Shown: one piece after another, positions 1 through 64,000 of the stretch | Numbering within the stretch: the stretch's first letter is position 1 | Layout: every line of letters begins with the position of its first letter | IMG/VR virus record: IMGVR_UViG_3300042401_002002 | Length of the DNA: 64,000 nucleotides | From: a virus | Lineage: Duplodnaviria; Heunggongvirae; Uroviricota; Caudoviricetes | Direction: 5' to 3' (one strand) | Translations under genes and position numbers: made by a program | Notes under the pieces: model-generated | What the model saw: the letters and a program-made list of their open reading frames with translations, nothing else | What the model was told of the DNA's origin: nothing | The model's database searches: none

Positions 1-180
1 CTCTACTAATTTCTACTAGCAGTTTACCATTTAATAAATAATCATTTGCTTTACTTAATTGTTCTTTTGTCAACTCCATTTGTTTATGTGTTTAAATTTA
101 TGCAAACCTAAACATTTTATTTTTAATATACAAACATTTAATAAAAAAAAAATACTCTCCAAAAATGAAGAGTATTAATT

Positions 181-669
181 TTAGAATAATTGTTCACAAT
201 AATCAGGTTGGAAACCTACAGTAATACTAATGAATCCATCATCTTTGTAATCCATCTTGTCATTCTCAACTTTATTAATCTGACAATTATAACACCCCCA
301 TTTTTCAACTATGGAACCAGTTGGGTCACAGACACTTATGGTACAATTAAACTTATATGAAATCGAATATCCCATTCTCGCAGTGTAGGATTCTACACCC
401 AACCTAAGAGCTTCCATCAATTTTTGTGTTGTGGATGGTCCAATTGGTGAAATAAAAGTAACTTCCATTTTGTTCCATTTGTAACGTCCTGAAATATACT
501 GACTTGCGTTAAAGTAAGGAATTTCAACGTCATTTACTTCGATGCTAGGCATTGATGTTGTTTGAACTAACCAACTAGGTATGTCAAATCCAGGGTTTAA
601 GAACTCAAATATAAATCGGTTTTTTAATTTGGGTTCAGAACCTATTAAATTTCGCATTAATGTTGCCAT
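181..669 (-). CDS. tail tube protein, T4 gp19-like
   Basis: 162 aa with EPKLKNRF, IPYFN..YISGRYKW, DPTG.IVEKW and terminal PDYC, typical of gp19-family tube proteins; CTATTTA motif upstream. Confidence 0.8.
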   Translation of the reverse strand: MATLMRNLIGSEPKLKNRFIFEFLNPGFDIPSWLVQTTSMPSIEVNDVEIPYFNASQYISGRYKWNKMEVTFISPIGPSTTQKLMEALRLGVESYTARMGYSISYKFNCTISVCDPTGSIVEKWGCYNCQINKVENDKMDYKDDGFISITVGFQPDYCEQLF

Positions 670-799
670 AAATTAAATTTTGTTTTAATTTAAATAGAGT
701 AACATTAAGTTTTTTTTATAAAAACAAAAAACCTTGTTTTATTAGAACAAGGTTTTTGAAAAAGAAAACAAAATTAATACAAACATTAAAATATATCAT

Positions 800-1261
800 T
801 CAACTAAAAAAATCAATTGATTTAAAATATAATTCAGACATTAATAAAACATCGTTACTTGTTTTTGGTTTATTGTAATTAAGTAGGTCGCTAAAGTACA
901 TAACATCAAGAACATAAACTAAGTCATCATAATCTTTATTATTATAAATTTGACCTAAAGCATGGTTGTACATATAATTAAAATAATCGTAACGTTTTTT
1001 CATGTTAAAATTAATAAACTTATAGTTACTTACTGTTTTATTGAAACACCATAAAAAATGATTTTTAACATCTTCTTCATTTTTTGTTAGTTCATCACCA
1101 AGAAATGTTGAGTGAAGGTTAAACATTAGGTTGTTAGTGAATTCTCTAATGATGTCAACAAATTCACGTTGAATTTCACTATTCTTGTAAGCTATTATTA
1201 ACTCATCTTGTGATAGTAGTTTAGCCAATTCTGGTTTTATATGAATAGTTTTTGGTTCCAT
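800..1261 (-). CDS. hypothetical phage protein
   Basis: 153 aa ORF, no recognised motif. Confidence 0.6.
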   Translation of the reverse strand: MEPKTIHIKPELAKLLSQDELIIAYKNSEIQREFVDIIREFTNNLMFNLHSTFLGDELTKNEEDVKNHFLWCFNKTVSNYKFINFNMKKRYDYFNYMYNHALGQIYNNKDYDDLVYVLDVMYFSDLLNYNKPKTSNDVLLMSELYFKSIDFFS

Positions 1262-1377
1262 AAAACATTTATTTAAAAATATGTTATTTGTCTTATAACT
1301 CGTATAAGGTAGGTAATTTTTTTATAAAATCCAACCTTTATTGTTAATATTTTAATAAAGGTTGGTTTTTTAATATG

Positions 1378-3348
1378 TTAGAATTTAGGTCTGTTATTTA
1401 GTTTATTAGACACATATTTTGATGGGTCATAATTAACTAACTTTTTCATTTTTTTAATTGTATCTTTATCAACTAATTGAGTTGATTCTTTGATAACATA
1501 TACAACTTTATCTTCTTTTTTATTATAGAAGAAATCGAAGTTGTTTAATGTTTCATTTAAATCAGCTTTGATACTATTAGTTTTAGATTCTAATAAAGAA
1601 CCTAGACCTTTATAATTTAATTTATAAACACCTGGTTTTTCTGTATCTTCTTTAGTTGCTTCTGTTAATGAATTAGTTTTAATAGTCACAAAATTATGTC
1701 TATTATTAATATCATAATAAGAAGAAGTTATTGATTCATTTAAACCAGTAAGTTTATCTTTGATTGTTGGTGTTTTACTAAAATCATTGATTTGAGTTTC
1801 AACATCTCTCATTGATTTTCTTTCCATTTCTCTAGCTTTAGCTTTGTCTTTAAGTTTGCTGAATTTTTCTTCACCAATACCTTGTTTAAGTCTATCCCAA
1901 TAAGCTGGTGAAGGTTCGTAACTATAATCTAAGTCTTCAAGACCTCTACCACTATCATTGGTTGTTAAATCATTTTGTTCTTTAGATGGTACAAACTGAA
2001 CTAATTCTTTTGGATTATCTTTAGCGTTGTCACCATCGTAATCATATTCAAAAGGAGTTGGTTCTTCTTGTTTGTCTTTAAAGTAGTTAGCTATTTGACT
2101 GTTAAGAGATTTAATGTCATTAGCAAGACTTTTTTCATTCTCTTTATTGATTTTGTTTATTTGTTGTGTTACTATTGGAACAGCTACTTCGTTAATCATA
2201 TTGTTAGTTGTTTGTGTATCTCCGGTTGGGTTAGTTTGGTTATTAGTTATATTAGGTTGTGTTTCAGTATTACCTGTTATTATAGTTTGGTTATTTGTTT
2301 CTAAAGGTTGTGTGTTATCTACAGAAGTATTAATAGTTTTTGGTTGTAATTTATTTGTATAATCAATTAAATCATCGTTTTCATCTGAAGCTTCTAAACT
2401 ATCATCAATTTCAGAAATCACATATAATTTTAGTGTTTGTTCAAAAATATCGTAATTCTGTTTGATTGTTCTTAAAATTGTTTCCATGTCTAATTCATCT
2501 TGTAATGAATTAACTTTAGTACAAACAAAATTAATGTAGTCATCAGCATCAACTATTAATATATATGTTTCACTTGTTTTATTAAATAAACTAAACAACA
2601 CATTTAGTGTTCCGCCTTTCATTAATTCATGTAAAGCGATTTCTGGTTGAATACCGTTAATTAATTCTATTTTAATATCATCAAATGTTATTGCATCAGG
2701 TGCATCATTGCTTTGAATTATTAAAATATTATTCGGAATACCTTGTTCAGTTTCACCAGGAATAATGTCTTCACTTAATTGAGTTAAGAATTTAGTTTTA
2801 TTATTAATTAGTGGTGTATTAACAACTGTTGCACCAACTGCTTTAATAATAGGTGAAGCAAATTTTCTCCAGTTTTTAACATCTTTAGCAAACGAAGCTG
2901 GTCCAGAAGGAAAGTTATCAACCGCAGATGTATCTGTTTCGTTTACAGCTTGTTTTTCTGGTGTTTCAGCTTTAACTGTTTGAGCAACTTCTTTAGATTG
3001 GTCGATAGCTAATCTTTCTTTAGCTTTTTCAAGTTTTTTATCTTCCAGATTCTTTTTGTTTTTGTGTAAATAATATTTTCTAAGTTTAAGATACCTTTCA
3101 AATAAAACTTTATTACTTCTTACATATTTAAGAAATAACATAGAAAGAATTATCTCGTTAAAGTGGTAACCGAAGACATCCTTACCTCTAGTTTTAATTT
3201 TTTCATATATGTTCTTTAAGAAGTTAACATCAGTAACGATTTGAAGCATCGCTTTTGAGTTAAACAACCTATTTCGACCATACTTACCTTTATTATCATC
3301 AGCTTCTGATAAGGTATCATAAAATTCTTGTAGTTCGTTGATTGTCAT
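1378..3348 (-). CDS. hypothetical protein, possibly virion-internal
   Basis: 656 aa, low-complexity T/N/Q linker, many [LI]-x-E motifs; downstream of 3392..3598 in a unit preceded by CTATTTA. Confidence 0.55.
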   Translation of the reverse strand: MTINELQEFYDTLSEADDNKGKYGRNRLFNSKAMLQIVTDVNFLKNIYEKIKTRGKDVFGYHFNEIILSMLFLKYVRSNKVLFERYLKLRKYYLHKNKKNLEDKKLEKAKERLAIDQSKEVAQTVKAETPEKQAVNETDTSAVDNFPSGPASFAKDVKNWRKFASPIIKAVGATVVNTPLINNKTKFLTQLSEDIIPGETEQGIPNNILIIQSNDAPDAITFDDIKIELINGIQPEIALHELMKGGTLNVLFSLFNKTSETYILIVDADDYINFVCTKVNSLQDELDMETILRTIKQNYDIFEQTLKLYVISEIDDSLEASDENDDLIDYTNKLQPKTINTSVDNTQPLETNNQTIITGNTETQPNITNNQTNPTGDTQTTNNMINEVAVPIVTQQINKINKENEKSLANDIKSLNSQIANYFKDKQEEPTPFEYDYDGDNAKDNPKELVQFVPSKEQNDLTTNDSGRGLEDLDYSYEPSPAYWDRLKQGIGEEKFSKLKDKAKAREMERKSMRDVETQINDFSKTPTIKDKLTGLNESITSSYYDINNRHNFVTIKTNSLTEATKEDTEKPGVYKLNYKGLGSLLESKTNSIKADLNETLNNFDFFYNKKEDKVVYVIKESTQLVDKDTIKKMKKLVNYDPSKYVSNKLNNRPKF

Positions 3349-3391
3349 TTTATTTTTGTTGTTATTTTAAAAGTTGTTTTTTTTGTTTTAG

Positions 3392-3598
3392 TTATTTAAC
3401 ATCATTAACCCAAAAACTAGATTTATTGTATAAAGCTTTTGTGAAATTAACCAATGCTTTGGCAGCTATTTCTTTCATTGCTTTTTCATTATCTATGTTT
3501 TTATTTTGTGATTTAACTTCCTTTTCAACCATGTCTTTTATTTGAGACAAAATTTCTTTTTTTAGGTTGTTTAAATCAGTCTTGGTAATCTCTGCCAT
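3392..3598 (-). CDS. small hypothetical protein
   Basis: 68 aa ORF with CTATTTA motif 13 nt upstream. Confidence 0.55.
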   Translation of the reverse strand: MAEITKTDLNNLKKEILSQIKDMVEKEVKSQNKNIDNEKAMKEIAAKALVNFTKALYNKSSFWVNDVK

Positions 3599-3676
3599 AA
3601 CATTTTTTAATAAATAGTTTCAGTTTTATAAAAATGTTTGTTTTGTTGAAACCTTTTTGTTGTTAGAATAAAAACA

Positions 3677-3712
3677 AAAAACCTCTCCTAAAATTAATTA
3701 AGAGAGGTTTTT
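3677..3712. terminator. conserved bidirectional terminator hairpin AAAACCTCTCYT-N-ARGAGAGGTTTT
   Basis: Inverted repeat with A/T tails; closes array 1. Confidence 0.7.
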
Positions 3713-4586
3713 ATTTCGTAAAAATAGTTATCGAATCAGATAGAAATCTTTTGTTGGTTAATATCCATTGGTACCAAAAATTATTAAATTTATGATATTG
3801 GTAGTGTTTTATTATGTTAAGTTTCATCTTTTAAATGTTAAAATTTTATTGTAGTATTCTTTTGAACCTGTAAAATCTTCAATATACCACTCATCGTGAT
3901 TATTATCTAATAGTTGATTTCCAACAAACTTCCAGTTATTAGGTATTCTTATAAGTTTCATCTCCAATAAATAATTAATCGGTTTAATCTGAAAGATTCA
4001 TTTCTATTAAGTAATAATATTTCTAAACTACTACTATCATTTATACCTGATATATTCAAAAACCTTAATGTAAATTTTGTGTTTTTAAGTTTCATCTTGG
4101 AAATGTTATTAATTTGTTATGCTTAGTATTATCTATAAGTTCACTAAGACACCAATTTTCAGTTAAATTTTGGAAAACATCTTTTTTCTCGCCAACAAAT
4201 TTCCACTTATGATTAGTTATATTAAGTTTCATCTTGATAACGATATAAGTTGATTATAAAACATTTTATAATCTGTAATAGTTTGAATAAAACTTCTTCC
4301 ATCACTATATATAATATCGAATTTAGTATAAAATTTCTCTCTTTTAAGTTTCATCTCCAGTAAATATAAATTCTATTATGTACTTTATTATTTAAATCAT
4401 AATTAGGTTGAAACTCATTAAACCAATCTTTATTAAATCTGGTTGAATTATTTAGTTGTATTTTCATCTTAGTAATGTTATTATTGTATCATACAAACCA
4501 ATTGTTATTAATTTTTCATACGTAATATAGCCTACTGAAACATTACAGACGAGTTTTAAATTTATATTTGTTCTTACCAATTTCAT
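3711..4586 (-). repeat. MKL microgene array 1a (7 ORFs)
   Basis: ORFs 3711-3827, 3824-3961, 3958-4095, 4092-4232, 4229-4354, 4351-4467, 4464-4586, chained by ATGA overlaps; e.g. MKLIRIPNNWKFVG...YNKILTFKR and MKLNITNHKWKFVG...HNKLITFPR. Confidence 0.9.
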
Positions 4587-5143
4587 TTCAATATCTTTTT
4601 AATTTCATTAAAACTAAACGCTGGTGATACATCTGTGTAATTTAAACCAATGTTTGCTCTACAGAAGATACCTTCATACATTTCAACGTTATCTATTGGG
4701 AATATATGTGAAACACAATCACGTTTTATATTGTGTTTAGTTAGTAATTCTTTTAGTAAAACTCTCAATGTAGAATATTGTTCTTTTGTGTAGTTATGCC
4801 ACAAAGTTTGGTCCATGTATTTCTTTCTGAATACTTCATCACTTGGTACCAATACATTATACCAGTTTTCAAAAGTATCATTATCAACTTCTTTCAACCA
4901 ACCTAGATTTTCTAAACAAATTGTTATGTTATAACTATCAATTTTATTAATACCTGTAATCTTGTTATGAAATTTAGTATCCATAAATTGCGTTAAAACA
5001 CCTTCTCTGTTGATTATATAGTGTGGTTGAATAACTTCATGTTGCAAAGATAATCTGTCCGTGTAGTCATGTTCTTTCATCAAAGAATTGATTAACATAA
5101 TTCTATCCTTTGGTGTTTCTTTGGTTGTTATTTCTGGTTTCAT
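4583..5143 (-). CDS. N-acetylmuramoyl-L-alanine amidase-like protein (Amidase_2/PGRP fold)
   Basis: HYIINREG, ITICLEN, YTKEQY and DVSP motifs. Confidence 0.75.
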   Translation of the reverse strand: MKPEITTKETPKDRIMLINSLMKEHDYTDRLSLQHEVIQPHYIINREGVLTQFMDTKFHNKITGINKIDSYNITICLENLGWLKEVDNDTFENWYNVLVPSDEVFRKKYMDQTLWHNYTKEQYSTLRVLLKELLTKHNIKRDCVSHIFPIDNVEMYEGIFCRANIGLNYTDVSPAFSFNEIKKILK

Positions 5144-5584
5144 CTTGTAAAGGTTATTAGTACATCATTCCACTTATAGTTAATTATAGTTTTTAAACTA
5201 TAATAACCATCTGAATAATTAATATTATTAGTAGTTATTAATTTAGCTATAACTCTGTTTCTTATGTAAAGTTTCATCTTTTTAAAATTGTAATTACATT
5301 AATAAAGGAAGAATATGTTTGTATTATTTCTTCTATTGTCCAAGTTCTTATATTAGAAACATTACCAATTGAATATCCGTAATAATTAAAATCCTCGTTA
5401 GATTTATCATGTTTAGAAATATCATGTATTGTAAGTTTCATGTTAAGTTATAATATCTTGTTTCATCTTTTATAAATATAACTAATTTATTTCTATGTTC
5501 CCAATTATGATTTTTCCATTCTCTAGTTAATACTAACGTATTAATATGAAAATAATGTCCAGTATTTAATATTTTAAGTTTCAT
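5140..5584 (-). repeat. MKL microgene array 1b (3 ORFs)
   Basis: ORFs 5140-5277 (MKLYIRNR...NDVLITFTR), 5274-5441 (MKLTIHD...NVITILKR), 5438-5584 (MKLKILNTG...). Confidence 0.85.
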
Positions 5585-6024
5585 ATCTTATTTCTTTTAA
5601 GTCTTCTAGCACTAACTTCTTTTTGTGTTGTTGCAAAGGTAACATTTTTTTTCCATTTACAAACATATTCTTTATTTATTCTTGTAATTTCTTTTTCATT
5701 TGGTAATGTTACTGTAACTGGTTCTTCTTTTATAACAGCCATAATACCATATATTCTACAAGCTTTTCTTATTTTTTTAAGATAAACAAAATGTATCTCT
5801 GTTCTATGGTATTCATTATCTATAATATAACCTTTACTTTTTAAACCTTTGATATTACCGTTTTTATAGTATTCAGTTATAAATTCAACACCTATTTTAT
5901 ATATTGATGTTAATTTAACTTTTTTGGTGTGTATTTTTTTATTTTCTTTATAACGTATGGTTATTACTATATTCTCATTCTCATCCCATTTGATTGGATG
6001 ATTAACTTTGACTCTTTTATACAT
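5581..6024 (-). CDS. basic hypothetical protein
   Basis: 147 aa ORF; first gene of the unit that carries array 1. Confidence 0.55.
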   Translation of the reverse strand: MYKRVKVNHPIKWDENENIVITIRYKENKKIHTKKVKLTSIYKIGVEFITEYYKNGNIKGLKSKGYIIDNEYHRTEIHFVYLKKIRKACRIYGIMAVIKEEPVTVTLPNEKEITRINKEYVCKWKKNVTFATTQKEVSARRLKRNKI

Positions 6025-6099
6025 ATTTATAATGATTATTTTTATTAATTACAAAATTAATATTATTTTTAATTTAAACAAATAATTTTGTTGATTTAT

Positions 6100-6125
6100 T
6101 GAAACCTTTTATTTAGATTTGCGTT
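6100..6125 (+). promoter_or_regulatory. composite promoter TGAAAC-N16-CGTT containing TAGATTTG
   Basis: One of seven similar copies, each shortly upstream of a gene start. Confidence 0.65.
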
Positions 6126-6162
6126 ACAATTAGAAATGTTCATATAAACATGTAAAATAGTT

Positions 6163-9100
6163 ATGCAAGAAGAAAAAATGTTATTTAGGTTTTTCAATGA
6201 AAATAACTTGAAACCAACTGATGGTTCCTTCTTTATTGAAGGTGAAAGAGTTGATAATGAAATTATATATAGAATTTGTTTTTCACCTTCAAATAAAAGT
6301 ACAATAAAATATTATGAACACTATTACTATAAATATAACAATGATGTCGTTATAGGTAGTTTACTAGATGTTAGAATGGAAAAATTAAAAATAGTTTTAG
6401 TGTCTAATTGTTATAATCATGATGAATCACTTAAATTACAAATTAACTCATCTGATTTATTAAAATTATTATTGAATAAATTTAGTGATATTATGTGTTC
6501 ACCACCAGGTGAAATAAATGATATTAACGAATTGAGTGATAAATTTTATTATAGTTTAACTTATACTAAAACAAATGAAGAAATTATTCCAACAATTAAA
6601 AGTAAAATAGTTATGCAAAACCAAGAAGAAAAAACTCTGTTAGTTAAAGATGTTGTTAGAGAATTAATGGTTCATGATGGTGAATTTAGTATTGAAAATA
6701 ATAAATATAACACAATATTAAATTTTAAATACAACAACCCAACTGAACAACTTAACAATGATTTAAATTATTTTTTAGGTAATCCTTTTAATGTTAAAAC
6801 AAACATAACGTATGTTCCATATACATTAATAGAAAAAATAAATAATAAAAATTTATTTATAAATATTTTAATATGTGATAAATTAGAACTTGATTTTGAT
6901 GATTTGATTAATTTTCTTGATTCAAATCACGCTATAGATGGATATGATTGGAAGTATTCTATTAAAAACAATGCAAAATTATTAGAATATTTTGAATCAT
7001 CTAAAGATATCGAATATAAAAAGATTTCAATAAAAACTGATGAAGTCCAGATTAATAAATATAAGTTATTTTATATTGAAAATTGTAATCAGTTTTTAAT
7101 AAATGAAAGTAATCAAAATTATTTTTGCGAATATTCATTAAGTTCTTTTCCTAGTAGTAATATTTTAACAATTAAAAAACAATATCATATTCAAAACCAT
7201 GATAATATAACACTATTATCAACCGATTATGAAAATAACCCAGTTAGTACTTGGTTAGATAAAAATGAAGTAATAACACTAAAACCTGCTTTAGGTAATA
7301 TTGGACATCCGGCTTTAGCTGACACTGGACAAAATATTTACAACGATTTCCAACTAATCAAAACCCTTGTTAAAAAATGTAAATTCAACACAACTCAATC
7401 ACCGATAACAACAAAAATAAAACATTTTGTTGTTGATGAAGAGGGTACATTTTATTTATTAGGTGAAGCAGGTGATGTTAATGTTGGTGATGATGTGCTG
7501 GTTTGTACTAAAATGAATGATAGTTATCAATTTAGTAAACAATATTGGAAAGTAGTGTCAAATGACGAAGTGAATCCTACTGTTGGTTTATGTAAACATA
7601 ATGATAAACGTCTAGATGCTCACATGTTACGTAAAAACGTTTATAAAATATATGCATCAACTTCTGATAAGATTTTACATAGTAATACTTATATAATGAA
7701 ATCAAAGTTGTTGGATTATATAAATTATTTAGGTTTTGGTTTTGATGTTAAAGATAGAAGTGCAATTTATTTAAAACAGCATGAAAAATTAGAAACCATA
7801 TTATCGACTAAGAAGATACTAAACATAGATTCAATCCAACCAAAAGAATCATTAACTTTCATTTATAATAATATGTTACATAATTGTGATATAAAAGGGT
7901 TTAAATCACCTAAATTGGTGTTGATTGGTGATAATGAAAATAAAACACATTTAACTAGTGATGCTGATGTTAGAACTAAACATTACAAAGGTGATTTCTA
8001 TTTACTTGAAGACCAGTTTAATGAAAATTGTCAATATTTTGTTGTTGATAACCCTGGTTCACTTAACCATAACCTAATATTTAGACATTCTTATTCTCAA
8101 GTTGATTATGATTGTGTTTCAGGGTATCTTGTATCTTTTGTTAAAGACACACCTTCAAGTAGTACTAGATTGTTTGACCGTAAACTAGTAAAATCAATCA
8201 TAGGTACAACTAATAAAGCATTGGGTGGAAAAATACTAATGAATGCATCTATGATTTTTGAAGTTTTAGATGAATATAGACTTAGTATTAATTTGGAAAC
8301 GTTAGATAGTGGATTACATCAATCTTATTATTTCTTGAATAGATTACTTGATGATTGTTTTGTTAAACCTTTAAATTCAAAAGATGATGATATATTTATT
8401 ACATTTAAGACAGGTTTGAATGGTGAAAATGAAATTAAACTACCTGTTATTGATGGAAAGATAAATTTAAATAAATTTAATCATGTTTCTTTCTTCATTA
8501 AAGATATTATAATTCCTGAAGGTGTTTTACATTTATCTATTAAATCAACAACAATATCTAAGTTGATTTTACCTTCTTCACTTATTAGTTTAGATGCAAC
8601 GCAATGTAAAGATTTATCTGAATTAATCATACCTGATGATTCTAAATTAAAGGAATTAACTATTTCATTTTCTTTATTAACTGATTTGGTTATTAAACAA
8701 ACTTTAGATAAATTAAATATTATTGACAATAATAAATTAGAATCACTTAGTTTATTGGGTTATGTTAAAGACATTAACGCACATAATAATAGTTTAAAAA
8801 CTATTGATTTAGTAGGTGGTTGTGAAGAATTGAATGTTTCACATAATAATTTAACTGAATTAGTAATACCCGATGGTTGTATTAATGTTAACGCTAAAGA
8901 TAACAAACTAACTAATTTGGTTTTATCAAACACAGTTCAAACATTTGATGTTTCTAATAATAATTTACTTAATCTTAAAACAGGTACATCTGTTTTAAAT
9001 TTTAATGCTAATAACAATAAATTAGTTAACGTTAAATTAAATAAAGGATTAACTAATCTTAGTGTTGATAATAATAACATAACCAAGTTAAAATTACCAA

Positions 9101-9294
9101 ATAGTTGTGTTACCGTTTATGCAACAAATAATCCAATTAAAGGGTTAAGATTAGGACAAAGAACAACCGGTATGTATATTAGTAAACGACCTGATTTTGT
9201 TACAATGAATCGAAAAGTATTTGATTACATGTGTAATAAAGACAAAAATGGTAAATTAAACATAGATTTCTTGGTTAAATTAGCAAGTTCTTAA
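6163..9294 (+). CDS. large protein with C-terminal leucine-rich repeats
   Basis: C-terminal repeats LxxLxxxxNxLxxL (LNVSHNNLTEL, FDVSNNNLLNL, LSVDNNNITKL); two internal similar modules (GTFYLL...KIYASTSD and GDFYLL...KSIIGTTN). Confidence 0.75.
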   Translation: MQEEKMLFRFFNENNLKPTDGSFFIEGERVDNEIIYRICFSPSNKSTIKYYEHYYYKYNNDVVIGSLLDVRMEKLKIVLVSNCYNHDESLKLQINSSDLLKLLLNKFSDIMCSPPGEINDINELSDKFYYSLTYTKTNEEIIPTIKSKIVMQNQEEKTLLVKDVVRELMVHDGEFSIENNKYNTILNFKYNNPTEQLNNDLNYFLGNPFNVKTNITYVPYTLIEKINNKNLFINILICDKLELDFDDLINFLDSNHAIDGYDWKYSIKNNAKLLEYFESSKDIEYKKISIKTDEVQINKYKLFYIENCNQFLINESNQNYFCEYSLSSFPSSNILTIKKQYHIQNHDNITLLSTDYENNPVSTWLDKNEVITLKPALGNIGHPALADTGQNIYNDFQLIKTLVKKCKFNTTQSPITTKIKHFVVDEEGTFYLLGEAGDVNVGDDVLVCTKMNDSYQFSKQYWKVVSNDEVNPTVGLCKHNDKRLDAHMLRKNVYKIYASTSDKILHSNTYIMKSKLLDYINYLGFGFDVKDRSAIYLKQHEKLETILSTKKILNIDSIQPKESLTFIYNNMLHNCDIKGFKSPKLVLIGDNENKTHLTSDADVRTKHYKGDFYLLEDQFNENCQYFVVDNPGSLNHNLIFRHSYSQVDYDCVSGYLVSFVKDTPSSSTRLFDRKLVKSIIGTTNKALGGKILMNASMIFEVLDEYRLSINLETLDSGLHQSYYFLNRLLDDCFVKPLNSKDDDIFITFKTGLNGENEIKLPVIDGKINLNKFNHVSFFIKDIIIPEGVLHLSIKSTTISKLILPSSLISLDATQCKDLSELIIPDDSKLKELTISFSLLTDLVIKQTLDKLNIIDNNKLESLSLLGYVKDINAHNNSLKTIDLVGGCEELNVSHNNLTELVIPDGCINVNAKDNKLTNLVLSNTVQTFDVSNNNLLNLKTGTSVLNFNANNNKLVNVKLNKGLTNLSVDNNNITKLKLPNSCVTVYATNNPIKGLRLGQRTTGMYISKRPDFVTMNRKVFDYMCNKDKNGKLNIDFLVKLASS

Positions 9295-9311
9295 AAATAA
9301 TTTAGAATTTA

Positions 9312-9337
9312 TGAAACCTTTTGTTTAGATTTGCGTT
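9312..9337 (+). promoter_or_regulatory. composite promoter TGAAAC-N16-CGTT
   Basis: tgaaaccttttgtttagatttgcgtt upstream of 9374. Confidence 0.65.
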
Positions 9338-9373
9338 AGAATCATTAATTAACGATTTAAATTAATAAGTAAA

Positions 9374-10360
9374 ATGAAAAAAATATTATTTATGTTGTTT
9401 GTTATCCTAGGGATAAGCTTACAAAATGTTATTGCACAAAATGATAGTGTTGTGTTGCCTGATTATATGTATAAATATGAATTTAAACATTATAAAGAAA
9501 AACAATATACAAATCATAGATTAAAAACTAAAAATGAGTATAGTTATGATGAAAAATTGGGGCGAACAGTAATGAAATATTATTATACTATAGATAATAA
9601 AAAACCTGTAAGAGTTGAGAATACCGTTTCATATAATAACACATGTAATTGGTGGTATATAAAGCAGTCTATGGTTTATTCAATTGAAAGTAATATAGTT
9701 GGGAGTTATTGTATTAATGATGATGAATGTATTATTTTTGTTAAAACAATGGAGTTTTATAAATTTAGGTATTCTGATAGTTCCATAACCTATGTCGGTG
9801 ATTTGTCTGAATCAGGTTTATTTAATGAAACAATTAATTATAATCGTAATGAGACAATTAAAGAAGTTGAAGATGTAATCAATAAAAACCCTAATAGTGG
9901 GCAACCATCTAGTGAAACTCTTGAAATTTATTACAAGTTTCGTGGTGTAAGAAATATTCAAATAGGTAGAATGGAGTCAGGGAATTTAACATATATTGAT
10001 GGTGTTTGGTTTTTATCATTTCAATATTATGATTTTACTAAACCGCTTAATGATGGTACTGAAATATTACTTAGGAGTATTGATAATATGAAAACTTGGA
10101 CTAGGAGTAAAGTTTATTTAAATTATATGTATAAGCAGTATGATGTAAATTTGAAAAAATTTATACCTTTCTTATTAACTTTTGAAAATAATGATGGTCA
10201 TTTGACAAATATATATAAAATTAATAACGTTATTTATTTTAGTGACATAGAAAATGTTATTTACAAATCTGTTGATAACGGTAACATATTTAAGTTATAT
10301 AAAATTTTCAAACCGTTCCCTACACCTGTAGTGCCAACTTTTGAGAATACAAATCATTAA
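9374..10360 (+). CDS. secreted protein with Asp-box (BNR)-like motifs
   Basis: Sec-type signal MKKILFMLFVILGISLQNVIA-Q; SxDxxxTW-like boxes SIDNMKTW and SVDNGNIF. Confidence 0.6.
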   Translation: MKKILFMLFVILGISLQNVIAQNDSVVLPDYMYKYEFKHYKEKQYTNHRLKTKNEYSYDEKLGRTVMKYYYTIDNKKPVRVENTVSYNNTCNWWYIKQSMVYSIESNIVGSYCINDDECIIFVKTMEFYKFRYSDSSITYVGDLSESGLFNETINYNRNETIKEVEDVINKNPNSGQPSSETLEIYYKFRGVRNIQIGRMESGNLTYIDGVWFLSFQYYDFTKPLNDGTEILLRSIDNMKTWTRSKVYLNYMYKQYDVNLKKFIPFLLTFENNDGHLTNIYKINNVIYFSDIENVIYKSVDNGNIFKLYKIFKPFPTPVVPTFENTNH

Positions 10361-10363
10361 ATA

Positions 10364-10398
10364 AAAAATCTCTCTTAAAATTAATTAAGAGAGATTTT
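10364..10398. terminator. conserved terminator hairpin
   Basis: Between convergent genes. Confidence 0.7.
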
Positions 10399-10399
10399 A

Positions 10400-13348
10400 T
10401 TAAGCTTTTGGTAATTTTTCTATTTCTGTATTTCTTGTATTACGTTCAGTGTTATATCTACCTATTTGATTTTTTTCTGTTGTACTAGCGTTATTCATTT
10501 GTTTGTTTACTTCAGGATTGAATGGGTCAAAAGTTTGTCCTTTAGGTCTGAACGTACTATTAGCGTAGAACATGGTAGAAATAGCATTTTGTAGTTGTGC
10601 TATTGGTGTTGCAAGTGATTGACCACCAATTATTTTAACAGCTAAGTTTACCTTTGCTACCATCGGTTGTACACCATGACCGTTAGGATTTAAATCCCAT
10701 AACTGTTCATATTTAATGTCTAAGTTTGTGATAATCAACTTAGTGTGTAAAAAATCACCAAGTCTTAATATAATTACAGGTTGTTTTCCGAATACACTGT
10801 TATTAGGTACATATTGTTTATCATTAGATGATAAAGTTCTACCAGGTCTCATACATTGGTTCAAGAAAGTTAATCTGTTATGAAAATCGTAAGGTGTTTG
10901 GCTATGATATGTTGGAATAAAGGTGTCCATGTAACCAGAACCTAATTTATTAGGTCTAGCAAAATCTATATCTAATAAATCGTTACCACTCTTACCTATT
11001 GTTGATTGAGATTCCCAGTCTTGATATACATTATTTTCTAAAGCATCAGTTGTTTGCGTTGGTTGTGAAATAATTGTTGTTTGGTCAATAACTAAAACTT
11101 GATTATTTAAAGTTGTTGATTGAGCCTGTTTAGTGGGTGTAATATTGTAAACAAAACCTTTACGTGATTTAATTGCATCATCTGTAACAGTATCTTGTGA
11201 TTTACTCAAATTTTCACCATAAGATATAATATTGAAAACTATATTACTATTGTCTGAAGACACAAATTTAAATACCGTACCACTAGTAAATTGTGTAAAA
11301 GTATCACCTGATGTGATTTCGATTCTGTTACCTTTTGAATCTTTTTTATAAGTAAATGTTTCATCAACAAAATTATCAGGAGTTTTTAGTGAACCTTGAT
11401 AACACGCTTTCATTAAAGCGTAAGCTCTTCTAAAACCTAATTTAGCATTGTAATTTTCTTTATATCTAGCTGAACAATATCCGTGTATAGTAATTTCATG
11501 GTCATTACCTTTTGGTGAATTAATTAATTGTTTTACTATGTTTACTTTATTATTATATTCATCATTGTAACCTTTAGGGTTATAACCAATATCAATAGTA
11601 TTACTATCATTATCATAATAAACTGTTAGGTTATACATGGGTTCAACTAAATCACTATTACCTTCAACATCTAATCTTTTAATACTTTGTATTTTAGTTA
11701 CTTGTTTGTTTGTGTTATTTTTAGGTTTAACTTCATCTTCGCAACTTTTGTATATTTTATTTATAATATTCGGGTCAGAATAATCCATTTGGTCCAATTT
11801 ATAATCACTTAAGGGGTAATCCATTATTAACATAAAAGATAAAGTACCACTTCTTTCAGCACCATTATAACTATAAACAGGTTCTGGTCTACCTACAAAT
11901 TTATGAGATTCCCAGTTAGCTGCTGTTTGTTCACTGAATTCAATACCGTAAGGAGCAAACCACATTAAACGACCACCAAAATAACCTTGTTCTGATTTTG
12001 GTAAGTCTGCATAACTACCTGTATCAAAAGCTAGATTTTCCATAGAAAACATATATCTAGACTTATCTTCTTCGGGTTTACCTAATTTAGGGTGAATGTT
12101 AGGTCTAACAGTATCTCTCATAACACTGTTTTGTACACCATTACCACCATTAAATTGGTTAAATGTTAATAATTGATTAGGTAAATCGGAACCATATTGG
12201 TCATGTCCACTACCTGTACCAAAAGTATTGGTCCAACTTCTACACTTACCTCTACCTCTATAAGTAACAACATCCGGATTTCCATTTGTACCTTTAGCTT
12301 CTATATATTCAATGTTATCACCAGCCAAATGTTTTCCATTTTGTGTTTCTAATATTTTTTTAGTAAAATATAAAATACCTCTTTTAGCACCTGTATCTGG
12401 TGCATCTTTAATGTTAAAAACACCTTCTAAATTTTCAACCCTACCATTAACAACTTTTTGTGTAGAACCAAAACCAAAATCTTGTTCTATTTTTCTATCA
12501 TTTTCAGGTTTAGTACCATTGTATGCTAAGAATGCATCATATTCAGTTTGTGTTTGACCATTTACTGATGGTGTATAAAACTCATATCCTATACCTAAAC
12601 TATTAATAGTTTTTTCTAGATAACTTCTTTGTGCGTCTGTATCTGTACCCAAATATTGGAAATAATCACCACTAACTAAATTATTTAATAAAGCTTTGTT
12701 GGTTGCTCTATCAACTGAACCATTTCTTCTAGGACCATAAAAGTTTTGATTACTTAAATTAACAATATGGTCTTTAGTAAAATCACCTAAAATGTTATAG
12801 TTGAAATCCATAATATTTTTAACATTAAAGGTATCAGTATAAGAACCAATCATGTTACCACCATATATTTTTTCAAACATACTTTTACTGTAACCGTGGT
12901 CAATACCTCCAACAACTAAACTTGTTAAATTATTGATACTAATTATTTCTTTATTTTGTGCATCTTTAGAAGTAATGGCTAAACTTCTGAATCTATAAGC
13001 CTTGCCAGTAAAAAAATCTTTTGCTTTACTCAATAAATTACCACCTTGATTCATGTTAAACACAGGCATTTGGTTTTGAACAACCTTTTGTGCTGTATTT
13101 AATGTCAAGAATTTTAATTGTTGTATTTGTGCATTTTGTACGATTGGTGAGTCTTGTATTAATGAACCTTCAACATAATTTGTTATAAAACTATTTCTTA
13201 AGTCAAAATTACTATATTGATTAACAGCATTTAAAGCTTGTGTAACAGAATTATTATTAATATCGTAAGTATTTGTTGGTGTATAATAGTTACGTGCCTG
13301 TAACGCATCTTTTATAGCTTGACTTCTTGTTTTAACTCCGGTAGCCAT
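10400..13348 (-). CDS. baseplate/tube-initiator-like structural protein with inserted OmpA-like domain
   Basis: FSE..A.WE...F.GRPEP.Y.Y....R and P.I.LRLGD....K.II..L.I.YE motifs flank an OmpA_C-like segment (IHGYCSARYKENYNAKLGFRRA...SYGE). Confidence 0.6.
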   Translation of the reverse strand: MATGVKTRSQAIKDALQARNYYTPTNTYDINNNSVTQALNAVNQYSNFDLRNSFITNYVEGSLIQDSPIVQNAQIQQLKFLTLNTAQKVVQNQMPVFNMNQGGNLLSKAKDFFTGKAYRFRSLAITSKDAQNKEIISINNLTSLVVGGIDHGYSKSMFEKIYGGNMIGSYTDTFNVKNIMDFNYNILGDFTKDHIVNLSNQNFYGPRRNGSVDRATNKALLNNLVSGDYFQYLGTDTDAQRSYLEKTINSLGIGYEFYTPSVNGQTQTEYDAFLAYNGTKPENDRKIEQDFGFGSTQKVVNGRVENLEGVFNIKDAPDTGAKRGILYFTKKILETQNGKHLAGDNIEYIEAKGTNGNPDVVTYRGRGKCRSWTNTFGTGSGHDQYGSDLPNQLLTFNQFNGGNGVQNSVMRDTVRPNIHPKLGKPEEDKSRYMFSMENLAFDTGSYADLPKSEQGYFGGRLMWFAPYGIEFSEQTAANWESHKFVGRPEPVYSYNGAERSGTLSFMLIMDYPLSDYKLDQMDYSDPNIINKIYKSCEDEVKPKNNTNKQVTKIQSIKRLDVEGNSDLVEPMYNLTVYYDNDSNTIDIGYNPKGYNDEYNNKVNIVKQLINSPKGNDHEITIHGYCSARYKENYNAKLGFRRAYALMKACYQGSLKTPDNFVDETFTYKKDSKGNRIEITSGDTFTQFTSGTVFKFVSSDNSNIVFNIISYGENLSKSQDTVTDDAIKSRKGFVYNITPTKQAQSTTLNNQVLVIDQTTIISQPTQTTDALENNVYQDWESQSTIGKSGNDLLDIDFARPNKLGSGYMDTFIPTYHSQTPYDFHNRLTFLNQCMRPGRTLSSNDKQYVPNNSVFGKQPVIILRLGDFLHTKLIITNLDIKYEQLWDLNPNGHGVQPMVAKVNLAVKIIGGQSLATPIAQLQNAISTMFYANSTFRPKGQTFDPFNPEVNKQMNNASTTEKNQIGRYNTERNTRNTEIEKLPKA

Positions 13349-13403
13349 GTGTTTTTAATAAATAGAGCCTTATACAAATTAAACTATTTATTAATAAAAT
13401 ATT

Positions 13404-13694
13404 ATGTTGAATCAGGATAATGTACCTATAATATTAAAATTCTATAATAAACAAGGTTTTGTTTTTGAACATATATTTGAAAATAAAGCAGTTGGTTTTA
13501 ATTATTTTATTTTAAAAGATTTGATTATTAGAAAATACTCAAACCAAACTTATTTTATTGATATAATATGTGATGATAAAATAAAAAGTAAATTACAAAG
13601 AATTATTAAAAACTTTATTAATGATAATACCTTGCTTGGAACTTCTAAAAAATTAAACAATAAATTATATGCCAATTTTGAAGACTTTAATTAA
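13404..13694 (+). CDS. hypothetical protein
   Basis: 96 aa ORF after CTATTTA motif. Confidence 0.5.
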   Translation: MLNQDNVPIILKFYNKQGFVFEHIFENKAVGFNYFILKDLIIRKYSNQTYFIDIICDDKIKSKLQRIIKNFINDNTLLGTSKKLNNKLYANFEDFN

Positions 13695-14187
13695 ACATAA
13701 AATAAATGAAATATCAGATAAAATAAACACTGATGAAACTACATTTACAAATATACGTTTATCCGCAGCTTATTCAAATGGACAATTTTCAACTAAATCA
13801 GGTATAAACTACAGTGTTGATATTTTCTTTTCATCTAAATCAATAAATCCTGAAATATATAACATAATAGATAACGATATTTTAAATAAAATATTTTCTA
13901 TTACAAAAGTATTACCAACTGTAGAATTTAGAGCTAATGGTTCACACGAAGCAACTAATGGTTTTGAACAATTTGAAGTTGCTGCTAATGTTTTTGGATT
14001 TTTAAAAATTTATACTAACAGATTCAAACCCGATATTATTAACTTCTATACTAATGATACTAGAAGAGCTAATTTTTATATGCTTATTTTACGTAAACAT
14101 TTTGATGATTATTTTGTGTTAGAAACAGGTACTAATAGTTATTTTATAATCAAAAATAAATTTAAAAATTTGTTTTATAAGAAATAA
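13669..14187 (+). CDS. hypothetical phage protein
   Basis: 172 aa ORF. Confidence 0.55.
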   Translation: MPILKTLIKHKINEISDKINTDETTFTNIRLSAAYSNGQFSTKSGINYSVDIFFSSKSINPEIYNIIDNDILNKIFSITKVLPTVEFRANGSHEATNGFEQFEVAANVFGFLKIYTNRFKPDIINFYTNDTRRANFYMLILRKHFDDYFVLETGTNSYFIIKNKFKNLFYKK

Positions 14188-14225
14188 ATTAGTAAGTTTG
14201 TTGTTGTAAATATAAACACACTAAT

Positions 14226-14543
14226 ATGCTTTTAGATTTAGAAAAAGAACAACAATTAGCTTTCAATAGATTAAAGAAAGCTTACGCTGATTGTAAAAAA
14301 TTAAAAGTTGAATTGGTTAATCAGTATGGTACATTACATGCATATAACGGTAAGTTAATTGTAGATTTTGGGGATGATGAAATAAAACCTAGAGGTCATT
14401 CAGTTTATTATACTGATGTTATTGATAAGTTTATCGGTAATAATAATATTATATCCAATATTGACCCAGGTAGAGCTGATGATGAGGATTTGTGGATGTT
14501 TGGTTTATCTGATAAAGGTTTAGAAATTTACGAAAATGAATAA
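14226..14543 (+). CDS. hypothetical protein
   Basis: 105 aa ORF preceded by TAAGTTTG. Confidence 0.55.
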   Translation: MLLDLEKEQQLAFNRLKKAYADCKKLKVELVNQYGTLHAYNGKLIVDFGDDEIKPRGHSVYYTDVIDKFIGNNNIISNIDPGRADDEDLWMFGLSDKGLEIYENE

Positions 14544-14892
14544 AACAAAAGTAATAATCGCTGGTACAAGAACGTTTGATAATTATCAACTTCTTAAAAC
14601 CAAATGTAATGAAATATTAAAAGATTTCAATAACATAGAAATAGTTTCCGGAACTGCTAAAGGTGGTGATATTTTAGGTGAGCAATACGCAAAAGAAATG
14701 GGTTTTGATTTAAAATTATTTAAACCTGATTGGAGTGGGTTAGGCAGAAAAGCTGGTCCTCTTAGAAATATTGAAATGGGTGATTACGCTGATGTTTTGA
14801 TTGCTTTCTGGGATAATATTTCAGGTGGGACAAAACACATGATTACTTACGCACAAAGTAAAGGTTTAAAAGTTCATGTTATAAATTATTAA
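14536..14892 (+). CDS. SLOG family protein (DUF2493/YspA-like)
   Basis: VIIAGTRTF, IVSGTAKGGD..GE, AGPLRN..M, AFWD..S.GT.HMI motifs. Confidence 0.85.
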   Translation: MNKTKVIIAGTRTFDNYQLLKTKCNEILKDFNNIEIVSGTAKGGDILGEQYAKEMGFDLKLFKPDWSGLGRKAGPLRNIEMGDYADVLIAFWDNISGGTKHMITYAQSKGLKVHVINY

Positions 14893-14896
14893 AATT

Positions 14897-15046
14897 ATGC
14901 GAAATATTTTAAAACGTCTGTTTGTTAAGTTACCTTTAATTATCTTGTTTTTTGTAGCATGTGCAACTGGAATATTACCTATTTTATATTGGGTTTTAAC
15001 GGGTGGTAACTGTATTGAGTTGCTGGATTATGTTGATAACATTTAA
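14897..15046 (+). CDS. small membrane protein
   Basis: 49 aa hand-translated, MRNILKRLFVKLPLIILFFVACATGILPILYWVLTGG... Confidence 0.45.
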   Translation: MRNILKRLFVKLPLIILFFVACATGILPILYWVLTGGNCIELLDYVDNI

Positions 15047-15051
15047 AAACA

Positions 15052-15085
15052 AAAAACCTCTCCTAATTTCTTAAGAGAGGTTTTT
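15052..15085. terminator. conserved terminator hairpin
   Basis: Between convergent genes. Confidence 0.7.
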
Positions 15086-15088
15086 CTT

Positions 15089-18000
15089 TTATAACTTATT
15101 ATTGTTGTTTAAAAACTCATTTAGTAATTGAACTGTTTCATTTGAATTTTGACTTAAACTTGTTTTGTCTTCAACTTCTTTAAGTAACTGAACCAATTCG
15201 TTATTTGTTTTATTTGCTCTATACAAATATTTTTCTTTTAACTGAAATGGTTCTTGTTCACCTTGTGGTGCAGCTCCACCTGCTGGGTTATTACCTGCAT
15301 CCATTGGTCCACCCATAGCATCGGCTCCTGGTTCAGCAGGTTGTTCACCGTTAACTTGTGCTGGGTCTAATGATGAAGTAATAATACCTCTTTTAATGTA
15401 TTCCTCTAAATCATTGAAAATACCTGATTTTTTAAGAATTAAACCAGCATTTTTAATTTCATCACCAACAACATTTTCAATCATTTGTTGTTTAATATCA
15501 TCAAGTATTTCATCAGCTGATAAACCAAAAATAAGTTTTTTAGCATTTGTTTCTGACATAGGTTTTAAACCTGTTTCATTTGATGTCGTTAATTTAACAT
15601 ATAAATCAACTTTTTGTGTAAATGCTTCAATTTTAAGTATTTCTGATTGTGTAGATGGGTTATTTAAAGTTAATTTATAATCTCTAATATCATCATCACT
15701 GTAACCTAATAAGAATAAATGTATTAATGCAATTTTGTTTAATTCTTGAATCATTGCATTTTGTATTCTCATTACTTTTCTAGAAAATACAATATCTGTT
15801 TGAGCATTATTGTCACCACCACCTTCTCCAGAACCTGAGAAATTAAGTCTGTTTTTAGGTACACCTAAACCTGTAAATAAGTTATCTCTTAAGTATTCAA
15901 TATCTGCAATTTTATCTAAATTATCAGCACCTTCTAAAATATCAATTGGTGAAGGGTCACCAGCGTTTTTAACTGCAACAAATATATCTTCAACACCACT
16001 TGCTGGACTATATTTGTAATTAATTTGTCCTGTTGCAGGGTCAACTATTTGTGATTTTTTAAAATTTGAAATAGTTTGACGCATAAACATTGGGATATCT
16101 GCTGGGTCCATATTACCAGTAGGAACTTTAACTACTTTAACCCTTGCAGCATTAGTTGCTCTATATACTAATTGAGCATCTTCACTCATTTTTAACATTC
16201 TGTAATACATTCTAACAGGTGCCAGTACAGATGTACCATAAGGTAACGTATTTTCATCACCTAATAACCTAAAATGTGCCACTTGGAAGTTAGTATATTC
16301 TTGTCCACCTAATTGCCAAATAAATTTAGTTGTTGGTTTTCCATTTATAATTTTTTCTTGTCTTTCTATTTCAGATGTAGGTAATTGTTTAACATTTACA
16401 ACACCTTTATCTGCTTCAGTCATTACAAATAAAAAATTATCACCAAACTTGCAGTTTGACAAAAATACACCAGAAGTTCTTGAGTATGAACCGTTTATGT
16501 CTTTACCTAGTACTGGAAAATTATGTCTATCATGTTCACCGTTAGGACCAACAGCTTCTAAACAGTAAACATCCGAAGTTTCTTCTAATTTAACAACGGA
16601 AACTACTTTATGGTTTACAACCTTAGTTTTACCTAAAAAAATTGCTTTAGCTCTTATATAATCTTTATCTAATATTAAAGTTGGTTTAATAGATAAAACA
16701 TAATCAAAATAATTTAACTCAGTTTTTCTCTTTAAAACATTTGTTAGTGTTGCATGGTTTATAGATTTAATAATATCTTTTCTTAAAGTATAAGTTTCTT
16801 TAAAAAGATTTATAAATTCAGTATCAATTTTTAATAATTGAGCTAGTTTATTTATACCAACATAATTTTCGTTACTTGCTATAATATTAGTTATATAGTT
16901 TAAACAACTATCAGATATTTCTATTGTCATACCTTTTTTTGTTTTCGCAACAAATTCTTCATTAGACCAATTCTCTAACATTTTTTTTGTACGGATTTCA
17001 TTATGTTCACTGTGTAAATCACTATTATTATATTCATTAAAATATTTTGGATAAATACCTGTCATTTCTTTTGACATTCTTTGTCTACGAGCATCAGATG
17101 TTAGATATTTGTGGATACCTTCTAAACGTTTTTTTGTAATTTCAGGTGAATGTAATACTTGTTTACAAAGGTCTGTGTGTATTTTAAAATGTTCACTGTT
17201 AGTTAATCTTTGTAAATTATGTGGGTGATTATTTAGTTTATTAAAATCAATGTGATGTGTGTCAAAACGTTCATTGACAGTTTTTTCATATTCCAAATCA
17301 CGCACACATTCATGTGCTACCATACGATGAGTAAACTTATATTTACCAGTACTTGGGTTAAATACTTTTTCATAACCACCTATTTGGTCTTGTTTTTTAT
17401 TACTTTTTTTGGTGTAATAAGGCATTAACGATTGACCAGGTGTTAATTCATCAGCTCTTTTAAATGAACCGTTTCTTAACATGTATTCATGGTCTGGTGT
17501 TGTATCTATATATGTACCATCATCTAACGTTACACGATATAATTCACTATTTTTTCTAGTTAAGTCACACCAAACAATTTTACTAGGTACAATAGCGTGT
17601 GTCTTATCCTGAATAGAATAAGACCAGATTTCTTCACCTAATTTAATTCTATCTGATAATTCTTTTATTGTACACTCAGTACCATCTAATAATGGTATCA
17701 TTGAATTCTCTCTAATTGGAGTGTTTCTCACCCAGAAAGGTAGATTAGTATTAATATCTAAAATCTCATAAAATAAGTATTCTAAATCTTCTTTTAGTCT
17801 ATTATTGTTAGAATAAATGTTTAACATTTGACCTCTATCACCTATCGTTGTGGCTTCTTCAGCTAAAACATTTAAAGCTTGAGCTATGATAGGGTATGAT
17901 TCCATCATTTTATATTCAACATAAGCAGGTAATCTTAAAGCATTGGCTTGAACTGCTTGCATATCATTTTGTTGGATGATATGTGAATGTTGTTTATAAA

Positions 18001-18172
18001 GATATTGCGTTTGTTGGTATTCTAATTTTTTATCTTCTAATTCTTCTTTAGAAGATGCTGTAATAAGTTCTTTTTTTTCTATTGGTGTAACAAATTGATT
18101 ATTATCATGTTTATTAACCTTTCCTGTTAATCTATTATAGGCTGATTCCCATAAACTAGTTTTTTCTGCCAT
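15089..18172 (-). CDS. portal protein (T4 gp20-like) with intein
   Basis: P.IAQAL...AEEAT, WVRNT/CKFGDNF, HFRL..D...PYG.SVL, EDA..VYR and DIEYLRD.LF..L.VP motifs; about 605 aa after splicing. Confidence 0.88.
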   Translation of the reverse strand: MAEKTSLWESAYNRLTGKVNKHDNNQFVTPIEKKELITASSKEELEDKKLEYQQTQYLYKQHSHIIQQNDMQAVQANALRLPAYVEYKMMESYPIIAQALNVLAEEATTIGDRGQMLNIYSNNNRLKEDLEYLFYEILDINTNLPFWVRNTPIRENSMIPLLDGTECTIKELSDRIKLGEEIWSYSIQDKTHAIVPSKIVWCDLTRKNSELYRVTLDDGTYIDTTPDHEYMLRNGSFKRADELTPGQSLMPYYTKKSNKKQDQIGGYEKVFNPSTGKYKFTHRMVAHECVRDLEYEKTVNERFDTHHIDFNKLNNHPHNLQRLTNSEHFKIHTDLCKQVLHSPEITKKRLEGIHKYLTSDARRQRMSKEMTGIYPKYFNEYNNSDLHSEHNEIRTKKMLENWSNEEFVAKTKKGMTIEISDSCLNYITNIIASNENYVGINKLAQLLKIDTEFINLFKETYTLRKDIIKSINHATLTNVLKRKTELNYFDYVLSIKPTLILDKDYIRAKAIFLGKTKVVNHKVVSVVKLEETSDVYCLEAVGPNGEHDRHNFPVLGKDINGSYSRTSGVFLSNCKFGDNFLFVMTEADKGVVNVKQLPTSEIERQEKIINGKPTTKFIWQLGGQEYTNFQVAHFRLLGDENTLPYGTSVLAPVRMYYRMLKMSEDAQLVYRATNAARVKVVKVPTGNMDPADIPMFMRQTISNFKKSQIVDPATGQINYKYSPASGVEDIFVAVKNAGDPSPIDILEGADNLDKIADIEYLRDNLFTGLGVPKNRLNFSGSGEGGGDNNAQTDIVFSRKVMRIQNAMIQELNKIALIHLFLLGYSDDDIRDYKLTLNNPSTQSEILKIEAFTQKVDLYVKLTTSNETGLKPMSETNAKKLIFGLSADEILDDIKQQMIENVVGDEIKNAGLILKKSGIFNDLEEYIKRGIITSSLDPAQVNGEQPAEPGADAMGGPMDAGNNPAGGAAPQGEQEPFQLKEKYLYRANKTNNELVQLLKEVEDKTSLSQNSNETVQLLNEFLNNNNKL
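16454..17719 (-). mobile_element. 422 aa intein with HNH homing endonuclease, atypical Pro1
   Basis: Block A PIRENSMIPLLDG, block B TTPDH, HNH DTHHIDFNKLNN, block F DVYCLEA, terminal LSN followed by Cys+1. Confidence 0.85.
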
Positions 18173-18234
18173 TTTATTGATATTGTTATATTTAATTAAG
18201 TTTAAAACTTAATAGTTAGTTTGTTGATTCCTAT

Positions 18235-18606
18235 TTAGAATACTATTTCAATTTTGTTTGATTCTGTGTAAAAATCATCGGTATAGGTAAATGTGATTGT
18301 TAATAAAACCTGGTTTTCATTAATACTGTCAAAAATAATACTGTCTATATTTATTTTTGGCATATATTTTTTAACAACCAACTTAATATCATCAATTATG
18401 TCTGATTGTGTAATTTCGTCAGATTGTTCAAATAAAAAACGTCTTAAGTCAGTACCATAATCACGTTGAAAATAACGAGTACCTTTTTCTGTTATTAATA
18501 ACAACATAAGATTGCTTTTAATACCATCCATTGTTGTTTCATTTCTTTGCATTAAAAAATTCTTTTTAACATCATCTGTTATTGGAAACTTTATATTGAT
18601 AAACAT
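18235..18606 (-). CDS. baseplate wedge subunit, gp25-like
   Basis: IKSNL.LLL.T.KG.R.F..DYGT.L..FLFE signature. Confidence 0.88.
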   Translation of the reverse strand: MFINIKFPITDDVKKNFLMQRNETTMDGIKSNLMLLLITEKGTRYFQRDYGTDLRRFLFEQSDEITQSDIIDDIKLVVKKYMPKINIDSIIFDSINENQVLLTITFTYTDDFYTESNKIEIVF

Positions 18607-18641
18607 ATTAGGTTTAGCTATTTATTATAAATAGTTTTAAG

Positions 18642-20747
18642 ATGACAAATTTTATAAAAAAAACTAATATTTCTTTAGATTCTATACTTACTAAATTAAT
18701 TAATGAAGAACTTGAATCTACGATTGACGAAGCTACATATCCAGAAAACTTTGATTTAGAAAAATTCAAACAACTTAGAAGTTTTAAAGATAGAGTTAAT
18801 TATTGTAACTCAACATTAAAAAAATTAGGTTCCGGTAGTTCTAGGATAGTTTATTTGGTTGATGATAAAACAGTATTAAAATTAGCTAAAAACCAAAAAG
18901 GTATTGCTCAGAATGAAGTTGAAATAGGTGCTTCAACTGATTATTATAGTGATATTACAGCAGAAGTTTATGAATCAGATGAAAATGGGTTATGGCTTGA
19001 AATGGAATTAGCTAAACCAATTAACAAAGCAAGATTTCAACAAATATTAGGTTATACTGTTGAAGATTTTGGTAAGTGGATAACTAACTTCTGGAATAGT
19101 AATAACAGAAAGAAACCTTATTATAATTTAGATAAACAACTTGAAGAAACTATTAATGAATCTGAATTTGCTAATAAAGTTTTTTCTTTTATACAAGATT
19201 ACGGTTTGTCAACTGGTGATTTAGGTAGAATATCAACTTACGGTGAGTTTGATGGTGAAGTTAAAATCATTGATTATGGTTTGAATGATGATGTTTTAAA
19301 TTCTTACTATAGAAAATTAAGTGAAGAACTAGAATCTACTGAAAATAACCAAACTGTGTTAAATGAAGTTGAACCATCTGAAGTTCCAACAAAAACAATT
19401 AAATACACTGACCATCTAAATGATAAAATTTGGGATAATAGTACCAAAAAACTTAAACCTATTGTTAGATACAAGTTATTAGAAATAACCAAAAAATATC
19501 TTGAAACTTTAAAAGATTTAGATATTAAATTTAAAGATATTATTTTAACAGGTAGTGCAGCAAATTATAACTATAATGACCAATCTGATTTAGATGTACA
19601 TGTTGTAGTTGATTACAATAAAATCAATCAAGATAAAGATTTGTTGTTAAATTATTTTAAAGGTGTTAAAGATAATTGGTCTAATCAATATAAAATAACT
19701 ATCTATGGTATTCCGGTTGAAATGTTTATTCAAGATGAAGATAGTAAAGAAATTAGTTCAGCTAGTAGATACAGTTTGTTAAATGATAAATGGGTTATTG
19801 AACCGCAATATGAAAAACCTAAATATAATATTGAAGAAATTAAAAAAATAGCAGCTAATTTCTTGACCAGATTTGATGATATTAAAAGAGAATATAAGGT
19901 TAATAAAAAAGATGTTCAAAAACCAATCAATGATATTGAACAAATGAAAACTGATATGTCTGATTTAAGAAAGAAAGGTCTTGATTCAGAACTTGGTGAG
20001 TTTTCAAATGAAAACCTTGGTTACAAACTTTTAAGAAATTTATTGTTTTTTGATAAAGTTAATAAATTTAAAGAAGAACTGGTACACAAAGAGTTGAGTT
20101 TGAAAGAAAACCGTGTAGTTATAAACAAGAGTAAAAAACAAGGTAGGTTAATGACTGAAACAACGGTACAAGGTAAAACTATTATAAATGTTGATATTCA
20201 ACCTGAATATGAAAATTATATATCATTTGATTTGGATAAATGGGTTAATTTCTTGAATGAAAATGGGAGTAATAATCGAATAGTTTTTTTATATAACGGT
20301 GCTGATACATTAGGTATGATTAGTGAAGGTTCTTATCAAAATTGGTTGATGGAATTAGGTGTTGATGAAGATGTTGTTTATAATGGTACTTTTTATGATA
20401 AAGGTTACGCTTTTTTTAGATATTGTATGGATAGTTCAATAGATGAAGATAATATTGTTGATTTAGTTAAATATATGTTAAAACATAATATAAATGATAG
20501 TCATGATATTGATAAAGAAATGTGGGATAACTATATGGAAGAAACGGGGCATAATCAACAAGACGTTAGAGATTTATTGGAACCTGCTGATGATATGATT
20601 AATATACCTGATTTGATGGATTTTCTTAAAAATTACTCAAATATTGTTTTAACTGGTGGTGGTATTAATGAATGTTTAAAAGAGGTTGAAATAGCTTTGT
20701 TGGCTTTGGATAAAACATTTAACACATTATCAGAGTTCGTTTATTAA
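18642..20747 (+). CDS. multidomain protein: kinase-like, nucleotidyltransferase and isochorismatase-like domains
   Basis: LGSGSSRIVY..VLKLA..IIDYG; LTGSAANYNY...SDLDVH; IINVDIQPEY...LTGGGINECL. Confidence 0.65.
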   Translation: MTNFIKKTNISLDSILTKLINEELESTIDEATYPENFDLEKFKQLRSFKDRVNYCNSTLKKLGSGSSRIVYLVDDKTVLKLAKNQKGIAQNEVEIGASTDYYSDITAEVYESDENGLWLEMELAKPINKARFQQILGYTVEDFGKWITNFWNSNNRKKPYYNLDKQLEETINESEFANKVFSFIQDYGLSTGDLGRISTYGEFDGEVKIIDYGLNDDVLNSYYRKLSEELESTENNQTVLNEVEPSEVPTKTIKYTDHLNDKIWDNSTKKLKPIVRYKLLEITKKYLETLKDLDIKFKDIILTGSAANYNYNDQSDLDVHVVVDYNKINQDKDLLLNYFKGVKDNWSNQYKITIYGIPVEMFIQDEDSKEISSASRYSLLNDKWVIEPQYEKPKYNIEEIKKIAANFLTRFDDIKREYKVNKKDVQKPINDIEQMKTDMSDLRKKGLDSELGEFSNENLGYKLLRNLLFFDKVNKFKEELVHKELSLKENRVVINKSKKQGRLMTETTVQGKTIINVDIQPEYENYISFDLDKWVNFLNENGSNNRIVFLYNGADTLGMISEGSYQNWLMELGVDEDVVYNGTFYDKGYAFFRYCMDSSIDEDNIVDLVKYMLKHNINDSHDIDKEMWDNYMEETGHNQQDVRDLLEPADDMINIPDLMDFLKNYSNIVLTGGGINECLKEVEIALLALDKTFNTLSEFVY

Positions 20748-20797
20748 AATTATAACTCGCCAAATCTATAGTATTTTTACCACATTTGGCGAAATAT

Positions 20798-20831
20798 AAA
20801 AACCTCTCTTATTAATTTAGGGGAGGTTTTT
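20798..20831. terminator. conserved terminator hairpin
   Basis: Between 18642..20747 and array 2. Confidence 0.7.
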
Positions 20832-21482
20832 ATTTTTGAATAACAATATTTTATTGAAAAACCTCTCTTCATCAGATAAATTTCTTAAATTTAATTGATT
20901 GATAGAGAGGTAAATCCAATTAACTGTATTGAAAGTACTATTAAAACCTGTTTTATAGGTTATTATTATGTTAAGTTTCATAAACTATTAATTTTGTTTG
21001 AATATAAACAAACTTTTTCTGTTATGATTATTTTTTATGAATGTTATCACATCAATGTTGTGAAAACCGTTAACATTTAGATTTAAACCTGTAAGAATAA
21101 AATCATAATCTTCTAAATTAAATATTTTAAGTTTCATCTTAAAAAGATTATTAGTTTGTTATTGTCAAATTTAAATAATTTACCACCATACCATTTTTGA
21201 ATGCCAAAATAAAACCAATGGGTTTTATCAAATGGGTCAAAGTTCTGTGTGGGTTTATCAACTTGTAATTTCATCTTTTTAATATATAAATTCTATCTTT
21301 AGATAATGCGTTAATAGGTTCAGTTTTGTTGTATGCACCAAATATAAATTCAGTCATTAGTAATTCTCCTTGTTTGACATGAAAAACTAGATTATTGCAA
21401 ATGTAGTATTGTAATTTCATCTTTTAAATATAATTATTTTCCCGTTATAATAAATTTTTTGTGAAATTATTTCAAACAAATT
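20817..21482 (-). repeat. MKL microgene array 2a (4 ORFs plus the 3' half of an IS-split unit)
   Basis: ORFs 20817-20981, 20988-21137, 21134-21274, 21271-21420; 21417-21482 encodes NLFEIISQKIYYNGKIIIFKR*. Confidence 0.85.
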
Positions 21483-22897
21483 ATGTCCTAAAAACTATAC
21501 AAATTATTAAAATCTATACAATTAATTTTATAAAAGGATTGGATTTGTTGACACATATTTCAACTCGAATACGTCCCTTACTTTTATTGGGTTGAACAAT
21601 AATCCACTATCAATTATCTTACTAACGTAAGAATCAAAGACTACTTTTCTCATTATGTTAACTGCTCCGTTAACATCTGCGTTTATCAACCCTTTGGCTG
21701 ATTGAAACAAACCACGTTGAACTCTTTTGTTTACTTTAAAGAACCCATTCGGTATCGCTTCGCCATACTTATACAATTTCTCTAATATCAAACTATCTGT
21801 TTTTGAGGTATAACTTTCTTCTGTTTCAACTACTTTTATACCCACCATTTCACACTTATATTTAATCTTATTTAAGAGATTCAAATAAGAAATGTAACAA
21901 AACTTTTGGTTATTAATTCTACCAATATCAATGGAGTCCTTCCATTGTTTGTTGTAACCAACTATTAAATTACCTATCTTATTATCTACCAAATAATCTA
22001 CAATGTACCTACTTACCTTGTGATATATATCATTCAATGTGTTCTCTCTATCTACATATAAATCTTTGATTTGTTCTGTTAGACCTTTTATTTTTTGTTT
22101 ATCTTTAATTGAAGTTAATCTAGCTAATTCTTTGTTAAAGAACTGATTGTAACTTTTAATCTGATTACCGCTAAGTAAAACAGGGTTAGTTAATGAACTA
22201 ACCAAAGTTACTAAGTTATTAACACCTAAGTCAATTGAAGCGTGTTCATCGTAGTTAACATCTTTATTTTCAATATGTTTTTCATAAACAATTTCAACTT
22301 TGATGTAATTCTTTTTAGGAATCAACCTAACTTGATTAAAGTTGATTATATCTTTTTTGTATTTATCAAACTGTGGTACAGCTATTTTTAATGTTTTAGA
22401 TAAATGTATGTATCCATCATGTTTAATAATACATGATTGATTTGGATAAATTAAGTTAGATAAACTATTTTTACGTTTAAAATTAGGTAATTTAGGTTTA
22501 CCTTTATATTTAGTCGGGTTCTTTGACCAATCTCTAATAGCAGCAATGTAAGATTTAACATCTTGTTCAAGAACCTTTAATGTTTGTTGAGCAACTTGTG
22601 CTTTAAGTAATCTATAATTAACAGTACCTTCTAAATTAGTTTTACATTTCATTAACACATCTAACTGTTTATAAAACAAAAACTTACCTTCGTTATTAAG
22701 GTTTGTTTTAACTTCATAAAGAGCCTGATTGTAAAGGTTGTTAGCAACTTTACAAAGTTCAGTTAGATGAGTAGCTGTATTAATGTCAAATGTGTAAACT
22801 AATCTCATTTATTGTGTTATTAAATGTTATTTATTATAAATAGTAAAAACTATTAAATAATTTGATATATAGAATAAATTCTATATATTTGTGTGTT
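21483..22897 (-). mobile_element. tnpB-only insertion element, copy 1 (1415 bp)
   Basis: Ends defined by homology to copy 2; left-end hairpin TATAGAA-TTTA-TTCTATA; removal restores a 42 aa microgene. Confidence 0.8.
21528..22808 (-). CDS. tnpB: RNA-guided endonuclease TnpB
   Basis: NLYNQAL, SIDLGVNN (RuvC-I), EESYTSK, R..RGLF, INADVNGA (RuvC-III). Confidence 0.92.
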   Translation of the reverse strand: MRLVYTFDINTATHLTELCKVANNLYNQALYEVKTNLNNEGKFLFYKQLDVLMKCKTNLEGTVNYRLLKAQVAQQTLKVLEQDVKSYIAAIRDWSKNPTKYKGKPKLPNFKRKNSLSNLIYPNQSCIIKHDGYIHLSKTLKIAVPQFDKYKKDIINFNQVRLIPKKNYIKVEIVYEKHIENKDVNYDEHASIDLGVNNLVTLVSSLTNPVLLSGNQIKSYNQFFNKELARLTSIKDKQKIKGLTEQIKDLYVDRENTLNDIYHKVSRYIVDYLVDNKIGNLIVGYNKQWKDSIDIGRINNQKFCYISYLNLLNKIKYKCEMVGIKVVETEESYTSKTDSLILEKLYKYGEAIPNGFFKVNKRVQRGLFQSAKGLINADVNGAVNIMRKVVFDSYVSKIIDSGLLFNPIKVRDVFELKYVSTNPILL

Positions 22898-23282
22898 ATA
22901 TGTTTTTTCATCACTTCTATAACCGAATTTTGCTGAAGTGGTTAATAATTGTAATTTCATCTTTCAAAAGTCAATAACCAATTAATATGTATTTCTTTAC
23001 GTTCAAGTAATTCATCTAAACAATAAGCAAAACTGCTTGTATCGTTTTTAAATTTAAACATTAAATTGTATTTTGTTTGTAATTTCATGTTCATCTATTT
23101 TAAAATAATAAATTACGATTAAATATATGTAATTTATTTAAATCATTTTTTATTAAGTTAATATTTATTTTTCTTGTAATCTGATTAAATAAATCATCAT
23201 ATTTATTGAAATATTTATACATAACAACATTCCCACGTCTCGTTCTGATATAATATATATCTGGGATTATTTTAAGTTTCAT
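22898..23282 (-). repeat. MKL microgene array 2b (5' half of split unit plus 2 ORFs)
   Basis: 22898-22960 MKLQLLTTSAKFGYRSDEKTY; 22957-23088 MKLQTKY...NWLLTFER; 23100-23282 MKLKIIPD... Confidence 0.85.
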
Positions 23283-23285
23283 CTT

Positions 23286-23948
23286 CTAATAAGGGTAAAA
23301 TATTTCTTCTGTTTCTATTTCAACATCTTCAAATAACTTAAGTCTTTCTTTAACCGAAAAACCGTTTCCATCTGTTGGATTTATTCTTCCATTACTTGCA
23401 AGAAATTTATAGACACTATGGTAACCTATAAAACCTGCTGATAGAATTCCTGCTTTGGTTATTTTAACACCTTTAATTTTCTTACCAACATACTTACGTA
23501 TTGATTCTTTTAAATATCTATGTTCTAGTGTAAATAAATATTCTTTTATAACCTGGTCCTGTTGTTTTTCTGTAAACAAGGTTGTATCAAATATTTGAAC
23601 ATGACCCAACCATTCATCTTTAATTGTTTTAATAGACCTTTTAATTTTTTTGGTGTTAATCTCTTTAAAACCTAATTCATTTAAACTATTAACCTGGAAT
23701 TGATATTTACCAATACAACCAAATCTGTTTATTATATTTGGTCTATATCTACTTTCTAAATAAGCATTCTTTGATAAGAATGAATCAATTGTTATTATGT
23801 TCGGTTCTTCTATATGTTTTAACATATAAATAAACTGTTTATTAGTAGTTTTATATGTGTTAGCATATACTTTGTTAATTGTTCTATTGTTAGTTGCTAG
23901 TAACACTATTAATAACATTAACTTAAATTTTATAATCATCTTTAACAT
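23286..23948 (-). CDS. lysozyme-like/lytic transglycosylase with N-terminal hydrophobic segment
   Basis: AYLES...INRFGCIGKYQF catalytic Glu plus GxYQ motif; EKQQD. Confidence 0.65.
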   Translation of the reverse strand: MLKMIIKFKLMLLIVLLATNNRTINKVYANTYKTTNKQFIYMLKHIEEPNIITIDSFLSKNAYLESRYRPNIINRFGCIGKYQFQVNSLNELGFKEINTKKIKRSIKTIKDEWLGHVQIFDTTLFTEKQQDQVIKEYLFTLEHRYLKESIRKYVGKKIKGVKITKAGILSAGFIGYHSVYKFLASNGRINPTDGNGFSVKERLKLFEDVEIETEEIFYPY

Positions 23949-23982
23949 ATTCTTTTATTTTGGTTTAACATTATCCTTCTAT

Positions 23983-24009
23983 AACGTAAATATAGTTATA
24001 AAGGTTTCG
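23983..24009 (-). promoter_or_regulatory. promoter variant CGAAAC-N17-CGTT
   Basis: Same motif family, upstream of 23948. Confidence 0.5.
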
Positions 24010-24035
24010 TAATTTACAAAATAAATTTGAGAAAA

Positions 24036-24856
24036 CCTAGATATCTGATAAATTTATTTTTCAAGTTTCATAATCGATGAAAGACTATTAGTCTATTTGA
24101 GTAAGGTATTTTCGCTGTTATTATGTGGTTTTCTAAAACCTTTTCTGTAAAGAACCACCATTTTAAGTTTATTTTTTCAAGTTTCATTTTATCTATAAAA
24201 TATATGTAAAATATTTAAATTTTTATATCTTATAGAGTTATAAAGATAAAAATCGTAAACATCTTTAGTTAATAGTAAACTACTACGTTCTATGTTAAGT
24301 TTCATCTTCTGTAGGTTAATATTTTGTTAATATAAGGTTTTGGTATATAATAATTTGGTTGTTGTTCAACTAAATATTCAGCAAAAACTGAACGATTTGG
24401 TTTAAAACAATCAACAAGTGGGTTAAGTATAATTAATTTCATCTACTTAAGATTGTTAATTTATTTTTATTAAAAACAAAATTATCAATTAGTTCATCCA
24501 AACAAATAACAGAACTATCTTTGATATTTTCATGTTGAATAAATTTAAATCCTGAAATGTTAGAAAAATTATTAACCTGAAGTTTCATCTTTTGTAAATT
24601 TTTAAATAATTATGTACTGATTTAGACCCAATATTGAAATATTCTCTGTTAATAAGATAGTTGCAAATTTTATTACTATCTAACCTAAAGTGGATATATA
24701 AATTAACTATTTCTAATCTCATCTTTTGTATATTGATATATTATTTATATGTATTATAGTAGTAACTATATCTAATCCTAAAATATTTATACTTTTGTAA
24801 AGATTGTTGTTGTTATCAAACGGTATGTTTTGATTTTTGAATATAAATAATTTCAT
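24036..24856 (-). repeat. MKL microgene array 3 (6 ORFs plus an 11-codon stub)
   Basis: ORFs 24068-24187, 24189-24305, 24302-24442, 24439-24588, 24585-24722, 24719-24856; stub MKLEKINLSDI* from 24071; TAGATTTG upstream. Confidence 0.88.
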
Positions 24857-24952
24857 GTACTACTATTTTACTACAACAAATCTAATTATAATTTTTAATT
24901 AATCCAACTATTTATTTAAAATACTCTATTTAATTTAAACAAAATTTATAAC

Positions 24953-26926
24953 ATGCAAAATAAAAAACAATTAACAACTGAGGAATTGAGAGAAAGATTC
25001 TTGTTTTTATCTGGTGGTGACACTAAAAAGAATCTAAATGAATCGGTTGTAACATCAAATAGTACGTCTAAGCTATTAAAATATGAAAGAATGGCAGATG
25101 GTAAGGTTTATGGTATTGTACAAGAAGGACAAAAATTTTATATTAAAGTTTGTTCAGCTCCATCAACCAATGTATTGAATGTATCTGATTTTGTTTATTT
25201 AGGTGGTTCAATGGATAATGAGAGATTATATGAAAAATATGATTCTTATAATAAAGTTTTAACACGTTTTCACGGTAAAAAAGTGGCTTTGAATGAAACA
25301 TTTGGTCGTTTAAATGAATCAGATGATAAAGATGAATTTGAACCAATAGATGAAGAATTTGAATTAAATGGAAAAAAATACAATAGTAAATCATTTGACT
25401 CTGAAGATGAAGTTAATAATTTTTTAGAAAAAAATGACGAGTATGGTGTTATCGGTAAAAAAGGTGATAAAATATTTGTAGCTAAAAAATCAGACAAAGG
25501 TGAAGTTAATGAAGAAATTCCTTTAAATAAAGATGTTGATGCTAAAAAAGGTGAAACTATCGTACCAGCACCTGCTGAAACAACACCTGCTCCAGTAGAA
25601 ACACCTGTATCTGAACCAACAACACCAGTAGAAGCACCTGCTGCTCCTGTTTCTGCTGATGTAACTTCAGAACCAGAAGCTGTTGATAATACAGATATTG
25701 CCGATTATAACCCAGAAAATTCTACAACACCTGCTCCAGCACCTTCTGCTGATTCAGCTCCTGAAGCAAGTACAGATGTTCCAGCAACAGATACTGTAGA
25801 CGCACCTGTAGATAGTGAATCAAACACTGAAGGTTCAGACGATACAGTTTCTGAAATTCAATCATTATTAGGTAAATTAGGTGCTGAATTTAGAAAATTA
25901 CCTGAAGTTGATGCAACAACTGCTAAATCAGCAATCAATAATATTATTTCTTCAACTAAATCAGGAATCGAAAAATTAGATGATAAAGATAAAGAAGAAA
26001 TTAAAAAACGTATTGATAAAAACGGTGAAAAGATTGATGAATCAGAGAATATTGATGAAGCTTACGGTGATGAAAAAACTGGTGCTTATAAATATAAAGG
26101 TTATACAGTAAAAGTTGTTGATGTAAACGGTAAACGTGAAGTTAGTATTGCGGATGGTAAAAGTTCACCAATAACCGTTAATAAAGAAAATAAACCATTT
26201 AAAGATAGTAGTGAAGCTAATGACTATATTAATAAAAATTTAGATTCATTAGATGAAGAAGTTGAATCAACTGATGATGAGTTAGATGCTGAAACTATTA
26301 ACGAAATCACTGAATTATGTGGAATTGATTCTAAAGAAGTTGAAGAAAAACTTAACGAAGCAATTAAAACACCTTATGGTAAGTATTTGGTTAAAAAACT
26401 CATTAAAGAAGAAATGAGTAGATATCAAAGTGATGATATTGTTGCTGAAAATGATGATAAGAAAGAGGTTGAAGGTGGTTATTATAGATTTAACCCATCA
26501 ACTAAAACTTTTCAAACAACTATGATTAATAAAGAAAATGAACCGTATCCAGGTGAAGAATTTGATAAAGAAGATGATGCAATTAATCATTTAAAAAATT
26601 CAGTTACTGAACCTGTTCAAGAATCAAAATATCAAAAATATTTGGCGGCTAAAAAAAACAAATTAGTTAAAGAAGATGATGTAGTTAATAATCCAACACC
26701 TGATATACAAAAACAATTTGATGATGAAGAAAATGAAGGTTTACCTGCTGAAATCGTTGACTTATATAATAAAGGTGTTAATTTAGTACGTACTTATAAA
26801 AACTCTAAAAAAGAACACTATTATCCTATGATTATTGAAATAGTAAGAAAACTTAGAGATGCTGGTCATAGTGATAAAGCTAAAAAACTTTTACAAATGG
26901 CTAACCAGGCTATACCTAGAGCATAA
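24953..26926 (+). CDS. acidic, Pro/Ala-rich protein, likely head-internal or scaffold-like
   Basis: 657 aa, many [LIV]-x-E motifs, PAPAETT linker, two CTATTTA motifs upstream. Confidence 0.55.
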   Translation: MQNKKQLTTEELRERFLFLSGGDTKKNLNESVVTSNSTSKLLKYERMADGKVYGIVQEGQKFYIKVCSAPSTNVLNVSDFVYLGGSMDNERLYEKYDSYNKVLTRFHGKKVALNETFGRLNESDDKDEFEPIDEEFELNGKKYNSKSFDSEDEVNNFLEKNDEYGVIGKKGDKIFVAKKSDKGEVNEEIPLNKDVDAKKGETIVPAPAETTPAPVETPVSEPTTPVEAPAAPVSADVTSEPEAVDNTDIADYNPENSTTPAPAPSADSAPEASTDVPATDTVDAPVDSESNTEGSDDTVSEIQSLLGKLGAEFRKLPEVDATTAKSAINNIISSTKSGIEKLDDKDKEEIKKRIDKNGEKIDESENIDEAYGDEKTGAYKYKGYTVKVVDVNGKREVSIADGKSSPITVNKENKPFKDSSEANDYINKNLDSLDEEVESTDDELDAETINEITELCGIDSKEVEEKLNEAIKTPYGKYLVKKLIKEEMSRYQSDDIVAENDDKKEVEGGYYRFNPSTKTFQTTMINKENEPYPGEEFDKEDDAINHLKNSVTEPVQESKYQKYLAAKKNKLVKEDDVVNNPTPDIQKQFDDEENEGLPAEIVDLYNKGVNLVRTYKNSKKEHYYPMIIEIVRKLRDAGHSDKAKKLLQMANQAIPRA

Positions 26927-26956
26927 TTTTTGTCTGTTTTAATTTTGTTTTGTTTA

Positions 26957-26992
26957 AAAAAACCTCTCTTATTAATTTAAGAGAGGTTTTTT
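26957..26992. terminator. conserved terminator hairpin
   Basis: Between 24953..26926 and array 4. Confidence 0.7.
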
Positions 26993-26994
26993 GT

Positions 26995-27707
26995 TTATCT
27001 ATTAAAAATATTTAGTTTGTTTAAACTATTTCGTGAACTATTCAATAAATCGCTTAGACCGTAGGTTAATGCTGATGATTTATTATTAAATTTAAAATTT
27101 TTAGGATATATTACTATTGAAAGTTTCATCTTCTAAATATTGTTAATCGGTTTTTATTTATTTCTAAAAAATAATCTGACGATTGATAGTCACTTTTTAA
27201 TTTAACTAATAATTGGTTCCATTTATCTACAGTAAAGTTTTTAAATTTATAACCTGTGATTGTTTTTTCTATTTTAAGTTTCATCTTCCGATAATATATA
27301 AATGGTTTAACATAGGATATATGTGATAACTATCACCACGATAATCTACTGAAATCTCAAGTCCGTAAGACTGATATATTAAAGAATTTATCTTTAATGT
27401 ACTGTTATCTTGTTTTTTAAGTTTCATCTTAATAAAATTATTATTTTATTTTTCTCAAATTCGGTTAATTCTATATTATTATACAATCTGAACATTCTAC
27501 AATAAACAAAATTAGTATTATTGAAGAACATAGGTTGTTTTGGGTTAGTTTTGAAAATGAGAAGTTTCATCTTTTACCTAATATTAATAATCTATTAACT
27601 GTATGTATTAAATGTAAATCTACACGTTGTTTTTTATAAAAAAGAATAATTGTTTCATTTATAGTATGAAACTTAATATCTACATTATGGTTGATTAAAA
27701 GTTTCAT
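26995..27707 (-). repeat. MKL microgene array 4a (5 ORFs)
   Basis: ORFs 26995-27129, 27126-27284, 27281-27427, 27424-27570, 27567-27707. Confidence 0.88.
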
Positions 27708-28222
27708 AATCTATCCAATTCAAAATAAACATAATCAAATTCATTCTTTTCATCAGCAATACCTTTACCGACAACTGTTTGTTTAAATTTATCATTGAAT
27801 AATAAATTTAGGTCAATTTCACTATCAAATTCTTCAACAACTGTTTCAATTAATGTTAAGTAAACTTTGGTACATAAAGGAATAGTTTGTTTATATATTT
27901 CAGCACCACCTATAAGAAATATTTCTTTTGTTGGGTAATATACTTCTGAAATATCAATCGCTTTAGCTATTGTATCTACAATAAACAAATTATCATGTTT
28001 TAATTGTAAATGTTCTAAGTTAGATACATTTCTAGTGATAACAATATTAATTCTGTTAGGTAGTGGTTTTGAACCTAATGATTCAAATGTCTTTCTCCCC
28101 ATAATTACAACATTATCTGTTGTTAATTTTTTGAACCTTTGTAGGTCATTTGATTGTTTGAATAACAATTGGTTGTTATTGCCAATTGCACCGTTTTTGG
28201 AGATTGCTAGAATAAGTTTCAT
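27704..28222 (-). CDS. folA: dihydrofolate reductase
   Basis: IG.NN.L, DL.RFK.LT, MGRKTFES, PLPNR.NIV, IGGAEIY. Confidence 0.96.
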   Translation of the reverse strand: MKLILAISKNGAIGNNNQLLFKQSNDLQRFKKLTTDNVVIMGRKTFESLGSKPLPNRINIVITRNVSNLEHLQLKHDNLFIVDTIAKAIDISEVYYPTKEIFLIGGAEIYKQTIPLCTKVYLTLIETVVEEFDSEIDLNLLFNDKFKQTVVGKGIADEKNEFDYVYFELDRL

Positions 28223-28523
28223 CTTGTAAATATTATTAAAATATTGGGTTTTTTCCTTAAATTTTTAATACAGTTGCAAATTTTTATTTCGATATGAGTA
28301 GAATTCATTATAGGGAATAATTCTACCATATACCATTTATAAATATTAGTTATTTTATTATCAAATAATTGAACTTTTAATTTCATCTTGCGAAGATAAA
28401 TAATTGATTTCTTTTAAAGACCGTTACATTTTCTCTGTTTCCAATATTTAAATTTTTATACCAAATTTCTTTATTATTTGAAATAATTACTACCCAATTA
28501 AAACTTGTTATATCTAATTTCAT
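28219..28523 (-). repeat. MKL microgene array 4b (2 ORFs)
   Basis: 28219-28386 MKLKVQLF...NILIIFTR; 28383-28523 MKLDITSF...NQLFIFAR. Confidence 0.85.
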
Positions 28524-28526
28524 ATT

Positions 28527-28763
28527 TTACAAATGTCTGTTGCTGATTAATTGTTCCAAGTCTCTATCAAAATTAATAAACATTTCTGGGTCAGAAGATT
28601 CAATTATCATTTCTTTAAATCTTCTGATTACTAATCTATCAAACTGTTTTTGAGTTTGTTCCCTTTCTTGTTCTAATTGTTCATCGTATTGTTCTAAAAA
28701 CGTTTTCATTGTTGTATAAACTTTTATTTCAACAAATCTACAAAATAAAAAAACTCTTACCAA
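28527..28763 (-). CDS. hypothetical protein (true start probably MKTFL at 28709)
   Basis: TAGATTTG lies inside the called 5' end, favouring the downstream ATG. Confidence 0.5.
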   Translation of the reverse strand: MVRVFLFCRFVEIKVYTTMKTFLEQYDEQLEQEREQTQKQFDRLVIRRFKEMIIESSDPEMFINFDRDLEQLISNRHL

Positions 28764-28796
28764 ATATTGATAAGAGTTTTTTTATTAAAATTTATT

Positions 28797-29072
28797 TTAA
28801 ACCAATTCGTTTATTTTGTTTAAAATGTTTTGTTTGGTGGTAGCACCTGCGGAACGATGCACCACTTCATCATCTTTTAAATAAATTAAAGTAGGTACTG
28901 ACCTTATATTGTATTGTGCTGTAAGTTCAGGTTCGGCATCAATATCAATTTTGATAATTTCAACATTTTCATTACCTTCAAATTCTTTTTTTAAAGAATC
29001 AATGATAGGTGAAAGTTGTTTGCACGGTCCGCACCAAGAAGCTGCGAAGTCATATAATTTAATTTTTGACAT
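28797..29072 (-). CDS. trxA: thioredoxin
   Basis: WCGPC active site, IRSVPT. Confidence 0.95.
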   Translation of the reverse strand: MSKIKLYDFAASWCGPCKQLSPIIDSLKKEFEGNENVEIIKIDIDAEPELTAQYNIRSVPTLIYLKDDEVVHRSAGATTKQNILNKINELV

Positions 29073-29077
29073 AGTTG

Positions 29078-30157
29078 TTAGAATTTAAAATCACCAAAGT
29101 TTGTACTATCTAAATCTTGTTTAAATGAACCAACAACGTAACTAGTTTTTTCAGTTTCTTGCGGTGCTTCTTGAACATTTGTGCTTCCGGTCCAGTTGTT
29201 CATCCAAGTTAAAGGGTTTTCTGTGTTCTCGAATATTGATTTTAACCCAATAGCTTTCATTCTTCTATTGGTTAAATGTTTCATGTACTTAATAAGTAAC
29301 TCAGCATTTAATCCTAACATTGAACCACCTTCAAATAAGTATTTTGCCCATTCCATTTCTTCCTCAGCAGCATCTTTAAACATTTTGATAACAATTGGTT
29401 CACAATCTTTAATTACTTCTTGGAAACCTTCAGATTCATTGTTTCTAAGTAACATAATCATTTTTTGTGTACCTGCTAAATGACAATTTTCATCACGAGA
29501 AATTAACTTAATAATTTTAGCATTACCTTCCATTTTTTTATTTTCAGCAAAAGCAAATGAACAAGCAAATGAAACATAGAACCTAATACCCTCTAAGATG
29601 TTAATTGACATAATAGTAAGGTAAAGTTTCTTTCTTTTCTCATAATCACTATCATCAGATAATGAATTAATTAATTCATCATAATAAGATGTAACTGATG
29701 TGGTTCTTTTTATGATTTCAGTATCCTTTAAAATATTATCAAATACTTCAGTTGGGTTTGGGTAAATATTCTTAATAATATAAGAATACGAATAACTATG
29801 AAGTGTTTCAAAATATTGCCAAGCACTACCAAATAATTCAATTTCAGGATTAGATGTATTTTCAGTAATATGTTTAATACCTCTACTTTGAATTGAATCT
29901 AAAAGAATTTGATAACTTAAGTTCTTAGTAAATATGAATTTTTCATGGTCACTTAGTGTGTTAAAATCACCTCTATCTTTTTGAATATCCACTTCTTCTG
30001 GTCTCCAAGAAAAAGAAAGTTGTTTTAAGTAAAGGTCATAAAAGATAGGGTTTTTAACCTTATCATATCTTTGTAAATTTAAACTTTTACCAAAAAACAT
30101 AGGTTCTTTAGTGAAATCAACTAAATCTAAGTTGATAATGTGTTTTTTGTCTTCCAT
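29078..30157 (-). CDS. nrdB: ribonucleotide reductase class Ia beta subunit
   Basis: WRPEE, LLDSIQ, ETLHSYSY, LEGIRFYVSF, RDENCH. Confidence 0.96.
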   Translation of the reverse strand: MEDKKHIINLDLVDFTKEPMFFGKSLNLQRYDKVKNPIFYDLYLKQLSFSWRPEEVDIQKDRGDFNTLSDHEKFIFTKNLSYQILLDSIQSRGIKHITENTSNPEIELFGSAWQYFETLHSYSYSYIIKNIYPNPTEVFDNILKDTEIIKRTTSVTSYYDELINSLSDDSDYEKRKKLYLTIMSINILEGIRFYVSFACSFAFAENKKMEGNAKIIKLISRDENCHLAGTQKMIMLLRNNESEGFQEVIKDCEPIVIKMFKDAAEEEMEWAKYLFEGGSMLGLNAELLIKYMKHLTNRRMKAIGLKSIFENTENPLTWMNNWTGSTNVQEAPQETEKTSYVVGSFKQDLDSTNFGDFKF

Positions 30158-30273
30158 TTGTAATTTAGGTTTTAAATTAATGTTAATTAAAATGGGTTAG
30201 ATTTAATATCTAACCCATTTGTAAGTGCAAATATAATAGTTTAAATTAATAAACCAAAATTATTTCGTTATTT

Positions 30274-32952
30274 TTAAACTGAACAAGCACCTGATTCACA
30301 ACCGACATCATTTGAATTAGATTCATTATGTGTCTTTTCAAGTTCATTAATTAAATCATCACTATTACCATCTTCAGTATTAGCGTAATATAATGTTTTT
30401 AAACCCATTTGGTATGAATACAAAATATCTGTTGAAACTTGTGAAATAGGAATTTCGCCACCATTTTTAGTTGCATTATAATAATGGTTAGAGCTAATAG
30501 CCTGGTCAATATATTTTTGAATAATAGCTTGAATATTAATCAAATGTTTATTATCACCGATTTCAAAAGCTAATTGATATTTGTTTTTTAATTTACTAAT
30601 CTCAGGCACTACCATTTTTAATGTACCTTGTTTAGATGTTTTAGTTGTTAATAAACTTCTAACCGGTTCAATACCGTTTGTTGAGTTAGATACAACAGAT
30701 GATGATTCACAAGGCATAATAGCTGTCAATGTACTATTTCTCATGCCATAAGTTAAAACATCTTGTCTTAAGGATTCCCAATCTAATGTTAATGGTCTGT
30801 TAACAATTTTATCTACATTTTTGTTATATGTATCAATAGGTAAAATACCTGATGAGTATTTAGTTTGGTCAAAATATTCACATTTACCATATTCTTTTGC
30901 TAATTTAACAGAAGCTTTGATTAAGTAGTATTGAATATGTTCCATTAACTCATCAACAAATGGTAAAGTTTCTGGAGTAGTATATGTTAAGTTATTTTTA
31001 GCTAAATAATAAGCTAAGTTAGTAATACCCACACCTACACTTCTACGTTTTAACATTTTCCTAGCAGCTGGAACTGGATAATCTTGTTTTTCAATGATAA
31101 AATCAAGTCCTCTTAAAATGTTTTCACATAATCCTTCTAATTCATCTAATGTTTTTAATTCACCCAAGTTAATAGCTGATAAAACACATAAAGCAATCTC
31201 TCCATTTTCTGTATGTAAATCAGTTATTGGTGTGGTTGGTAAGGTGATTTCCTGACAATTACCTGTGATTATACCATTAAAAATAACTTTATGTCTTTTA
31301 GGTTCATTAACACAATATGTATCATCAATTCTACCTAAATCTTCTATTTTAGTTATCGTTATACCTGAAATAATTTCACTATCAATAGAGTATGTTTCAA
31401 TTTTATCGTCAATAACTAATTCATTTGCTCTAACTTCTTTGTTACCTTCTAAATAAAATTTATGATATTCAGTACACTCAATAGTTTGTCCGTTACTAAA
31501 ACTAATTTTAATTATTTTTTGGTTCTCACCTGTTTTAACAATAGTTGTTGTACTAAACTCTTCACCATTCCATACGTTAACTTCCTTACCTGCGTTATCA
31601 CCAATTGTAATATAACCTTGGTCAGTTAAAATTTGAGTTTCTGGCGCAACACAAAGATTTGACATAGTAACACTTTGTTTAAAAGAACTATGTGTGTTTA
31701 CATGGTCTGCATTAAATAAATAAATTCTACCTGTACCGATTCTTTCTTGAATATATGAATTAAATAATTCTCTAGCACCAATAACAGTTTTTTTAATCAT
31801 TTTGTTATTCTCTAAACGAACATATAATTCTTCAAATTTATCATTGTCTTTGAAAAATAATTCATATAGTGTTGGACTATCACCAGGTGAAAATAATGTA
31901 ATATTACCGTTTTCTACTACACGTTTATAAAATAATCTATTAAATTGAATAGAATAATCCATACCACGTACTCTGTTTTCAGTTGCGCCTTTATTATTTT
32001 TAAGTACTAAAATATCCGAAATTTCTTTGTGCCAGAACGGAAAGTGAGTTGTAGAGTTACCACCACGAACACCGTTTTGAGTCGTTGATTTAGTAGCAGC
32101 TTCAAAGTGTTTTAAAAATGGAACAACACCTGTATGAACAACTTCACCGTTTCTAATTGAATCACCTAATGCTCGAATCCTACCGAAATTAAGACCTATG
32201 CCTGCTTTACTTGCTGTGTATCTTGTAACCGCACCATTACTAGCAATAATTGAATCTAATGTATCATCTACATCAATTAAAGTACATGAACTATATGTTC
32301 TTGAAGGTGTTCTTACACCAGACATAACAGGTGTTGGTAAATTTATTTTTAATAATGAAATATCATTATAGAAACTATGAATTTTGTTAATTCTTTCTTC
32401 TTTTTTTACATCAGCAAATAAAGTCATAGCAATTAACATAAACATATATTGTGGTGTTTCATATAATACACCTGTTTTTCTATGTTTAAGTAAATATTTA
32501 TCAATCAATTGTTGAATACCTGCGTATGTAAAATTATAATCACGCTGATGTTTGATTAATTTGTTAATTTTATCTAGTTCTTCTGATGTGTAATTTTCAA
32601 GTACTACAGCATCATAAACACCTAAATCAATATTCTTTTGAATTACTTCTTTAATGTGTGGTAAACCGTCAACAGTTTCAAAAACTTCTTTACGTAGTAA
32701 ATAATTAGCTAAATTAGCAGCAACATACTGATAATTTGGTTCAGTTTCAGAAATTAAACTAGAAGCTGATTGTATTAATACTTTATGTATTTCTTTTGTT
32801 GTTATATTGTCATGTAACTGCAATTTAGCGTTCATAGCAATAGTAGAAGCAGAAACATGTTTAACATTTTCTGTTGCCCAAAGTAAAACTTTGTTAATTT
32901 TTTCATAATCAAGCGGTTCAGCACCACCATGTCGTTTAACTACGTTAATCAT
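30274..32952 (-). CDS. nrdA: ribonucleotide reductase class Ia alpha subunit with ATP cone and intein
   Basis: VVKR ATP cone, PTPV, SSC, SNL/CQEI, ALCVL, KTLYY, C-terminal CESGAC. Confidence 0.96.
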   Translation of the reverse strand: MINVVKRHGGAEPLDYEKINKVLLWATENVKHVSASTIAMNAKLQLHDNITTKEIHKVLIQSASSLISETEPNYQYVAANLANYLLRKEVFETVDGLPHIKEVIQKNIDLGVYDAVVLENYTSEELDKINKLIKHQRDYNFTYAGIQQLIDKYLLKHRKTGVLYETPQYMFMLIAMTLFADVKKEERINKIHSFYNDISLLKINLPTPVMSGVRTPSRTYSSCTLIDVDDTLDSIIASNGAVTRYTASKAGIGLNFGRIRALGDSIRNGEVVHTGVVPFLKHFEAATKSTTQNGVRGGNSTTHFPFWHKEISDILVLKNNKGATENRVRGMDYSIQFNRLFYKRVVENGNITLFSPGDSPTLYELFFKDNDKFEELYVRLENNKMIKKTVIGARELFNSYIQERIGTGRIYLFNADHVNTHSSFKQSVTMSNLCVAPETQILTDQGYITIGDNAGKEVNVWNGEEFSTTTIVKTGENQKIIKISFSNGQTIECTEYHKFYLEGNKEVRANELVIDDKIETYSIDSEIISGITITKIEDLGRIDDTYCVNEPKRHKVIFNGIITGNCQEITLPTTPITDLHTENGEIALCVLSAINLGELKTLDELEGLCENILRGLDFIIEKQDYPVPAARKMLKRRSVGVGITNLAYYLAKNNLTYTTPETLPFVDELMEHIQYYLIKASVKLAKEYGKCEYFDQTKYSSGILPIDTYNKNVDKIVNRPLTLDWESLRQDVLTYGMRNSTLTAIMPCESSSVVSNSTNGIEPVRSLLTTKTSKQGTLKMVVPEISKLKNKYQLAFEIGDNKHLINIQAIIQKYIDQAISSNHYYNATKNGGEIPISQVSTDILYSYQMGLKTLYYANTEDGNSDDLINELEKTHNESNSNDVGCESGACSV
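31258..31653 (-). mobile_element. 132 aa mini-intein in NrdA
   Basis: CVAPET...CTEYHKF...DTYC...NGIITGN followed by CQEI, whose Cys is the catalytic residue. Confidence 0.9.
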
Positions 32953-33057
32953 AGAAATTTATTTAGTTTAGATAAAAATAACCAACTTTAAGGGTTGGTT
33001 ATGTAGGTTATTAGATTACAAATCTACAATATTAAAATCAATATTGCAACTTTTTTC

Positions 33058-33243
33058 TTAAGAAATTCTTTTATTTATTGTTGTTAAACAGTTTTTGTAC
33101 TGTTGTTCAAGCTGTTCCAATTCATCAATTTTTTCAAGAATTTCTTTATTTAATTTTTCAACTGCCGAAACAGTGTCTCTTTGTATTGCAAGCAAACTTT
33201 CGTTCTTTTGTTTGTTTAATTCTTCTTCAGTATAAATTCGCAT
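33058..33243 (-). CDS. small coiled-coil hypothetical protein
   Basis: 61 aa ORF with CTATTTA upstream. Confidence 0.5.
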   Translation of the reverse strand: MRIYTEEELNKQKNESLLAIQRDTVSAVEKLNKEILEKIDELEQLEQQYKNCLTTINKRIS

Positions 33244-33274
33244 GATTAAAAAGTGGTTTTTACTTTAAATAGTT

Positions 33275-34876
33275 TTATCTTGAAAAAGTCACTAAAGAAT
33301 TAAAATAAAAATTTCGTTTAGCATGATTTATTTTTTCTTCTATTGTTAAGTCATAAGGTTTATTAAAACCTGCAAGTAGATAACTGAACGCCTTAAGTGA
33401 TATATCAATGTTTGATATGTTTAATTTCATCTTTTTAAAATAAATAAGTAATTATAGTTTGGTTTGTACATTGTAATAGCGTTTTTAATCATTTGTTCTG
33501 GAGTTGTTTTTCCAAAACCAAATTTTCTTGGAATACCACAAGCTAAATACATTTCATTTGGGTCGATGAGTGGTGAATATTTTAATATATTTAATTTCAT
33601 CTTTCGTAAATATAAATTCTGTTACAATTTTTTAAATAAAAAAACGAAAGTTCTTTATTTTCAACAAAATAAGTAAACCAAACTGAATGTTTAAACCTAC
33701 TTCCCGTTCTAACTATTGAAAGTTTCATCTTAAATAAATTATTAGTTTGTTAGTTAATAATTTAATATATTTATCATGTCCATTTATTTTACGAACCAAT
33801 CCTGTATTTATAATTTTATTAGTATGTTGGAACATTTTTAATCTCATCTTAAATAAATTATTACCTTGTTTCTAAATCCTTTTAAACCGTAATCGTCCTT
33901 TATTCTTTGGTAAGAAACTGAATCAATAAACTTTACATTACTTCCGTTGTTAATTATTTTAAGTTTCATCTTTTGTAGATTAAAATTTGGTTTTTATATT
34001 CAAACATATATTTATATCCGATTTGACTTCTATAATAAAACATAGATTCTTTAAATTTAACAGCTACTATTTTATCTATTACCAATTTCATCTTTCGTAA
34101 ATGTAAATTTTGTTTAAATCGTATTTATTTAAATCGTAATCATTTTGTAAACATTCGTTTATTGGTGAATATTTAAACTTGCTGTAATAGTAACTCATGT
34201 TTAGTACTTTTATTTTCATTTCTTGTAAATATTTATTTCGTTTGAATAAAGTTTAATAAACATATTTGGATTATTTATTAAATGAAATAATTCACTTGTT
34301 ATAAACCAGTCATATTGGTAAATTGAATATTTAAGTTTCATCTCAAATAAATTATTATTTCATTTAAATCATATTCTTCAATAGGAAACATTAGTAAAGG
34401 TTCAATGTCGTTATTTAAAATTAAATATCCTAATATAACTGACTCATTTATTTTACTATCTGATTGTCTTATTTCTAATTTCATCTTTCTAAAATGTATA
34501 ATTTGTTTGTCATTTCAAATATTTGTTGGTAATTATTTTCAACAAGATGTCCGTAAATAGTTGTTATGTTAAAGGGAAAATCATCATGATTACTTATTTC
34601 TAATTTCATTTTTGTAAGTGTAAATTGAATTTATATTATATTCATTATGTTTAACATAATTGTTTGAACCAATTGTAATTAATCTAAACCAAGATGTTGA
34701 TGTAAATTTTAGATGAGTATTTTCGTATAAATTAAGTTTCATCTTTTGTAAATTTGTAGTTGATTTATCCAGTTTTCTATATTAATCCAATTACAATCTT
34801 CTTTTAAGAATAGAATATAAATACTTAATTCATTAAAATGACTAATTGCTTTATTACTAAAAACTACAAGTTTCAT
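33275..34876 (-). repeat. MKL microgene array 5 (12 ORFs)
   Basis: Starts at 33430, 33600, 33728, 33847, 33969, 34091, 34219, 34341, 34484, 34609, 34742, 34876; nearly all end N-x-[IL]-x-I-[YFL]-x-R; TAGATTTG promoter element about 20 nt upstream of the first. Confidence 0.9.
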
Positions 34877-34947
34877 TAGTTATTTGTTTATAATAACAAA
34901 TCTACAATTTTTATTTAATTTAACCAAACTATTTACAATAAAATATC

Positions 34948-35643
34948 ATGGCTCAAGTTGGTTGTACGTCTGGTTCGGTTTTGGTTGATTCTACTAACCG
35001 TTATTCATCAAATAATAGTGTTACTGTAACTACTAACCCTAGTAATATTGATGACCAAGAAACTACTACAACATCTTCTGATACAGCTGGTCAAACAACA
35101 TCAAATTCAACACCTGGTGGAACTGACCCTAATGATGCACCTAAAGTACCTATTGTTAATGTAACACCTGTTGAAACTACCACAAATACTGTTGTTTTAT
35201 TACCTGTTACTGATTTAACAGGTTTGTTAGATAATGAAGTTTTAATTAGATGTTCTGTTGGTTTATATAAAACAACAACTAATCCTGTTACAGGTGGTAC
35301 TATAGTTATTGATTTCGGTTATATACCTAAAGGTGGTTCAAATGGTGATTTTAGACCATATTCTTCACAACAAATTAATGTATCTTCTGATTTTAATTCA
35401 ATAGGCTATAATAATGCTTTTTATAATTCTGAATTTGGTACAGGAATTACCCCTACATTTGATTTTGTTAATAATAAAGTAGTAAGAGTTGAATTTGTTC
35501 ATCAAATGTATGATTATTTAGCTTATGCTAATACTGATGCAACTTATTTTAATAATCTTATTGAAAAATTTGCTGTTAGAATTAATTCTATTAATACATC
35601 TTCAAAAAATATAGGTGTTGCTGCTGTAATCGTATTCTTTTAA
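34948..35643 (+). CDS. Ser/Thr-rich putative structural protein
   Basis: 231 aa, CTATTTA upstream. Confidence 0.5.
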   Translation: MAQVGCTSGSVLVDSTNRYSSNNSVTVTTNPSNIDDQETTTTSSDTAGQTTSNSTPGGTDPNDAPKVPIVNVTPVETTTNTVVLLPVTDLTGLLDNEVLIRCSVGLYKTTTNPVTGGTIVIDFGYIPKGGSNGDFRPYSSQQINVSSDFNSIGYNNAFYNSEFGTGITPTFDFVNNKVVRVEFVHQMYDYLAYANTDATYFNNLIEKFAVRINSINTSSKNIGVAAVIVFF

Positions 35644-35707
35644 TTTTGTTTATTCAATAATTTTTATTAGATTACAAAATCAACATAAGTTTTAAACTTT
35701 TAATAAC

Positions 35708-36001
35708 ATGTTTATTTATTTAATTTCAAACCAAAACGGTTTTTATAAGATTGGTGTTTCTAAAAACCCTGATAAAAGAATAAAATCAATGGAAACAGGG
35801 AATCCGGATGATTTGATTATCCTTTATAGGTATACTACTAAACAAGCACATACAATAGAAAGAATTTTACATAGAATGTTTGAATCTTATAGAGTTAAAT
35901 TAGAGTGGTTTGAGTTACCTATTTATGAAGTACGTAATTTTTTATACAATTGTTCTAAAATAGAATGTAATCTAAATTATTTGGAAGAAAATAAAATTTA
36001 A
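35708..36001 (+). CDS. GIY-YIG family protein (T5orf172/MUG113-like)
   Basis: IYLI...YKIG.S.NP..R...METGNP, E..LH..F...R...EWF. Confidence 0.85.
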   Translation: MFIYLISNQNGFYKIGVSKNPDKRIKSMETGNPDDLIILYRYTTKQAHTIERILHRMFESYRVKLEWFELPIYEVRNFLYNCSKIECNLNYLEENKI

Positions 36002-36005
36002 TATT

Positions 36006-36305
36006 ATGAAAATTCAAAAAGTTAAAGGATTTAGGTTAAACAAACATTATTTTAAACTGTATTTGTTTGAAATTTTAATCATGTTAACGGTAGATTTAGG
36101 TTGTTACATAAGTTTAATTACTTTAGCTTATGATAAAAACTTTGGTTTGTTTTTTAAGAACAAAAGACAGAAATCTTATGGAATAGAATTTAATTTTGTT
36201 GACAGAAATACAGTTAACGAGAAAATGTATATATCTGTTTATGAATATAATAATATTCAAAATAACAAAACTAAAGTTATTAATAAGTTATTTCCTATTA
36301 AATAG
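36006..36305 (+). CDS. hypothetical protein
   Basis: 99 aa ORF following 35708..36001. Confidence 0.4.
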   Translation: MKIQKVKGFRLNKHYFKLYLFEILIMLTVDLGCYISLITLAYDKNFGLFFKNKRQKSYGIEFNFVDRNTVNEKMYISVYEYNNIQNNKTKVINKLFPIK

Positions 36306-37294
36306 AAATATCTGGTTATAAACAATAAAATAATCCTTAGCTTCTTCGTTATTCTGAATAATAGAATAAATCCAGTAATCTTTTAGGCTTGCATAAACAT
36401 AAGGTTCTATTTGAAGTTTCATTTTTTTATTTGCGTTTAAGTAAAAATATTTTATTTGTTATTATACCGAAATATTTAGCATTATTATCATTTTGAATTA
36501 TTGAATAAAAGTAGTGATTTTCATCAAATATGTTATATTGGTCTTTAAGAAATATAAGTTTCATTTTTTTAATATCATTAAAAGGTTGCAATCAAATTCA
36601 TCTACGTTTAACCATGTATAGGAACCACTTATACTATAATGATATTCAAAGTCAATACATAGATTATAATAAAAGTTACCGACCTTGAATTCATTAGGTG
36701 TTGAACCAGGTCGGTTTCCTTGTGTTGGATAGATAATTTTAAGTTTCATCTTTCTAATATTAATAAACTGTTATAAAACCCTTTGATATTTGTAAAGGTT
36801 AGAATCCCTAAATATTCAAGTTGAATAGATGTTGTTTCAAAACCTATAAATTTGTAATCTTCTGTTACAGTTGTATCTAATTTCATCTTTTATAAATTAA
36901 TATTTCGTTTCTACTACCAGAAATTAATTCGTAATAAATATCTAAATCAAACAACATTATTTTATTACTATCTGATTCACTTCTTTTAAAATACAAATGT
37001 TCACCTTTCGATTTAATATTATAAAATATATCTAATTTCATCTTTTATAAATATATATGTTATTGCGCCAATCTTCAAAAGTATCTCTTTTTAACTTAAA
37101 TAAAACTTGATAGATATAACCTCTATCGAATTCTATTGATTTACCGTAGTTATAAATTTTTAATTTCATCTTTTATAAATTATGATTTCATTGTACCAAC
37201 CAACAAAATTATCATTTTCCAAGCCAAATAGAACTCGATAGATATAACTTCTACCGAATTCCAAATGTGTTTCTCTGTCAACAAGTAATATCAT
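36288..37294 (-). repeat. MKL microgene array 6 (7 ORFs)
   Basis: ORFs 36288-36422, 36427-36564, 36561-36749, 36746-36886, 36883-37041, 37038-37169, 37166-37294. Confidence 0.9.
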
Positions 37295-39024
37295 TTCCCC
37301 TCAAAAGTGTTGATAATATCCTTCGGGTCCACCACGATTTGTCTGAAGAATCTAGGTTCGTTAATTATTTTACATTCAATTCCACATGAAATAATAACAA
37401 CTTTTTTGAAACCTGATAAATCTAATGTATCACAATAACCATCGGTTAAGATTAATAAGTTTTCTCTACCAAAGTTTTGTTTTACGTAATTAATACCTGG
37501 CATTAATTCGGTACCACCGTAAATATCGTGTAGTTGTTTAAGATTTCTAATATCTTTTTGACTTTTGATTTTTACTATGTTTTTTTCATTAACTACAGTA
37601 TCACAGAAGACTAGATTACCAACATAATTATCTTTTATACAGAAACCTAATATAGGTTCAACGCAACCACCCATACTTCCACTAACATCACACACAATAT
37701 TTAATGACTTAATATCATAAAACCTACCTTTAACAATAAATTCACTATCACTGTGTTTTTTGTTGTTTTTCTTGTAAGTTCTGTTTAATGAACCACTACC
37801 TTTTAATTTATTTACTGTACTAAAGATAACCTTTAAGAAGTTTTCTTTTTGTGGTGTGATTTGTTTCATTAATTCATCTACAAACCCTGTATCAACACCT
37901 CTTGCTTTACAATAAGCATCAATGTTTCGCATCCTATCTGCAATTTCTTCTGGTGATATTTCATCTTCATCACTTGATGTAAAATCATCTAATGATTGGA
38001 AGTTTTTACCACCTCCACCACTTGGGTTGTTTTTGTCAACTAAATATCTTAGTGCATATAAATCTAATGTACCTGTATATCTATCATCTTGTACATAAGT
38101 GATATTGTCATTATTTTTAATAATGTTTAGGTAGTCGTGTGATTTAATATGAACTTTATAAGTTTGATTATCTTTTAAGATTCTATCTCTAACAACATCA
38201 TAACCTATTGTATCACATTCACTCTGTAGTTTTTTAATATGTTCATCAAAAAATTGATACAGTTGTTCAAATACTAAATTAGAGTTATTTTCACCTTTAT
38301 CATAACCAGCTTCTAAAAAAGGTTCTAAATGAATACCTGACCCACATTTTTCCCAGTTTGATGGGAATATATAATGTTTATACGGGTTTTCTTCGTCAGG
38401 ATATGATTTTGGGTCATAATTAGGGTTAATTTCTAATTCTTTTATTATTTCACCCATTATTCTAATATTATTAGATAATTTATCAAATCTTTTCTTTGAT
38501 TCTTGGTTATCTGGGTTTTTTTGAAGATAATTAGATAATGTTTCTAATTTATCAGTTGATTGTAATAAATCAAGTTTAATTGTATCAAGTGGGGAGTCTT
38601 GAAATATCAAACTAATATGGTCACGTAATGCAACTTGGAACCTTTCAGCTCTATATTGGTATTGTATATTGTAGTTGATAATAGCATCAGTAACAATATT
38701 ACATTTACTTCTTTGAACCTCATTTGTAAAACCATACAGACGTTGTAAGTGTGCTGATTTGATGTGCATTAACTCATGGAAAATTAAATATGTAATTTCT
38801 GAGTTTTCTAATTTATTAATGAAATGTTCATTATAAGAAAATAAGAAATTTTTAAACTTAGCAGATACACAAGCAGTATCAATATCGGTTCTTTCTTTGA
38901 ACTCAATTAAGGTTGTGAAATAACCAAAATAACGATGTGCTGTTAATGATGAATGTGTTAATAAATCAATAATAGCGTTTGTTAATTTAGCATTTTTAAT
39001 TTTTACTGGAGATTCGTATGACAT
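37291..39024 (-). CDS. metallopeptidase plus vWA domain protein (DUF2201-like)
   Basis: HELMH zinc motif, N...D..IN, MIDAS DVSGSM, GGT, LTDG. Confidence 0.85.
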   Translation of the reverse strand: MSYESPVKIKNAKLTNAIIDLLTHSSLTAHRYFGYFTTLIEFKERTDIDTACVSAKFKNFLFSYNEHFINKLENSEITYLIFHELMHIKSAHLQRLYGFTNEVQRSKCNIVTDAIINYNIQYQYRAERFQVALRDHISLIFQDSPLDTIKLDLLQSTDKLETLSNYLQKNPDNQESKKRFDKLSNNIRIMGEIIKELEINPNYDPKSYPDEENPYKHYIFPSNWEKCGSGIHLEPFLEAGYDKGENNSNLVFEQLYQFFDEHIKKLQSECDTIGYDVVRDRILKDNQTYKVHIKSHDYLNIIKNNDNITYVQDDRYTGTLDLYALRYLVDKNNPSGGGGKNFQSLDDFTSSDEDEISPEEIADRMRNIDAYCKARGVDTGFVDELMKQITPQKENFLKVIFSTVNKLKGSGSLNRTYKKNNKKHSDSEFIVKGRFYDIKSLNIVCDVSGSMGGCVEPILGFCIKDNYVGNLVFCDTVVNEKNIVKIKSQKDIRNLKQLHDIYGGTELMPGINYVKQNFGRENLLILTDGYCDTLDLSGFKKVVIISCGIECKIINEPRFFRQIVVDPKDIINTFEGK

Positions 39025-39088
39025 TTTATCTTGGTTTTAAATTGTTTGTTATTAATTGATATGCAAAATTATATAAATTTTATTTAAA

Positions 39089-39358
39089 TTACAATGAAGT
39101 TGCGGATTTAATTTCAATAAACCAATCAGGATTATTTTCAACATCATCTTTATAGAAATAATAAGATTTATATTTATCTTCGCGATATTCTTCATCTGTG
39201 ATTGAATGAAAATAATCACCTCTGATAGTTTGTTTAAATATCCTACCAGCTGGACATTTTATTAAATCTTTAATTATTTTAAACGTTCTCATGTTATAAC
39301 CGACTTTTAAATTTTGAATGATTTTTAGCAATTCTTTTAGAAGTTTCTTCGATTGCAT
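39089..39358 (-). CDS. hypothetical protein (likely start MRTFK at 39292)
   Basis: ORF with C-terminal VENNPDWFIE. Confidence 0.5.
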   Translation of the reverse strand: MQSKKLLKELLKIIQNLKVGYNMRTFKIIKDLIKCPAGRIFKQTIRGDYFHSITDEEYREDKYKSYYFYKDDVENNPDWFIEIKSATSL

Positions 39359-39599
39359 CTTTTATTTCTTTAGTAATCGGTTTACTATTTTGAAATAAAT
39401 GTTTTGTTATTTTAGCGTTGTTAGGTACATATAATTTATAACCAACATAAAACCAAATTATTATTTCTGTTATTCCAGTTAAACCTCGTAAGGTTGTGTC
39501 TGTATGCCTAATATTGGTAGCTAAATAACATAAATATTCTGATAGTGCAACTATCAAAGGATACAGTAGCATCCAAAGTACGAAGGGTAGGTTTTTCAT
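39294..39599 (-). CDS. membrane protein
   Basis: Two hydrophobic segments. Confidence 0.55.
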   Translation of the reverse strand: MKNLPFVLWMLLYPLIVALSEYLCYLATNIRHTDTTLRGLTGITEIIIWFYVGYKLYVPNNAKITKHLFQNSKPITKEIKDAIEETSKRIAKNHSKFKSRL

Positions 39600-39730
39600 C
39601 TTTTATAAATTAATATATTGTTCGTCCAATTTTCAGAATTAATCCAATTTTCATTAGTCTTAAGAAATTTAGTATATAACTTAGTGTTGTAAAGGTATAT
39701 ACCATCAGTATTGTTTATGTCTAGTTTCAT
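39596..39730 (-). CDS. MKL microprotein (singleton)
   Basis: MKLDINNTDG...NWINSENWTNNILIYKR, ATGA-coupled on both sides. Confidence 0.8.
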   Translation of the reverse strand: MKLDINNTDGIYLYNTKLYTKFLKTNENWINSENWTNNILIYKR

Positions 39731-40026
39731 ACAGTTTTTATTTTAACAGTATCTTTATGATAAATTGGTAATAAATAACAATCTTCACCTTCTAATAATC
39801 TTTTTACCATTAATGGTGTGTCATCAAAACCCATTTTGAAACAAAAGAAATCATTATCATCTGAACAATATGGACCTTTATTGTAACGTACACTAAATAT
39901 ACCATTACCATAATAAAGTGCTATATCCATTGTATTTTGGTTTTTATTTCTTAATAACAAGTAATAAACCTCACTACCATCATTTTCTTTTAAAACTTCC
40001 CAATTATAATCACCACATTGAATCAT
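39727..40026 (-). CDS. hypothetical protein
   Basis: 99 aa ORF. Confidence 0.5.
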   Translation of the reverse strand: MIQCGDYNWEVLKENDGSEVYYLLLRNKNQNTMDIALYYGNGIFSVRYNKGPYCSDDNDFFCFKMGFDDTPLMVKRLLEGEDCYLLPIYHKDTVKIKTV

Positions 40027-40055
40027 TTCAATGTTATTTATTGTTGTAATTTTTT

Positions 40056-40175
40056 TTATCTTGCAAATATATTAATTTGGTTGAGATAATTTAAGTCAAC
40101 TAATCCTTGAATATGATTGTTGCGTAAAACAACATAATTTTTAACCTGTTTTACACGAAATATTTTTAATTTCAT
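40056..40175 (-). CDS. MKL microprotein (singleton)
   Basis: MKLKIFRVKQV...LNQINIFAR, directly after the promoter at 40196-40221. Confidence 0.8.
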   Translation of the reverse strand: MKLKIFRVKQVKNYVVLRNNHIQGLVDLNYLNQINIFAR

Positions 40176-40195
40176 CTTTCCAATATTTTATATTC

Positions 40196-40221
40196 AACGC
40201 AAACCTAACTAAAAGGTTTCA
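40196..40221 (-). promoter_or_regulatory. composite promoter TGAAAC-N16-CGTT
   Basis: tgaaaccttttagttaggtttgcgtt on the minus strand. Confidence 0.65.
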
Positions 40222-40275
40222 ATAAAACAAAAATAATTGTTGGAAATCTTTTAAATAACCAACAATTATTATTTT

Positions 40276-40401
40276 TTATCTAACAAAAATGCCTAACCAA
40301 TTACAATGATTTTTAGTAAGATTGGTAGTTCCTAAAACAGTGCTTTTATAAAAAACTGTTGAAGTGAACGAAATTCCAAAGTCTGATTTTTTAAGTTTCA
40401 T
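40276..40401 (-). CDS. MKL microprotein (singleton)
   Basis: MKLKKSDFG...CNWLGIFVR. Confidence 0.75.
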   Translation of the reverse strand: MKLKKSDFGISFTSTVFYKSTVLGTTNLTKNHCNWLGIFVR

Positions 40402-40404
40402 ATA

Positions 40405-43400
40405 TCAATTAATACTAATCAAACTACAACCTTTTTCATCAGCTGTTACAGTTAAACTGTAATCAACATTTAATTCATCACTGTAAGCGTGTTCAATGAT
40501 GACTATTTTCTCAATTTTTTCTTTGATTTTATGAATTAACTCAAAGAAATTAGTTACTGAATCACCAACTAGTTTACCTGTTACCTCATCTAAGAATAAA
40601 AAGTTACCTAATGATTTATTATTAATTGACCTTAATGCTAATCTTAATATAATCGAAATAAAGGTCCTTTCCATTCCGGAGCCACCAATTACATTTTGTA
40701 TAGCTGTATTATCATTGTAACTATACATTTTTAATGTCATATTTTCATCAAAATAAACATTAAAGTTACATAAATCATTGATTAAATTATGTATTTCATT
40801 GTTGATGTCTTCTCTCATATTTAATAAGAGTAATTTAGGTACACCATCTCTGTGAATACACTCAACATAACAAGTATTAATTTGTTCTTCAAGTTCTTGT
40901 TCTTGAAATTTACTTATTCTGTCATTAATTGTTTTAATGTTATTTGTTAAGGTTGTAATAACATTATTTTCAATAAAACTAACATTTGCTTTAATTCCAT
41001 TAACTTCATCTTGTAAAGTTTTTAATCTAGCATCGTAAGTATCTATTACCTTTTGAACCTTTTCATTTTCAATAACTTTATTGTTTTCAATAACAACTCT
41101 ATCATAGGTATTTTTATTATTACCTATTTTCAAGTCAACATTTTCAATTAATAAAGGAATGTTGTTCTTTTGGTTAACTAATTGTTGTCTTTTATCGAAT
41201 TCTTCTTTTTCTTTTTCGATTTCAACAATTAATTCCTGGTTTTCTGACATCTTAACAGATGTATCCTCTAAATCTTGTTTGAAACGTATGATATTAGCTT
41301 CAAGTAACTTAATATCATTTTCAAAACCAACCTTTTTACTCTCTTCATTTTTTATTTTGTTTAAAGATTCTGAAATTTTATCCTTTAATGATAATATTTC
41401 TTTGGTATCTTGTTCCTTAATATTATTTTCAAAACATTTAATAGTTTCTAATATACTAAGAATCTCAGGTGTATTATTTTTAGATTCCTCTAACTGGTTT
41501 ATTTCAGTTTTTTTATCATTAATCTTATTTTGAATGATAACTAACTGAGCTTTACCTAATTCTCTGTCACAAGATGGGCAAATTTTGCTTTTATCTAAAA
41601 TTTCTATCTCAGATAAAATATTATTAATTTTAGAATCAATCTGTTTATTAATTAAACCAATTTCTTGTTCTTTTAACTTGATTTTAGATTCTAAATTACC
41701 TAATTCTTTAGTAATATCAGTTTTAAAAGAATCAATAGACCTGTTTAGAAGTAATATATTACCATTGCAAACAGCAATATCATTTCTAACTGAATCAACC
41801 TTATTAGTTGTTTCTTTAATATTCGATTTTACCCCAATAAACTCGTTCTGTAATGAATCTTTTATACCACATAAGGTATTATATCGTTCAATGTTATAAG
41901 TGTCTCTTAGAATTGATATTTTTTGTTCAAGTTCTTTTTGAGAAACAAAATAACTATCTTTTTGTTCAATTAAAACATTTAATTCTTCTTTAAGTTTGTC
42001 AAGTGAAGTGTTAGCTAAGGCTTTGTCAATAGGATGTAACTTTTTAAGTTCATTTTCCTTGTACTCTTGACCTGTTTTTAACCTTTTCTCTCTATCAACT
42101 AAAGAATCATTAAGTTCTTTGATTTTGTCTTTGTTGGTTTGAATTTCATCTTTTATTAATTGAATTTTAACCAATTCATCTTCTACTTTAAGAACTATTT
42201 TTTCTTCTTTTTTATAAAGTTCTTTTTTGTAGTCTTTGTATTCAGCTAATTTTCTTTCAAAAACATCTAAACCTGAATATTTTAAAATACTATCCATAAA
42301 TACTGATTCATCCATTGATAATAAATTATTCAATGTATCAGCATTAACTAAATATAAAGCTAAGAAATCATCAAATGAACCAATTATATTTGATAAATAT
42401 TCCTGGTTTTTAGATTTTTCTTCATCAGTTTGGTTGATTATTTCACCATTACTATCAATAAGATTGATTTTTAATGTTGTTGGACAAGCTGTAATCTTAG
42501 TTTTACTTCTATCCCACTTTCTTTCAGTTCTTCTAACTAAAGAAAATCTAGTTTCATCAACATTTATAATAGCACCTGATTCACAGTAATCTAAATCACG
42601 TTTGTTATTAATAAATCTGTTATCACCATTGGTTTCTCTTTTTAGAGTTTCTAATGTTTTACCATGTAATAAATATAAAATACCTGAAAGTAAATTGGTC
42701 TTACCAACTGCATTTTCACCCATAATTTGATACAAACCGTTGTTTTTATCCCAGTTCATTTCAAATCTATCAGCATGTGAACGATAGTTATCAATATAAA
42801 AAGATTCAATTCTCCAATCTTTTCTTTCAATACTATTAGATGCCCCTAATCTTTTATTAATTTTATTATCTATCTCAATAACTTTGTCAATAAATTCAGG
42901 TTCATAATTTTTATTTAACAAATGTTGTTTAAATACTTGTTGCTGTACATCGTAATTGGTAATATTAACCAAAGATTTTCTAACAAAATCATTCTCAACA
43001 ATTTTATTGTTTCTTATTTTGTTTTCTTTCTTTTTAACTTCAACAACGGTTGGGTATTTGGATTGTATAAATAACTTAATCTTTCTCCAATTTTCACTTG
43101 TAAAATTAATAGCATCATCGGTCCAATCAACTTTTACGTGAGTATATTTCTTAACCTCAGAAGATTTAAGTTTAATATTTAAATTATCGTAATCAATTGT
43201 TTCATCAACACCAGTACCTTTTAAGTAATAGTTAATGTAACTATATTCATTTTCAATCTCAATAAGTTCATGTTTTATGTTTTTAACATCTGAGATGTTC
43301 CATAAAATAAAGCCATGTTTATCAACAGATTCACCATAATTATTTTGATATAATGATGATGGATATGCACCTTTAATTGATTTATCTTTATTATGAAATA

Positions 43401-43983
43401 ACTGATATTGATGTATGTCACCCATTAATAATAAATCACCTTCAAAGTCTTCTAAACTAACATATTTAGAATCTTCAAATTCTTGACCAAAAAATGTTCT
43501 TGAACCATTAATAGGGTCATGAAATAAATCAATAACTAATTTATCTGTTGGTTTGGTAAAACCAGGTTCTAAAACCCAAGGTGATGTCTTGTCGCTATGA
43601 TGCCATACTGACCAAATTACATTTTCATCATTGTAAAATGTGGTCGCATCGTAATATTTAACCTTTGGGTTGTTAATCAAATTGATAACAGTATTTACTG
43701 AATCAACACGATTAACAGCTTTCATGTTAAGGTCATGGTTACCTAATGTAACTCGAACTTCAGCAATTTTAGATAGTTCATTCAAGAACCAACCACCAAG
43801 TTTTTTGGTTTCATTGTTTACTTTATTAAAATCATGAAATAAATCACCAACTATAACTATTCTGTCAGGTTTAACCTCGATTAGTTTTTTGATTGTGTTT
43901 TCAAGAACTTGTTTTTGTCTTGCTTGATACTCAAGTTTATTCATTAAATGAATATCTGAGAGGTGTGCTATGGTTTTTATCAT
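40405..43983 (-). CDS. fused SbcD-SbcC (Mre11-Rad50, gp47-gp46-like) nuclease-ATPase
   Basis: Phosphoesterase SDIH, GDLFH, GNHD, GDIH; Walker A GENAVGKT; coiled coil with CPSC hook; SGMER signature; FLDE; EH. Confidence 0.92.
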   Translation of the reverse strand: MIKTIAHLSDIHLMNKLEYQARQKQVLENTIKKLIEVKPDRIVIVGDLFHDFNKVNNETKKLGGWFLNELSKIAEVRVTLGNHDLNMKAVNRVDSVNTVINLINNPKVKYYDATTFYNDENVIWSVWHHSDKTSPWVLEPGFTKPTDKLVIDLFHDPINGSRTFFGQEFEDSKYVSLEDFEGDLLLMGDIHQYQLFHNKDKSIKGAYPSSLYQNNYGESVDKHGFILWNISDVKNIKHELIEIENEYSYINYYLKGTGVDETIDYDNLNIKLKSSEVKKYTHVKVDWTDDAINFTSENWRKIKLFIQSKYPTVVEVKKKENKIRNNKIVENDFVRKSLVNITNYDVQQQVFKQHLLNKNYEPEFIDKVIEIDNKINKRLGASNSIERKDWRIESFYIDNYRSHADRFEMNWDKNNGLYQIMGENAVGKTNLLSGILYLLHGKTLETLKRETNGDNRFINNKRDLDYCESGAIINVDETRFSLVRRTERKWDRSKTKITACPTTLKINLIDSNGEIINQTDEEKSKNQEYLSNIIGSFDDFLALYLVNADTLNNLLSMDESVFMDSILKYSGLDVFERKLAEYKDYKKELYKKEEKIVLKVEDELVKIQLIKDEIQTNKDKIKELNDSLVDREKRLKTGQEYKENELKKLHPIDKALANTSLDKLKEELNVLIEQKDSYFVSQKELEQKISILRDTYNIERYNTLCGIKDSLQNEFIGVKSNIKETTNKVDSVRNDIAVCNGNILLLNRSIDSFKTDITKELGNLESKIKLKEQEIGLINKQIDSKINNILSEIEILDKSKICPSCDRELGKAQLVIIQNKINDKKTEINQLEESKNNTPEILSILETIKCFENNIKEQDTKEILSLKDKISESLNKIKNEESKKVGFENDIKLLEANIIRFKQDLEDTSVKMSENQELIVEIEKEKEEFDKRQQLVNQKNNIPLLIENVDLKIGNNKNTYDRVVIENNKVIENEKVQKVIDTYDARLKTLQDEVNGIKANVSFIENNVITTLTNNIKTINDRISKFQEQELEEQINTCYVECIHRDGVPKLLLLNMREDINNEIHNLINDLCNFNVYFDENMTLKMYSYNDNTAIQNVIGGSGMERTFISIILRLALRSINNKSLGNFLFLDEVTGKLVGDSVTNFFELIHKIKEKIEKIVIIEHAYSDELNVDYSLTVTADEKGCSLISIN

Positions 43984-44944
43984 TTTCTTGGAAATATTAT
44001 TAGTGCGTTGTGGTTGGATTTAGTAGTAAAGTTTTTTATACGTAACATTTCGATTTTATAATCTAGACCACTTAATAAACCTGTTATGTATAATTTCATC
44101 TTTTTGTTATTATTAATCGGTTGTAGTGAATTTCGGGTATATATCTTTCAGTTTTATTATTAATTCTATGAAAAACTCCACTATTATTGAATAGTACAAA
44201 GTTTGAGTTAGTTATTTTTAATTTCATCTTCTTTCAAAAATTAATAACATGTTATGATTTCTTTTGTTTTGTAAAGTGAATTCAGATGTTATCTCACGTT
44301 TCCAGTTAAACGTTTTCAATAAAGCAGATATATCTAATTTCATCTTTTAAATTTTTTATATAATTTATATAAAATATAACTTTTTAGTGAAAATCCAAAT
44401 ATAACTAAAATTATTATAAAATAACTATTATCTATTTGGAATATTAGATAGATATCTAATAAGCAAGCCACTAATAAGAATATTGATAACATAATACCTA
44501 GTTTCTTAAAGAAATTGAATTCTAATCTTTTGATTGTTTCTATTGTCATCTTGTGTAAATTGTTATGTAATTAATAAAATTATTTATATTTTTACCTGGT
44601 TTATGACTACCTTTCATAAAATTATAATCAGGACTTGTTAAGAAAAAGCTATTGGGTTTACTTATATTTAATTTCATCTTTTGTAAATTATTATTATCTG
44701 TCAAGAATTAATAAACGATTATAATTTATTTTTAAATCACGTCCAGAAGTTATCATGTAATAAGGTGTTATATCACCTAAATAAGGTTTCCAAATTTTTA
44801 ATTTCATCTTTTAAATATTACCATTGCGTTACTCCATCTTTTTATCTTAATTTTACTTTTTTGTTTTCCAACTAAAACATGATAATAAAGATTATCACTA
44901 ACAAAATTAACTTTATACGTACTATTATCTATTTCAAGTTTCAT
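43980..44944 (-). repeat. MKL microgene array 8 (6 ORFs around a 69 aa membrane ORF)
   Basis: ORFs 43980-44099, 44096-44227, 44224-44343, 44546-44677, 44694-44807, 44804-44944. Confidence 0.88.
44340..44549 (-). CDS. small two-helix membrane protein
   Basis: Two hydrophobic segments; ATGA-coupled inside the array. Confidence 0.5.
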   Translation of the reverse strand: MTIETIKRLEFNFFKKLGIMLSIFLLVACLLDIYLIFQIDNSYFIIILVIFGFSLKSYILYKLYKKFKR

Positions 44945-44964
44945 CTTTCTAATATTTTATCTTC

Positions 44965-44990
44965 AACGCAAATCTACATAAAAGGTTGCA
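44965..44990 (-). promoter_or_regulatory. composite promoter TGCAAC-N16-CGTT containing TAGATTTG
   Basis: Upstream of array 8 and sbcDC. Confidence 0.65.
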
Positions 44991-45045
44991 ATAAAACAAA
45001 TAATTTTTAAAAATAGTTTGGTTCTATTTATTAAAAACAAAATCA

Positions 45046-47430
45046 ATGGCTGATAACTTAAATGCAACCAATAAAAGATTAGCTGAAATAAGAGATTTAC
45101 AAGCTGAATTAAATAGATATGTAGGTGTTTATATGGAGAATATTGATTCTTCTAATAAGATTCGTGAAGAAGAAAAAAGAATTATAAAAGAAACATCTAA
45201 AGAACAAGAGAAACAAAATGAAATTGAAAAGGAAAAACAAAAAAGATTAACTAGAACAAAAGGTATTTTAAAATCCATATATGATGAAACAGTAAAACTT
45301 ACTGGTGGTTTTAGTGGTGTATGGAAGTATTTGAATGATGCTGATATTAGTGGTAAGAGTTTGGTAAGGTCTATGGGTCTTAACTCAACTATGACTGCCA
45401 CTATGAATAATAATTTGAGGCAATCAGCTGTTTATGCTGCTCAAATGGGTGTTTCATTTCAAGATTTAGCTAAAGCACAAGCATCTTTTGCTGAATCTAC
45501 AGGCACTATGGCTTTGTTGAATGTAGAGACTCTTGAAAGAATGTCTGAAGCTGCTGGTGCTACTGGTCTTGGTGTTGAACAACAAGCTAAATTTCTAGGT
45601 CAATTACAAAATGTTGGTATAGGTGTTGGTAAGGCTAGTACTGTTGTTGAGAAAACAATGAAGTCTAGTCAAGCTATGGGTTTAAATATGTCTACATCAC
45701 TTAAATTGATGACCGAAAATATGTCAATGATGAACAAATTTAGGTTTGAAAATGGTGTTGAAGGTTTTCAGAAAATGACTCAATTTGCTCAACAACAAAA
45801 AATGAGTATTGAAGGTCTTTCTTCAGCAATGGATAAATTTCAATCACTAGAAGGTTCTATTGAAGCTACAGCTAGGTTGTATACTATGGGTGGTGAGTTT
45901 GCTAAAAATGATGCGTTTAGTTTAGGTTTTAATGCAAGAAATAACCCAGAAGTTTTTGCGCAACAAATAAATGATATGATGAAAGGACTTGCTGTTCAAG
46001 ATTCTAAAGGTATATTTAAAGTTAGTGCGGTTGATATGGACCGTTTAAGGGTTGTATCTGAAATAACAGGTGATAGCGTTGAAAAATTAAGAGAACAAGC
46101 TGTTCAATTATCTAAACAAGAATTTGTTGGTAAGAGTGTATTTGGTAATATTTCTAAAGATGATAGAAATTTGATTGCTAATATAATGGAGCAAGATAAG
46201 AGTGGTACTTTTACAGTTAAAATTGATAATAAAAACTTTAAACTTAATGAATTAGGTGAGTCGCAACTTAGTTTGTTAAGAAAACAAACAGAATCTATAG
46301 CTGAACAAGCAAAAGTAACACAAGATTGGAATAGTGCTTTAGATAATTCAATTAATTCTTTAAAAGCTAATTTATTACCTGTACTTAATGTAATAAATGG
46401 TTATTTAGGTGCTGTAAATAATATAGGTACTAATTGGGTAGCTAATATAGGTAAGGTTATTGCGTTAGCTGGACCATTAATCGCTGGAAAAGCTATTATG
46501 ACAGGTGCTAATTCTTTTATTGGTGGTAAGTTTGATGATATGTTTGATTTAAGTAAAAAAAAGAAATCAACATCATCTTTTTCTTCTGCTGGTGGTTCAA
46601 GTGTTAGTGATTTGGGTAAACTTAAGGATATACCTGATGGACCTGCATTGCAAAGTAGAGCTGCTGGAATTGCAGCAATAGGTGTTGCTGCTTTAGGTAT
46701 TGGTGCAGGTATAGGTGTTGCTGCTTATGGTGCTTCATTATTAGCAGATTCTATTTCTAAATTAAATGTTGAACAAATGAAAACTTTAGCATTTACTATG
46801 GGTGCAATCGGATTGACAATGGGTGGTATTTTAGTGGCTGGTGTTATTGCGCTAGGTTCAGCAAGTGAGTTTGCTGCGCCTGGTTTATTAGCACTTGGTG
46901 GTGCTGCACTTATGGTTGGTGCAGGTATAGGTGTTGCTGCTTATGGAATCGGTACTATGGTTGATAGTTTGGGTAAGGTAGGTAATATTGGTGCTAACAT
47001 TACTTCATTAGGTAAAGGGTTATCTAGTTTAGTTTCTTTAAATACACTTGCAGGTATAACCACGTTAGGTTCTTTAGGGAATACATTAGTTGGTTCTGCA
47101 TCAGGTTTTAGTAGTGCAGGTAATATGTTTAAAAATGTTGGTGAGTTTATGAGTAAACCTGCTAAAAATTTAATTGAACTACAAAATACTATTAAAGCTT
47201 TAAAAGATTTTGATGGTAATAGTATGTTGTCACAGTCAATAAAAGACCTTAATAATGTTATCGCTAAAGGTATAGAAATTAAATTACCAAATAATGGTGT
47301 ACTTAATGTAACTACCAATGTTGATTTGTATATTGATAGAGAGAAACTTGCTACTAGTTTGCAGATTGGTCAAAGAAGTTTTGCTGAATTATTTAAATCT
47401 CAGAAAGGTGTTGCTGCTGTTAAAAGTTAA
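45046..47430 (+). CDS. tail tape measure protein
   Basis: 794 aa helical Ala/Gly-rich protein with repeated GAGIGVAAYG hydrophobic segments; CTATTTA upstream. Confidence 0.75.
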   Translation: MADNLNATNKRLAEIRDLQAELNRYVGVYMENIDSSNKIREEEKRIIKETSKEQEKQNEIEKEKQKRLTRTKGILKSIYDETVKLTGGFSGVWKYLNDADISGKSLVRSMGLNSTMTATMNNNLRQSAVYAAQMGVSFQDLAKAQASFAESTGTMALLNVETLERMSEAAGATGLGVEQQAKFLGQLQNVGIGVGKASTVVEKTMKSSQAMGLNMSTSLKLMTENMSMMNKFRFENGVEGFQKMTQFAQQQKMSIEGLSSAMDKFQSLEGSIEATARLYTMGGEFAKNDAFSLGFNARNNPEVFAQQINDMMKGLAVQDSKGIFKVSAVDMDRLRVVSEITGDSVEKLREQAVQLSKQEFVGKSVFGNISKDDRNLIANIMEQDKSGTFTVKIDNKNFKLNELGESQLSLLRKQTESIAEQAKVTQDWNSALDNSINSLKANLLPVLNVINGYLGAVNNIGTNWVANIGKVIALAGPLIAGKAIMTGANSFIGGKFDDMFDLSKKKKSTSSFSSAGGSSVSDLGKLKDIPDGPALQSRAAGIAAIGVAALGIGAGIGVAAYGASLLADSISKLNVEQMKTLAFTMGAIGLTMGGILVAGVIALGSASEFAAPGLLALGGAALMVGAGIGVAAYGIGTMVDSLGKVGNIGANITSLGKGLSSLVSLNTLAGITTLGSLGNTLVGSASGFSSAGNMFKNVGEFMSKPAKNLIELQNTIKALKDFDGNSMLSQSIKDLNNVIAKGIEIKLPNNGVLNVTTNVDLYIDREKLATSLQIGQRSFAELFKSQKGVAAVKS

Positions 47431-47436
47431 TATTTA

Positions 47437-47469
47437 AAAAAACCTCTCTTATTAATTTAGGAGAGGTTT
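47437..47469. terminator. conserved terminator hairpin
   Basis: After tape measure, convergent genes. Confidence 0.7.
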
Positions 47470-47475
47470 ATTTTG

Positions 47476-47760
47476 TTAAACATTTATCGGTTCTTTTTGT
47501 TTTATGTTATTCATTTTTTCTTTAATAATTAAACAATCAGTTAAAGCATCATTATAATTATCATATACTTTATCAGTATTAAATAACCTATTTAAACCCC
47601 ATGTTTGATATAGTCTTAACCAACCAGGACCTGTTTTAACTATTTCTATCTGAAATATAGATTCATTATCTATAACAAATTTGTTAATTCTGAATATAAA
47701 TTCAGGTTCTTCTATTTTCTTTTTAAAAAGAAGATTTTTAAATGTTTTTATTAGTTTCAT
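47476..47760 (-). CDS. hypothetical protein
   Basis: 94 aa; begins MKLI but lacks the microprotein C-terminal motif. Confidence 0.5.
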   Translation of the reverse strand: MKLIKTFKNLLFKKKIEEPEFIFRINKFVIDNESIFQIEIVKTGPGWLRLYQTWGLNRLFNTDKVYDNYNDALTDCLIIKEKMNNIKQKEPINV

Positions 47761-47827
47761 ATTTATAATTTGGTTAGTAGTTTGTAATAATACATTTTTT
47801 TTATCATTAAAACAAATAATATTAGTT

Positions 47828-48971
47828 TTATTTTGAATAAATTTTAAGATAATTTAATCCATAATCAGTTAACTCTTCGTTAATATTTATGTTGTTTATG
47901 TAAAAATATACTGCTGAATATTTAAACCTAGGTGCTAGTTCAGTTAGGTTATCTATTTTTAGTTTCATCTTGTATATATTGTTATGTAATTAAACCACCT
48001 TTCCCATAATTTATTAATAGTTCTTTCGCCTATAAGTACCTCAAAATCACTTGATTCAGTAAATAACATAGTTTCAAAATTTGTTTCTATTATTAGTTTC
48101 ATCTTGTATAAATTTGAATGTAATTAGTCCAAACAGAAATATCTTTGATTATAAACCTACCCATTAATAATTCATAATCAGCTGAATAAATAAAAATTAT
48201 ATCTGTATCTGTTTGTTGTTTAAGTTTCATCTTTTGTAAATTGATAAATTATCTAAACCGAAAACACCTTTATCTAAACTGTTGATTATTTTGAATAATC
48301 TAGATTTTTTAAAAGGTATATCAGAATATTTTGGTCTGTTTAGTATTTTTAGTTTCATCTCCAATAAACGTTTATGTAATTAGTCCATATTTCCCCTGGT
48401 TCTATTTCACGATGATTAATAAGTAAATCATAATCACTTGATTGGGAAAATCTTAAACTCTGATATTTTTCTATTCTAAGTTTCATCTTTTGTAGATTTG
48501 TATGTAATTAACCCAACTATAAATATCATTTATCTTGCCTTTGCTAGTTAATATTTCGTAATCAACTGAATCAACGAATTTGTTATCTATATCGGTTTGT
48601 TGTTTAAGTTTCATCTCACAAATATACAAATTTTATTGCACCAAAATTTAACTAAATAATGGTCTCCATTATCTGATAATAAGAATCCTTGCATACCTGA
48701 ATGATTAAAATCACCCATATCGTTGTATTGATTAACTTTCATATTAATTTATATTTAAAAAGATAGGTTGTAAATTATATTACAGAACTTAATTGCGTCT
48801 GTTTTTATTTACATTTTTATAATTACAACCTATCTTTTTTTATCTTTTGTAAATGTTTATATTATTAGTCCAATTTTCAACAGGACTTATAATACGTTCA
48901 CCTATTAACAAAATATAATCTAGTGAATTTATAAATTCATTATCCTCTTGGTAAATTACATCTAATTTCAT
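47828..48971 (-). repeat. MKL microgene array 9 (8 ORFs, 128 bp period)
   Basis: Starts 47968, 48102, 48230, 48358, 48486, 48614, 48742, 48971; shared internal S.D[YF]..L...W.N.I.[IV]Y.R motif in five units. Confidence 0.92.
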
Positions 48972-48973
48972 AA

Positions 48974-49711
48974 CTATTCACCAAATATAATAATTTGATT
49001 TAATTTAAGCAATAAATTATCAATATTTTTATCATGTTTATATTGGTTAGATAATCTATTGATAACATTTTCAGGTTCAGGATGAAATAAGAAACTATTC
49101 TTTGGTTTAGTTGCATAAAATTCATACATCTGTTCAAAATCTAAATTATTAACATAAAACTTAGAGTTCTTTAGATTTTTAAACTTAGATAATATTTCTA
49201 ATGCTTCATTAATATTATCTAAAGGTGACCTTTGTTCAAATGCATAAACACTGTCTAAGTTAACGTTATTCAAATTAACTATTTCTGAGTCAACTGTAAT
49301 ATGTGTAATATCTTTATGTTGTTTCGTATTAAACTCAATTGATTTAAATCTAAACAAATATAATACATTAAATTTATCAGACAAATCAATATCAATATCT
49401 AATACTGTTAAATTACTTGCTTCCTCTTCAGTAAATAAATTTAAAACAGAACCATTTTCAGTTAAATTAAAACCTTCAGTGCTATTACTTAGTAGTTGAG
49501 ATATTTTAATTCTATCAGGTATAGTTGAAATATCTAAAGGTTTTTTAATTTCTTTAGTTATATTTAAACTATCTAAATCAATTTTTTCATCTGAAATAAT
49601 AACTTCAGCACCACCTTCTTTAAGTTTGTCTATTAACTTATCGAATTTTTCTGGTGATAATTCGATTGAACCTTTTGGTAGGGGTGAAACTTGTTTTTCT
49701 TCTTGAGGCAT
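48974..49711 (-). CDS. hypothetical protein
   Basis: 245 aa ORF. Confidence 0.55.
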   Translation of the reverse strand: MPQEEKQVSPLPKGSIELSPEKFDKLIDKLKEGGAEVIISDEKIDLDSLNITKEIKKPLDISTIPDRIKISQLLSNSTEGFNLTENGSVLNLFTEEEASNLTVLDIDIDLSDKFNVLYLFRFKSIEFNTKQHKDITHITVDSEIVNLNNVNLDSVYAFEQRSPLDNINEALEILSKFKNLKNSKFYVNNLDFEQMYEFYATKPKNSFLFHPEPENVINRLSNQYKHDKNIDNLLLKLNQIIIFGE

Positions 49712-49844
49712 AGTTATTTTGTTTTACAATGAGAATACAATATTAATAATTAAAAGTTAAAGAACAAAATAATTGTTAATATTTATGTTCTTTAACGTGA
49801 ATTGTTAAGAAAGGTTACGTAGTTATTGTAAATATTTCAAGTTT

Positions 49845-51128
49845 TTAATACAAAACTTTAAACGTATGTCCGCAAGGAGTTGGTTGGTTTAGTTTTATTG
49901 CTGTTGAGATTAATTTACCCATCCACTGAGCTTTAACATCATCTTTTTTGATTCGTTCAGCAATTTTAATTATTTCTAACTCTTCAAAGATAAATTCACC
50001 ATCTTTATAGACTTCATAACCTGTGATATAACCTTCTTTTTTAACAAACGTTGGTTCGTAGTTCCAGAAATAACCAAATGCTAATCTTTTATTTTGGATA
50101 GCACGAGAGATTGTTGATGTACTATTATCTTTTTGGTTTAATGTTCTGCAAGCTTCAGCTACTGTTTTGAAGTTACCTATTAGTTCACCTTTTCTATCAA
50201 ACTGATAAATAATGTTATGTTGATGTTTGTAAACTTTATTTTCTTCAATCTTTTCAAAATAATTGTTTACGTCTTCAATAGTTGAATCAATTTTAAAGAA
50301 ATGATATTTACCACCTTTAAATGGAAAATTAGGTTTCCAATGAATATTAGTATTAAACTGTTCATTAAATTCTTTTAATGTATCAAAATCACCAATTTTT
50401 TCACGTTCAGTGTTATACACAGATATTTTGTCATGATTCTGTTTATATTCATCACCGTGATATTCTAATCGAAAACCATCTTTAAATATTTTACCACTTT
50501 TTAAATGATGTGCTACAGATGCTGGTGTATATGTTATTCCTGTAAGGGTTAAATATTCAGTTACAAGATTTATATTTTTAAATGTTTGGATAAAATCATC
50601 ATTTTTATATAAATCAACTTTTGTTGACCTGTCTTTTGGTGGTTCGTGAAATATACCGTCATAAGACCACATGAAACCTTTGTAAGATTCGTGACATCTT
50701 TCAGCCTTATTGAATTGTCCCATTTTTCTACGACCTGTGTAATGAAGATGTGCTTCAACAGCATCATCCCAAATTTTAATTAAATTGCCTTCTAGGTCAA
50801 ATTGGTGAACTGGGATTTTTACATGAACTTTTGGATATTTAGGGTGGGAATAACATACTGTTTTAGCCATATTATAATAACCATAAATATCCATGTATTC
50901 TTGTTCATCTTTATTTCTGTTATCATGATTAGTTTCTTTTAAAATTTTAAATTCAAAATTTTCGCCACCATGTTTATTCCAACCGTTTTGTAATTTACTA
51001 CAAACATGTGTACCTTTTTTAAGCAATCTTTTGTGTTCCGAAAATCTTCTTTCAGTTTCAAAAGCTGAACCAATATACATGTTACCTGTTATTTTATTTA
51101 CTATCGCGTAAATATAAGCTTTCCTCAT
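49845..51128 (-). CDS. GIY-YIG homing endonuclease with NUMOD1-like repeats
   Basis: YIY.I.N......YIGS...R..EH...L; repeats VHQFDLEG.LI and IYQFDRKGELI. Confidence 0.88.
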   Translation of the reverse strand: MRKAYIYAIVNKITGNMYIGSAFETERRFSEHKRLLKKGTHVCSKLQNGWNKHGGENFEFKILKETNHDNRNKDEQEYMDIYGYYNMAKTVCYSHPKYPKVHVKIPVHQFDLEGNLIKIWDDAVEAHLHYTGRRKMGQFNKAERCHESYKGFMWSYDGIFHEPPKDRSTKVDLYKNDDFIQTFKNINLVTEYLTLTGITYTPASVAHHLKSGKIFKDGFRLEYHGDEYKQNHDKISVYNTEREKIGDFDTLKEFNEQFNTNIHWKPNFPFKGGKYHFFKIDSTIEDVNNYFEKIEENKVYKHQHNIIYQFDRKGELIGNFKTVAEACRTLNQKDNSTSTISRAIQNKRLAFGYFWNYEPTFVKKEGYITGYEVYKDGEFIFEELEIIKIAERIKKDDVKAQWMGKLISTAIKLNQPTPCGHTFKVLY

Positions 51129-51187
51129 TTGTTTTATTTATGTTTAGTTGGACCAATACTATATTGGTCCGTTAATTAGTTTAGTTG

Positions 51188-54100
51188 TTATAGATTATCA
51201 ATAATTTGTTGGTATTTTACATATTGACCACCTTTGAAAACAGTAACCCAGTATTCATTACCAATCTTTAGAAAAACAATATCATCTTCTTTGTGTGATT
51301 GTTTTTCAATTTTAAGATTCATGTTGTGTTTTCTTAAAATATCTCTAGTCCTTTTATATAAATCGTAATAATTATCACGTTTATCATATTTTACATCACA
51401 AGTAAATTCCTCGAAAATAATAGATGGGTCTATTTGAAATCTATTCCATGCTTCCATTTCCCTGTTTTCCATTTTGAATAGAACTTTTGATTCTTCAACT
51501 TTCTTTTTACCCTTACCAGTAGTTTTTTGTTCTTTTACTACTTCAACTTTAGGTTCGGTTTCTTCAGTTTTGTATTCAAAAAGACTATCTATATCTTTCT
51601 TTTCGTAAGGATATGTTTCATAGGTCCAAGATGTTAATACCATTTCTTCATCTGTGAAATATTTACGATTATTTGGATTAAAACCCTTAGTTTTAACTTT
51701 TTTACCGTTACTATCAATGGTTGTAGTCGCTTCTTGTTTTAAAATTAGATTTTCACCAACATATTGTTTAAAACAAACTGTTAAAGGTTCGACTTTCTTA
51801 TTAAATGCGTCACAGTATAAATCTCTGTTGTATTTCACAATAGAATTTAGGTCATCTTTATCAATTAACTCACAATACATATTACCATCTTTGTCAACTT
51901 TATTATTTGCTTGTGCTGAACTATTTCCAGTGTTTACAAAGTAATAAATCTCACCTAAGTCAGGATGCGTTAAATCATTGTCAATAATTAATTCAAAGTG
52001 TGGTTGTTTTGACTTAACCGCACCATTTTTATTACCATGTATTGCAAAGTATGGTGTTATTACTGTTTGAATAAATGTATTAAAACCATCTTCTGACATT
52101 AAATCAAATGTGTTAATACATTTTTCATACCACTCTCCAAATGAATCATAATTTTCATAACTTTTTAATAAGTTAGCTAATTCCATTGGTACTTCTGAAT
52201 TAATATAATTATATTTCAGTAAGTTTTTAATTTTTTTATCAAAACTAGTACCTGGAATTTTATTGATATATTCAATTGGTTGGTGTTTAACTTCTAAAGG
52301 TAATAATAACTCAAGTTGGTTCTCAACTTTCTTTTTAGCTGCTTTAGGTTTTCTTCCAATCTTTTTTAAATAACCTTCATGTGATGTCTCATGAAATAAC
52401 ATTTTAATGAGGTTAGGTAAATGAACTTTTTGAATGTAACTTGTAACCTTCATTTTTATTTTAGTCTTACTAGCCACATCAATTGCTGGTATTTCATTGT
52501 AATAAATTTTGTTGAATGTGTTATAATAAAGTTCAACAAATTCTTTTGGTTCGTTTTTAATTAAATGTTTAATACCTGTATCTAAAAAATCTTCAATATA
52601 TTTTGGCATTGTCGAAGATTTAATTGAGTTACCAACCATTTTTAGTTTAGATTTTTTAGTCATAGTTTTTTTATCAAACTCAACTTCATAAGAAACATAA
52701 TTTTTACGAGCTAAGTTTAATGAGTTTAACCATTCACCATCATCATCAACAGTCATGAAGTCACAAAACATTAAATCATTGAATCTTGGTACAAAACAAT
52801 CTTCTCTTCTATATTCATTACCAAACCTATCTTTATAGTCGAAATAACCTGCATCAACAGGGTTTGGTAATTTATTGCCATCTAAATCATATTCAAAAAC
52901 ACTTGGTATTACACTATTAAGACCATCAGTATCACAAACTGCTGGTTGCATACCTAATTTATACATAAAATGTGTCATTTTTCTAAGATATTGTCTTCCT
53001 GAACACGTAATTCTTTCTGCAATATTTTTTGTATCAGACCAATAAAAGAAAATACTACCATTAGCACCAAAGTTACTATTGTTAAATATTTTTAGAGGTA
53101 ACTGTTTGGCTTTATATAAATTTCGCATTACAGGGTCTGGGTCTGTAACTGCTAGTTTTTTATATAAAGTTCTATTAGCACCCATAAATTTTAATAGTCT
53201 TCTAAGGATTCCAAGAACGTCAGTTTTGGGGAATAAATCATATTCTAGCTGCAAATTTGGGTATAAGCTTCCAAAATCTGCCTTCTTTATGAAACTTCCT
53301 TTACTATTTATCAAATTTCCAAGCATAAAAGTTGCTGAAATACCACCAACAAAATCATGTTTTTCTTTCTCTGGTTTAGGTATAGCTAACCTATTTTTGT
53401 AACTCCAATCAGTCATTAATAAGTTCCATGAAGAAGCACCACCAATTGAACAAGTTCTAGGGAATGATGTTGATAACCATTTTGATACCATGAAACTTGC
53501 TTCGTTATATATACTATCAATTTGAAAAGTTTCCCATAAGTCATCTAGTAAATATTGGTGTACTATTTCACTGCCTTTAATATAGTCAGTTTTATCTGGG
53601 TGTTCACTTTTAAAAGTGTCTAATAAAACACTACCATTTTCAACATCAACTTGTAAAATATCAGGTATTTTCACATACTCATTATTTTCTTTGTTAATTA
53701 AATACCAAAGATTTTCTTTATAGATTTTATAAATATCATTACCTTCAACATACATACGGTTAGGTTTGTTTGCTTTGTTGAATTTTGTAATATATTTAAG
53801 ACCTGTTGCTTTAATATCACTATTGATAGCTTTTGCACGTCTAACAGCATGTAATGTATCAATTACGTTGGTATAGAAAACACCTTCAATAGATAGACCA
53901 GTTTGTTCGTAATCTTCAGTCTCACCACCAAGTTTAATACTTGTTTTTGTTCTAGTAATAGTTAAAATCTTGCTTAAGTCAATATTTAGTATTTTTGCTC
54001 TAACAATAAAGAAGTTAAAGTCAAAGTTTTCACTATTGTAACCAAAAACAATACTTGGTTTTAATTCAACAATATAATTAAAGAAATCAATAATAATTTT

Positions 54101-54817
54101 TCTTTCGCTTTCATCATCATCTTCTTTCTCTACTGTTAAAACTTTATTAAAACCACGATTATCTGACATACCAACCATGAAAATTCTCTTTTCAGTAGCT
54201 AATAAACCAGTAGTTTCAATATCGAAACATAGTCTATGTACATCGTTGTAAAATTCAAAATCCTTAAACAATTTGATTCCTTTTTGAATCATAACTTGTT
54301 CGTTAGATTTGATATTAAAAAATAATTTAGTACCATCTTCATCTTTGGACCATAAACCTAACCCACCTTCTTTAAAGAAAGCAACAATATTATTATATGA
54401 TTTACTAGATTTAACTAACCATTTATAACCTTGGTCAAGTCTATCAACAACCTTACTTTCTTTATCAACTGTTCTTAAAGACTGAAATGTAATACCGTGT
54501 TTTTCCATAGCTTTATACTTCCAAGCCATGTCACCTTTATAAAACTTACTTTTGAAAGCTGAAATATCTTTCATCCATAAAAAAGGTTCGTATGTTATTT
54601 GTTCAACTTTTTTAACTCCATCAACATCTGAAACAACATAAGCTTTGTTGCTTGTTTCATCAGCTATAACATTTGTAACATGTATCGGTGAATTTACACC
54701 TTCTAAGAAGTCTGTTAGTTCTTTATCTTCTACTTTTGGTGATGAAGCTTGTTTTTTTTGCTCTTCTTTTATTTCCTCAGCCATATTATTACCTTTATTG
54801 AATCGTAAAAATGACAA
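51188..54817 (-). CDS. family B DNA polymerase
   Basis: Exo FDIET, GYNSENFD, YLLDD; Pol DFGSLYP, K...NSNFG, CDTDG, KNY. Confidence 0.93.
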   Translation of the reverse strand: MSFLRFNKGNNMAEEIKEEQKKQASSPKVEDKELTDFLEGVNSPIHVTNVIADETSNKAYVVSDVDGVKKVEQITYEPFLWMKDISAFKSKFYKGDMAWKYKAMEKHGITFQSLRTVDKESKVVDRLDQGYKWLVKSSKSYNNIVAFFKEGGLGLWSKDEDGTKLFFNIKSNEQVMIQKGIKLFKDFEFYNDVHRLCFDIETTGLLATEKRIFMVGMSDNRGFNKVLTVEKEDDDESERKIIIDFFNYIVELKPSIVFGYNSENFDFNFFIVRAKILNIDLSKILTITRTKTSIKLGGETEDYEQTGLSIEGVFYTNVIDTLHAVRRAKAINSDIKATGLKYITKFNKANKPNRMYVEGNDIYKIYKENLWYLINKENNEYVKIPDILQVDVENGSVLLDTFKSEHPDKTDYIKGSEIVHQYLLDDLWETFQIDSIYNEASFMVSKWLSTSFPRTCSIGGASSWNLLMTDWSYKNRLAIPKPEKEKHDFVGGISATFMLGNLINSKGSFIKKADFGSLYPNLQLEYDLFPKTDVLGILRRLLKFMGANRTLYKKLAVTDPDPVMRNLYKAKQLPLKIFNNSNFGANGSIFFYWSDTKNIAERITCSGRQYLRKMTHFMYKLGMQPAVCDTDGLNSVIPSVFEYDLDGNKLPNPVDAGYFDYKDRFGNEYRREDCFVPRFNDLMFCDFMTVDDDGEWLNSLNLARKNYVSYEVEFDKKTMTKKSKLKMVGNSIKSSTMPKYIEDFLDTGIKHLIKNEPKEFVELYYNTFNKIYYNEIPAIDVASKTKIKMKVTSYIQKVHLPNLIKMLFHETSHEGYLKKIGRKPKAAKKKVENQLELLLPLEVKHQPIEYINKIPGTSFDKKIKNLLKYNYINSEVPMELANLLKSYENYDSFGEWYEKCINTFDLMSEDGFNTFIQTVITPYFAIHGNKNGAVKSKQPHFELIIDNDLTHPDLGEIYYFVNTGNSSAQANNKVDKDGNMYCELIDKDDLNSIVKYNRDLYCDAFNKKVEPLTVCFKQYVGENLILKQEATTTIDSNGKKVKTKGFNPNNRKYFTDEEMVLTSWTYETYPYEKKDIDSLFEYKTEETEPKVEVVKEQKTTGKGKKKVEESKVLFKMENREMEAWNRFQIDPSIIFEEFTCDVKYDKRDNYYDLYKRTRDILRKHNMNLKIEKQSHKEDDIVFLKIGNEYWVTVFKGGQYVKYQQIIDNL

Positions 54818-54934
54818 TAAAAAATGTAAAAAACAACTAAATGAGTTAAATTATTTTTATATAAAACAAAAAACTCTTTTAATTAATTTTAAAAGAGTTT
54901 TTATTACATGTATAATATTACTTTTTAATATTGT

Positions 54935-55819
54935 CTAAGACCAACCATCAAAATTACTGACAATACAATCAATAATTGTATTCACATCTACATCAAAACT
55001 GTAAGCAGATATACCATAATAAGGTGAACAATCAGTTACTGTAACTACAGGGTCACCGCAACCTAATATTTGAGTTTTGCTTGATAGATTTAGTATGTGT
55101 GTTGGGTTAGGGTCACTAGTGATAATAGTTTCATATTTTATTTCAGTTGTTAAATTATTATTACATATATTTACACTATTGTCAGCAATTTGGTCATTTA
55201 ATGTTTCAGTTGTAATACTAAACGCAATATTTTTAATACTGAATGTATTGTTTGAGTTTGTTTGAATACCTGTTATGATTGATATGTTATTTTGATATTC
55301 CGGTTTAATATTATTTGTTATATTGTTTAATATATATGTATCAATTTCAGTTTTACTATTGAAAATTAAATTTTTACCTGTATAAACTGAATATTGTTTG
55401 TTGTTTATAAATACATTTAAACCATTAAAATATAAGTTATAAATCAATGATGATTCAACACAATTAATTAAACTATTGTTTGTTGTATTATCAATTAAGT
55501 TAACTAAATAACGTTTTGTTTTGATTAAATTTTGTGGTAAATAATTAATTAAATATTTTATGTTATTATGTTTAGTTCCATCTAAACAATTTGGTTCTGT
55601 ACCGGATATATCTGATACAAAGTTAACTTTTAGAATATTGTCTGGATTGGTTGATTGGTTGTAATTTGTGTCGCTATCACCTAAACTAAAATAACTAGCT
55701 TTCATACCAGTTTTTCTACCTTTTAAACCACCGTTTAAATAACCTTTACCTTTATCAGTCCAATAAACTAATAAATCAATATCACATATATCTGAGTTAG
55801 TATCTTTAATGTATCCCAT
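54935..55819 (-). CDS. putative structural protein
   Basis: N-terminus MGYIKD..T.KGK..FSLGDSDTNY shared with the neighbouring gene. Confidence 0.55.
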   Translation of the reverse strand: MGYIKDTNSDICDIDLLVYWTDKGKGYLNGGLKGRKTGMKASYFSLGDSDTNYNQSTNPDNILKVNFVSDISGTEPNCLDGTKHNNIKYLINYLPQNLIKTKRYLVNLIDNTTNNSLINCVESSLIYNLYFNGLNVFINNKQYSVYTGKNLIFNSKTEIDTYILNNITNNIKPEYQNNISIITGIQTNSNNTFSIKNIAFSITTETLNDQIADNSVNICNNNLTTEIKYETIITSDPNPTHILNLSSKTQILGCGDPVVTVTDCSPYYGISAYSFDVDVNTIIDCIVSNFDGWS

Positions 55820-55823
55820 ATTG

Positions 55824-57230
55824 TTATTTTAATATTGTGGTTTGGTTAGTGTCAGTTACATTGTATTCAATAGTATAAATATCTCCAGGTTCCACTGATT
55901 GTGATTCAATATCTATATATCTGCCATTAGGTATTGAAATTAAATTTTCATATTCAACAACTATTATATCATAATTATTATCAGGTAATGTATGATATAC
56001 ATTATTTTTATAAAAATCAGGAAATATATACTGACTTGTTAGTTTAGTTGACCCAAATTCTATTTCTACTGCTGTATTGTTATATAATTGTGTTTTATTA
56101 ATGACAATACCTTTTGTTGAAAAATCTTTGTTTCCAGGTATGTAAGATGTATTTAAATTATCTATTTCAATATCGGTTAATTGTGTATTGTAATAATCTG
56201 CTGAGTTTACTATATATATGTTTTTAATTATATCACCATACCATATACCACCAATTCTTCTAGCACCAATACCTAATTTAAAAATATAACCCATTATACT
56301 ACCATTTAATATTTTAGGGGTTATTGGGTCAAATGTAAATTTTTTATTTAAAATACTTGTTTTTATTGAGTTACCATAAAAATTAACACTACCTGTAGAT
56401 TTAGCTGATATTGGTGTTAAATTTAAATTATTTACAATATTTTGATATGTATCATTTAAATATTTATTTATTTTATTGTTGTTATCATTGAATGTTTTAC
56501 TATTAAAAATTTCAGGTAAATAGTTTAACGTAACTTTTGGATAAATAAAAGGAAATTGTAATGGTGGTGTAGTTTTAATTATGTTTTGTTTTACTCTACC
56601 GCTACTGTAATACGTAATTGTACCATTCGTATCAGCTATTGATTGACCATTGGTGTTTAAATAATTTAAAGCTAAATTATCAGCTTCTAATTGAGATACA
56701 GTACTAGTTTTGTAACCATAAGGTAATGACACTGTATAATCATCAATAGAGGTTCTTTGATACTGTAAATCTGGTGATGAACCATCATCATACGGTAGAT
56801 TTGCTGTTATTTTAGGTGTAAATATTTTAGAAACAGGGTTTGAATAATAAACAAAACCACATTGTGTACTATTTAATGTTTCAATTGTTTGAACAGTACC
56901 ATCAGGATTTTGATATTTTTGAATTAATGTATTGTCTACAGTACAGTATGATGAAATTAACACACCTTTTGGGTCTTTATTGATAATGTAATTAATGTTT
57001 AGTCCTGATGATAAGCTACTATTACATTCATTATATTCACCACTTAATGCAGGTATGAAATTTCTAGTCAATATATTTCCATTCGTTGTTAGTTGATAGT
57101 TCGTGTCACTATCACCAACAACAAAATGTGTTATTGTTATGTCTTGTTCAGAACCATTAAGATATAAATTTTTACCTTTTTGAGTTAAAAAACAAGTTAG
57201 TTCGATATTTGAATCTTTAATGTATGCCAT
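55824..57230 (-). CDS. putative structural protein
   Basis: MAYIKD..LTQKGK..FVVGDSDTNY; internal S.VSQ.EAD..A...L..NGQ..A (DUF5977-like); CTATTTA upstream. Confidence 0.55.
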   Translation of the reverse strand: MAYIKDSNIELTCFLTQKGKNLYLNGSEQDITITHFVVGDSDTNYQLTTNGNILTRNFIPALSGEYNECNSSLSSGLNINYIINKDPKGVLISSYCTVDNTLIQKYQNPDGTVQTIETLNSTQCGFVYYSNPVSKIFTPKITANLPYDDGSSPDLQYQRTSIDDYTVSLPYGYKTSTVSQLEADNLALNYLNTNGQSIADTNGTITYYSSGRVKQNIIKTTPPLQFPFIYPKVTLNYLPEIFNSKTFNDNNNKINKYLNDTYQNIVNNLNLTPISAKSTGSVNFYGNSIKTSILNKKFTFDPITPKILNGSIMGYIFKLGIGARRIGGIWYGDIIKNIYIVNSADYYNTQLTDIEIDNLNTSYIPGNKDFSTKGIVINKTQLYNNTAVEIEFGSTKLTSQYIFPDFYKNNVYHTLPDNNYDIIVVEYENLISIPNGRYIDIESQSVEPGDIYTIEYNVTDTNQTTILK

Positions 57231-57268
57231 ACAAATTTAAATAGTGATGAAAATAATTTTAGGATTAT

Positions 57269-57294
57269 TGAAACCTTTTATTTAGTTTTACGTT
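57269..57294 (+). promoter_or_regulatory. promoter TGAAAC-N16-CGTT
   Basis: Upstream of 57319. Confidence 0.6.
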
Positions 57295-57318
57295 AGAATA
57301 GTTAAACTAATAATTAAT

Positions 57319-57801
57319 ATGGAAAATAGTATTAAAGAAATCAGTAATTTCTTAAAACCAAGTACTACTTATTTAATGCCTTGCGGAAATTTATTTGAAT
57401 CGGATTATATTAGTACAAGAAGTATGTTGTTTAAAATAACTTCTAAGTGTGATGAACTGTTAGAAACATGCTCAATAGGTAATCTTGATGATTGGTTAAT
57501 AAATGATTCAGGTTTGAAAAAATGTGGAAATAGTGTGTATCAATTAACGGTTAATAAATTGTCGGATTATATTTTATATAGAACCGTAAATAAAAGACCT
57601 TTAACTATAAAAGCTGGGGATAAGTTTTTGTTCCCTGAATTTAAACCATTTATAAAAACTATCTATGAATTTGATAAAAACCCTTGGAATAAAAGTATTA
57701 TAGACGGTTTTTGTACTTACGATGGTTCATATTCGTTACATAGAGCTTTTAAATCATATAGTAATTGTATAAATTATATTATCTTACAACCTGAAATATA
57801 A
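57319..57801 (+). CDS. hypothetical protein
   Basis: 160 aa ORF. Confidence 0.55.
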   Translation: MENSIKEISNFLKPSTTYLMPCGNLFESDYISTRSMLFKITSKCDELLETCSIGNLDDWLINDSGLKKCGNSVYQLTVNKLSDYILYRTVNKRPLTIKAGDKFLFPEFKPFIKTIYEFDKNPWNKSIIDGFCTYDGSYSLHRAFKSYSNCINYIILQPEI

Positions 57802-57935
57802 ATGTTAATTAATATGGAAAATTACTCAAAACTTAGATTAGAAACGTATCAACAAGCTGTTAAAGATGGTAAAGTGAATGATTCACCTTTAGCATGGCAC
57901 ATTTGGAAAAGAAACTTTAATATAAATCAGAAATA

Positions 57936-58235
57936 ATGAATAAATTAAGAAGATTTTTGAACATTCCTAGTAAACAACAAATGTCTTTAATAGAAAAAGA
58001 TATTTTGTTTGTTAAGGAATTAGCTGAAAAAGAAAATAAAAAACGTTGGTCGGATGATTATGATAACGTACAAAAATTAAACAGTACATGCCCAGTTTGT
58101 AGAAAAACTGATGTTGTTAATAAAATTGCTGAAACTAAAGGTAATAAATATTCAACATATACTGAACCTGTTAATCATTGTAATTCTTGCGGAAATCAGT
58201 GGGTTAAATGTTCTAAAAACCATATAAATCATTAA
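57936..58235 (+). pseudogene. zinc-ribbon protein truncated by tnpB element; 3' part at 59625-59739
   Basis: CPVC...CNSCGNQW; joining 58207 to 59625 continues in frame as KYKLVQTYYSRTCDNL...KPIL*. Confidence 0.7.
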
Positions 58236-59624
58236 AATTTATACAGTTAATTTCATAAAAGGTTTGAATCTGTTGATACATACTTCAACTCGAATATATC
58301 CCTTACTTTTATTGGGTTGAACAATAACCCACTATCAATTATCTTACTAACGTAAGAATCAAAGACTACTTTTCTCATGATGTTAACCGCTCCGTTAACA
58401 TCTGCGTTTATTAAACCCTTAGCTGATTGAAATAACCCTCGTTGAACTCTTTTATTAACTTTAAAGAACCCGTTTGGTATCGCTTCACCATACTTATACA
58501 ATTTCTCTAATATTAGAGAATCTGTTTTTGAGGTATAACTTTCTTCCGTTTCAGTTACTTTTATACCTACCATTTCACACTTATATTTAATCTTATTTAA
58601 CAGATTTAAATAAGATATGTAACAGAATTTTTGGTTATTAATTCTACCAATATCAATGGAGTCCTTCCATTGTTTGTTGTAACCAACTATTAAATTACCT
58701 ATCTTATTATCTACTAAATAATCTACAATGTATCTACTTATTTTATGATATAAATCATTCAATGTGTTCTCTCTGTCTACATATAAATTCTTAATTTGTT
58801 CAGTTAAACCCTTAGTACCTTGTCTAACTTTAATTGAAGTTAATCTAGCTAGTTCTTTGTTAAAGAACTGATTGTAACTTTTAATTTGATTACCGCTAAG
58901 TAAAACAGGATTTGTAAATGAACTAACCAAGGTCACTAAGTTATTAACACCTAAGTCAATTGAAGCGTGTTCATCGTAGTTAACATCTTTGTTTTCAATA
59001 TGTTTTTCATAAATAATTTCAACTTTGATGTAATTTTTTTTAGATATCAACCTAACTTGATTAAAGTTTTTAATTAATTCTTTGTATTTATCAAACTGTG
59101 GTATATATATTTTTAATGTTTTAGACAAGTGAATATAACCGTCATCTTTAATAATACAAGCTTGGTTTGTATAAATCAAGTTAGATAAACAATTTTTACC
59201 TTTGAAGTTAGGTAATTTAGGTTTACCTTTATACTTAGTTGGGTTATTTGACCAATCTTTAACGGCAGCAATGTAAGATTTAACATCTTGTTCAAGAACC
59301 TTTAGTGTCTGTTGAGCAACTTGAGCTTTAAGTAATTTATAATTAACAGCACCTTCAAGATTAGTTTTACATTTCATTAACACATCTAAGTCTTTATAAA
59401 ACAAAAACTTACCTTCGTTATTAAGGTTTGTTTTAACTTCATAAAGAGCTTGGTTATAAAGGTTGTTAGCAACTTTACAAAGCTCAGTTAGATGAGTGGA
59501 TGTGTTAATGTCAAATGTGTAAACTAATTGCATTGATTATGTTATTAAATGTTATTTATTATAAATAGTAAAAATTATTAAAATAATTTGATATTATAGA
59601 ATAAATTCTATAATTTTAGATACC
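58208..59624 (-). mobile_element. tnpB-only insertion element, copy 2 (1417 bp)
   Basis: Ends homologous to copy 1; removal restores the reading frame of the flanking gene. Confidence 0.8.
58253..59533 (-). CDS. tnpB: RNA-guided endonuclease TnpB
   Basis: Same motifs as 21528..22808; roughly 33 of 426 residues differ by hand count. Confidence 0.92.
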   Translation of the reverse strand: MQLVYTFDINTSTHLTELCKVANNLYNQALYEVKTNLNNEGKFLFYKDLDVLMKCKTNLEGAVNYKLLKAQVAQQTLKVLEQDVKSYIAAVKDWSNNPTKYKGKPKLPNFKGKNCLSNLIYTNQACIIKDDGYIHLSKTLKIYIPQFDKYKELIKNFNQVRLISKKNYIKVEIIYEKHIENKDVNYDEHASIDLGVNNLVTLVSSFTNPVLLSGNQIKSYNQFFNKELARLTSIKVRQGTKGLTEQIKNLYVDRENTLNDLYHKISRYIVDYLVDNKIGNLIVGYNKQWKDSIDIGRINNQKFCYISYLNLLNKIKYKCEMVGIKVTETEESYTSKTDSLILEKLYKYGEAIPNGFFKVNKRVQRGLFQSAKGLINADVNGAVNIMRKVVFDSYVSKIIDSGLLFNPIKVRDIFELKYVSTDSNLL

Positions 59625-59745
59625 ATATAAATTGGTTCAAACATATTACAGTAGAACTTGTGATAATTTATCATTATCGAATTTAAGAACAAAGTTTAAG
59701 TCTGTATATGATATTGTTGAAACTAAACCTATTTTATAAAAACAA

Positions 59746-59778
59746 AAAAACCTCTCCTAGTAATTAAGAGAGGTTTTT
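59746..59778. terminator. conserved terminator hairpin
   Basis: Directly after the stop of the reconstructed zinc-ribbon gene and convergent 59799..61862. Confidence 0.7.
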
Positions 59779-59798
59779 CTTTTTAAAAATACTTTATA

Positions 59799-61862
59799 TT
59801 AAAAATCTAAACTTAATTCAATCAATTTAGTTTGGTTATTTTTCTTTTCTAATGGTGTGCTTAATTTACCAACAGCAACTAACACATTATTATCATCATA
59901 AATACCTATACTTGAAATTAAAACACTATTTTCTGTTTCATCAAACGTTGGGTTTTGACTTGTATTAAAATTATTGTAAGGTAATGTTATTAAAAATTTA
60001 GTTTTAAACACTGTTGCACTAATATCTGTATTTACATTACCATAAAAGAATGATTCATCACCAAAATTAAGTGTTGTTGTATCTGAAGCTAATGGTATGT
60101 TAATATAGTTATTTAAATTGTATGTGGTACCACCTGTAATTATATTATTATCTATAACATAATTAATGTTTTGGAAAGCTGTTGATGGTATTGTACCACC
60201 TGACCAAGTACTGTAACCATTTAATCTTGATGTATAATCAAATTCTTTCCATGCTTCTGGTGAAGGTCTATCGTTAGGATTATTAACTAACTGATAAATT
60301 ATTTTAAATGTTCTAAACGTAAATCCGGTACCTGATGCAAAACCTGTGTTATTACTTAAATACTGTAATTCACTATCAGAAATATTAAATCTACAAACTT
60401 GGTTGTTTGTTAACGCATTGTTAGATGTTTCACCACTGAATACAGTGTAAATTTGGTTATGTAAACCACCTTTATAACCATAACTTAAATTAAAACTATA
60501 TGCTGTTGTATTATCAAATAAATACGTAACGTAAAGTCTTTGGTTTGTTGTTGTAAAGATATTTGGATTAGTTACCGTTCCTAAAGTATTACCAATATTA
60601 CTTATTTCCGGTAAAGTAAAATTTCTATCACTTTTGTAACTAAGAGCAGTTAATAATTCTTCGTTTTCAACGATAGCAAGTTTCAAGTTAGGAAACACCT
60701 TTCCAATAACTGTATTGTAACTGTCATCAGCTATCAAATCGTAGTACGGTGTGTTTAAACCAGACAATATCTTGGTTGTAGTAGTGTTTAAACATTTTAA
60801 TTTAACACCTACTTTGTTTGATGTTTTGGACCAAATTACTGTTGGTATATCTAAAACAGTAGAACCACTATAAAATTGTTCACCATAAAAGTTTGAAACA
60901 CTATTATTAGTAAAATGAACAATACCTAATGATTTTTGTGAATCACCTAATGTATTAATGTATTCTTTGAAACCAGCATAGTTTTTTGTGTTAAATTCAC
61001 CATAAGGTTTGAATGTTGAATCTTTACCTGCTAATTCTTCTGTGTAAACTATACTTAAATTCCAAACAGGAACATCATCATTACCTACATTGAATGAATT
61101 ATCAAATGATAACGTATCACTATTCCAATAATCACTAATTACACTTGAACCATAGTATGAATTTATTGAATCACCACCTGGATATATAATTGCTTGCGCA
61201 ACCGTTGAACCTGTAAAACTATTAAAATTTGGTGTGTTTCTATCTACTGTAACTGATAATGTATTTCCAGATAACGTACCTGTTTTAGCTTGTATTTTAT
61301 AAAATAAATGAGGTAATAATTTGTTTTGGTCAATAACACCATTTGTTGTGGTTCCTGTTGTTGATGGATTAACCCATTGAACCATTATTAGGTCATTAAC
61401 AGCAGGTTCTGTTGATAATGTGAATCCAGAACCTTGTCTAATATGAATAGTATTAGACCCTGAAGAACCAGATAAAGGTACGATAATATTTGCTTGTCTA
61501 ACATAAGTTGTTGATGTTAGACCCGTGAAACCTGATGTCGTTGAGCCAGTAAAGAAGCCTCTTGTTTTGGCTGTATTTTTGACTGAAATTTCGGTTGGAA
61601 TGACAGTTGGTAGTGGACTTAAATTTGATGTTGATGAGTCGGTTGGTTTTATGAAATATTTTAAGTCAGGGTTTTTATCTTTTGGTCTCAAAACACTTAA
61701 TATTGAACCTGTTTGATTTGTATTATTTAAAAATTGGTAATCTACCTCGTCATCGGAAATACCCCATTGAGAAAAACGCAGTAGACCGCTTGCTAATAAT
61801 TTTCTTCCGTATGTTGATAATTTTGTTTGGATAGCTAAGGAATCCTTTAAAATGAAGCTCAT
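59799..61862 (-). CDS. putative baseplate/tail structural protein
   Basis: KLS..GR..LA.G...F..W..SD.EVDY N-terminus; C-terminal I.IYDD...LVAVGKLS.PL.K; Ser/Thr/Gly-rich; CTATTTA upstream. Confidence 0.6.
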   Translation of the reverse strand: MSFILKDSLAIQTKLSTYGRKLLASGLLRFSQWGISDDEVDYQFLNNTNQTGSILSVLRPKDKNPDLKYFIKPTDSSTSNLSPLPTVIPTEISVKNTAKTRGFFTGSTTSGFTGLTSTTYVRQANIIVPLSGSSGSNTIHIRQGSGFTLSTEPAVNDLIMVQWVNPSTTGTTTNGVIDQNKLLPHLFYKIQAKTGTLSGNTLSVTVDRNTPNFNSFTGSTVAQAIIYPGGDSINSYYGSSVISDYWNSDTLSFDNSFNVGNDDVPVWNLSIVYTEELAGKDSTFKPYGEFNTKNYAGFKEYINTLGDSQKSLGIVHFTNNSVSNFYGEQFYSGSTVLDIPTVIWSKTSNKVGVKLKCLNTTTTKILSGLNTPYYDLIADDSYNTVIGKVFPNLKLAIVENEELLTALSYKSDRNFTLPEISNIGNTLGTVTNPNIFTTTNQRLYVTYLFDNTTAYSFNLSYGYKGGLHNQIYTVFSGETSNNALTNNQVCRFNISDSELQYLSNNTGFASGTGFTFRTFKIIYQLVNNPNDRPSPEAWKEFDYTSRLNGYSTWSGGTIPSTAFQNINYVIDNNIITGGTTYNLNNYINIPLASDTTTLNFGDESFFYGNVNTDISATVFKTKFLITLPYNNFNTSQNPTFDETENSVLISSIGIYDDNNVLVAVGKLSTPLEKKNNQTKLIELSLDF

Positions 61863-61919
61863 GTTTAGTTGTTTTGTTTATTTTTAAATAGAGTTAAGAA
61901 AATTATTTTTATAATATCT

Positions 61920-61945
61920 TGTAACCTTTTATTTTGTTTTACGTT
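61920..61945 (+). promoter_or_regulatory. promoter TGTAAC-N16-CGTT
   Basis: Upstream of 61995. Confidence 0.55.
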
Positions 61946-61994
61946 AGAATATAAAAACTAATAATGGTGTTGGTTTTAAAAGTTAAAAGTACTT

Positions 61995-62273
61995 ATGGAA
62001 AATGTAAATGAAGAAAAAATTGTTTTGTTATTTTGTAGAGAAAATTTGACCGAAATTAATAAAACTAAATTAATTGGTGAAATTGATATAAATTGTTTTG
62101 AAGGTTATTTGAAACCCATTAAACAAGCTGGTGTTTTAATTTTTGTTGAAAATGATGGTTCTAGTAAATGTTTTAGGAATCGTTATGGTAGTAGTTTTGA
62201 TTTTAAATTTGAAGATTTAACTGATGATTATAGAGTAGTTAAATATCATGAAAAATTAGAGCGTTTGTTTTAA
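61995..62273 (+). CDS. hypothetical protein
   Basis: 92 aa ORF. Confidence 0.5.
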   Translation: MENVNEEKIVLLFCRENLTEINKTKLIGEIDINCFEGYLKPIKQAGVLIFVENDGSSKCFRNRYGSSFDFKFEDLTDDYRVVKYHEKLERLF

Positions 62274-62282
62274 TTTAAAAAT

Positions 62283-62312
62283 AAAACCTCTCTTAAATAT
62301 TAGGAGAGGTTT
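62283..62312. terminator. conserved terminator hairpin
   Basis: Overlaps the stop of the convergent GIY-YIG gene. Confidence 0.6.
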
Positions 62313-63435
62313 TCGCATTTTTTCTAGGTTTGGGAATCATGTGTGATGTAATTTCTAGAAACCAACCTTTTTTCTTAGCAAAATTAACTAAACCACCATA
62401 TTCTTTTATAAAATCATGTTTGTATATAAATTGTAAAGCTATCTGATGACACTTCTCTTTATCATCCCAATAACCTGCTGGTCTACATTTGTATTCCATT
62501 CCTTCACAGATAAAATTCAACCAGCCATTTAATCTACTTTTTTCATAGGCATGTTGACTTTTCTCATTAAATTCCTTTCTCGATTTATACTTTTGAGCTT
62601 CGTTAAGGCAGTTCTCTTTAATATTCCAATAACCAACTGGTTTATTTGATTCTGTCATGTGACTTGTAATTTCTTCAAGAAAACCATCTATTTTTGATGC
62701 CGCTTGGTAAGCACCTGGATATTTTCTTTGGAATTCAGATTTACTTGAACAAGTACCTGCGTATTCAGCACATTTTTCTTTTGTCCATTTTATAGGTCCA
62801 TTTCCTAGTGATGAACTACCTAACCCAGTTTTTGCTTTATTTAAAATATTCCAACCATTTTTCAAATATTCTTGTATTGTACTATGTTCTAATATTTGAG
62901 CTTCTTCGTTAGGTATGGGTGTTTCGTTTAATATTTTAAACTCAAAATTAGCGTTTGTTTTTTCTATATGTTTATAAACAGGACTAGTGGTTTTATGGTA
63001 AGTTATATGTGTATTATACCTTACTTTAGTATTATAAGTGAGACCCACATATACATGGTTGTCTGAGAACTCAAAAATATATATAAATTTATTGAAATAA
63101 TTACCACACGGTTTCATGTGTTGGCAGATAGAATCTAAAAAAGAATCCTTTCTTGCTTTTTCATAAGCCGCTGGTGAGTTTATTTTAAACTCATTTCTAG
63201 ACGAAAAATTTTGTGCTTCATCAAAACAGGTTTTATAACACCAATAATTTTTTGGTTTTATTTCTTTTTTATTATCATAATTAGTTATCTGTTGCAACCA
63301 TCCATTTTTTCTAGATGCTTCATAGGCACTCCCGTTATTTTGTCTAAACTCTGAATTCGACTTATATTTTTGAGCTTCATTTTTACAATTATCGAAATTA
63401 TTCCAATAACCTTTAGGTACTGTATATTTTCCCAT
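62293..63435 (-). CDS. GIY-YIG endonuclease with tandem [GN]YW..C..EA repeats
   Basis: Central FIYIFEF...YVGLT....R...H; five repeats of about 52 aa. Confidence 0.8.
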   Translation of the reverse strand: MGKYTVPKGYWNNFDNCKNEAQKYKSNSEFRQNNGSAYEASRKNGWLQQITNYDNKKEIKPKNYWCYKTCFDEAQNFSSRNEFKINSPAAYEKARKDSFLDSICQHMKPCGNYFNKFIYIFEFSDNHVYVGLTYNTKVRYNTHITYHKTTSPVYKHIEKTNANFEFKILNETPIPNEEAQILEHSTIQEYLKNGWNILNKAKTGLGSSSLGNGPIKWTKEKCAEYAGTCSSKSEFQRKYPGAYQAASKIDGFLEEITSHMTESNKPVGYWNIKENCLNEAQKYKSRKEFNEKSQHAYEKSRLNGWLNFICEGMEYKCRPAGYWDDKEKCHQIALQFIYKHDFIKEYGGLVNFAKKKGWFLEITSHMIPKPRKNAKTSPNI

Positions 63436-63518
63436 ATAATATTTTACATTTTTTATTATTTTAAGTTTGATATTTTTAATTTACTAATTTTATTTCAATT
63501 TTCCAAATATTTATTTTA

Positions 63519-63896
63519 TTAATTTAAACTATCTTGAATGAAAATATATAGTGGCTCACGTATAGGGACTACTAAATTTTCACAAACATTATTTTTAAAG
63601 GTTATATTAAATTCACCTATGTAACTTCCTGTAGTATTAGTATCTTTCCCTGTCCATTCATACACAATATAGTACTCCATAATGTCACTAAACTCATCAA
63701 CCCCAACATGACGAACGACAATATCTGCGTTTCTAGATGCAATCTTGTACACGTTATTTGCTAAATTTTTCATTGAGAAAGTTACTTTAGCTGTTTTGAT
63801 TAACTTAGTTAAATCCTCGTAATTGGTTGAATCTGTGGTTTGAATCTTAACTTTTAAATGTGGTAAGGTACTATTCTTATTTATATAAAAATCCAT
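63519..63896 (-). CDS. BppU-like (baseplate upper protein N-terminal) domain protein
   Basis: F.I..N.TLP.L, V.F.M, YEW...DT...G.Y.GEF motifs. Confidence 0.6.
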   Translation of the reverse strand: MDFYINKNSTLPHLKVKIQTTDSTNYEDLTKLIKTAKVTFSMKNLANNVYKIASRNADIVVRHVGVDEFSDIMEYYIVYEWTGKDTNTTGSYIGEFNITFKNNVCENLVVPIREPLYIFIQDSLN

Positions 63897-64000
63897 TTTT
63901 TATCTATTTATTTATAAATAGTTCTAATGAAACAACTTTTAACCGAATCAATAACAGCTAATCAGGCTATTGAATATATGAATAAACGACAAGTTGTTGC

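Follow-up and report, generated by a model that had tools for sequence, protein, structure and literature searches.

Small genes are the main reservoir of takeover and anti-defence functions in phages, where they are usually unrelated singletons and hard to study as a group. Large lytic phages such as T4 carry immediate-early takeover genes that are short, promoter-proximal, often overlapping and dispensable, with many of their products directed at host proteins; these genes too are mostly singletons with unrelated sequences. Prochlorosins represent a different kind of collection, in which a long conserved leader is combined with a core rich in Cys, Ser and Thr and with an enzyme dedicated to modification. 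We know of no case in which 66 paralogues sharing fixed termini are found within 64 kb. In the hyperplastic regions of T4-type phages, promoter-early stem-loop (PeSL) cassettes have been described to undergo modular gene shuffling (Arbiol et al. 2010, PMC2839356; Comeau et al. 2014, PMC4122927). There, recombination takes place at a conserved non-coding element composed of a promoter and a stem-loop, and the ORFs that are shuffled have no relationship to one another (PMC2839356, PMC4122927).

Here, we analyzed a window of 64,000 nucleotides (the whole stretch of DNA under study) from an uncultured jumbo phage that is distantly T4-like (about 265 kb, 26% GC). It carries 66 ORFs of 35-62 aa (median 45 aa), all on the minus strand, which belong to a single microprotein family. 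As in the PeSL system, whose genes are non-essential, small, probably early genes lie between blocks of core genes, close relatives differ by whole small-gene modules, probably via recombination at short conserved sequences, and terminator-promoter composites occur at array borders (Table 1). However, these composites are found at some array borders only and do not flank each module. The conserved element, at or within a few nucleotides of which most breakpoints between the window and its close relative L019 fall, is here the coding end of one protein family, and dozens of units of this single family are joined by ATGA overlaps without intergenic DNA. We infer that the arrays are shuffled in modules as PeSL cassettes are, but with coding ends as the recombination sites. 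Like T4-type immediate-early genes, the microgenes are short, promoter-proximal, overlapping and variable between relatives; Pfam, PHROGs and fold searches revealed no sequence or fold link to known takeover genes. Like prochlorosins, they comprise many short paralogous genes per genome, with a conserved and a variable part, but those in the window have no long leader, Cys/Ser/Thr-rich core or modifying enzyme. Our preferred reading, to which we assign a probability of roughly 0.55, is that the microgenes, which would turn over by recombination at their junctions, encode mini-proteins that are early, soluble, basic and candidates for acting on the host.

The microgenes form one family chained to ordinary genes

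Members of the family follow the pattern MKLxI...F...Y...NxIxI[YF]xR. The family HMM matches 60 of the 230 small ORFs in the window, every match being on the minus strand, while five further members were assigned by pattern and context. An MRL-start member, which closes an apparent gap in array 6 (Table 1), brings the total to 66, and the plus strand of the 64-kb window contains no family member. ORF listing, HMM and pattern thus confirm the number (about 66), strand and positions of the microgenes proposed in an earlier reading of the sequence alone (the sequence-only reading). MKL is found at the start of 59 of 65 members and R at the end of 51, with a 4-nt ATGA overlap at 38 of the 64 listed junctions. 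The middles had been described as largely unrelated, which holds for the cores of paralogues, whose identity is near-random (18% vs 17% when shuffled), but not for an aromatic residue (F) near position 13 and a Tyr near position 19, each at least 50% conserved.

ATGA stop/start overlaps link the microgenes with one another as well as with ordinary genes of replication and nucleotide metabolism (Table 1). The gaps in the ORF track that were thought to be tiled by microgenes do contain the arrays, but ordinary genes share the chains through the same overlap. Some arrays stop at a conserved terminator, whereas others continue through an ATGA overlap into a DHFR, Mre11/Rad50, amidase or peptidase gene.

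Table 1. Positions of microgene arrays, neighboring genes and putative regulatory elements in the window
Feature	Position	Strand	Context
Conserved bidirectional intrinsic terminator (A-run, CCTCTC.TA stem, T-run)	3682..3707		3' end of array 1
Further terminator copies	15057-15080, 26963-26986, 47443-47466, 59751-59773, 62287-62309		
Terminator variant	near 20803-20837		3' end of array 2
Array 1, 10 microgenes	3711..5584	minus	Continues from 147-aa gene at 5581-6024
Amidase_2 gene	4583-5143		ATGA-coupled into array 1
Array 2, 4 microgenes	20817..21420	minus	Ends at conserved terminator (about 20803-20837)
Array 3, 3 microgenes	22853..23282	minus	Between 220-aa gene and TnpB element
Array 4, 6 microgenes	24068..24856	minus	First starts 20 nt after TAGATTTG box (24877-24884)
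Array 5, 7 microgenes	26995..28523	minus	Terminator-promoter composite upstream (28733-28764)
DHFR gene	27704-28222		Inside array 5, ATGA-coupled on both sides
Array 6, 12 microgenes including MRL-start member (33725-33847)	33275..34876	minus	Promoter box 34897-34928
Array 7, 7 microgenes	36288..37294	minus	ATGA-coupled to upstream peptidase-like gene
DUF2201-type metallopeptidase-like gene, 577 aa	37291-39024		Upstream of array 7
Three single microgenes	39596-39730, 40056-40175, 40276-40401	minus	Among 99-101 aa genes
Terminator-promoter composite	40176-40275		Region of the three single microgenes
Mre11/Rad50 fusion gene	40405-43983		Downstream of array 8, ATGA-coupled
Array 8, 3 + 3 microgenes	43980..44944	minus	Promoter box 44969-45000
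Unrelated 69-aa ORF, hydrophobic-rich	44340-44549		Splits array 8, same ATGA chain
Array 9, 8 microgenes (43-46 aa)	47828..48971	minus	Most self-similar subfamily

The microgenes are protein-coding and under purifying selection

The microgenes are genuine protein-coding genes, and the peptide of each is under purifying selection. On the minus strand of the window, ORFs of 30-70 aa form 46 ATGA-chained pairs, whereas 100 first-order Markov simulations gave 0.44 on average and never more than 3; there is no such pair on the plus strand. A related phage of 266 kb with the same GC content (G001, 26% GC) has 10 chained small ORFs among about 780, which share no common motif. A chance origin of the chained frames is therefore improbable, as had been argued from their number.

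Comparison of orthologues shows that selection acts on the called frame, in which dN/dS is 0.27, as opposed to 0.92 and 1.33 in the off-frames, with 0.122, 0.079 and 0.164 differences at the three codon positions. Pooled by strain, dN/dS is 0.16-0.33; it is 0.16 for the termini and 0.32 for the cores. The open frame is kept in 35 of 35 orthologous cassette-strain pairs, 14 of which are at 65-96% nucleotide identity, while two flagged pairs differ merely in start or stop position. The in-frame ratio and the preservation of open frames throughout diverged orthologues bear out the selection on translation that had been proposed. Moreover, the same ORFs were called by independent gene callers in Logan, ENA, JGI and NCBI contigs. 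The phage is present in the samples of Logan runs SRR27420658, SRR27420059, SRR29492082, ERR12084973 and SRR25083400 and of JGI 3300042486, and the 265-kb NCBI contig belongs to assembly GCA_041447075.1. The mean folding z is -0.36, which speaks against RNA structure, and tRNA and Rfam scans of the window returned no match.

Array content turns over by whole cassettes

Between strains, array content changes rapidly: whole cassettes are gained, lost, replaced or reordered, and the breakpoints coincide with the conserved junction. When the window is compared with strain L019, the flanks are 93-98% identical, yet there are seven cassette-level indels or replacements, including a single-cassette indel of 143 nt, a double-cassette indel of 255 nt, one of 1686 nt and one replacement. 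The block at 21279-22964, comprising TnpB and two cassettes, is missing from L019, as are the first two microgenes of array 4, where three different ones are present. Most boundaries lie within a few nucleotides of an ATG-to-ATG junction. Some breakpoints are off the junction, such as that of the extra 242-nt segment of the window (24616-24857), which ends 27 nt inside a cassette. Cassette order also varies among the window and strains L020 and L165, the last two having syntenic but rearranged counterparts of array 9. This turnover would be driven by homologous recombination between the conserved junctions of ~35 nt, which encode ...NxIxIYxR followed by MKLxI; it would resemble that of PeSL elements in T4 hyperplastic regions, except that the recombination site would be the coding end itself.

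The sequence-only reading had called the microgenes hypervariable. In the sense of ongoing diversification, this is not supported, given the purifying selection on orthologous cores and a best core identity between paralogues of at most 47%. Since the cores of paralogues are near-random and yet each is under purifying selection, the variety of the family reflects old divergence and cassette turnover rather than active hypermutation. A diversity-generating retroelement would involve a reverse transcriptase and a near-identical template repeat, with variation concentrated at adenines. We rejected the idea that the microgenes are its targets, given the best paralogue core identity of at most 47%, the purifying selection on orthologous cores, and large ORFs that, as far as scanned in this window, contain no reverse transcriptase domain. 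Between orthologues, the termini (pS 0.377) show no less synonymous divergence than the cores (0.302), which gives no sign of a strong constraint on the DNA itself or of frequent gene conversion at the junctions.

Could the cassettes have expanded in a selfish or nearly neutral manner, the unit spreading and persisting through its readily recombining ends and through ATGA overlaps that maintain translation of adjacent genes, and the peptides being tolerated by-products of little benefit? The gain and loss of cassettes between near-identical strains is in line with this, as are the near-random cores of paralogues and the fact that the family is missing from the nearest complete relative, G001. 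However, both cores and termini are under purifying selection as peptides, and every diverged orthologue is intact despite stop-rich DNA of 26% GC. There are also no near-identical copies that would mark a recent spread, and a phage with a fixed capsid capacity spends 14% of the window on these genes. We consider this explanation unlikely.

Promoter-like boxes and terminators are consistent with early expression

Promoter-like TTTG-N19-TAGATTTG boxes, which are enriched in the window (4 matches vs 0.19 expected), are found 20-24 nt upstream of the first ATG in three arrays, which makes the proposed early expression plausible. By the TTTG/TAnnTTTG consensus, we tentatively take these boxes to be Bacteroidota promoters. 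The conserved terminator is found six times (0 expected). Transcription of the arrays would start at such host-type promoters, which would head early operons, and the microgenes would be translated by termination-reinitiation at the ATGA overlaps. At the junction, the codon for Leu3 is CTT in 32 of 58 cases (7.3 expected) and that for Ile5 is ATA in 34 of 39 (12.5 expected), a 5'-end skew that may reflect translation-initiation context instead of DNA-level constraint.

This organization raises the question of whether the microgenes act as a translational relay, keeping ribosomes loaded along long early mRNAs, with the peptide being secondary. In a host possibly using few Shine-Dalgarno sites, this might shield the mRNA or adjust how much product the downstream genes yield. 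Near-unbroken ATGA chains do lead into DHFR, Mre11/Rad50 and other genes, and the start context is A-rich (ATGAAACTTAAAATA), with a codon choice that exceeds amino-acid need. Nevertheless, ordinary genes in the same operons are directly ATGA-coupled without family termini, the arrays with 3' ends at 3711, 20817 and 26995 run to a terminator without leading into another gene, and a core dN/dS of 0.32 implies that the amino-acid sequence matters. We consider such a relay improbable. Programmed -1 frameshifting that would fuse cassettes was also considered and dropped, since there is no conserved slippery site, the residue preceding the terminal R being variable.

The microproteins are soluble, mostly basic and possibly folded by their termini

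None of the 65 members examined has a 17-residue hydrophobic segment, 82% have a net positive charge (median +3), and cysteine is rare (19 in 65 peptides, 0.6% of residues). One member was modeled by AlphaFold2 with high confidence (pLDDT 92.8), as a strand (residues 4-12), a helix (13-22), a loop and a second strand (37-42). In contrast, the model of a member with an unrelated core (27129-27284) has a pLDDT of 66 and shows a central helix only. The first model agrees with the idea of fixed terminal strands around a variable core, while the second does not; since this member folded poorly, many others may lack a stable fold or acquire one only when bound. The suggested likeness to a β-propeller blade was not upheld, as the confident model consists of two strands and a helix rather than a four-stranded blade, and four fold searches gave nothing meaningful. 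Specifically, Foldseek found no match to the confident model in the PDB, no chain reached a Z of 2 in an exhaustive VIA-align search, and Atlas and BFVD searches gave TM-scores by model of at most 0.44.

These models also bear on whether the terminal strands might pair between chains, so that members would co-assemble as a sheet, ring or propeller-like particle. The terminal segments are conserved, hydrophobic and predicted as strands in one confident model, and one shared mRNA would provide matched amounts of the partners. The modeled two strands and helix nevertheless resemble no propeller or oligomeric mini-protein in the four fold libraries, and the gain and loss of members across strains is hard to square with a defined assembly, which makes a mixed oligomer quite improbable. 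A two-copy complex prediction for one member, run without controls, scored 0.00, which carries no weight in either direction.

The family is confined to one phage lineage

Together, these properties and our homology searches show that the microgenes constitute a multigene family specific to one lineage, whose products are soluble, mostly basic proteins of 35-62 residues. In a search of 1.8 billion protein representatives, matches were confined to this phage lineage. A homologue search with a 70-row profile returned two proteins only, short queries scoring too low at that database size, while an ESM Atlas feature search yielded no usable match. When 56 members were scanned singly, the best E values, each for one member only, were 0.013 against Pfam and 0.005 against PHROGs. 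The family profile had no match in PDB sequences at E up to 10, nor in G001 (266 kb), and nothing better than E of about 1 among the larger proteins of the window itself. Consistent with the view that this is no named family, Pfam, PHROGs and the PDB gave no significant match, and keyword-limited searching of the literature found no prior description. A resemblance of the termini to the first and last strands of DHFR was entertained and dropped, the profile having no similarity to the phage's own DHFR.

At the nucleotide level, a 15-kb portion of the window had no megablast match among 50,697 phage records. A search of IMG/VR for the junction-spacing pattern identified six loci, none with family members. 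In metagenome contigs, the same pattern found at least 120 loci, and 117 of the 120 matches listed are CRISPR-like or low-complexity repeats; the CRISPR-like arrays among them have no family HMM match. The only true members among the matches listed are in L082, L104 and L126.

Being numerous and short, with ends that are conserved and middles that vary, the microgenes bring prochlorosins to mind and might accordingly be a library of RiPP-like precursors whose conserved ends are recognition sequences. This is very unlikely, because no modifying-enzyme domain was found in the 29 large ORFs scanned in the window, Cys is rare, and the conserved parts are at both ends without a long leader. Finally, although a conserved junction alternates with unique spacers at a period of about 130 nt, a non-coding DNA or RNA repeat mimicking ORFs (iterons, a CRISPR-like array or structured RNA) is hardly credible given the frame-specific substitutions, the open frames retained across strains, a Leu3 kept through both CTN and TTR codons, a folding z of about 0 and the absence of Rfam matches.

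A candidate repertoire of early host-directed proteins

We thus favor a set of early host-acting mini-proteins. The conserved termini and two aromatic anchors would hold a common mini-fold, on which the diverged middles would provide each microprotein with a distinct binding surface. On this view, the family would supply early host-directed binders in a large repertoire that varies between strains, with roles in takeover, anti-defence or exclusion. It is possible, and we suggest it tentatively, that this amounts to a natural scaffolded repertoire, with a minimal fold closed by conserved ends, about 30 free residues, and recombination at coding ends that reshuffles it between strains. If so, each strain would deliver a different cocktail of early inhibitors of host defence or housekeeping proteins; the arrays would be the phage equivalent of a variable-receptor repertoire and could readily supply protein inhibitors of ~45 residues. 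Should members bind different targets, they would form a compact, naturally diversified set of inhibitors on a 45-residue scaffold, and also a clear case of a gene family whose coding ends are recombination sites for modular shuffling.

Whatever its function, a single microprotein design has been amplified about 66-fold within 64 kb, its copies being maintained by purifying selection and swapped among strains. As this case shows, standard ORF tracks drawn with a minimum length conceal a substantial share of what a jumbo phage can encode; in this window, 65 of the members cover 9003 nt, or 14.1%.

Microgene census and chance controls

All the arrays named in the sequence-only reading were present when the ORFs were re-examined. 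A family HMM, derived from a 56-member alignment (A1), matches 60 of the 230 small ORFs of the window, on the minus strand in every case. Five weaker members were added by pattern and context, and an apparent 115-nt gap (33729-33843) proved to be an additional intact member with an MRL start, bringing the total to 66. Members are 35-62 aa long, 65 of them covering 14.1% of the window, and 38 of the 64 listed junctions are ATGA overlaps. The minus strand has 46 pairs of chained ORFs of 30-70 aa, versus a simulated mean of 0.44 and maximum of 3; the plus strand of the window has none. A related complete phage (G001; 266 kb, 26% GC, 41% portal identity) is a natural control that agrees with the simulation, since it has no family member and chains at chance level.

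Selection on the encoded proteins

Orthologous cassettes were compared across strains from independent assemblies, both close and more distant (L019, L020-L024, L082, L104, L126 and L165-L168). Over orthologous pairs of equal length, the called frame gives a dN/dS of 0.27, versus 0.92 and 1.33 when the same alignments are read in the other two frames. Differences at the three codon positions amount to 0.122, 0.079 and 0.164, and ordinary neighbour genes show dN/dS values of 0.03-0.30. The open frame is kept in 35 of 35 orthologous cassette-strain pairs, 14 of which are 65-96% identical in nucleotides; two were flagged, for a shifted start or stop and nothing else. Cassette RNA structure is not above that of shuffled sequence (mean z = -0.36), an Rfam scan gave no match, and a non-coding repeat is a less likely explanation. 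Neutral dN/dS, stops at high frequency or membership of a known family could each have told against genes at the sequence level, and on all three points the outcome speaks for real genes.

No family match was found in Pfam, PHROGs or PDB sequences, and when 1.84 billion representatives were searched exhaustively with HMMER, 16 matches came up, each a window member or a strain variant of one. Conserved positions are M1, K2, L3, I5, an aromatic residue near 13, Y near 19 and the terminal N-x-[IL]-x-I-[YF]-x-R. Outside them, paralogue cores share 18% identity versus 17% in shuffled cores, the best pair reaching at most 47%. Between orthologues, dN/dS is 0.32 in the cores and 0.16 in the termini. 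Despite the variety among paralogues, each core is thus under purifying selection between strains. The variety is therefore old divergence kept in place rather than hypermutation still under way or the signal of an arms race among the strains compared.

The proteins contain no hydrophobic segment long enough to span a membrane and almost no cysteine, and 82% carry a net positive charge (median +3, median pI 9.6). The AlphaFold2 model of the member at 48843-48971 (pLDDT 92.8) predicts a strand (4-12), a helix (13-22), a loop and a strand (37-42); a second modelled member, with a central helix, reaches a pLDDT of only 66. Four fold libraries yielded no meaningful structural neighbour.

Cassette turnover between strains

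The close strain L019, whose flanking DNA is 93-98% identical to the window, differs from it by seven cassette-level events, most boundaries being no more than a few nucleotides from an ATG-to-ATG junction. No close copy of its extra cassettes was found in the window (best match 39-41% identity), and the cassette pool therefore exceeds the content of one genome. The syntenic array beside the 245-aa gene has eight members in the window, 7-8 in strain L020 and five in strain L165, in a partly different order.

Synonymous codons are skewed at the 5' end of cassettes, with CTT used for Leu3 in 32 of 58 (7.3 expected) and ATA for Ile5 in 34 of 39 (12.5 expected); codons at the C-terminal end are nearer genome usage. 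Homogenisation through recombination would account for this, and so would a preference tied to the start context. Since no reduction of synonymous divergence was seen at the termini between orthologues, DNA-level constraint is modest. We regard it as very probable that the microgenes are coding and that their cassettes turn over between strains.

Operon anatomy

A TTTG-N19-TAGATTTG box lies 20-24 nt ahead of the arrays starting at 24856, 34876 and 44944. The exact pattern occurs four times in the window (0.19 expected), three copies being at those array heads or upstream of array 5. The Bacteroidota primary-sigma promoter consensus is TTTG / TAnnTTTG, which we take the boxes to fit. These promoter-like boxes suggest that the phage host may belong to the Bacteroidota, and that the arrays may be transcribed by host polymerase, hence early. 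The terminator that closes three arrays is intrinsic, bidirectional and conserved (A-run, CCTCTC.TA stem, T-run), and its exact pattern has six copies versus none expected. Other arrays have ATGA overlaps into or out of DHFR, an amidase, a peptidase-like gene and Mre11/Rad50.

A promoter-leader unit of ~60 nt (TTTGTTTTATTG.AACCTTTTA.GTAG.TTTGCGTTGAA.ATAAAATATT.GAAAG, then ATG) occurs in two copies (40176-40275 and 44945-45045), each heading a different microgene group; a hairpin precedes the first, making a composite like the promoter-early stem-loop (PeSL) cassette. Within array 9, a 97-nt gap (48743-48839) contains a long, perfectly paired hairpin (AAAGATAGGTTGTAA ... TTACAACCTATCTTT) and then a T-run, likely an internal terminator or processing site unlike the conserved CCTCTC terminator. 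A 69-aa ORF (44340-44549) without kinship to the family is linked into array 8 through stop/start overlaps of the same kind; its long hydrophobic stretches resemble, by eye, two membrane spans.

Genomic setting

Features of the window and cassette-level differences from the close strain L019
Feature	Position	Description
T4-type portal gene	15089-18172	Intein splicing domain match above Pfam cut-off
Ribonucleotide reductase large subunit	30274-32952	Intein splicing domain match below Pfam cut-off (23.7 vs 35.8 bits)
Ribonucleotide reductase small subunit, thioredoxin, DHFR, family-B DNA polymerase		Gene annotation
GIY-YIG endonucleases		Gene annotation
Mre11/Rad50 ORF, 1192 aa	40405-43983	Calcineurin-like phosphoesterase domain (Mre11/gp47-like) and SMC_N-type ATPase start (Rad50/gp46-like; below Pfam cut-off)
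TnpB, two genes, 426 aa	21528-22808, 58253-59533	OrfB_IS605 and Cas12f-like TNB domain matches
GIY-YIG/NUMOD1 homing-endonuclease gene	49845-51128	Between DNA polymerase and 245-aa gene
Terminator-promoter composites	28733-28764, 40176-40275	Reminiscent of PeSL
242-nt extra segment		Window vs L019; spans the window's first two cassettes
Extra cassettes in L019		One (143 nt) and two (255 nt), absent from window
Cassette replacement		One cassette swapped for an unrelated one, L019 vs window
1686-nt block		First TnpB and two cassettes; in window, absent in L019
Last cassette, 160 nt		Window only

Because of its gene content, the window (26% GC) belongs to a large phage that is distantly T4-like. 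The recombination nuclease subunits Mre11 and Rad50 appear fused in one ORF. No isolate is close: Megablast gave no match, and the isolate portals that match best come from a Microcystis phage (33% identity) and from Flavobacterium phages (31.5%). A family member is also recorded in NCBI assembly GCA_041447075.1, on a contig of 265,309 bp, where the genes around it keep the window's order.

The homing-endonuclease gene has no equivalent in the diverged strain L165, where the polymerase is directly followed by the 232-aa homologue, and is a 411-aa variant in strain L167. A 468-aa protein (55824-57230) matching DUF5977 (PF19404) lies beside the polymerase region in every strain recovered.

Interpretation

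By analogy, these features fit a set of genes from the hyperplastic regions of a T4-like phage. The PeSL exchange element of T4-type phages is non-coding (PMC2839356, PMC4122927), whereas here, unusually, every shuffled unit comes from a single microprotein family, whose own coding end is the conserved exchange sequence. Our main reading, hyperplastic-type coding cassettes with turnover and early host-acting products, has a probability of roughly 0.55. The products would be early, cytoplasmic, basic mini-proteins acting on host components, as suggested by promoter-proximal position, selection on each peptide and strain-specific repertoires; that they are host-directed binders is a more tentative proposal. 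Less likely are a selfish cassette as the unit that turns over and a translational relay as the use of the chained junctions, and likewise products that form a mixed oligomer or serve as RiPP precursors.

Among the metagenome loci listed with the junction-spacing pattern (L031-L150), most are unrelated repeat arrays on contigs of 38-47% GC, together with AT-rich low-complexity tandem repeats. Several of these look-alike arrays have a common repeat that translates as FKFHYVQMK and is CRISPR-like in appearance.

Follow-up and report, generated by a model that had tools for sequence, protein, structure and literature searches.

What accounts for a large family of very short genes sitting in chains with unrelated enzyme genes, joined to them by the same stop/start overlap, and how do such genes come and go? 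The question is raised by a window of 64,000 nucleotides (the whole stretch of DNA analysed here), which comes from a T4-like jumbo phage with 25% GC whose host is probably a member of the Bacteroidota. In this window the genes for a T4 gp20-type portal, a family B DNA polymerase, ribonucleotide reductase and an SbcCD-like protein are separated by arrays of orphan genes. A preliminary description proposed that the short genes are cassettes, inserted at the ATGA start/stop sites of ordinary genes and spread by recombination at the junction as an integron-like or selfish system. The cassette behaviour and the preserved coupling are supported; the integron-like or selfish system, and the conventional genes as its targets, are not.

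There are 66 of these microgenes, all on the minus strand, 35–62 aa long (~45 codons, unit length ~130 nt), which together occupy 9.1 kb of the 64 kb, or ~14% of the window. They extend from 3711 to 48971, beyond the limits of 3824–44944 given previously, and form 17 contiguous runs, described below as 16 entries with 44546–44677 and 44694–44944 (gap 16 nt) merged. The proteins have the form MKLxI...NxLxIYxR. When the units of the window are compared they are alike at these termini, and their cores are mutually dissimilar: there are no near-identical copies in the window, and core identity between units reaches 50% at most. The microproteins are basic and have no recognisable fold, and an AlphaFold2 model places the termini as strands of one small fold (pLDDT 78). 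Damaged microgenes are present, one split, one fused and one point-mutated.

The units are real, fast-evolving microprotein genes. A family HMM matches 65 frames, every one on the minus strand; all 66 frames are intact despite their range of 35–62 codons, and intact family frames occur in five relative lineages. Over 16 orthologous unit pairs dN/dS is 0.41, with values of 0.03–0.18 for neighbouring conventional genes; the units are under purifying selection. Two other readings, that the junction recurs as a non-coding signal in DNA or RNA and the frames in between are incidental, or that each chain is a polyprotein made by frameshifting, would suit the strong periodicity and a junction codon choice that partly reflects a nucleotide-level force. 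We find them scarcely credible, given the intact frames, the dN/dS below 1, the conserved internal positions (F and Y), the alternation of synonymous codons at conserved residues (Leu3 is CTT 32 times and TTA 24 times, Asn-8 is AAT 28 times and AAC 21 times), and the finding, on direct reading of the sequences, of no slippery heptamer in the right phase at the junction.

The frequency of ATGA overlaps exceeds chance. They join 44 of the 52 unit-unit pairs and 11 of the 22 mixed pairs (5/11 unit-to-conventional and 6/11 conventional-to-unit), compared with none of the 25 conventional-conventional pairs (Fisher p = 4e-5, mixed against conventional-conventional). The 55 overlaps on the minus strand are virtually confined to junctions with a family member, and the minus strand of the window has 54 copies of AGATGAAA, the plus strand one. 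The junction consensus quoted earlier is roughly correct. Strong conservation of junction DNA covers only −3 to +8 around the ATG, with a weaker signal from −23 to +14, and the exact DNA common to two junctions has a median run of 9 nt, a 95th percentile of 15 and a maximum of 24. The junctions contain no hairpin or palindrome: ten 71-nt junction-centred stretches fold at −0.7 to −4.2 kcal/mol (z from −1.3 to +1.1 relative to shuffles).

The 11 junctions singled out previously between microgenes and conventional genes are all exact 4-nt ATGA overlaps, and are placed here in their chains, all on the minus strand. Metagenomic relatives, designated by L numbers, were recovered for comparison; their DHFR is 96, 77 and 64% identical, and their metallopeptidase-like gene 83 and 47% identical. 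The first chain is headed by a 147-aa gene (5581..6024), with a host-type promoter motif at 6052–6082, whose stop (5581) overlaps the start of the first unit in a 3-microgene array (5140..5584; five units in L378). This array leads into an Amidase_2 gene of 186 aa (4583..5143), which overlaps a microgene stop with its start (5143) and a microgene start with its stop (4583). Downstream is a 7-microgene array (3711..4586), with six internal ATGA overlaps and a last unit that stops in TAA. A 1.41-kb TnpB-only element (21483..22890), 91% identical to a copy at 58208–59616, is inserted within a microgene. It truncates the last unit of a 3-microgene array (22853..23282), whose N-terminal half is at 22891–22960; the C-terminal half (~21417–21482) is found just upstream of a 4-microgene array (20817..21420). 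An array of six microgenes follows at 24068..24856.

The DHFR gene (172 aa, 27704..28222), which begins ATGAAACTT as had been claimed, is overlapped at its start (28222) by the stop of a 2-microgene array (28219..28523; relatives have three to seven small genes here) and at its stop (27704) by the start of a 5-microgene array (26995..27707), where L373, L374 and L377 show both orthologous and non-orthologous units. The 12-microgene array (33275..34876), with a promoter motif at its head (34897–34928), is the best compared (L196, L198, L373, L374). A 7-microgene array (36288..37294), of which unit 36427–36564 is missing in L197, lies downstream of a DUF2201_N metallopeptidase-like gene of 577 aa (37291..39024; previously called vWA), whose stop (37291) overlaps a microgene start. 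Next is a hyperplastic segment (39089..40231), wholly missing from L378, which consists of a promoter motif (40200–40231), the unit 40056–40175, a 99-aa gene, a singleton unit (39596–39730), and genes of 101 and 67 aa. The singleton does lie between unrelated genes, overlapping the stop of the 99-aa gene (39727) and the start of the 101-aa gene (39599).

Another single microgene (40276..40401), with a probable orthologue in L378, directly follows a fused SbcD/SbcC-like gene (1192 aa, 40405..43983), the start of which (43983) overlaps the stop of a 3-microgene array (43980..44343). On the other side of this array is a gene for a 69-aa predicted membrane protein (44340..44549), missing in L200 and overlapped at both its start (44549) and its stop (44340). 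Three microgenes (44546..44944) precede it, headed by a promoter motif at 44969–45000. The remaining units are a 7-microgene array (47828..48742), three units of which are missing in L200, and a single microgene (48840..48971) after a 245-aa gene, where L200 has three tandem paralogues.

Motifs of the form TTTG..TAnnTTTG lie just upstream of the chain heads at 34897, 44969, 40200, 28733 and 6052; 19 were found against 9.7 expected. None is at a unit junction; the units are promoterless and co-oriented. We infer long operons, with one host-type promoter per chain head, in which the ATGA overlap would allow a terminating ribosome to restart on the next unit. Such a restart is in keeping with a host that dispenses with Shine-Dalgarno sequences, and Bacteroidetes do not use them even at overlapping gene pairs (PMC6728339). 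The arrangement shares its 4-nt overlap, co-directed genes and lack of a Shine-Dalgarno sequence with the ATGA termination-reinitiation reported for Bacteroidetes (Huber et al., 2019, PMC6728339). In the cases known so far, however, two genes or a short operon are coupled, and the products are often subunits of a common complex. The chains here comprise as many as 12 paralogous microgenes in succession, and the overlap is almost restricted to junctions with a family member.

Cassette-like turnover of the microgenes is real. In the relatives, the units that flank the conventional genes differ in number, content and order, and the indels are of whole units. At least ten unit-level events were found relative to L196, L197, L198, L200, L373, L377 and L378, with block ends within ~30 nt of the junction ATG, a breakpoint being placed to ~15–40 nt at best because BLAST block ends are biased toward conserved junctions. 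In L198, for instance, window units 34338 and 34216 are separated by two additional units (250 nt), which have the same ATGAAACTTAAA at their boundaries; unit 33725–33847, which has a 27-nt repeat on its flanks, is missing in L196, L198 and L373; and in L196 a non-homologous unit replaces 33427–33600. The six units and the membrane protein gene that lie between 43997 and 44929 in the window have a single unit in their place in L200. Order also changes: L373 carries the orthologues of units 33844 and 34216 in inverted order, and the orthologue of unit 27424 is upstream of DHFR in L374 and downstream of it in the window and L373. Several units keep their position across relatives, and the units newly gained in relatives have no close copy within the window. 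Insertion, deletion, replacement and reordering are therefore in register with the junctions, as expected of cassettes; order and content are not fixed, breakpoints are not random with respect to the junction, and the predicted stop/start coupling is kept in every variant.

The exchange is also visible as mosaicism. Adjacent units of the window and L198 are 99, 94, 97, 82, 78 and 100% identical in nucleotide sequence (chi-square p = 5e-18), and the raw synonymous difference is ~0.4 in the two diverged cores and 0–0.04 in their neighbours. At the C-terminal motif the sequences agree again.

The conventional genes are stable residents of the chains. DHFR keeps its ATGA overlaps at both ends in the relatives at 96, 77 and 64% identity. 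The amidase orthologue of L378 keeps the start overlap, and its stop lies in a unit-start-like ATGA followed by a TnpB element; its flanking units differ, and its first ~10 codons are unlike those of the window. The SbcCD-like gene of L200 has the same start overlap behind a different unit. That ordinary genes are the targets of insertion does not agree with this pattern, in which DHFR and amidase stay while the units around them turn over. Their first codons vary toward the unit-type start, in DHFR as MKLI against MNLI and MNII, and in amidase as MKPEI against MKLDYLNLFP.

Could a recombinase encoded outside the window excise the units as small circles and insert them at the junction, which would then be the recombination site? 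Like integron cassettes, the units are small, promoterless, dissimilar and of a single orientation behind a common promoter; their presence or absence in relatives is in register, and in L374 and L378 serine recombinase genes adjoin arrays. We nevertheless consider this improbable. The junction has no attC-like folded site, and Pfam scans of 30 of the larger ORFs in the window, which covers 64 kb of the ~265–308-kb genome, found no integrase (IntI-type included), resolvase or reverse transcriptase, so that the earlier statement that the window has no recombinase holds for these classes. The resolvase genes of the relative are neighbours of TnpB genes, the arrangement of IS607-type elements, and a resolvase-TnpB pair of this kind interrupts a chain and has left a truncated unit beside it. 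Core replacement, breakpoints within coding motifs and graded divergence fit homologous exchange better. In addition, all cassettes here belong to one protein family and have their boundaries inside coding sequence, unlike those of integrons. More improbable still is that the units are selfish mini-elements, multiplying to the detriment of the phage as they copy themselves to further ATGA sites. The size of the family and the singletons between unrelated genes might suggest it; against it are the purifying selection, the positional conservation of several units and the lack of any mobility gene found in the window. Nor does any pair of units exceed 50% core identity, and there is thus no sign of copy-and-paste spread.

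We think it fairly likely that ordinary recombination at the short conserved junction, together with selection, produces the shuffling, with no dedicated recombinase. All units share the terminal motifs, and hence all junctions carry the same 12–25 nt of DNA (~AAGATGAAAYTW, with less conserved flanks). For the phage's own machinery of general recombination and replication, this short homology would serve in unequal exchange within a genome and, along with the longer stretches of homology in adjacent conserved units, in crosses between co-infecting relatives. Products that break reading frames or the coupling to downstream genes would be removed by selection. The outcome would be gain, loss, allelic replacement and reordering of units in register, with the conventional genes persisting in the chains.

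Selection for intact frames could by itself produce the register. On this account the termini are conserved for the fold and for efficient reinitiation, rearrangements occur anywhere, and only coupled, in-register products survive. Orthologous units have the same synonymous divergence at their ends as in their cores (0.27 and 0.30, p = 0.6), while at the amino-acid level the ends have diverged half as much as the cores. The placing of the termini in strands of one fold agrees with this account, as does the brevity of the exact DNA shared by junctions. This is far below the ~100 bp of PeSL (see below), so that homologous recombination at the junction may be inefficient. AGA usage is accounted for by the overlap and codon usage (p = 0.075). 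Yet rare synonymous codons are strongly over-used at the junction (CTT, p = 3e-13; ATA, p = 2e-12; TAC, p = 0.002), so that an influence of some kind at the RNA or DNA level is left. The constraint on DNA once proposed for the terminal peptides is therefore weak at best, since equal synonymous divergence, the explained AGA and the mixed Leu3 and Asn-8 codons speak against it and the three over-used codons for it. Also against selection alone are the drift of the DHFR and amidase starts toward the unit type and the identical junction repeats that flank indels (12 nt in one case, 27 nt in another), and the changes of order and non-homologous replacements at the same position are hard to obtain without exchange at shared boundaries. 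We give it perhaps one chance in five. Recombination at the junction explains the codon excess only loosely, by homogenisation or initiation context.

The cassette behaviour itself resembles the known PeSL shuffling of T4-like phages, where recombination between repeated motifs shapes hyperplastic regions (Arbiol et al., 2010, PMC2839356; Comeau et al., 2014, PMC4122927). In both, the regions between core genes are full of small genes that have no known homologues, a short motif repeated at gene boundaries bounds insertions, deletions and replacements between close relatives, a dedicated recombinase is unnecessary, and the products stay expressible. PeSL is, however, intergenic and ~100 bp long, with a sigma-70-type promoter and a terminator stem-loop, and gives each cassette its own transcription signals. 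The junction here is coding, made up of the last ~9 and first ~5 codons of neighbours and the 4-nt overlap; it has only 12–25 nt of DNA, with neither promoter nor stem-loop, and is predicted to preserve translational coupling. T4-type phages may have here a second way of shuffling modules, in which a coding translational-coupling junction takes the place of a promoter-terminator cassette as the boundary. This offers an explanation of how a large microprotein family persists and diversifies around essential enzyme genes without disturbing them. The chained scaffold of fixed termini and free cores is relevant to phage early proteins, to reinitiation without Shine-Dalgarno sequences and to the turnover of orphan genes.

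A bolder proposal, which we hold to be rather unlikely, is that the coupled junction has evolved as a portable exchange module, with the microgenes as a shared, integron-like pool of interchangeable cassettes. If so, a cassette would change position or pass to a co-infecting phage, perhaps as a circle of ~130 bp, and would be expressed at once where it lands because translation is inherited from the upstream gene. The result would be a combinatorial library of early microproteins that might serve, for instance, in host takeover or counter-defence.

The family also has features of tandem birth-and-death families formed by unequal crossing-over, such as variable copy number, diverged paralogues, pseudogenes and a partly conserved order. 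It differs in that the units are ~130 nt, abut without spacers, are alike at their termini only, and have unrelated enzyme genes among them, joined by the same overlap. The window does encode TnpB (two genes), GIY-YIG-type endonucleases (three genes) and two inteins; a gp25-like gene was seen in L374.

The microgene family comprises 66 minus-strand ORFs in the window, spanning 9.1 kb in total. They are 35–62 aa long (median 45 aa, median pI 9.7) and align to the consensus MKLxI..F..Y..NxLxIxxR. The family profile matches 65 frames in a six-frame translation of the window, and all 65 are on the minus strand. The family of the preliminary description is real, with limits wider than the 3824–44944 assigned there, extending from 3711 to 48971.

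As far as sequence can show, the units are genes. Over 16 orthologous unit pairs dN/dS is 0.41 (0.28 at the ends and 0.46 in the cores), compared with 0.03–0.18 for the neighbouring conventional genes. The conserved residues are encoded by different codons: Leu3 by CTT (32) or TTA (24), and Asn-8 by AAT (28) or AAC (21). Among 1.84 billion representative proteins the profile finds only 24 matches, all of them members of the family of 41–47 aa, several, from other samples, being diverged orthologues. An AlphaFold2 model based on the paralogue alignment (mean pLDDT 78) has strands at both termini and two short helices. No fold match was found at Z ≥ 2 among 48,161 PDB representatives, nor any match in BFVD at E ≤ 0.001, and the family HMM identified no significant unit-like domains in larger proteins. 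A 245-aa protein (48974–49711) and its 406-aa counterpart in L200, a locus on a related metagenomic contig, end in a unit-like motif (LNQII-I/V-FGE); the HMM match is not significant, and a unit-derived C-terminus is not claimed. Expression as a polyprotein by −1 frameshifting is ruled out because the junction has no in-phase slippery heptamer, and a diversity-generating retroelement because the window has no reverse transcriptase and the units are of unequal length.

The eleven junctions singled out in the preliminary description are all exact 4-nt ATGA overlaps. This overlap is found in 44 of 52 unit to unit pairs, 5 of 11 unit to conventional pairs and 6 of 11 conventional to unit pairs, but in none of the 25 pairs of conventional genes (Fisher p = 4e-5 for mixed against conventional-only pairs). 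The overlap therefore characterises the family rather than the genome. Chain heads have host-type promoter motifs immediately 5' of them (34897–34928, 44969–45000, 40200–40231, 28733–28764 and 6052–6082), and none was found at junctions, where a folding analysis also shows no structure. In Bacteroidetes, Shine-Dalgarno sequences are reportedly not used, even in overlapping gene pairs (PMC6728339). We infer that each chain would be a single operon, read by termination-reinitiation. One window unit (34590–34742) has lost its canonical end, running 20 nt into the next unit to stop at TAA; its orthologues (in L198, and profile hit P0015) keep the normal end motif and the ATGA overlap.

Relatives, all of them metagenomic contigs, were recovered by looking up the exact sequences of profile hits, DHFR homologues and homologues of the 577-aa protein, giving five further lineages; L192–L195 are uninformative, being the same strain as the window (99.9–100% identical). 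L197 and L377 have a DHFR 96% identical to that of the window, the conventional DNA of L198 and L199 is about 95% identical at the nucleotide level, and L196 and L200 are further relatives of the arrays. More distant are L373 (DHFR 77%), the loci L374–L376 and L378 on one 55-kb scaffold (DHFR 64%, 577-aa protein 83%), and L379 and L380 (577-aa protein 47%), which carry a divergent version of the family (MKKIEI...IYKK, junction AAATGA). On its 171-kb contig L379 has fewer units (951–1386, 9509–9655, 14423–14578), with AAATGA junctions and the consensus shifted to M-K/R-K/I-I-E-I ... N-x-L-x-I-Y-K-K. The family is therefore older than its large expansion in the lineage of the window. In IMG/VR, two junction-pattern scans and searches anchored on the ribonucleotide reductase small subunit and the 794-aa protein gave only chance or unrelated-phage matches, with no microgene chains. 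The JGI metagenome contigs gave no match to the 577-aa anchor and, in a junction-pattern scan, chance hits among the matches listed, while a word-based protein search returned only the window's own protein.

Neither the order nor the content of the arrays is fixed among these relatives. Whole units differ, as expected from the proposal that they behave as cassettes, with breakpoints resolved to about 15–40 nt only and gain and loss polarised only roughly. In array 33275–34876, two further units separate the counterparts of window units 34338 and 34216 in L198, a 250-nt stretch with the identical ATGAAACTTAAA on either side; at the array head L198 also has a 91-aa in-frame fusion of two units (L198:385–660). 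In this apparent fusion the ATGA overlap is lost, and the start of the second unit is read as an internal Met-Lys-Phe. Unit 33725–33847, flanked by a 27-nt repeat, is absent from L196, L198 and L373; the 57-aa unit 33427–33600 is replaced in L196 by an unrelated 39-aa unit; and the orthologues of units 33844 and 34216 are in inverted order in L373. In array 47828–48971, three units and a 94-aa gene are missing from L200, in which unit 48840 is represented by three paralogues in tandem. Between the 794-aa and SbcCD-like genes, a single L200 unit stands in place of six window units and a membrane protein gene. Unit 36427–36564 is missing in L197, and segment 39089–40231, including the singleton unit 39596–39730, is absent from L378. 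The number of units 5' of DHFR is two in the window, three in L374, four in L377 (plus two before a 60-aa gene) and seven in L373 by ORF scan (six in the gene calls). Unit 27424 itself is downstream of DHFR, as is its orthologue in L373, but in L374 the orthologue is on the upstream side. L375 and L374, two assemblies of one relative, show no indels over 11.7 kb and a single internal base difference (L375:6204), which falls in a stretch with an intact 43-aa unit in L374 and no called ORF in L375.

The enzyme genes within the chains behave differently from the insertion targets they had been taken for. In every relative both ends of DHFR retain the ATGA overlap, and the L378 amidase keeps the overlap at its start and stops within an ATGA, which is followed by a TnpB element. 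Since the overlaps are kept in relatives, these genes are stable residents and not recent targets. Their first codons drift to the unit-type start (MKLI against MNLI and MNII in DHFR, MKPEI against MKLDYLNLFP in the amidase).

Six orthologous units in the window and L198 have nucleotide identities of 99, 94, 97, 82, 78 and 100% (chi-square p = 5e-18), the extra pair of L198 falling between the second and third. At synonymous sites the two diverged units have a raw difference of about 0.4, against 0–0.04 for their neighbours, and identity returns at the C-terminal motif. On these sequence comparisons, the mosaic is best read as more than fast protein evolution, with recombination replacing the alleles of unit cores.

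The reading that fits best, and that we consider fairly probable, is general recombination at the junctions combined with selection. General recombination or template switching would occur at the short repeated junction, with exchange also, during co-infection, where conserved neighbours share longer homology, and selection would discard products with broken frames or coupling. A variant in which selection alone keeps the changes in register is considered unlikely. The exact DNA common to two junctions has a median run of 9 nt and a maximum of 24 nt. Several findings speak against an integron-like or selfish system, as first suggested: the junctions have no hairpin, no integrase, resolvase or reverse transcriptase is found within the 64 kb, and the core identity of any two window units is at most 50%. 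The paralogue cores are too diverged for an analysis of nearest paralogues by position to be meaningful. A dedicated recombinase elsewhere in the genome is very improbable. One relative does have resolvase genes; they adjoin TnpB genes, as in IS607-type elements. This relative (ERZ28593570 scaffold_271; L374:7414–9423 and L374:79–1753, also in L378) has two such IS607-like resolvase and TnpB pairs, which adjoin or interrupt microgene chains, one bordering a truncated 33-aa unit. The closest known case to junctional recombination of this kind is PeSL-mediated shuffling in T4-type phages (PMC2839356, PMC4122927), although here the boundary is a much shorter junction of overlapping coding sequences, and exchange preserves translational coupling rather than transcription signals. 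A promoter-like repeat of about 32–35 nt (TTTG..TTGAAACC..TAGnTTTG) heads several operons (40200–40231, 44969–45000 on the minus strand, 6087–6121 on the plus strand) and may be a second, PeSL-like boundary repeat. Around it, window 40161–40247 is 82% identical over 85 nt to the region 5' of the single unit in L200 (5152–5235).

It had also been suggested that conservation of the terminal peptides is partly a DNA-level constraint. The last codon is AGA in 52 of 52 units, which is expected because the overlap needs a final A and AGA outnumbers CGA by about 20:1 in the genome (p = 0.075). Lys2 is AAA in 62 of 62, a slight enrichment (p = 2.5e-4), and CTT at Leu3 (p = 3e-13), ATA at Ile5 (p = 2e-12) and TAC at Tyr-3 (p = 0.002) are clearly over-used. 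Synonymous change between orthologues is similar in unit ends and cores (0.27 and 0.30, p = 0.6). It is therefore chiefly at the protein level that the terminal peptides are conserved, and what survives of the suggestion is the residual nucleotide bias, which could reflect homogenisation by exchange or initiation context.

The window (25% G+C) encodes a T4 gp20-type portal with an intein, a class I ribonucleotide reductase, a family B DNA polymerase, a fused SbcD/SbcC-like nuclease, DHFR and an Amidase_2 enzyme. Given this gene content, and contigs of 265 and 308 kb that carry its proteins, it belongs to a T4-like jumbo phage. The phage record collection holds no close isolate, the best portal matches being 33–35% identical (Microcystis phage Mel-JY01 and Flavobacterium 'immuto' phages). 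The host is probably a member of the Bacteroidota, because the phage genes lack Shine-Dalgarno sequences, TTTG..TAnnTTTG motifs are enriched in the window, and among named cellular DHFR homologues the nearest come from this phylum.

The window also encodes two TnpB genes and GIY-YIG-type endonucleases (49845–51128, 62293–63435 and 35708–36001, the last being T5orf172). One TnpB-only element (21483–22890), 91% identical to the copy at 58208–59616, lies within a microgene, splitting it into an N-terminal half (22891–22960) and an in-frame C-terminal half (about 21417–21482) that ends in the family motif and ATGA. Arrays 20817–21420 and 22853–23282 were therefore formerly one chain. The genes for the portal (15089–18172) and the ribonucleotide reductase large subunit (30274–32952) contain intein splicing domains. 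The reductase genes vary among relatives at one position. In the window (29078–32952) the large subunit (892 aa, with an ATP-cone and an intein) comes first and the small one (359 aa) second; L196 (914–3607) has a 319-aa small subunit before a 575-aa large one, and L379 (14670–17984) a 322-aa protein before one of 775 aa. This looks like non-orthologous replacement beside a conserved 61-aa gene.

Follow-up and report, generated by a model that had tools for sequence, protein, structure and literature searches.

A microgene array in a T4-like lake phage: apparently old tandem duplicates, separately retained, with exchange of whole units

Eight back-to-back microgenes on the minus strand of a phage sequence (47828-48971), with products of 43-46 amino acids, suggest how a large family of small phage proteins evolves: the duplications would be old, each copy would be kept under selection, and present change would be the exchange of whole units at the coding joint. 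(Coordinates are those of the window, which is the whole 64-kb stretch of DNA that was analysed.) We give this account of old duplication, retained paralogues, and unit-wise exchange at joints a probability of about 75%. The region forms an eight-gene chain belonging to a large microgene family, carried by a T4-like phage that is known from lake metagenomes. Genes in the window encode a T4-type portal, a family-B DNA polymerase, and an Mre11/Rad50-like fusion, and its G+C content is 26%. Microgenes of this family take up a sizeable part of the genome, which is very large and belongs to an uncultured phage (the longest contig with these microproteins in a protein collection is 308,574 nt). Because the family is large and has no relatives in any library, it marks a real gap in knowledge of phage small proteins. 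Internal homology within the family is clearest in this array, from which the time scale and mode of the family's evolution can therefore be read.

A pattern search of the window for an MKLxI start and an NxIxI[YF]xR end found 35 ORFs of 38-55 amino acids, all on the minus strand. A profile built from these ORFs extended the family to at least 49 ORFs at E<=0.01, again all on the minus strand, and none of the 69 small plus-strand ORFs matched it. The consensus has conserved internal positions at F13, S16, Y19, and L22. Each protein of ~43 residues has a fixed frame, with MKLxI at the start, F-x2-S-x2-Y-x2-L inside, and NxIxI[YF]xR at the end. All eight units of the array score 40-61 bits against the family profile and share the traits of the family (35-60 amino acids, the MKLxI and NxIxI[YF]xR ends, the minus strand, and chaining by ATGA). 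Microgenes are also chained by ATGA onto ordinary longer genes (28219-28386 onto 27704-28222, and 39596-39730 onto 39294-39599). Judged by eye, the 172-aa gene with its start at 28222 may be a dihydrofolate reductase. The microproteins have no credible match in Pfam, PHROGs, PADLOC, or NCBIfam, and the family matches no known family or fold. Literature searches found no published description of such arrays.

The array begins with the unit at 48840-48971 (43 amino acids), which starts 2 nt past the stop of a 245-aa gene and ends in AGA-TAA, so it has no coupled successor. It is followed by five more units of 43 amino acids (48611-48742, 48483-48614, 48355-48486, 48227-48358, and 48099-48230), by one of 45 (47965-48102), and by a last unit of 46 with a divergent core, which ends in K-TAA (47828-47968). 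The original prediction described an exact 128-nt spacing of the ATG starts at 48102, 48230, 48358, 48486, 48614, and 48742, and this is correct. The period is 44 codons including the stop, less a 4-nt ATGA overlap of stop and start, and it arises simply because six neighbours, every one 43 codons long, each overlap the next by ATGA. The 245-aa gene (48974-49711, minus strand) lies directly upstream of the array and is a conserved neighbour of subfamily arrays; it has no match in Pfam, PHROG, PADLOC, or NCBIfam. Downstream lies a 94-aa gene (47476-47760, minus strand), which is not a family member and has a weak match to phrog_20589.

We then compared the cores of the units. Five of them (starts 48102, 48230, 48486, 48614, and 48971) share the pattern S-x-D-Y-x-L-L...W-x-N-Y-I-x-I-Y-x-R, as had been noted from the sequence. 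With the conserved first 5 and last 8 residues taken off beforehand, the ten core pairs had z = 5.1-8.3, and none of 500 shuffles reached these scores. The similarity thus withstands the comparison with shuffled controls that the original prediction had named as able to refute it. These five units form a subfamily, and they are true paralogues. A further member of 43 amino acids lies outside the array (44546-44677, minus strand) and pairs with a protein from another assembly, P0035 (tree support 98/92). The interleaved cores, three in number, had been described as unrelated; this holds for two. We made a core-only profile from 27 family units located elsewhere than the array, and it did not match 47828-47968 or 48611-48742; the latter is a family member (MKVNQ...ICIFVR) whose core has no detectable kinship to the subfamily. 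The third unit, 48227-48358, is outside the subfamily, but its core fits the family-wide pattern F-x2-S-x2-[YF]-x2-[LI] and scores 12.4 bits against the core-only profile (0 of 200 shuffles).

The subfamily was originally proposed to be young, with recent duplication followed by fast, frame-preserving divergence. Duplication did occur, and frame and length were preserved, but neither "recent" nor "fast" survives. We have several pieces of evidence on the age of the copies.

First, even the closest pair (48230 and 48614, which is the nearest paralogue of the former) is just 74% identical in nucleotides and 60% in amino acids, with pS of 0.53 and dS of ~0.9. The remaining subfamily pairs are 55-59% identical in nucleotides, and dS between paralogues is ~0.9-1.2. 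Among the four subfamily members of 43 codons, pS is uniform (0.53 in the termini, 0.56 in the motif, and 0.55 in the remaining core), which implies that no part was recently copied or homogenised by gene conversion. In the same four, the motif has a pN of 0.06, as compared to 0.24 for the termini and 0.57 for the remaining core. At the variable core positions divergence has gone on at about the synonymous rate; with pN/pS of ~1 and both near saturation, these positions are compatible with neutrality or with past positive selection.

Second, seven of the eight units have an orthologue in other assemblies that is nearer (61-88% amino acid identity) than any paralogue in the array. The closest outside relatives are P0009 for the unit starting at 48102 (84%), P0007 for 48230 (81%), P0044 for 48358 (86%), P0005 and P0008 for 48486 (88% and 79%), P0021 for 48742 (84%), P0006 and P0022 for 48971 (70% and 67%), and P0039 for 47968 (61%). 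For the unit starting at 48614, we found no outside relative closer than its paralogue at 48230 (60%).

Third, the copies in the window do not form a clade. We built a maximum-likelihood tree of 35 subfamily proteins from 45 alignment columns, which left the deep forks undecided. It has four changes of label between the window and elsewhere, as compared to a mean of 3.6 for shuffled labels. The supported groups pair units of the window with outside proteins: 48230 with P0007, 48486 with P0005 and P0008 (support 95/96), 48102 with P0009, and 48971 with P0022. Since the orthologues pair in this way and the window copies do not cluster, the duplications are older than the split of these phages. 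Unit 48614 joins the pair of 48230 and P0007 with support of 97/90, which places even the latest duplication earlier than the split from the strain that carries P0007.

Fourth, the locus itself is old. A metagenome scan gave a single match, a marine contig of 1802 nt (L001), which encodes a 242-aa orthologue of the 245-aa protein (46% identity, E = 1e-66). This gene is followed by a hairpin homologous to one in our array, by four complete subfamily units, and by a further unit of which the contig end leaves only the start. Because the same locus lies beside a protein of 46% identity, we consider both the subfamily and its position by the 245-aa gene to be old. Overall, the comparisons show that the subfamily copies are old duplicates, each separately conserved, with no recent or special mutation process.

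Relatives of the microproteins seem to be confined to this phage group. We searched 5.8 billion proteins with a profile and, exhaustively, 1.84 billion representatives with an HMM. The relatives were all small proteins of 40-48 amino acids, and the HMM search found just 39 representatives at E<=0.001. IMG/VR scans with the 245-aa protein, the subfamily, the product of a plus-strand 794-aa gene, and a two-sequence alignment found no relatives, nor did scans of genome contigs. Megablast of 7 kb against phage records gave no match. Among 50,697 phage records there was no close relative of the phage, and its polymerase is only ~26% identical to those of Salinibacter and Nostoc phages.

The hairpin lies at 48757-48839 (minus strand), between the first and second units. 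Its outer stem is 22 bp long and encloses a conserved interior, in which a smaller hairpin forms, and a T run follows the stem. Its predicted energy is -24.6 kcal/mol (z = -6.35; 0 of 200 shuffles), it occurs once in the window, and an Rfam search of 47300-49900 gave no match. The homologous hairpin in L001 (1095-1172 of that contig) has z = -5.3. The interior (TTATAAAA..GTAAATAAAAACAGAC..AATT..GTTCTGT) is nearly identical between the two, and the outer stems differ yet stay complementary. In L001 the hairpin stands before the first unit, whereas in the window and in a related estuary strain (see below) it stands after the first unit. The T run suggests that it is a candidate terminator or attenuator, and it may be a mobile or regulatory element. 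A separate hairpin terminator (47436-47473, no strand assigned) lies between the converging minus-strand block and the plus-strand gene of 794 amino acids.

How does the array change between strains? The sequencing runs that contain this stretch are lake, freshwater, and estuary metagenomes. We compared assembled contigs and left out runs X1-X3, which may be the source of the window. Contigs from three lake samples, X4, X5 (2017), and X6, each span part of the array and are identical to it there; the samples date from 2017 and 2024. Estuary run X7 has a contig of 2835 nt from a related strain, and its array is arranged differently. It begins with the counterpart of unit 48971, the hairpin, and the counterpart of 48742, and then has a new unit with 103 unmatched bases, followed by the counterparts of 48230, 48486, and 48358. 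After these come another new unit (112 unmatched bases), the counterparts of 48102 and 47968, 549 extra bases, and the 94-aa gene. The two new units have no counterpart at 80% identity. The extra bases (at 47777-47794 of the window) amount to about four unit lengths and lie between the last unit and the 94-aa gene. The internal breakpoints (48605, 48242, 48095/48105, 48220, and 48478) are all 3-12 nt from an ATGA joint; a caveat is that if whole units differ, the aligner will place breakpoints at the conserved joints anyway.

Where units can be aligned, the X7 and window copies differ modestly. The aligned units are 3.5-10% different (80 of 1086 nt, or 7.4%) and the flanking genes are 3.7-9% different (165 of 3291 nt, or 5.0%), so units and neighbours change at about the same rate, and the units are not fast. 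The differences are 58% transitions, and the per-base rates show no excess at A or T. Among the differences listed, three units have 7 synonymous and 13 nonsynonymous codon changes and the adjacent, unrelated 94-aa gene has 4 and 8; either way omega is roughly 0.4, a rough value that uses 40 of the 216 differences and assumes ~4.5 nonsynonymous sites per synonymous site. The X7 counterpart of unit 48230 has exactly the five replacements that are found in P0007. We think it probable, as part of the account given above, that variation between strains is mostly the replacement, reordering, and addition of whole units at joints, together with ordinary point substitutions.

Just upstream, the polymerase gene and the 245-aa gene are separated by a GIY-YIG/NUMOD1 homing-endonuclease-like gene (49845-51128). 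In X7, depth over 49761-50795 drops to ~0-1.7, and the stretches 49041-50601 and 49409-50287 are skipped by joints. The endonuclease gene is probably absent from the estuary strain or different in it.

These observations fit together as follows. Old tandem duplications would have made the five-member subfamily, most likely by unequal crossing-over between the ~25-35 conserved bases around the ATGA joints. Crossing-over at joints adds or removes whole units, which would explain why the frame and the period are kept. After duplication, scaffold positions were probably under purifying selection while the other core positions drifted to saturation. Each paralogue would then have persisted as a separate gene that has orthologues in related phages. 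Units would likewise be lost, replaced, and reordered by homologous recombination at the short coding joints, followed by ordinary divergence. We propose recombination at the ATGA joints as the mechanism from where the breakpoints lie.

A different way to read the same exchange is that the units are selfish mini-cassettes, which spread by recombination at the joints and are tolerated by the phage without being useful to it. Whole units do come, go, and move between strains, at least 49 of them occupy 64 kb, a high copy number, and there are mobile genes nearby (a GIY-YIG endonuclease and two TnpB-like genes). But orthologues of individual units persist, with omega below 1 (by the rough estimate above), and the subfamily occupies this locus also in the phage of L001, where the neighbouring protein is just 46% identical. 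Furthermore, the units encode no enzyme that could move them. We consider selfish spread unlikely.

The units are protein-coding. When scored with the codon usage of the phage's long genes, the annotated frame was the best frame for all eight cores, by +16 to +29 bits, and the other five frames all scored lower. Conserved residues are written with different codons: L3 is CTT, TTA, CTA, or TTG, S17 is TCA, AGT, or TCC, and Y44 is TAT or TAC (5:5). The basic last residue (R or K) is retained even in the seven units that close with TAA and are not coupled to a following unit. All units are free of internal stop codons, and orthologues preserve the lengths. This bears on the idea that the ORFs are incidental, and that what matters is instead a DNA or RNA signal repeated at each joint (for re-initiation, or a transcription element) with spacers in between. 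Conserved DNA is indeed concentrated around ATGA (repeat families D1 and D2), AGA-TGA is almost invariant, and AATTACATA is conserved in the subfamily at the DNA level. However, a joint signal would not account for phage codon usage in a single frame of the cores, for the varied codons at conserved residues, or for the low pN of the internal motif (0.06, as compared to pS of 0.56). Nor would it account for intact lengths, or for motifs that persist in the first and last units, which have no neighbouring unit on one side. We therefore regard incidental ORFs as very unlikely, and treat the units as genes.

We also rejected two unusual modes of decoding. A frameshift that fuses successive units is countered by the next frame, which often has TAA just upstream of the ATG, and by the presence of an ATG and a stop in every unit. 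Stop codons do not seem to be recoded: the long genes are intact under table 11, with 26 TAA, 7 TGA, and 3 TAG stops. The window has no tRNA genes. A search for longer or fused forms of the microproteins found none, which is weak evidence.

Short, arrayed units with a fixed N-terminal motif and a variable remainder could also bring to mind RiPP-like precursor peptides, or internal proteins that are packaged in the capsid by a common targeting signal, as in T4. Either identity seems highly improbable here. T4-type internal proteins have an N-terminal capsid-targeting sequence that ends in an L/I-x-E cleavage site; in the units, residue 6 is not a conserved Glu but varies (I, T, N, D, E, V, F, Q, and others). 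Seven of the eight units have no Cys, there is no core rich in Ser, Thr, or Cys, and no neighbouring gene has a domain of a modifying enzyme or protease. Conservation at both ends and inside fits a small fold better than a leader peptide.

We give almost no credence to the weakest alternative, which is that a DGR or other targeted hypermutation rewrites the cores: they are highly variable between fixed ends, but the Pfam scan of the window's 20 largest ORFs found no reverse-transcriptase (RVT) domain, there is no near-identical pair of template and variable repeats (the best pair reaches 74% identity and is mismatched at all three codon positions), adenine is at 18-44% of the paralogue mismatches while A content is 40-45%, the strain differences have no A bias, the 2017 and 2024 lake contigs are identical across the array (at the level of contigs), and each core has a conserved orthologue. 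A DGR-type process, for which the original prediction had proposed an adenine-biased spectrum as a test, is thus rejected for the 64-kb window. Without active diversification, attention shifts to the function of the proteins (their binding partners) and to recombination at very short coding repeats.

What might the proteins do? AlphaFold2, run with a 70-sequence family alignment, gave a model for unit 48840-48971 with a mean pLDDT of 89.2 and pTM of 0.57. In this model, DSSP assigns helix to residues 13-15 and 17-22 and no strands, so that a central helix has extended ends. The model for 48227-48358 is weak (pLDDT of 69.6); its helices fall within residues 11-33, and its ends have no regular structure. 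Foldseek against the PDB and BFVD and a wide search with VIA-align gave no match, although for 43 residues such a blank is uninformative. There was no sequence-profile match in the PDB and no usable match in the ESM Atlas. In the monomer model the two ends, which are conserved and hydrophobic, are not paired with each other; this would be compatible with pairing between chains or with a partner.

One possible reading, which we hold tentatively, is that the products are small soluble proteins that are made with other genes of the replication region and that bind a host or phage partner through the variable core, while the ends form a common docking or oligomerisation surface. A more speculative idea is that the family is a natural cassette library of mini binders. 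The ends might dock to a common partner or to each other, the variable core of 30 residues might neutralise a host factor such as a defence protein, and the joint might double as a recombination site. If so, the coding joint (the last 8 codons, ATGA, and the first 5 codons) would let phages swap, duplicate, and reorder binders with the frame unbroken, and the subfamily at 47.8-49.0 kb would hold binders of related specificity next to one another. No other part of the family has yet yielded a confident structure prediction, so work on expression and structure could sensibly start with the subfamily.

We also looked for promoters. Sequences like sigma-70 promoters are not enriched in the window (24, versus 22.4 expected). 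The pattern TTTG-N19-20-TA(G/A)(G/A)TTTG heads several microgene arrays and other genes on the minus strand of the window, with boxes that begin at 110, 24884, 28740, 33026, 34904, 40207, and 44976. This is the form of the housekeeping promoter in Bacteroidota, which suggests a Bacteroidota host. The shorter TAnnTTTG is mildly enriched (149, versus 114 +/- 10 in shuffles). There is no box of the TTTG/TAnnTTTG type directly upstream of the array at 47.8-49.0 kb.

Elsewhere in the window, the portal gene (gp20 family, 15089-18172) is interrupted by an intein splicing domain, and by general appearance of the sequence there are ribonucleotide reductase genes. The window has two GIY-YIG genes. It also has two genes of 426 amino acids that are OrfB_IS605/Cas12f-like (TnpB-type), with near-identical N-termini (21528-22808, assigned by Pfam, and 58253-59533, judged by its similar sequence and equal length). 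Both contain the tandem repeat GTTAACAGCTCC.

Finally, we compared the array to known systems. DGRs, like the array, have a fixed frame around a variable protein segment. They also have a reverse transcriptase, a template/variable repeat pair, and adenine-specific changes; no reverse transcriptase was found among the 20 largest ORFs of the window, the array has neither of the other two, and its sequences are stable across samples. RiPP precursors have a conserved leader, a core rich in Cys, Ser, or Thr, and an adjacent modifying enzyme; in the array both ends are conserved, seven of the eight units lack Cys, and no enzyme domain is encoded next to them.

Tandem multigene families are closer. 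Such families expand by unequal crossing-over, and like them the array is head-to-tail in a single orientation, gains and loses members in register, and has paralogues with common scaffold residues. The differences are that the array's unit is extremely small (~128 nt), its translational chaining is obligatory, and there are very many units per genome.

Another parallel is the modular shuffling of ORFans in the hyperplastic regions of T4-type phages, at promoter-early stem-loops, or PeSLs (Arbiol et al. 2010, PMC2839356; Comeau et al. 2014, PMC4122927). PeSLs are intergenic cassettes of a sigma-70 promoter and a stem-loop, which flank unrelated ORFans (PMC2839356; PMC4122927). In both cases the phage is of the T4 type, blocks of small genes of unknown function lie between core genes, and close strains differ by the insertion, deletion, or replacement of whole genes at a short repeat. 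The array even has one stem-loop element. In contrast to PeSLs, the array's repeat lies within coding sequence, covering the final 8 and initial 5 codons of a single family, and successive units overlap by ATGA instead of being separated by intergenic DNA. Also, the genes that are shuffled are paralogues, sigma-70-like sites are not enriched, and the hairpin is single. Recombination at the joints, as we propose it, would be analogous to the shuffling at PeSLs.
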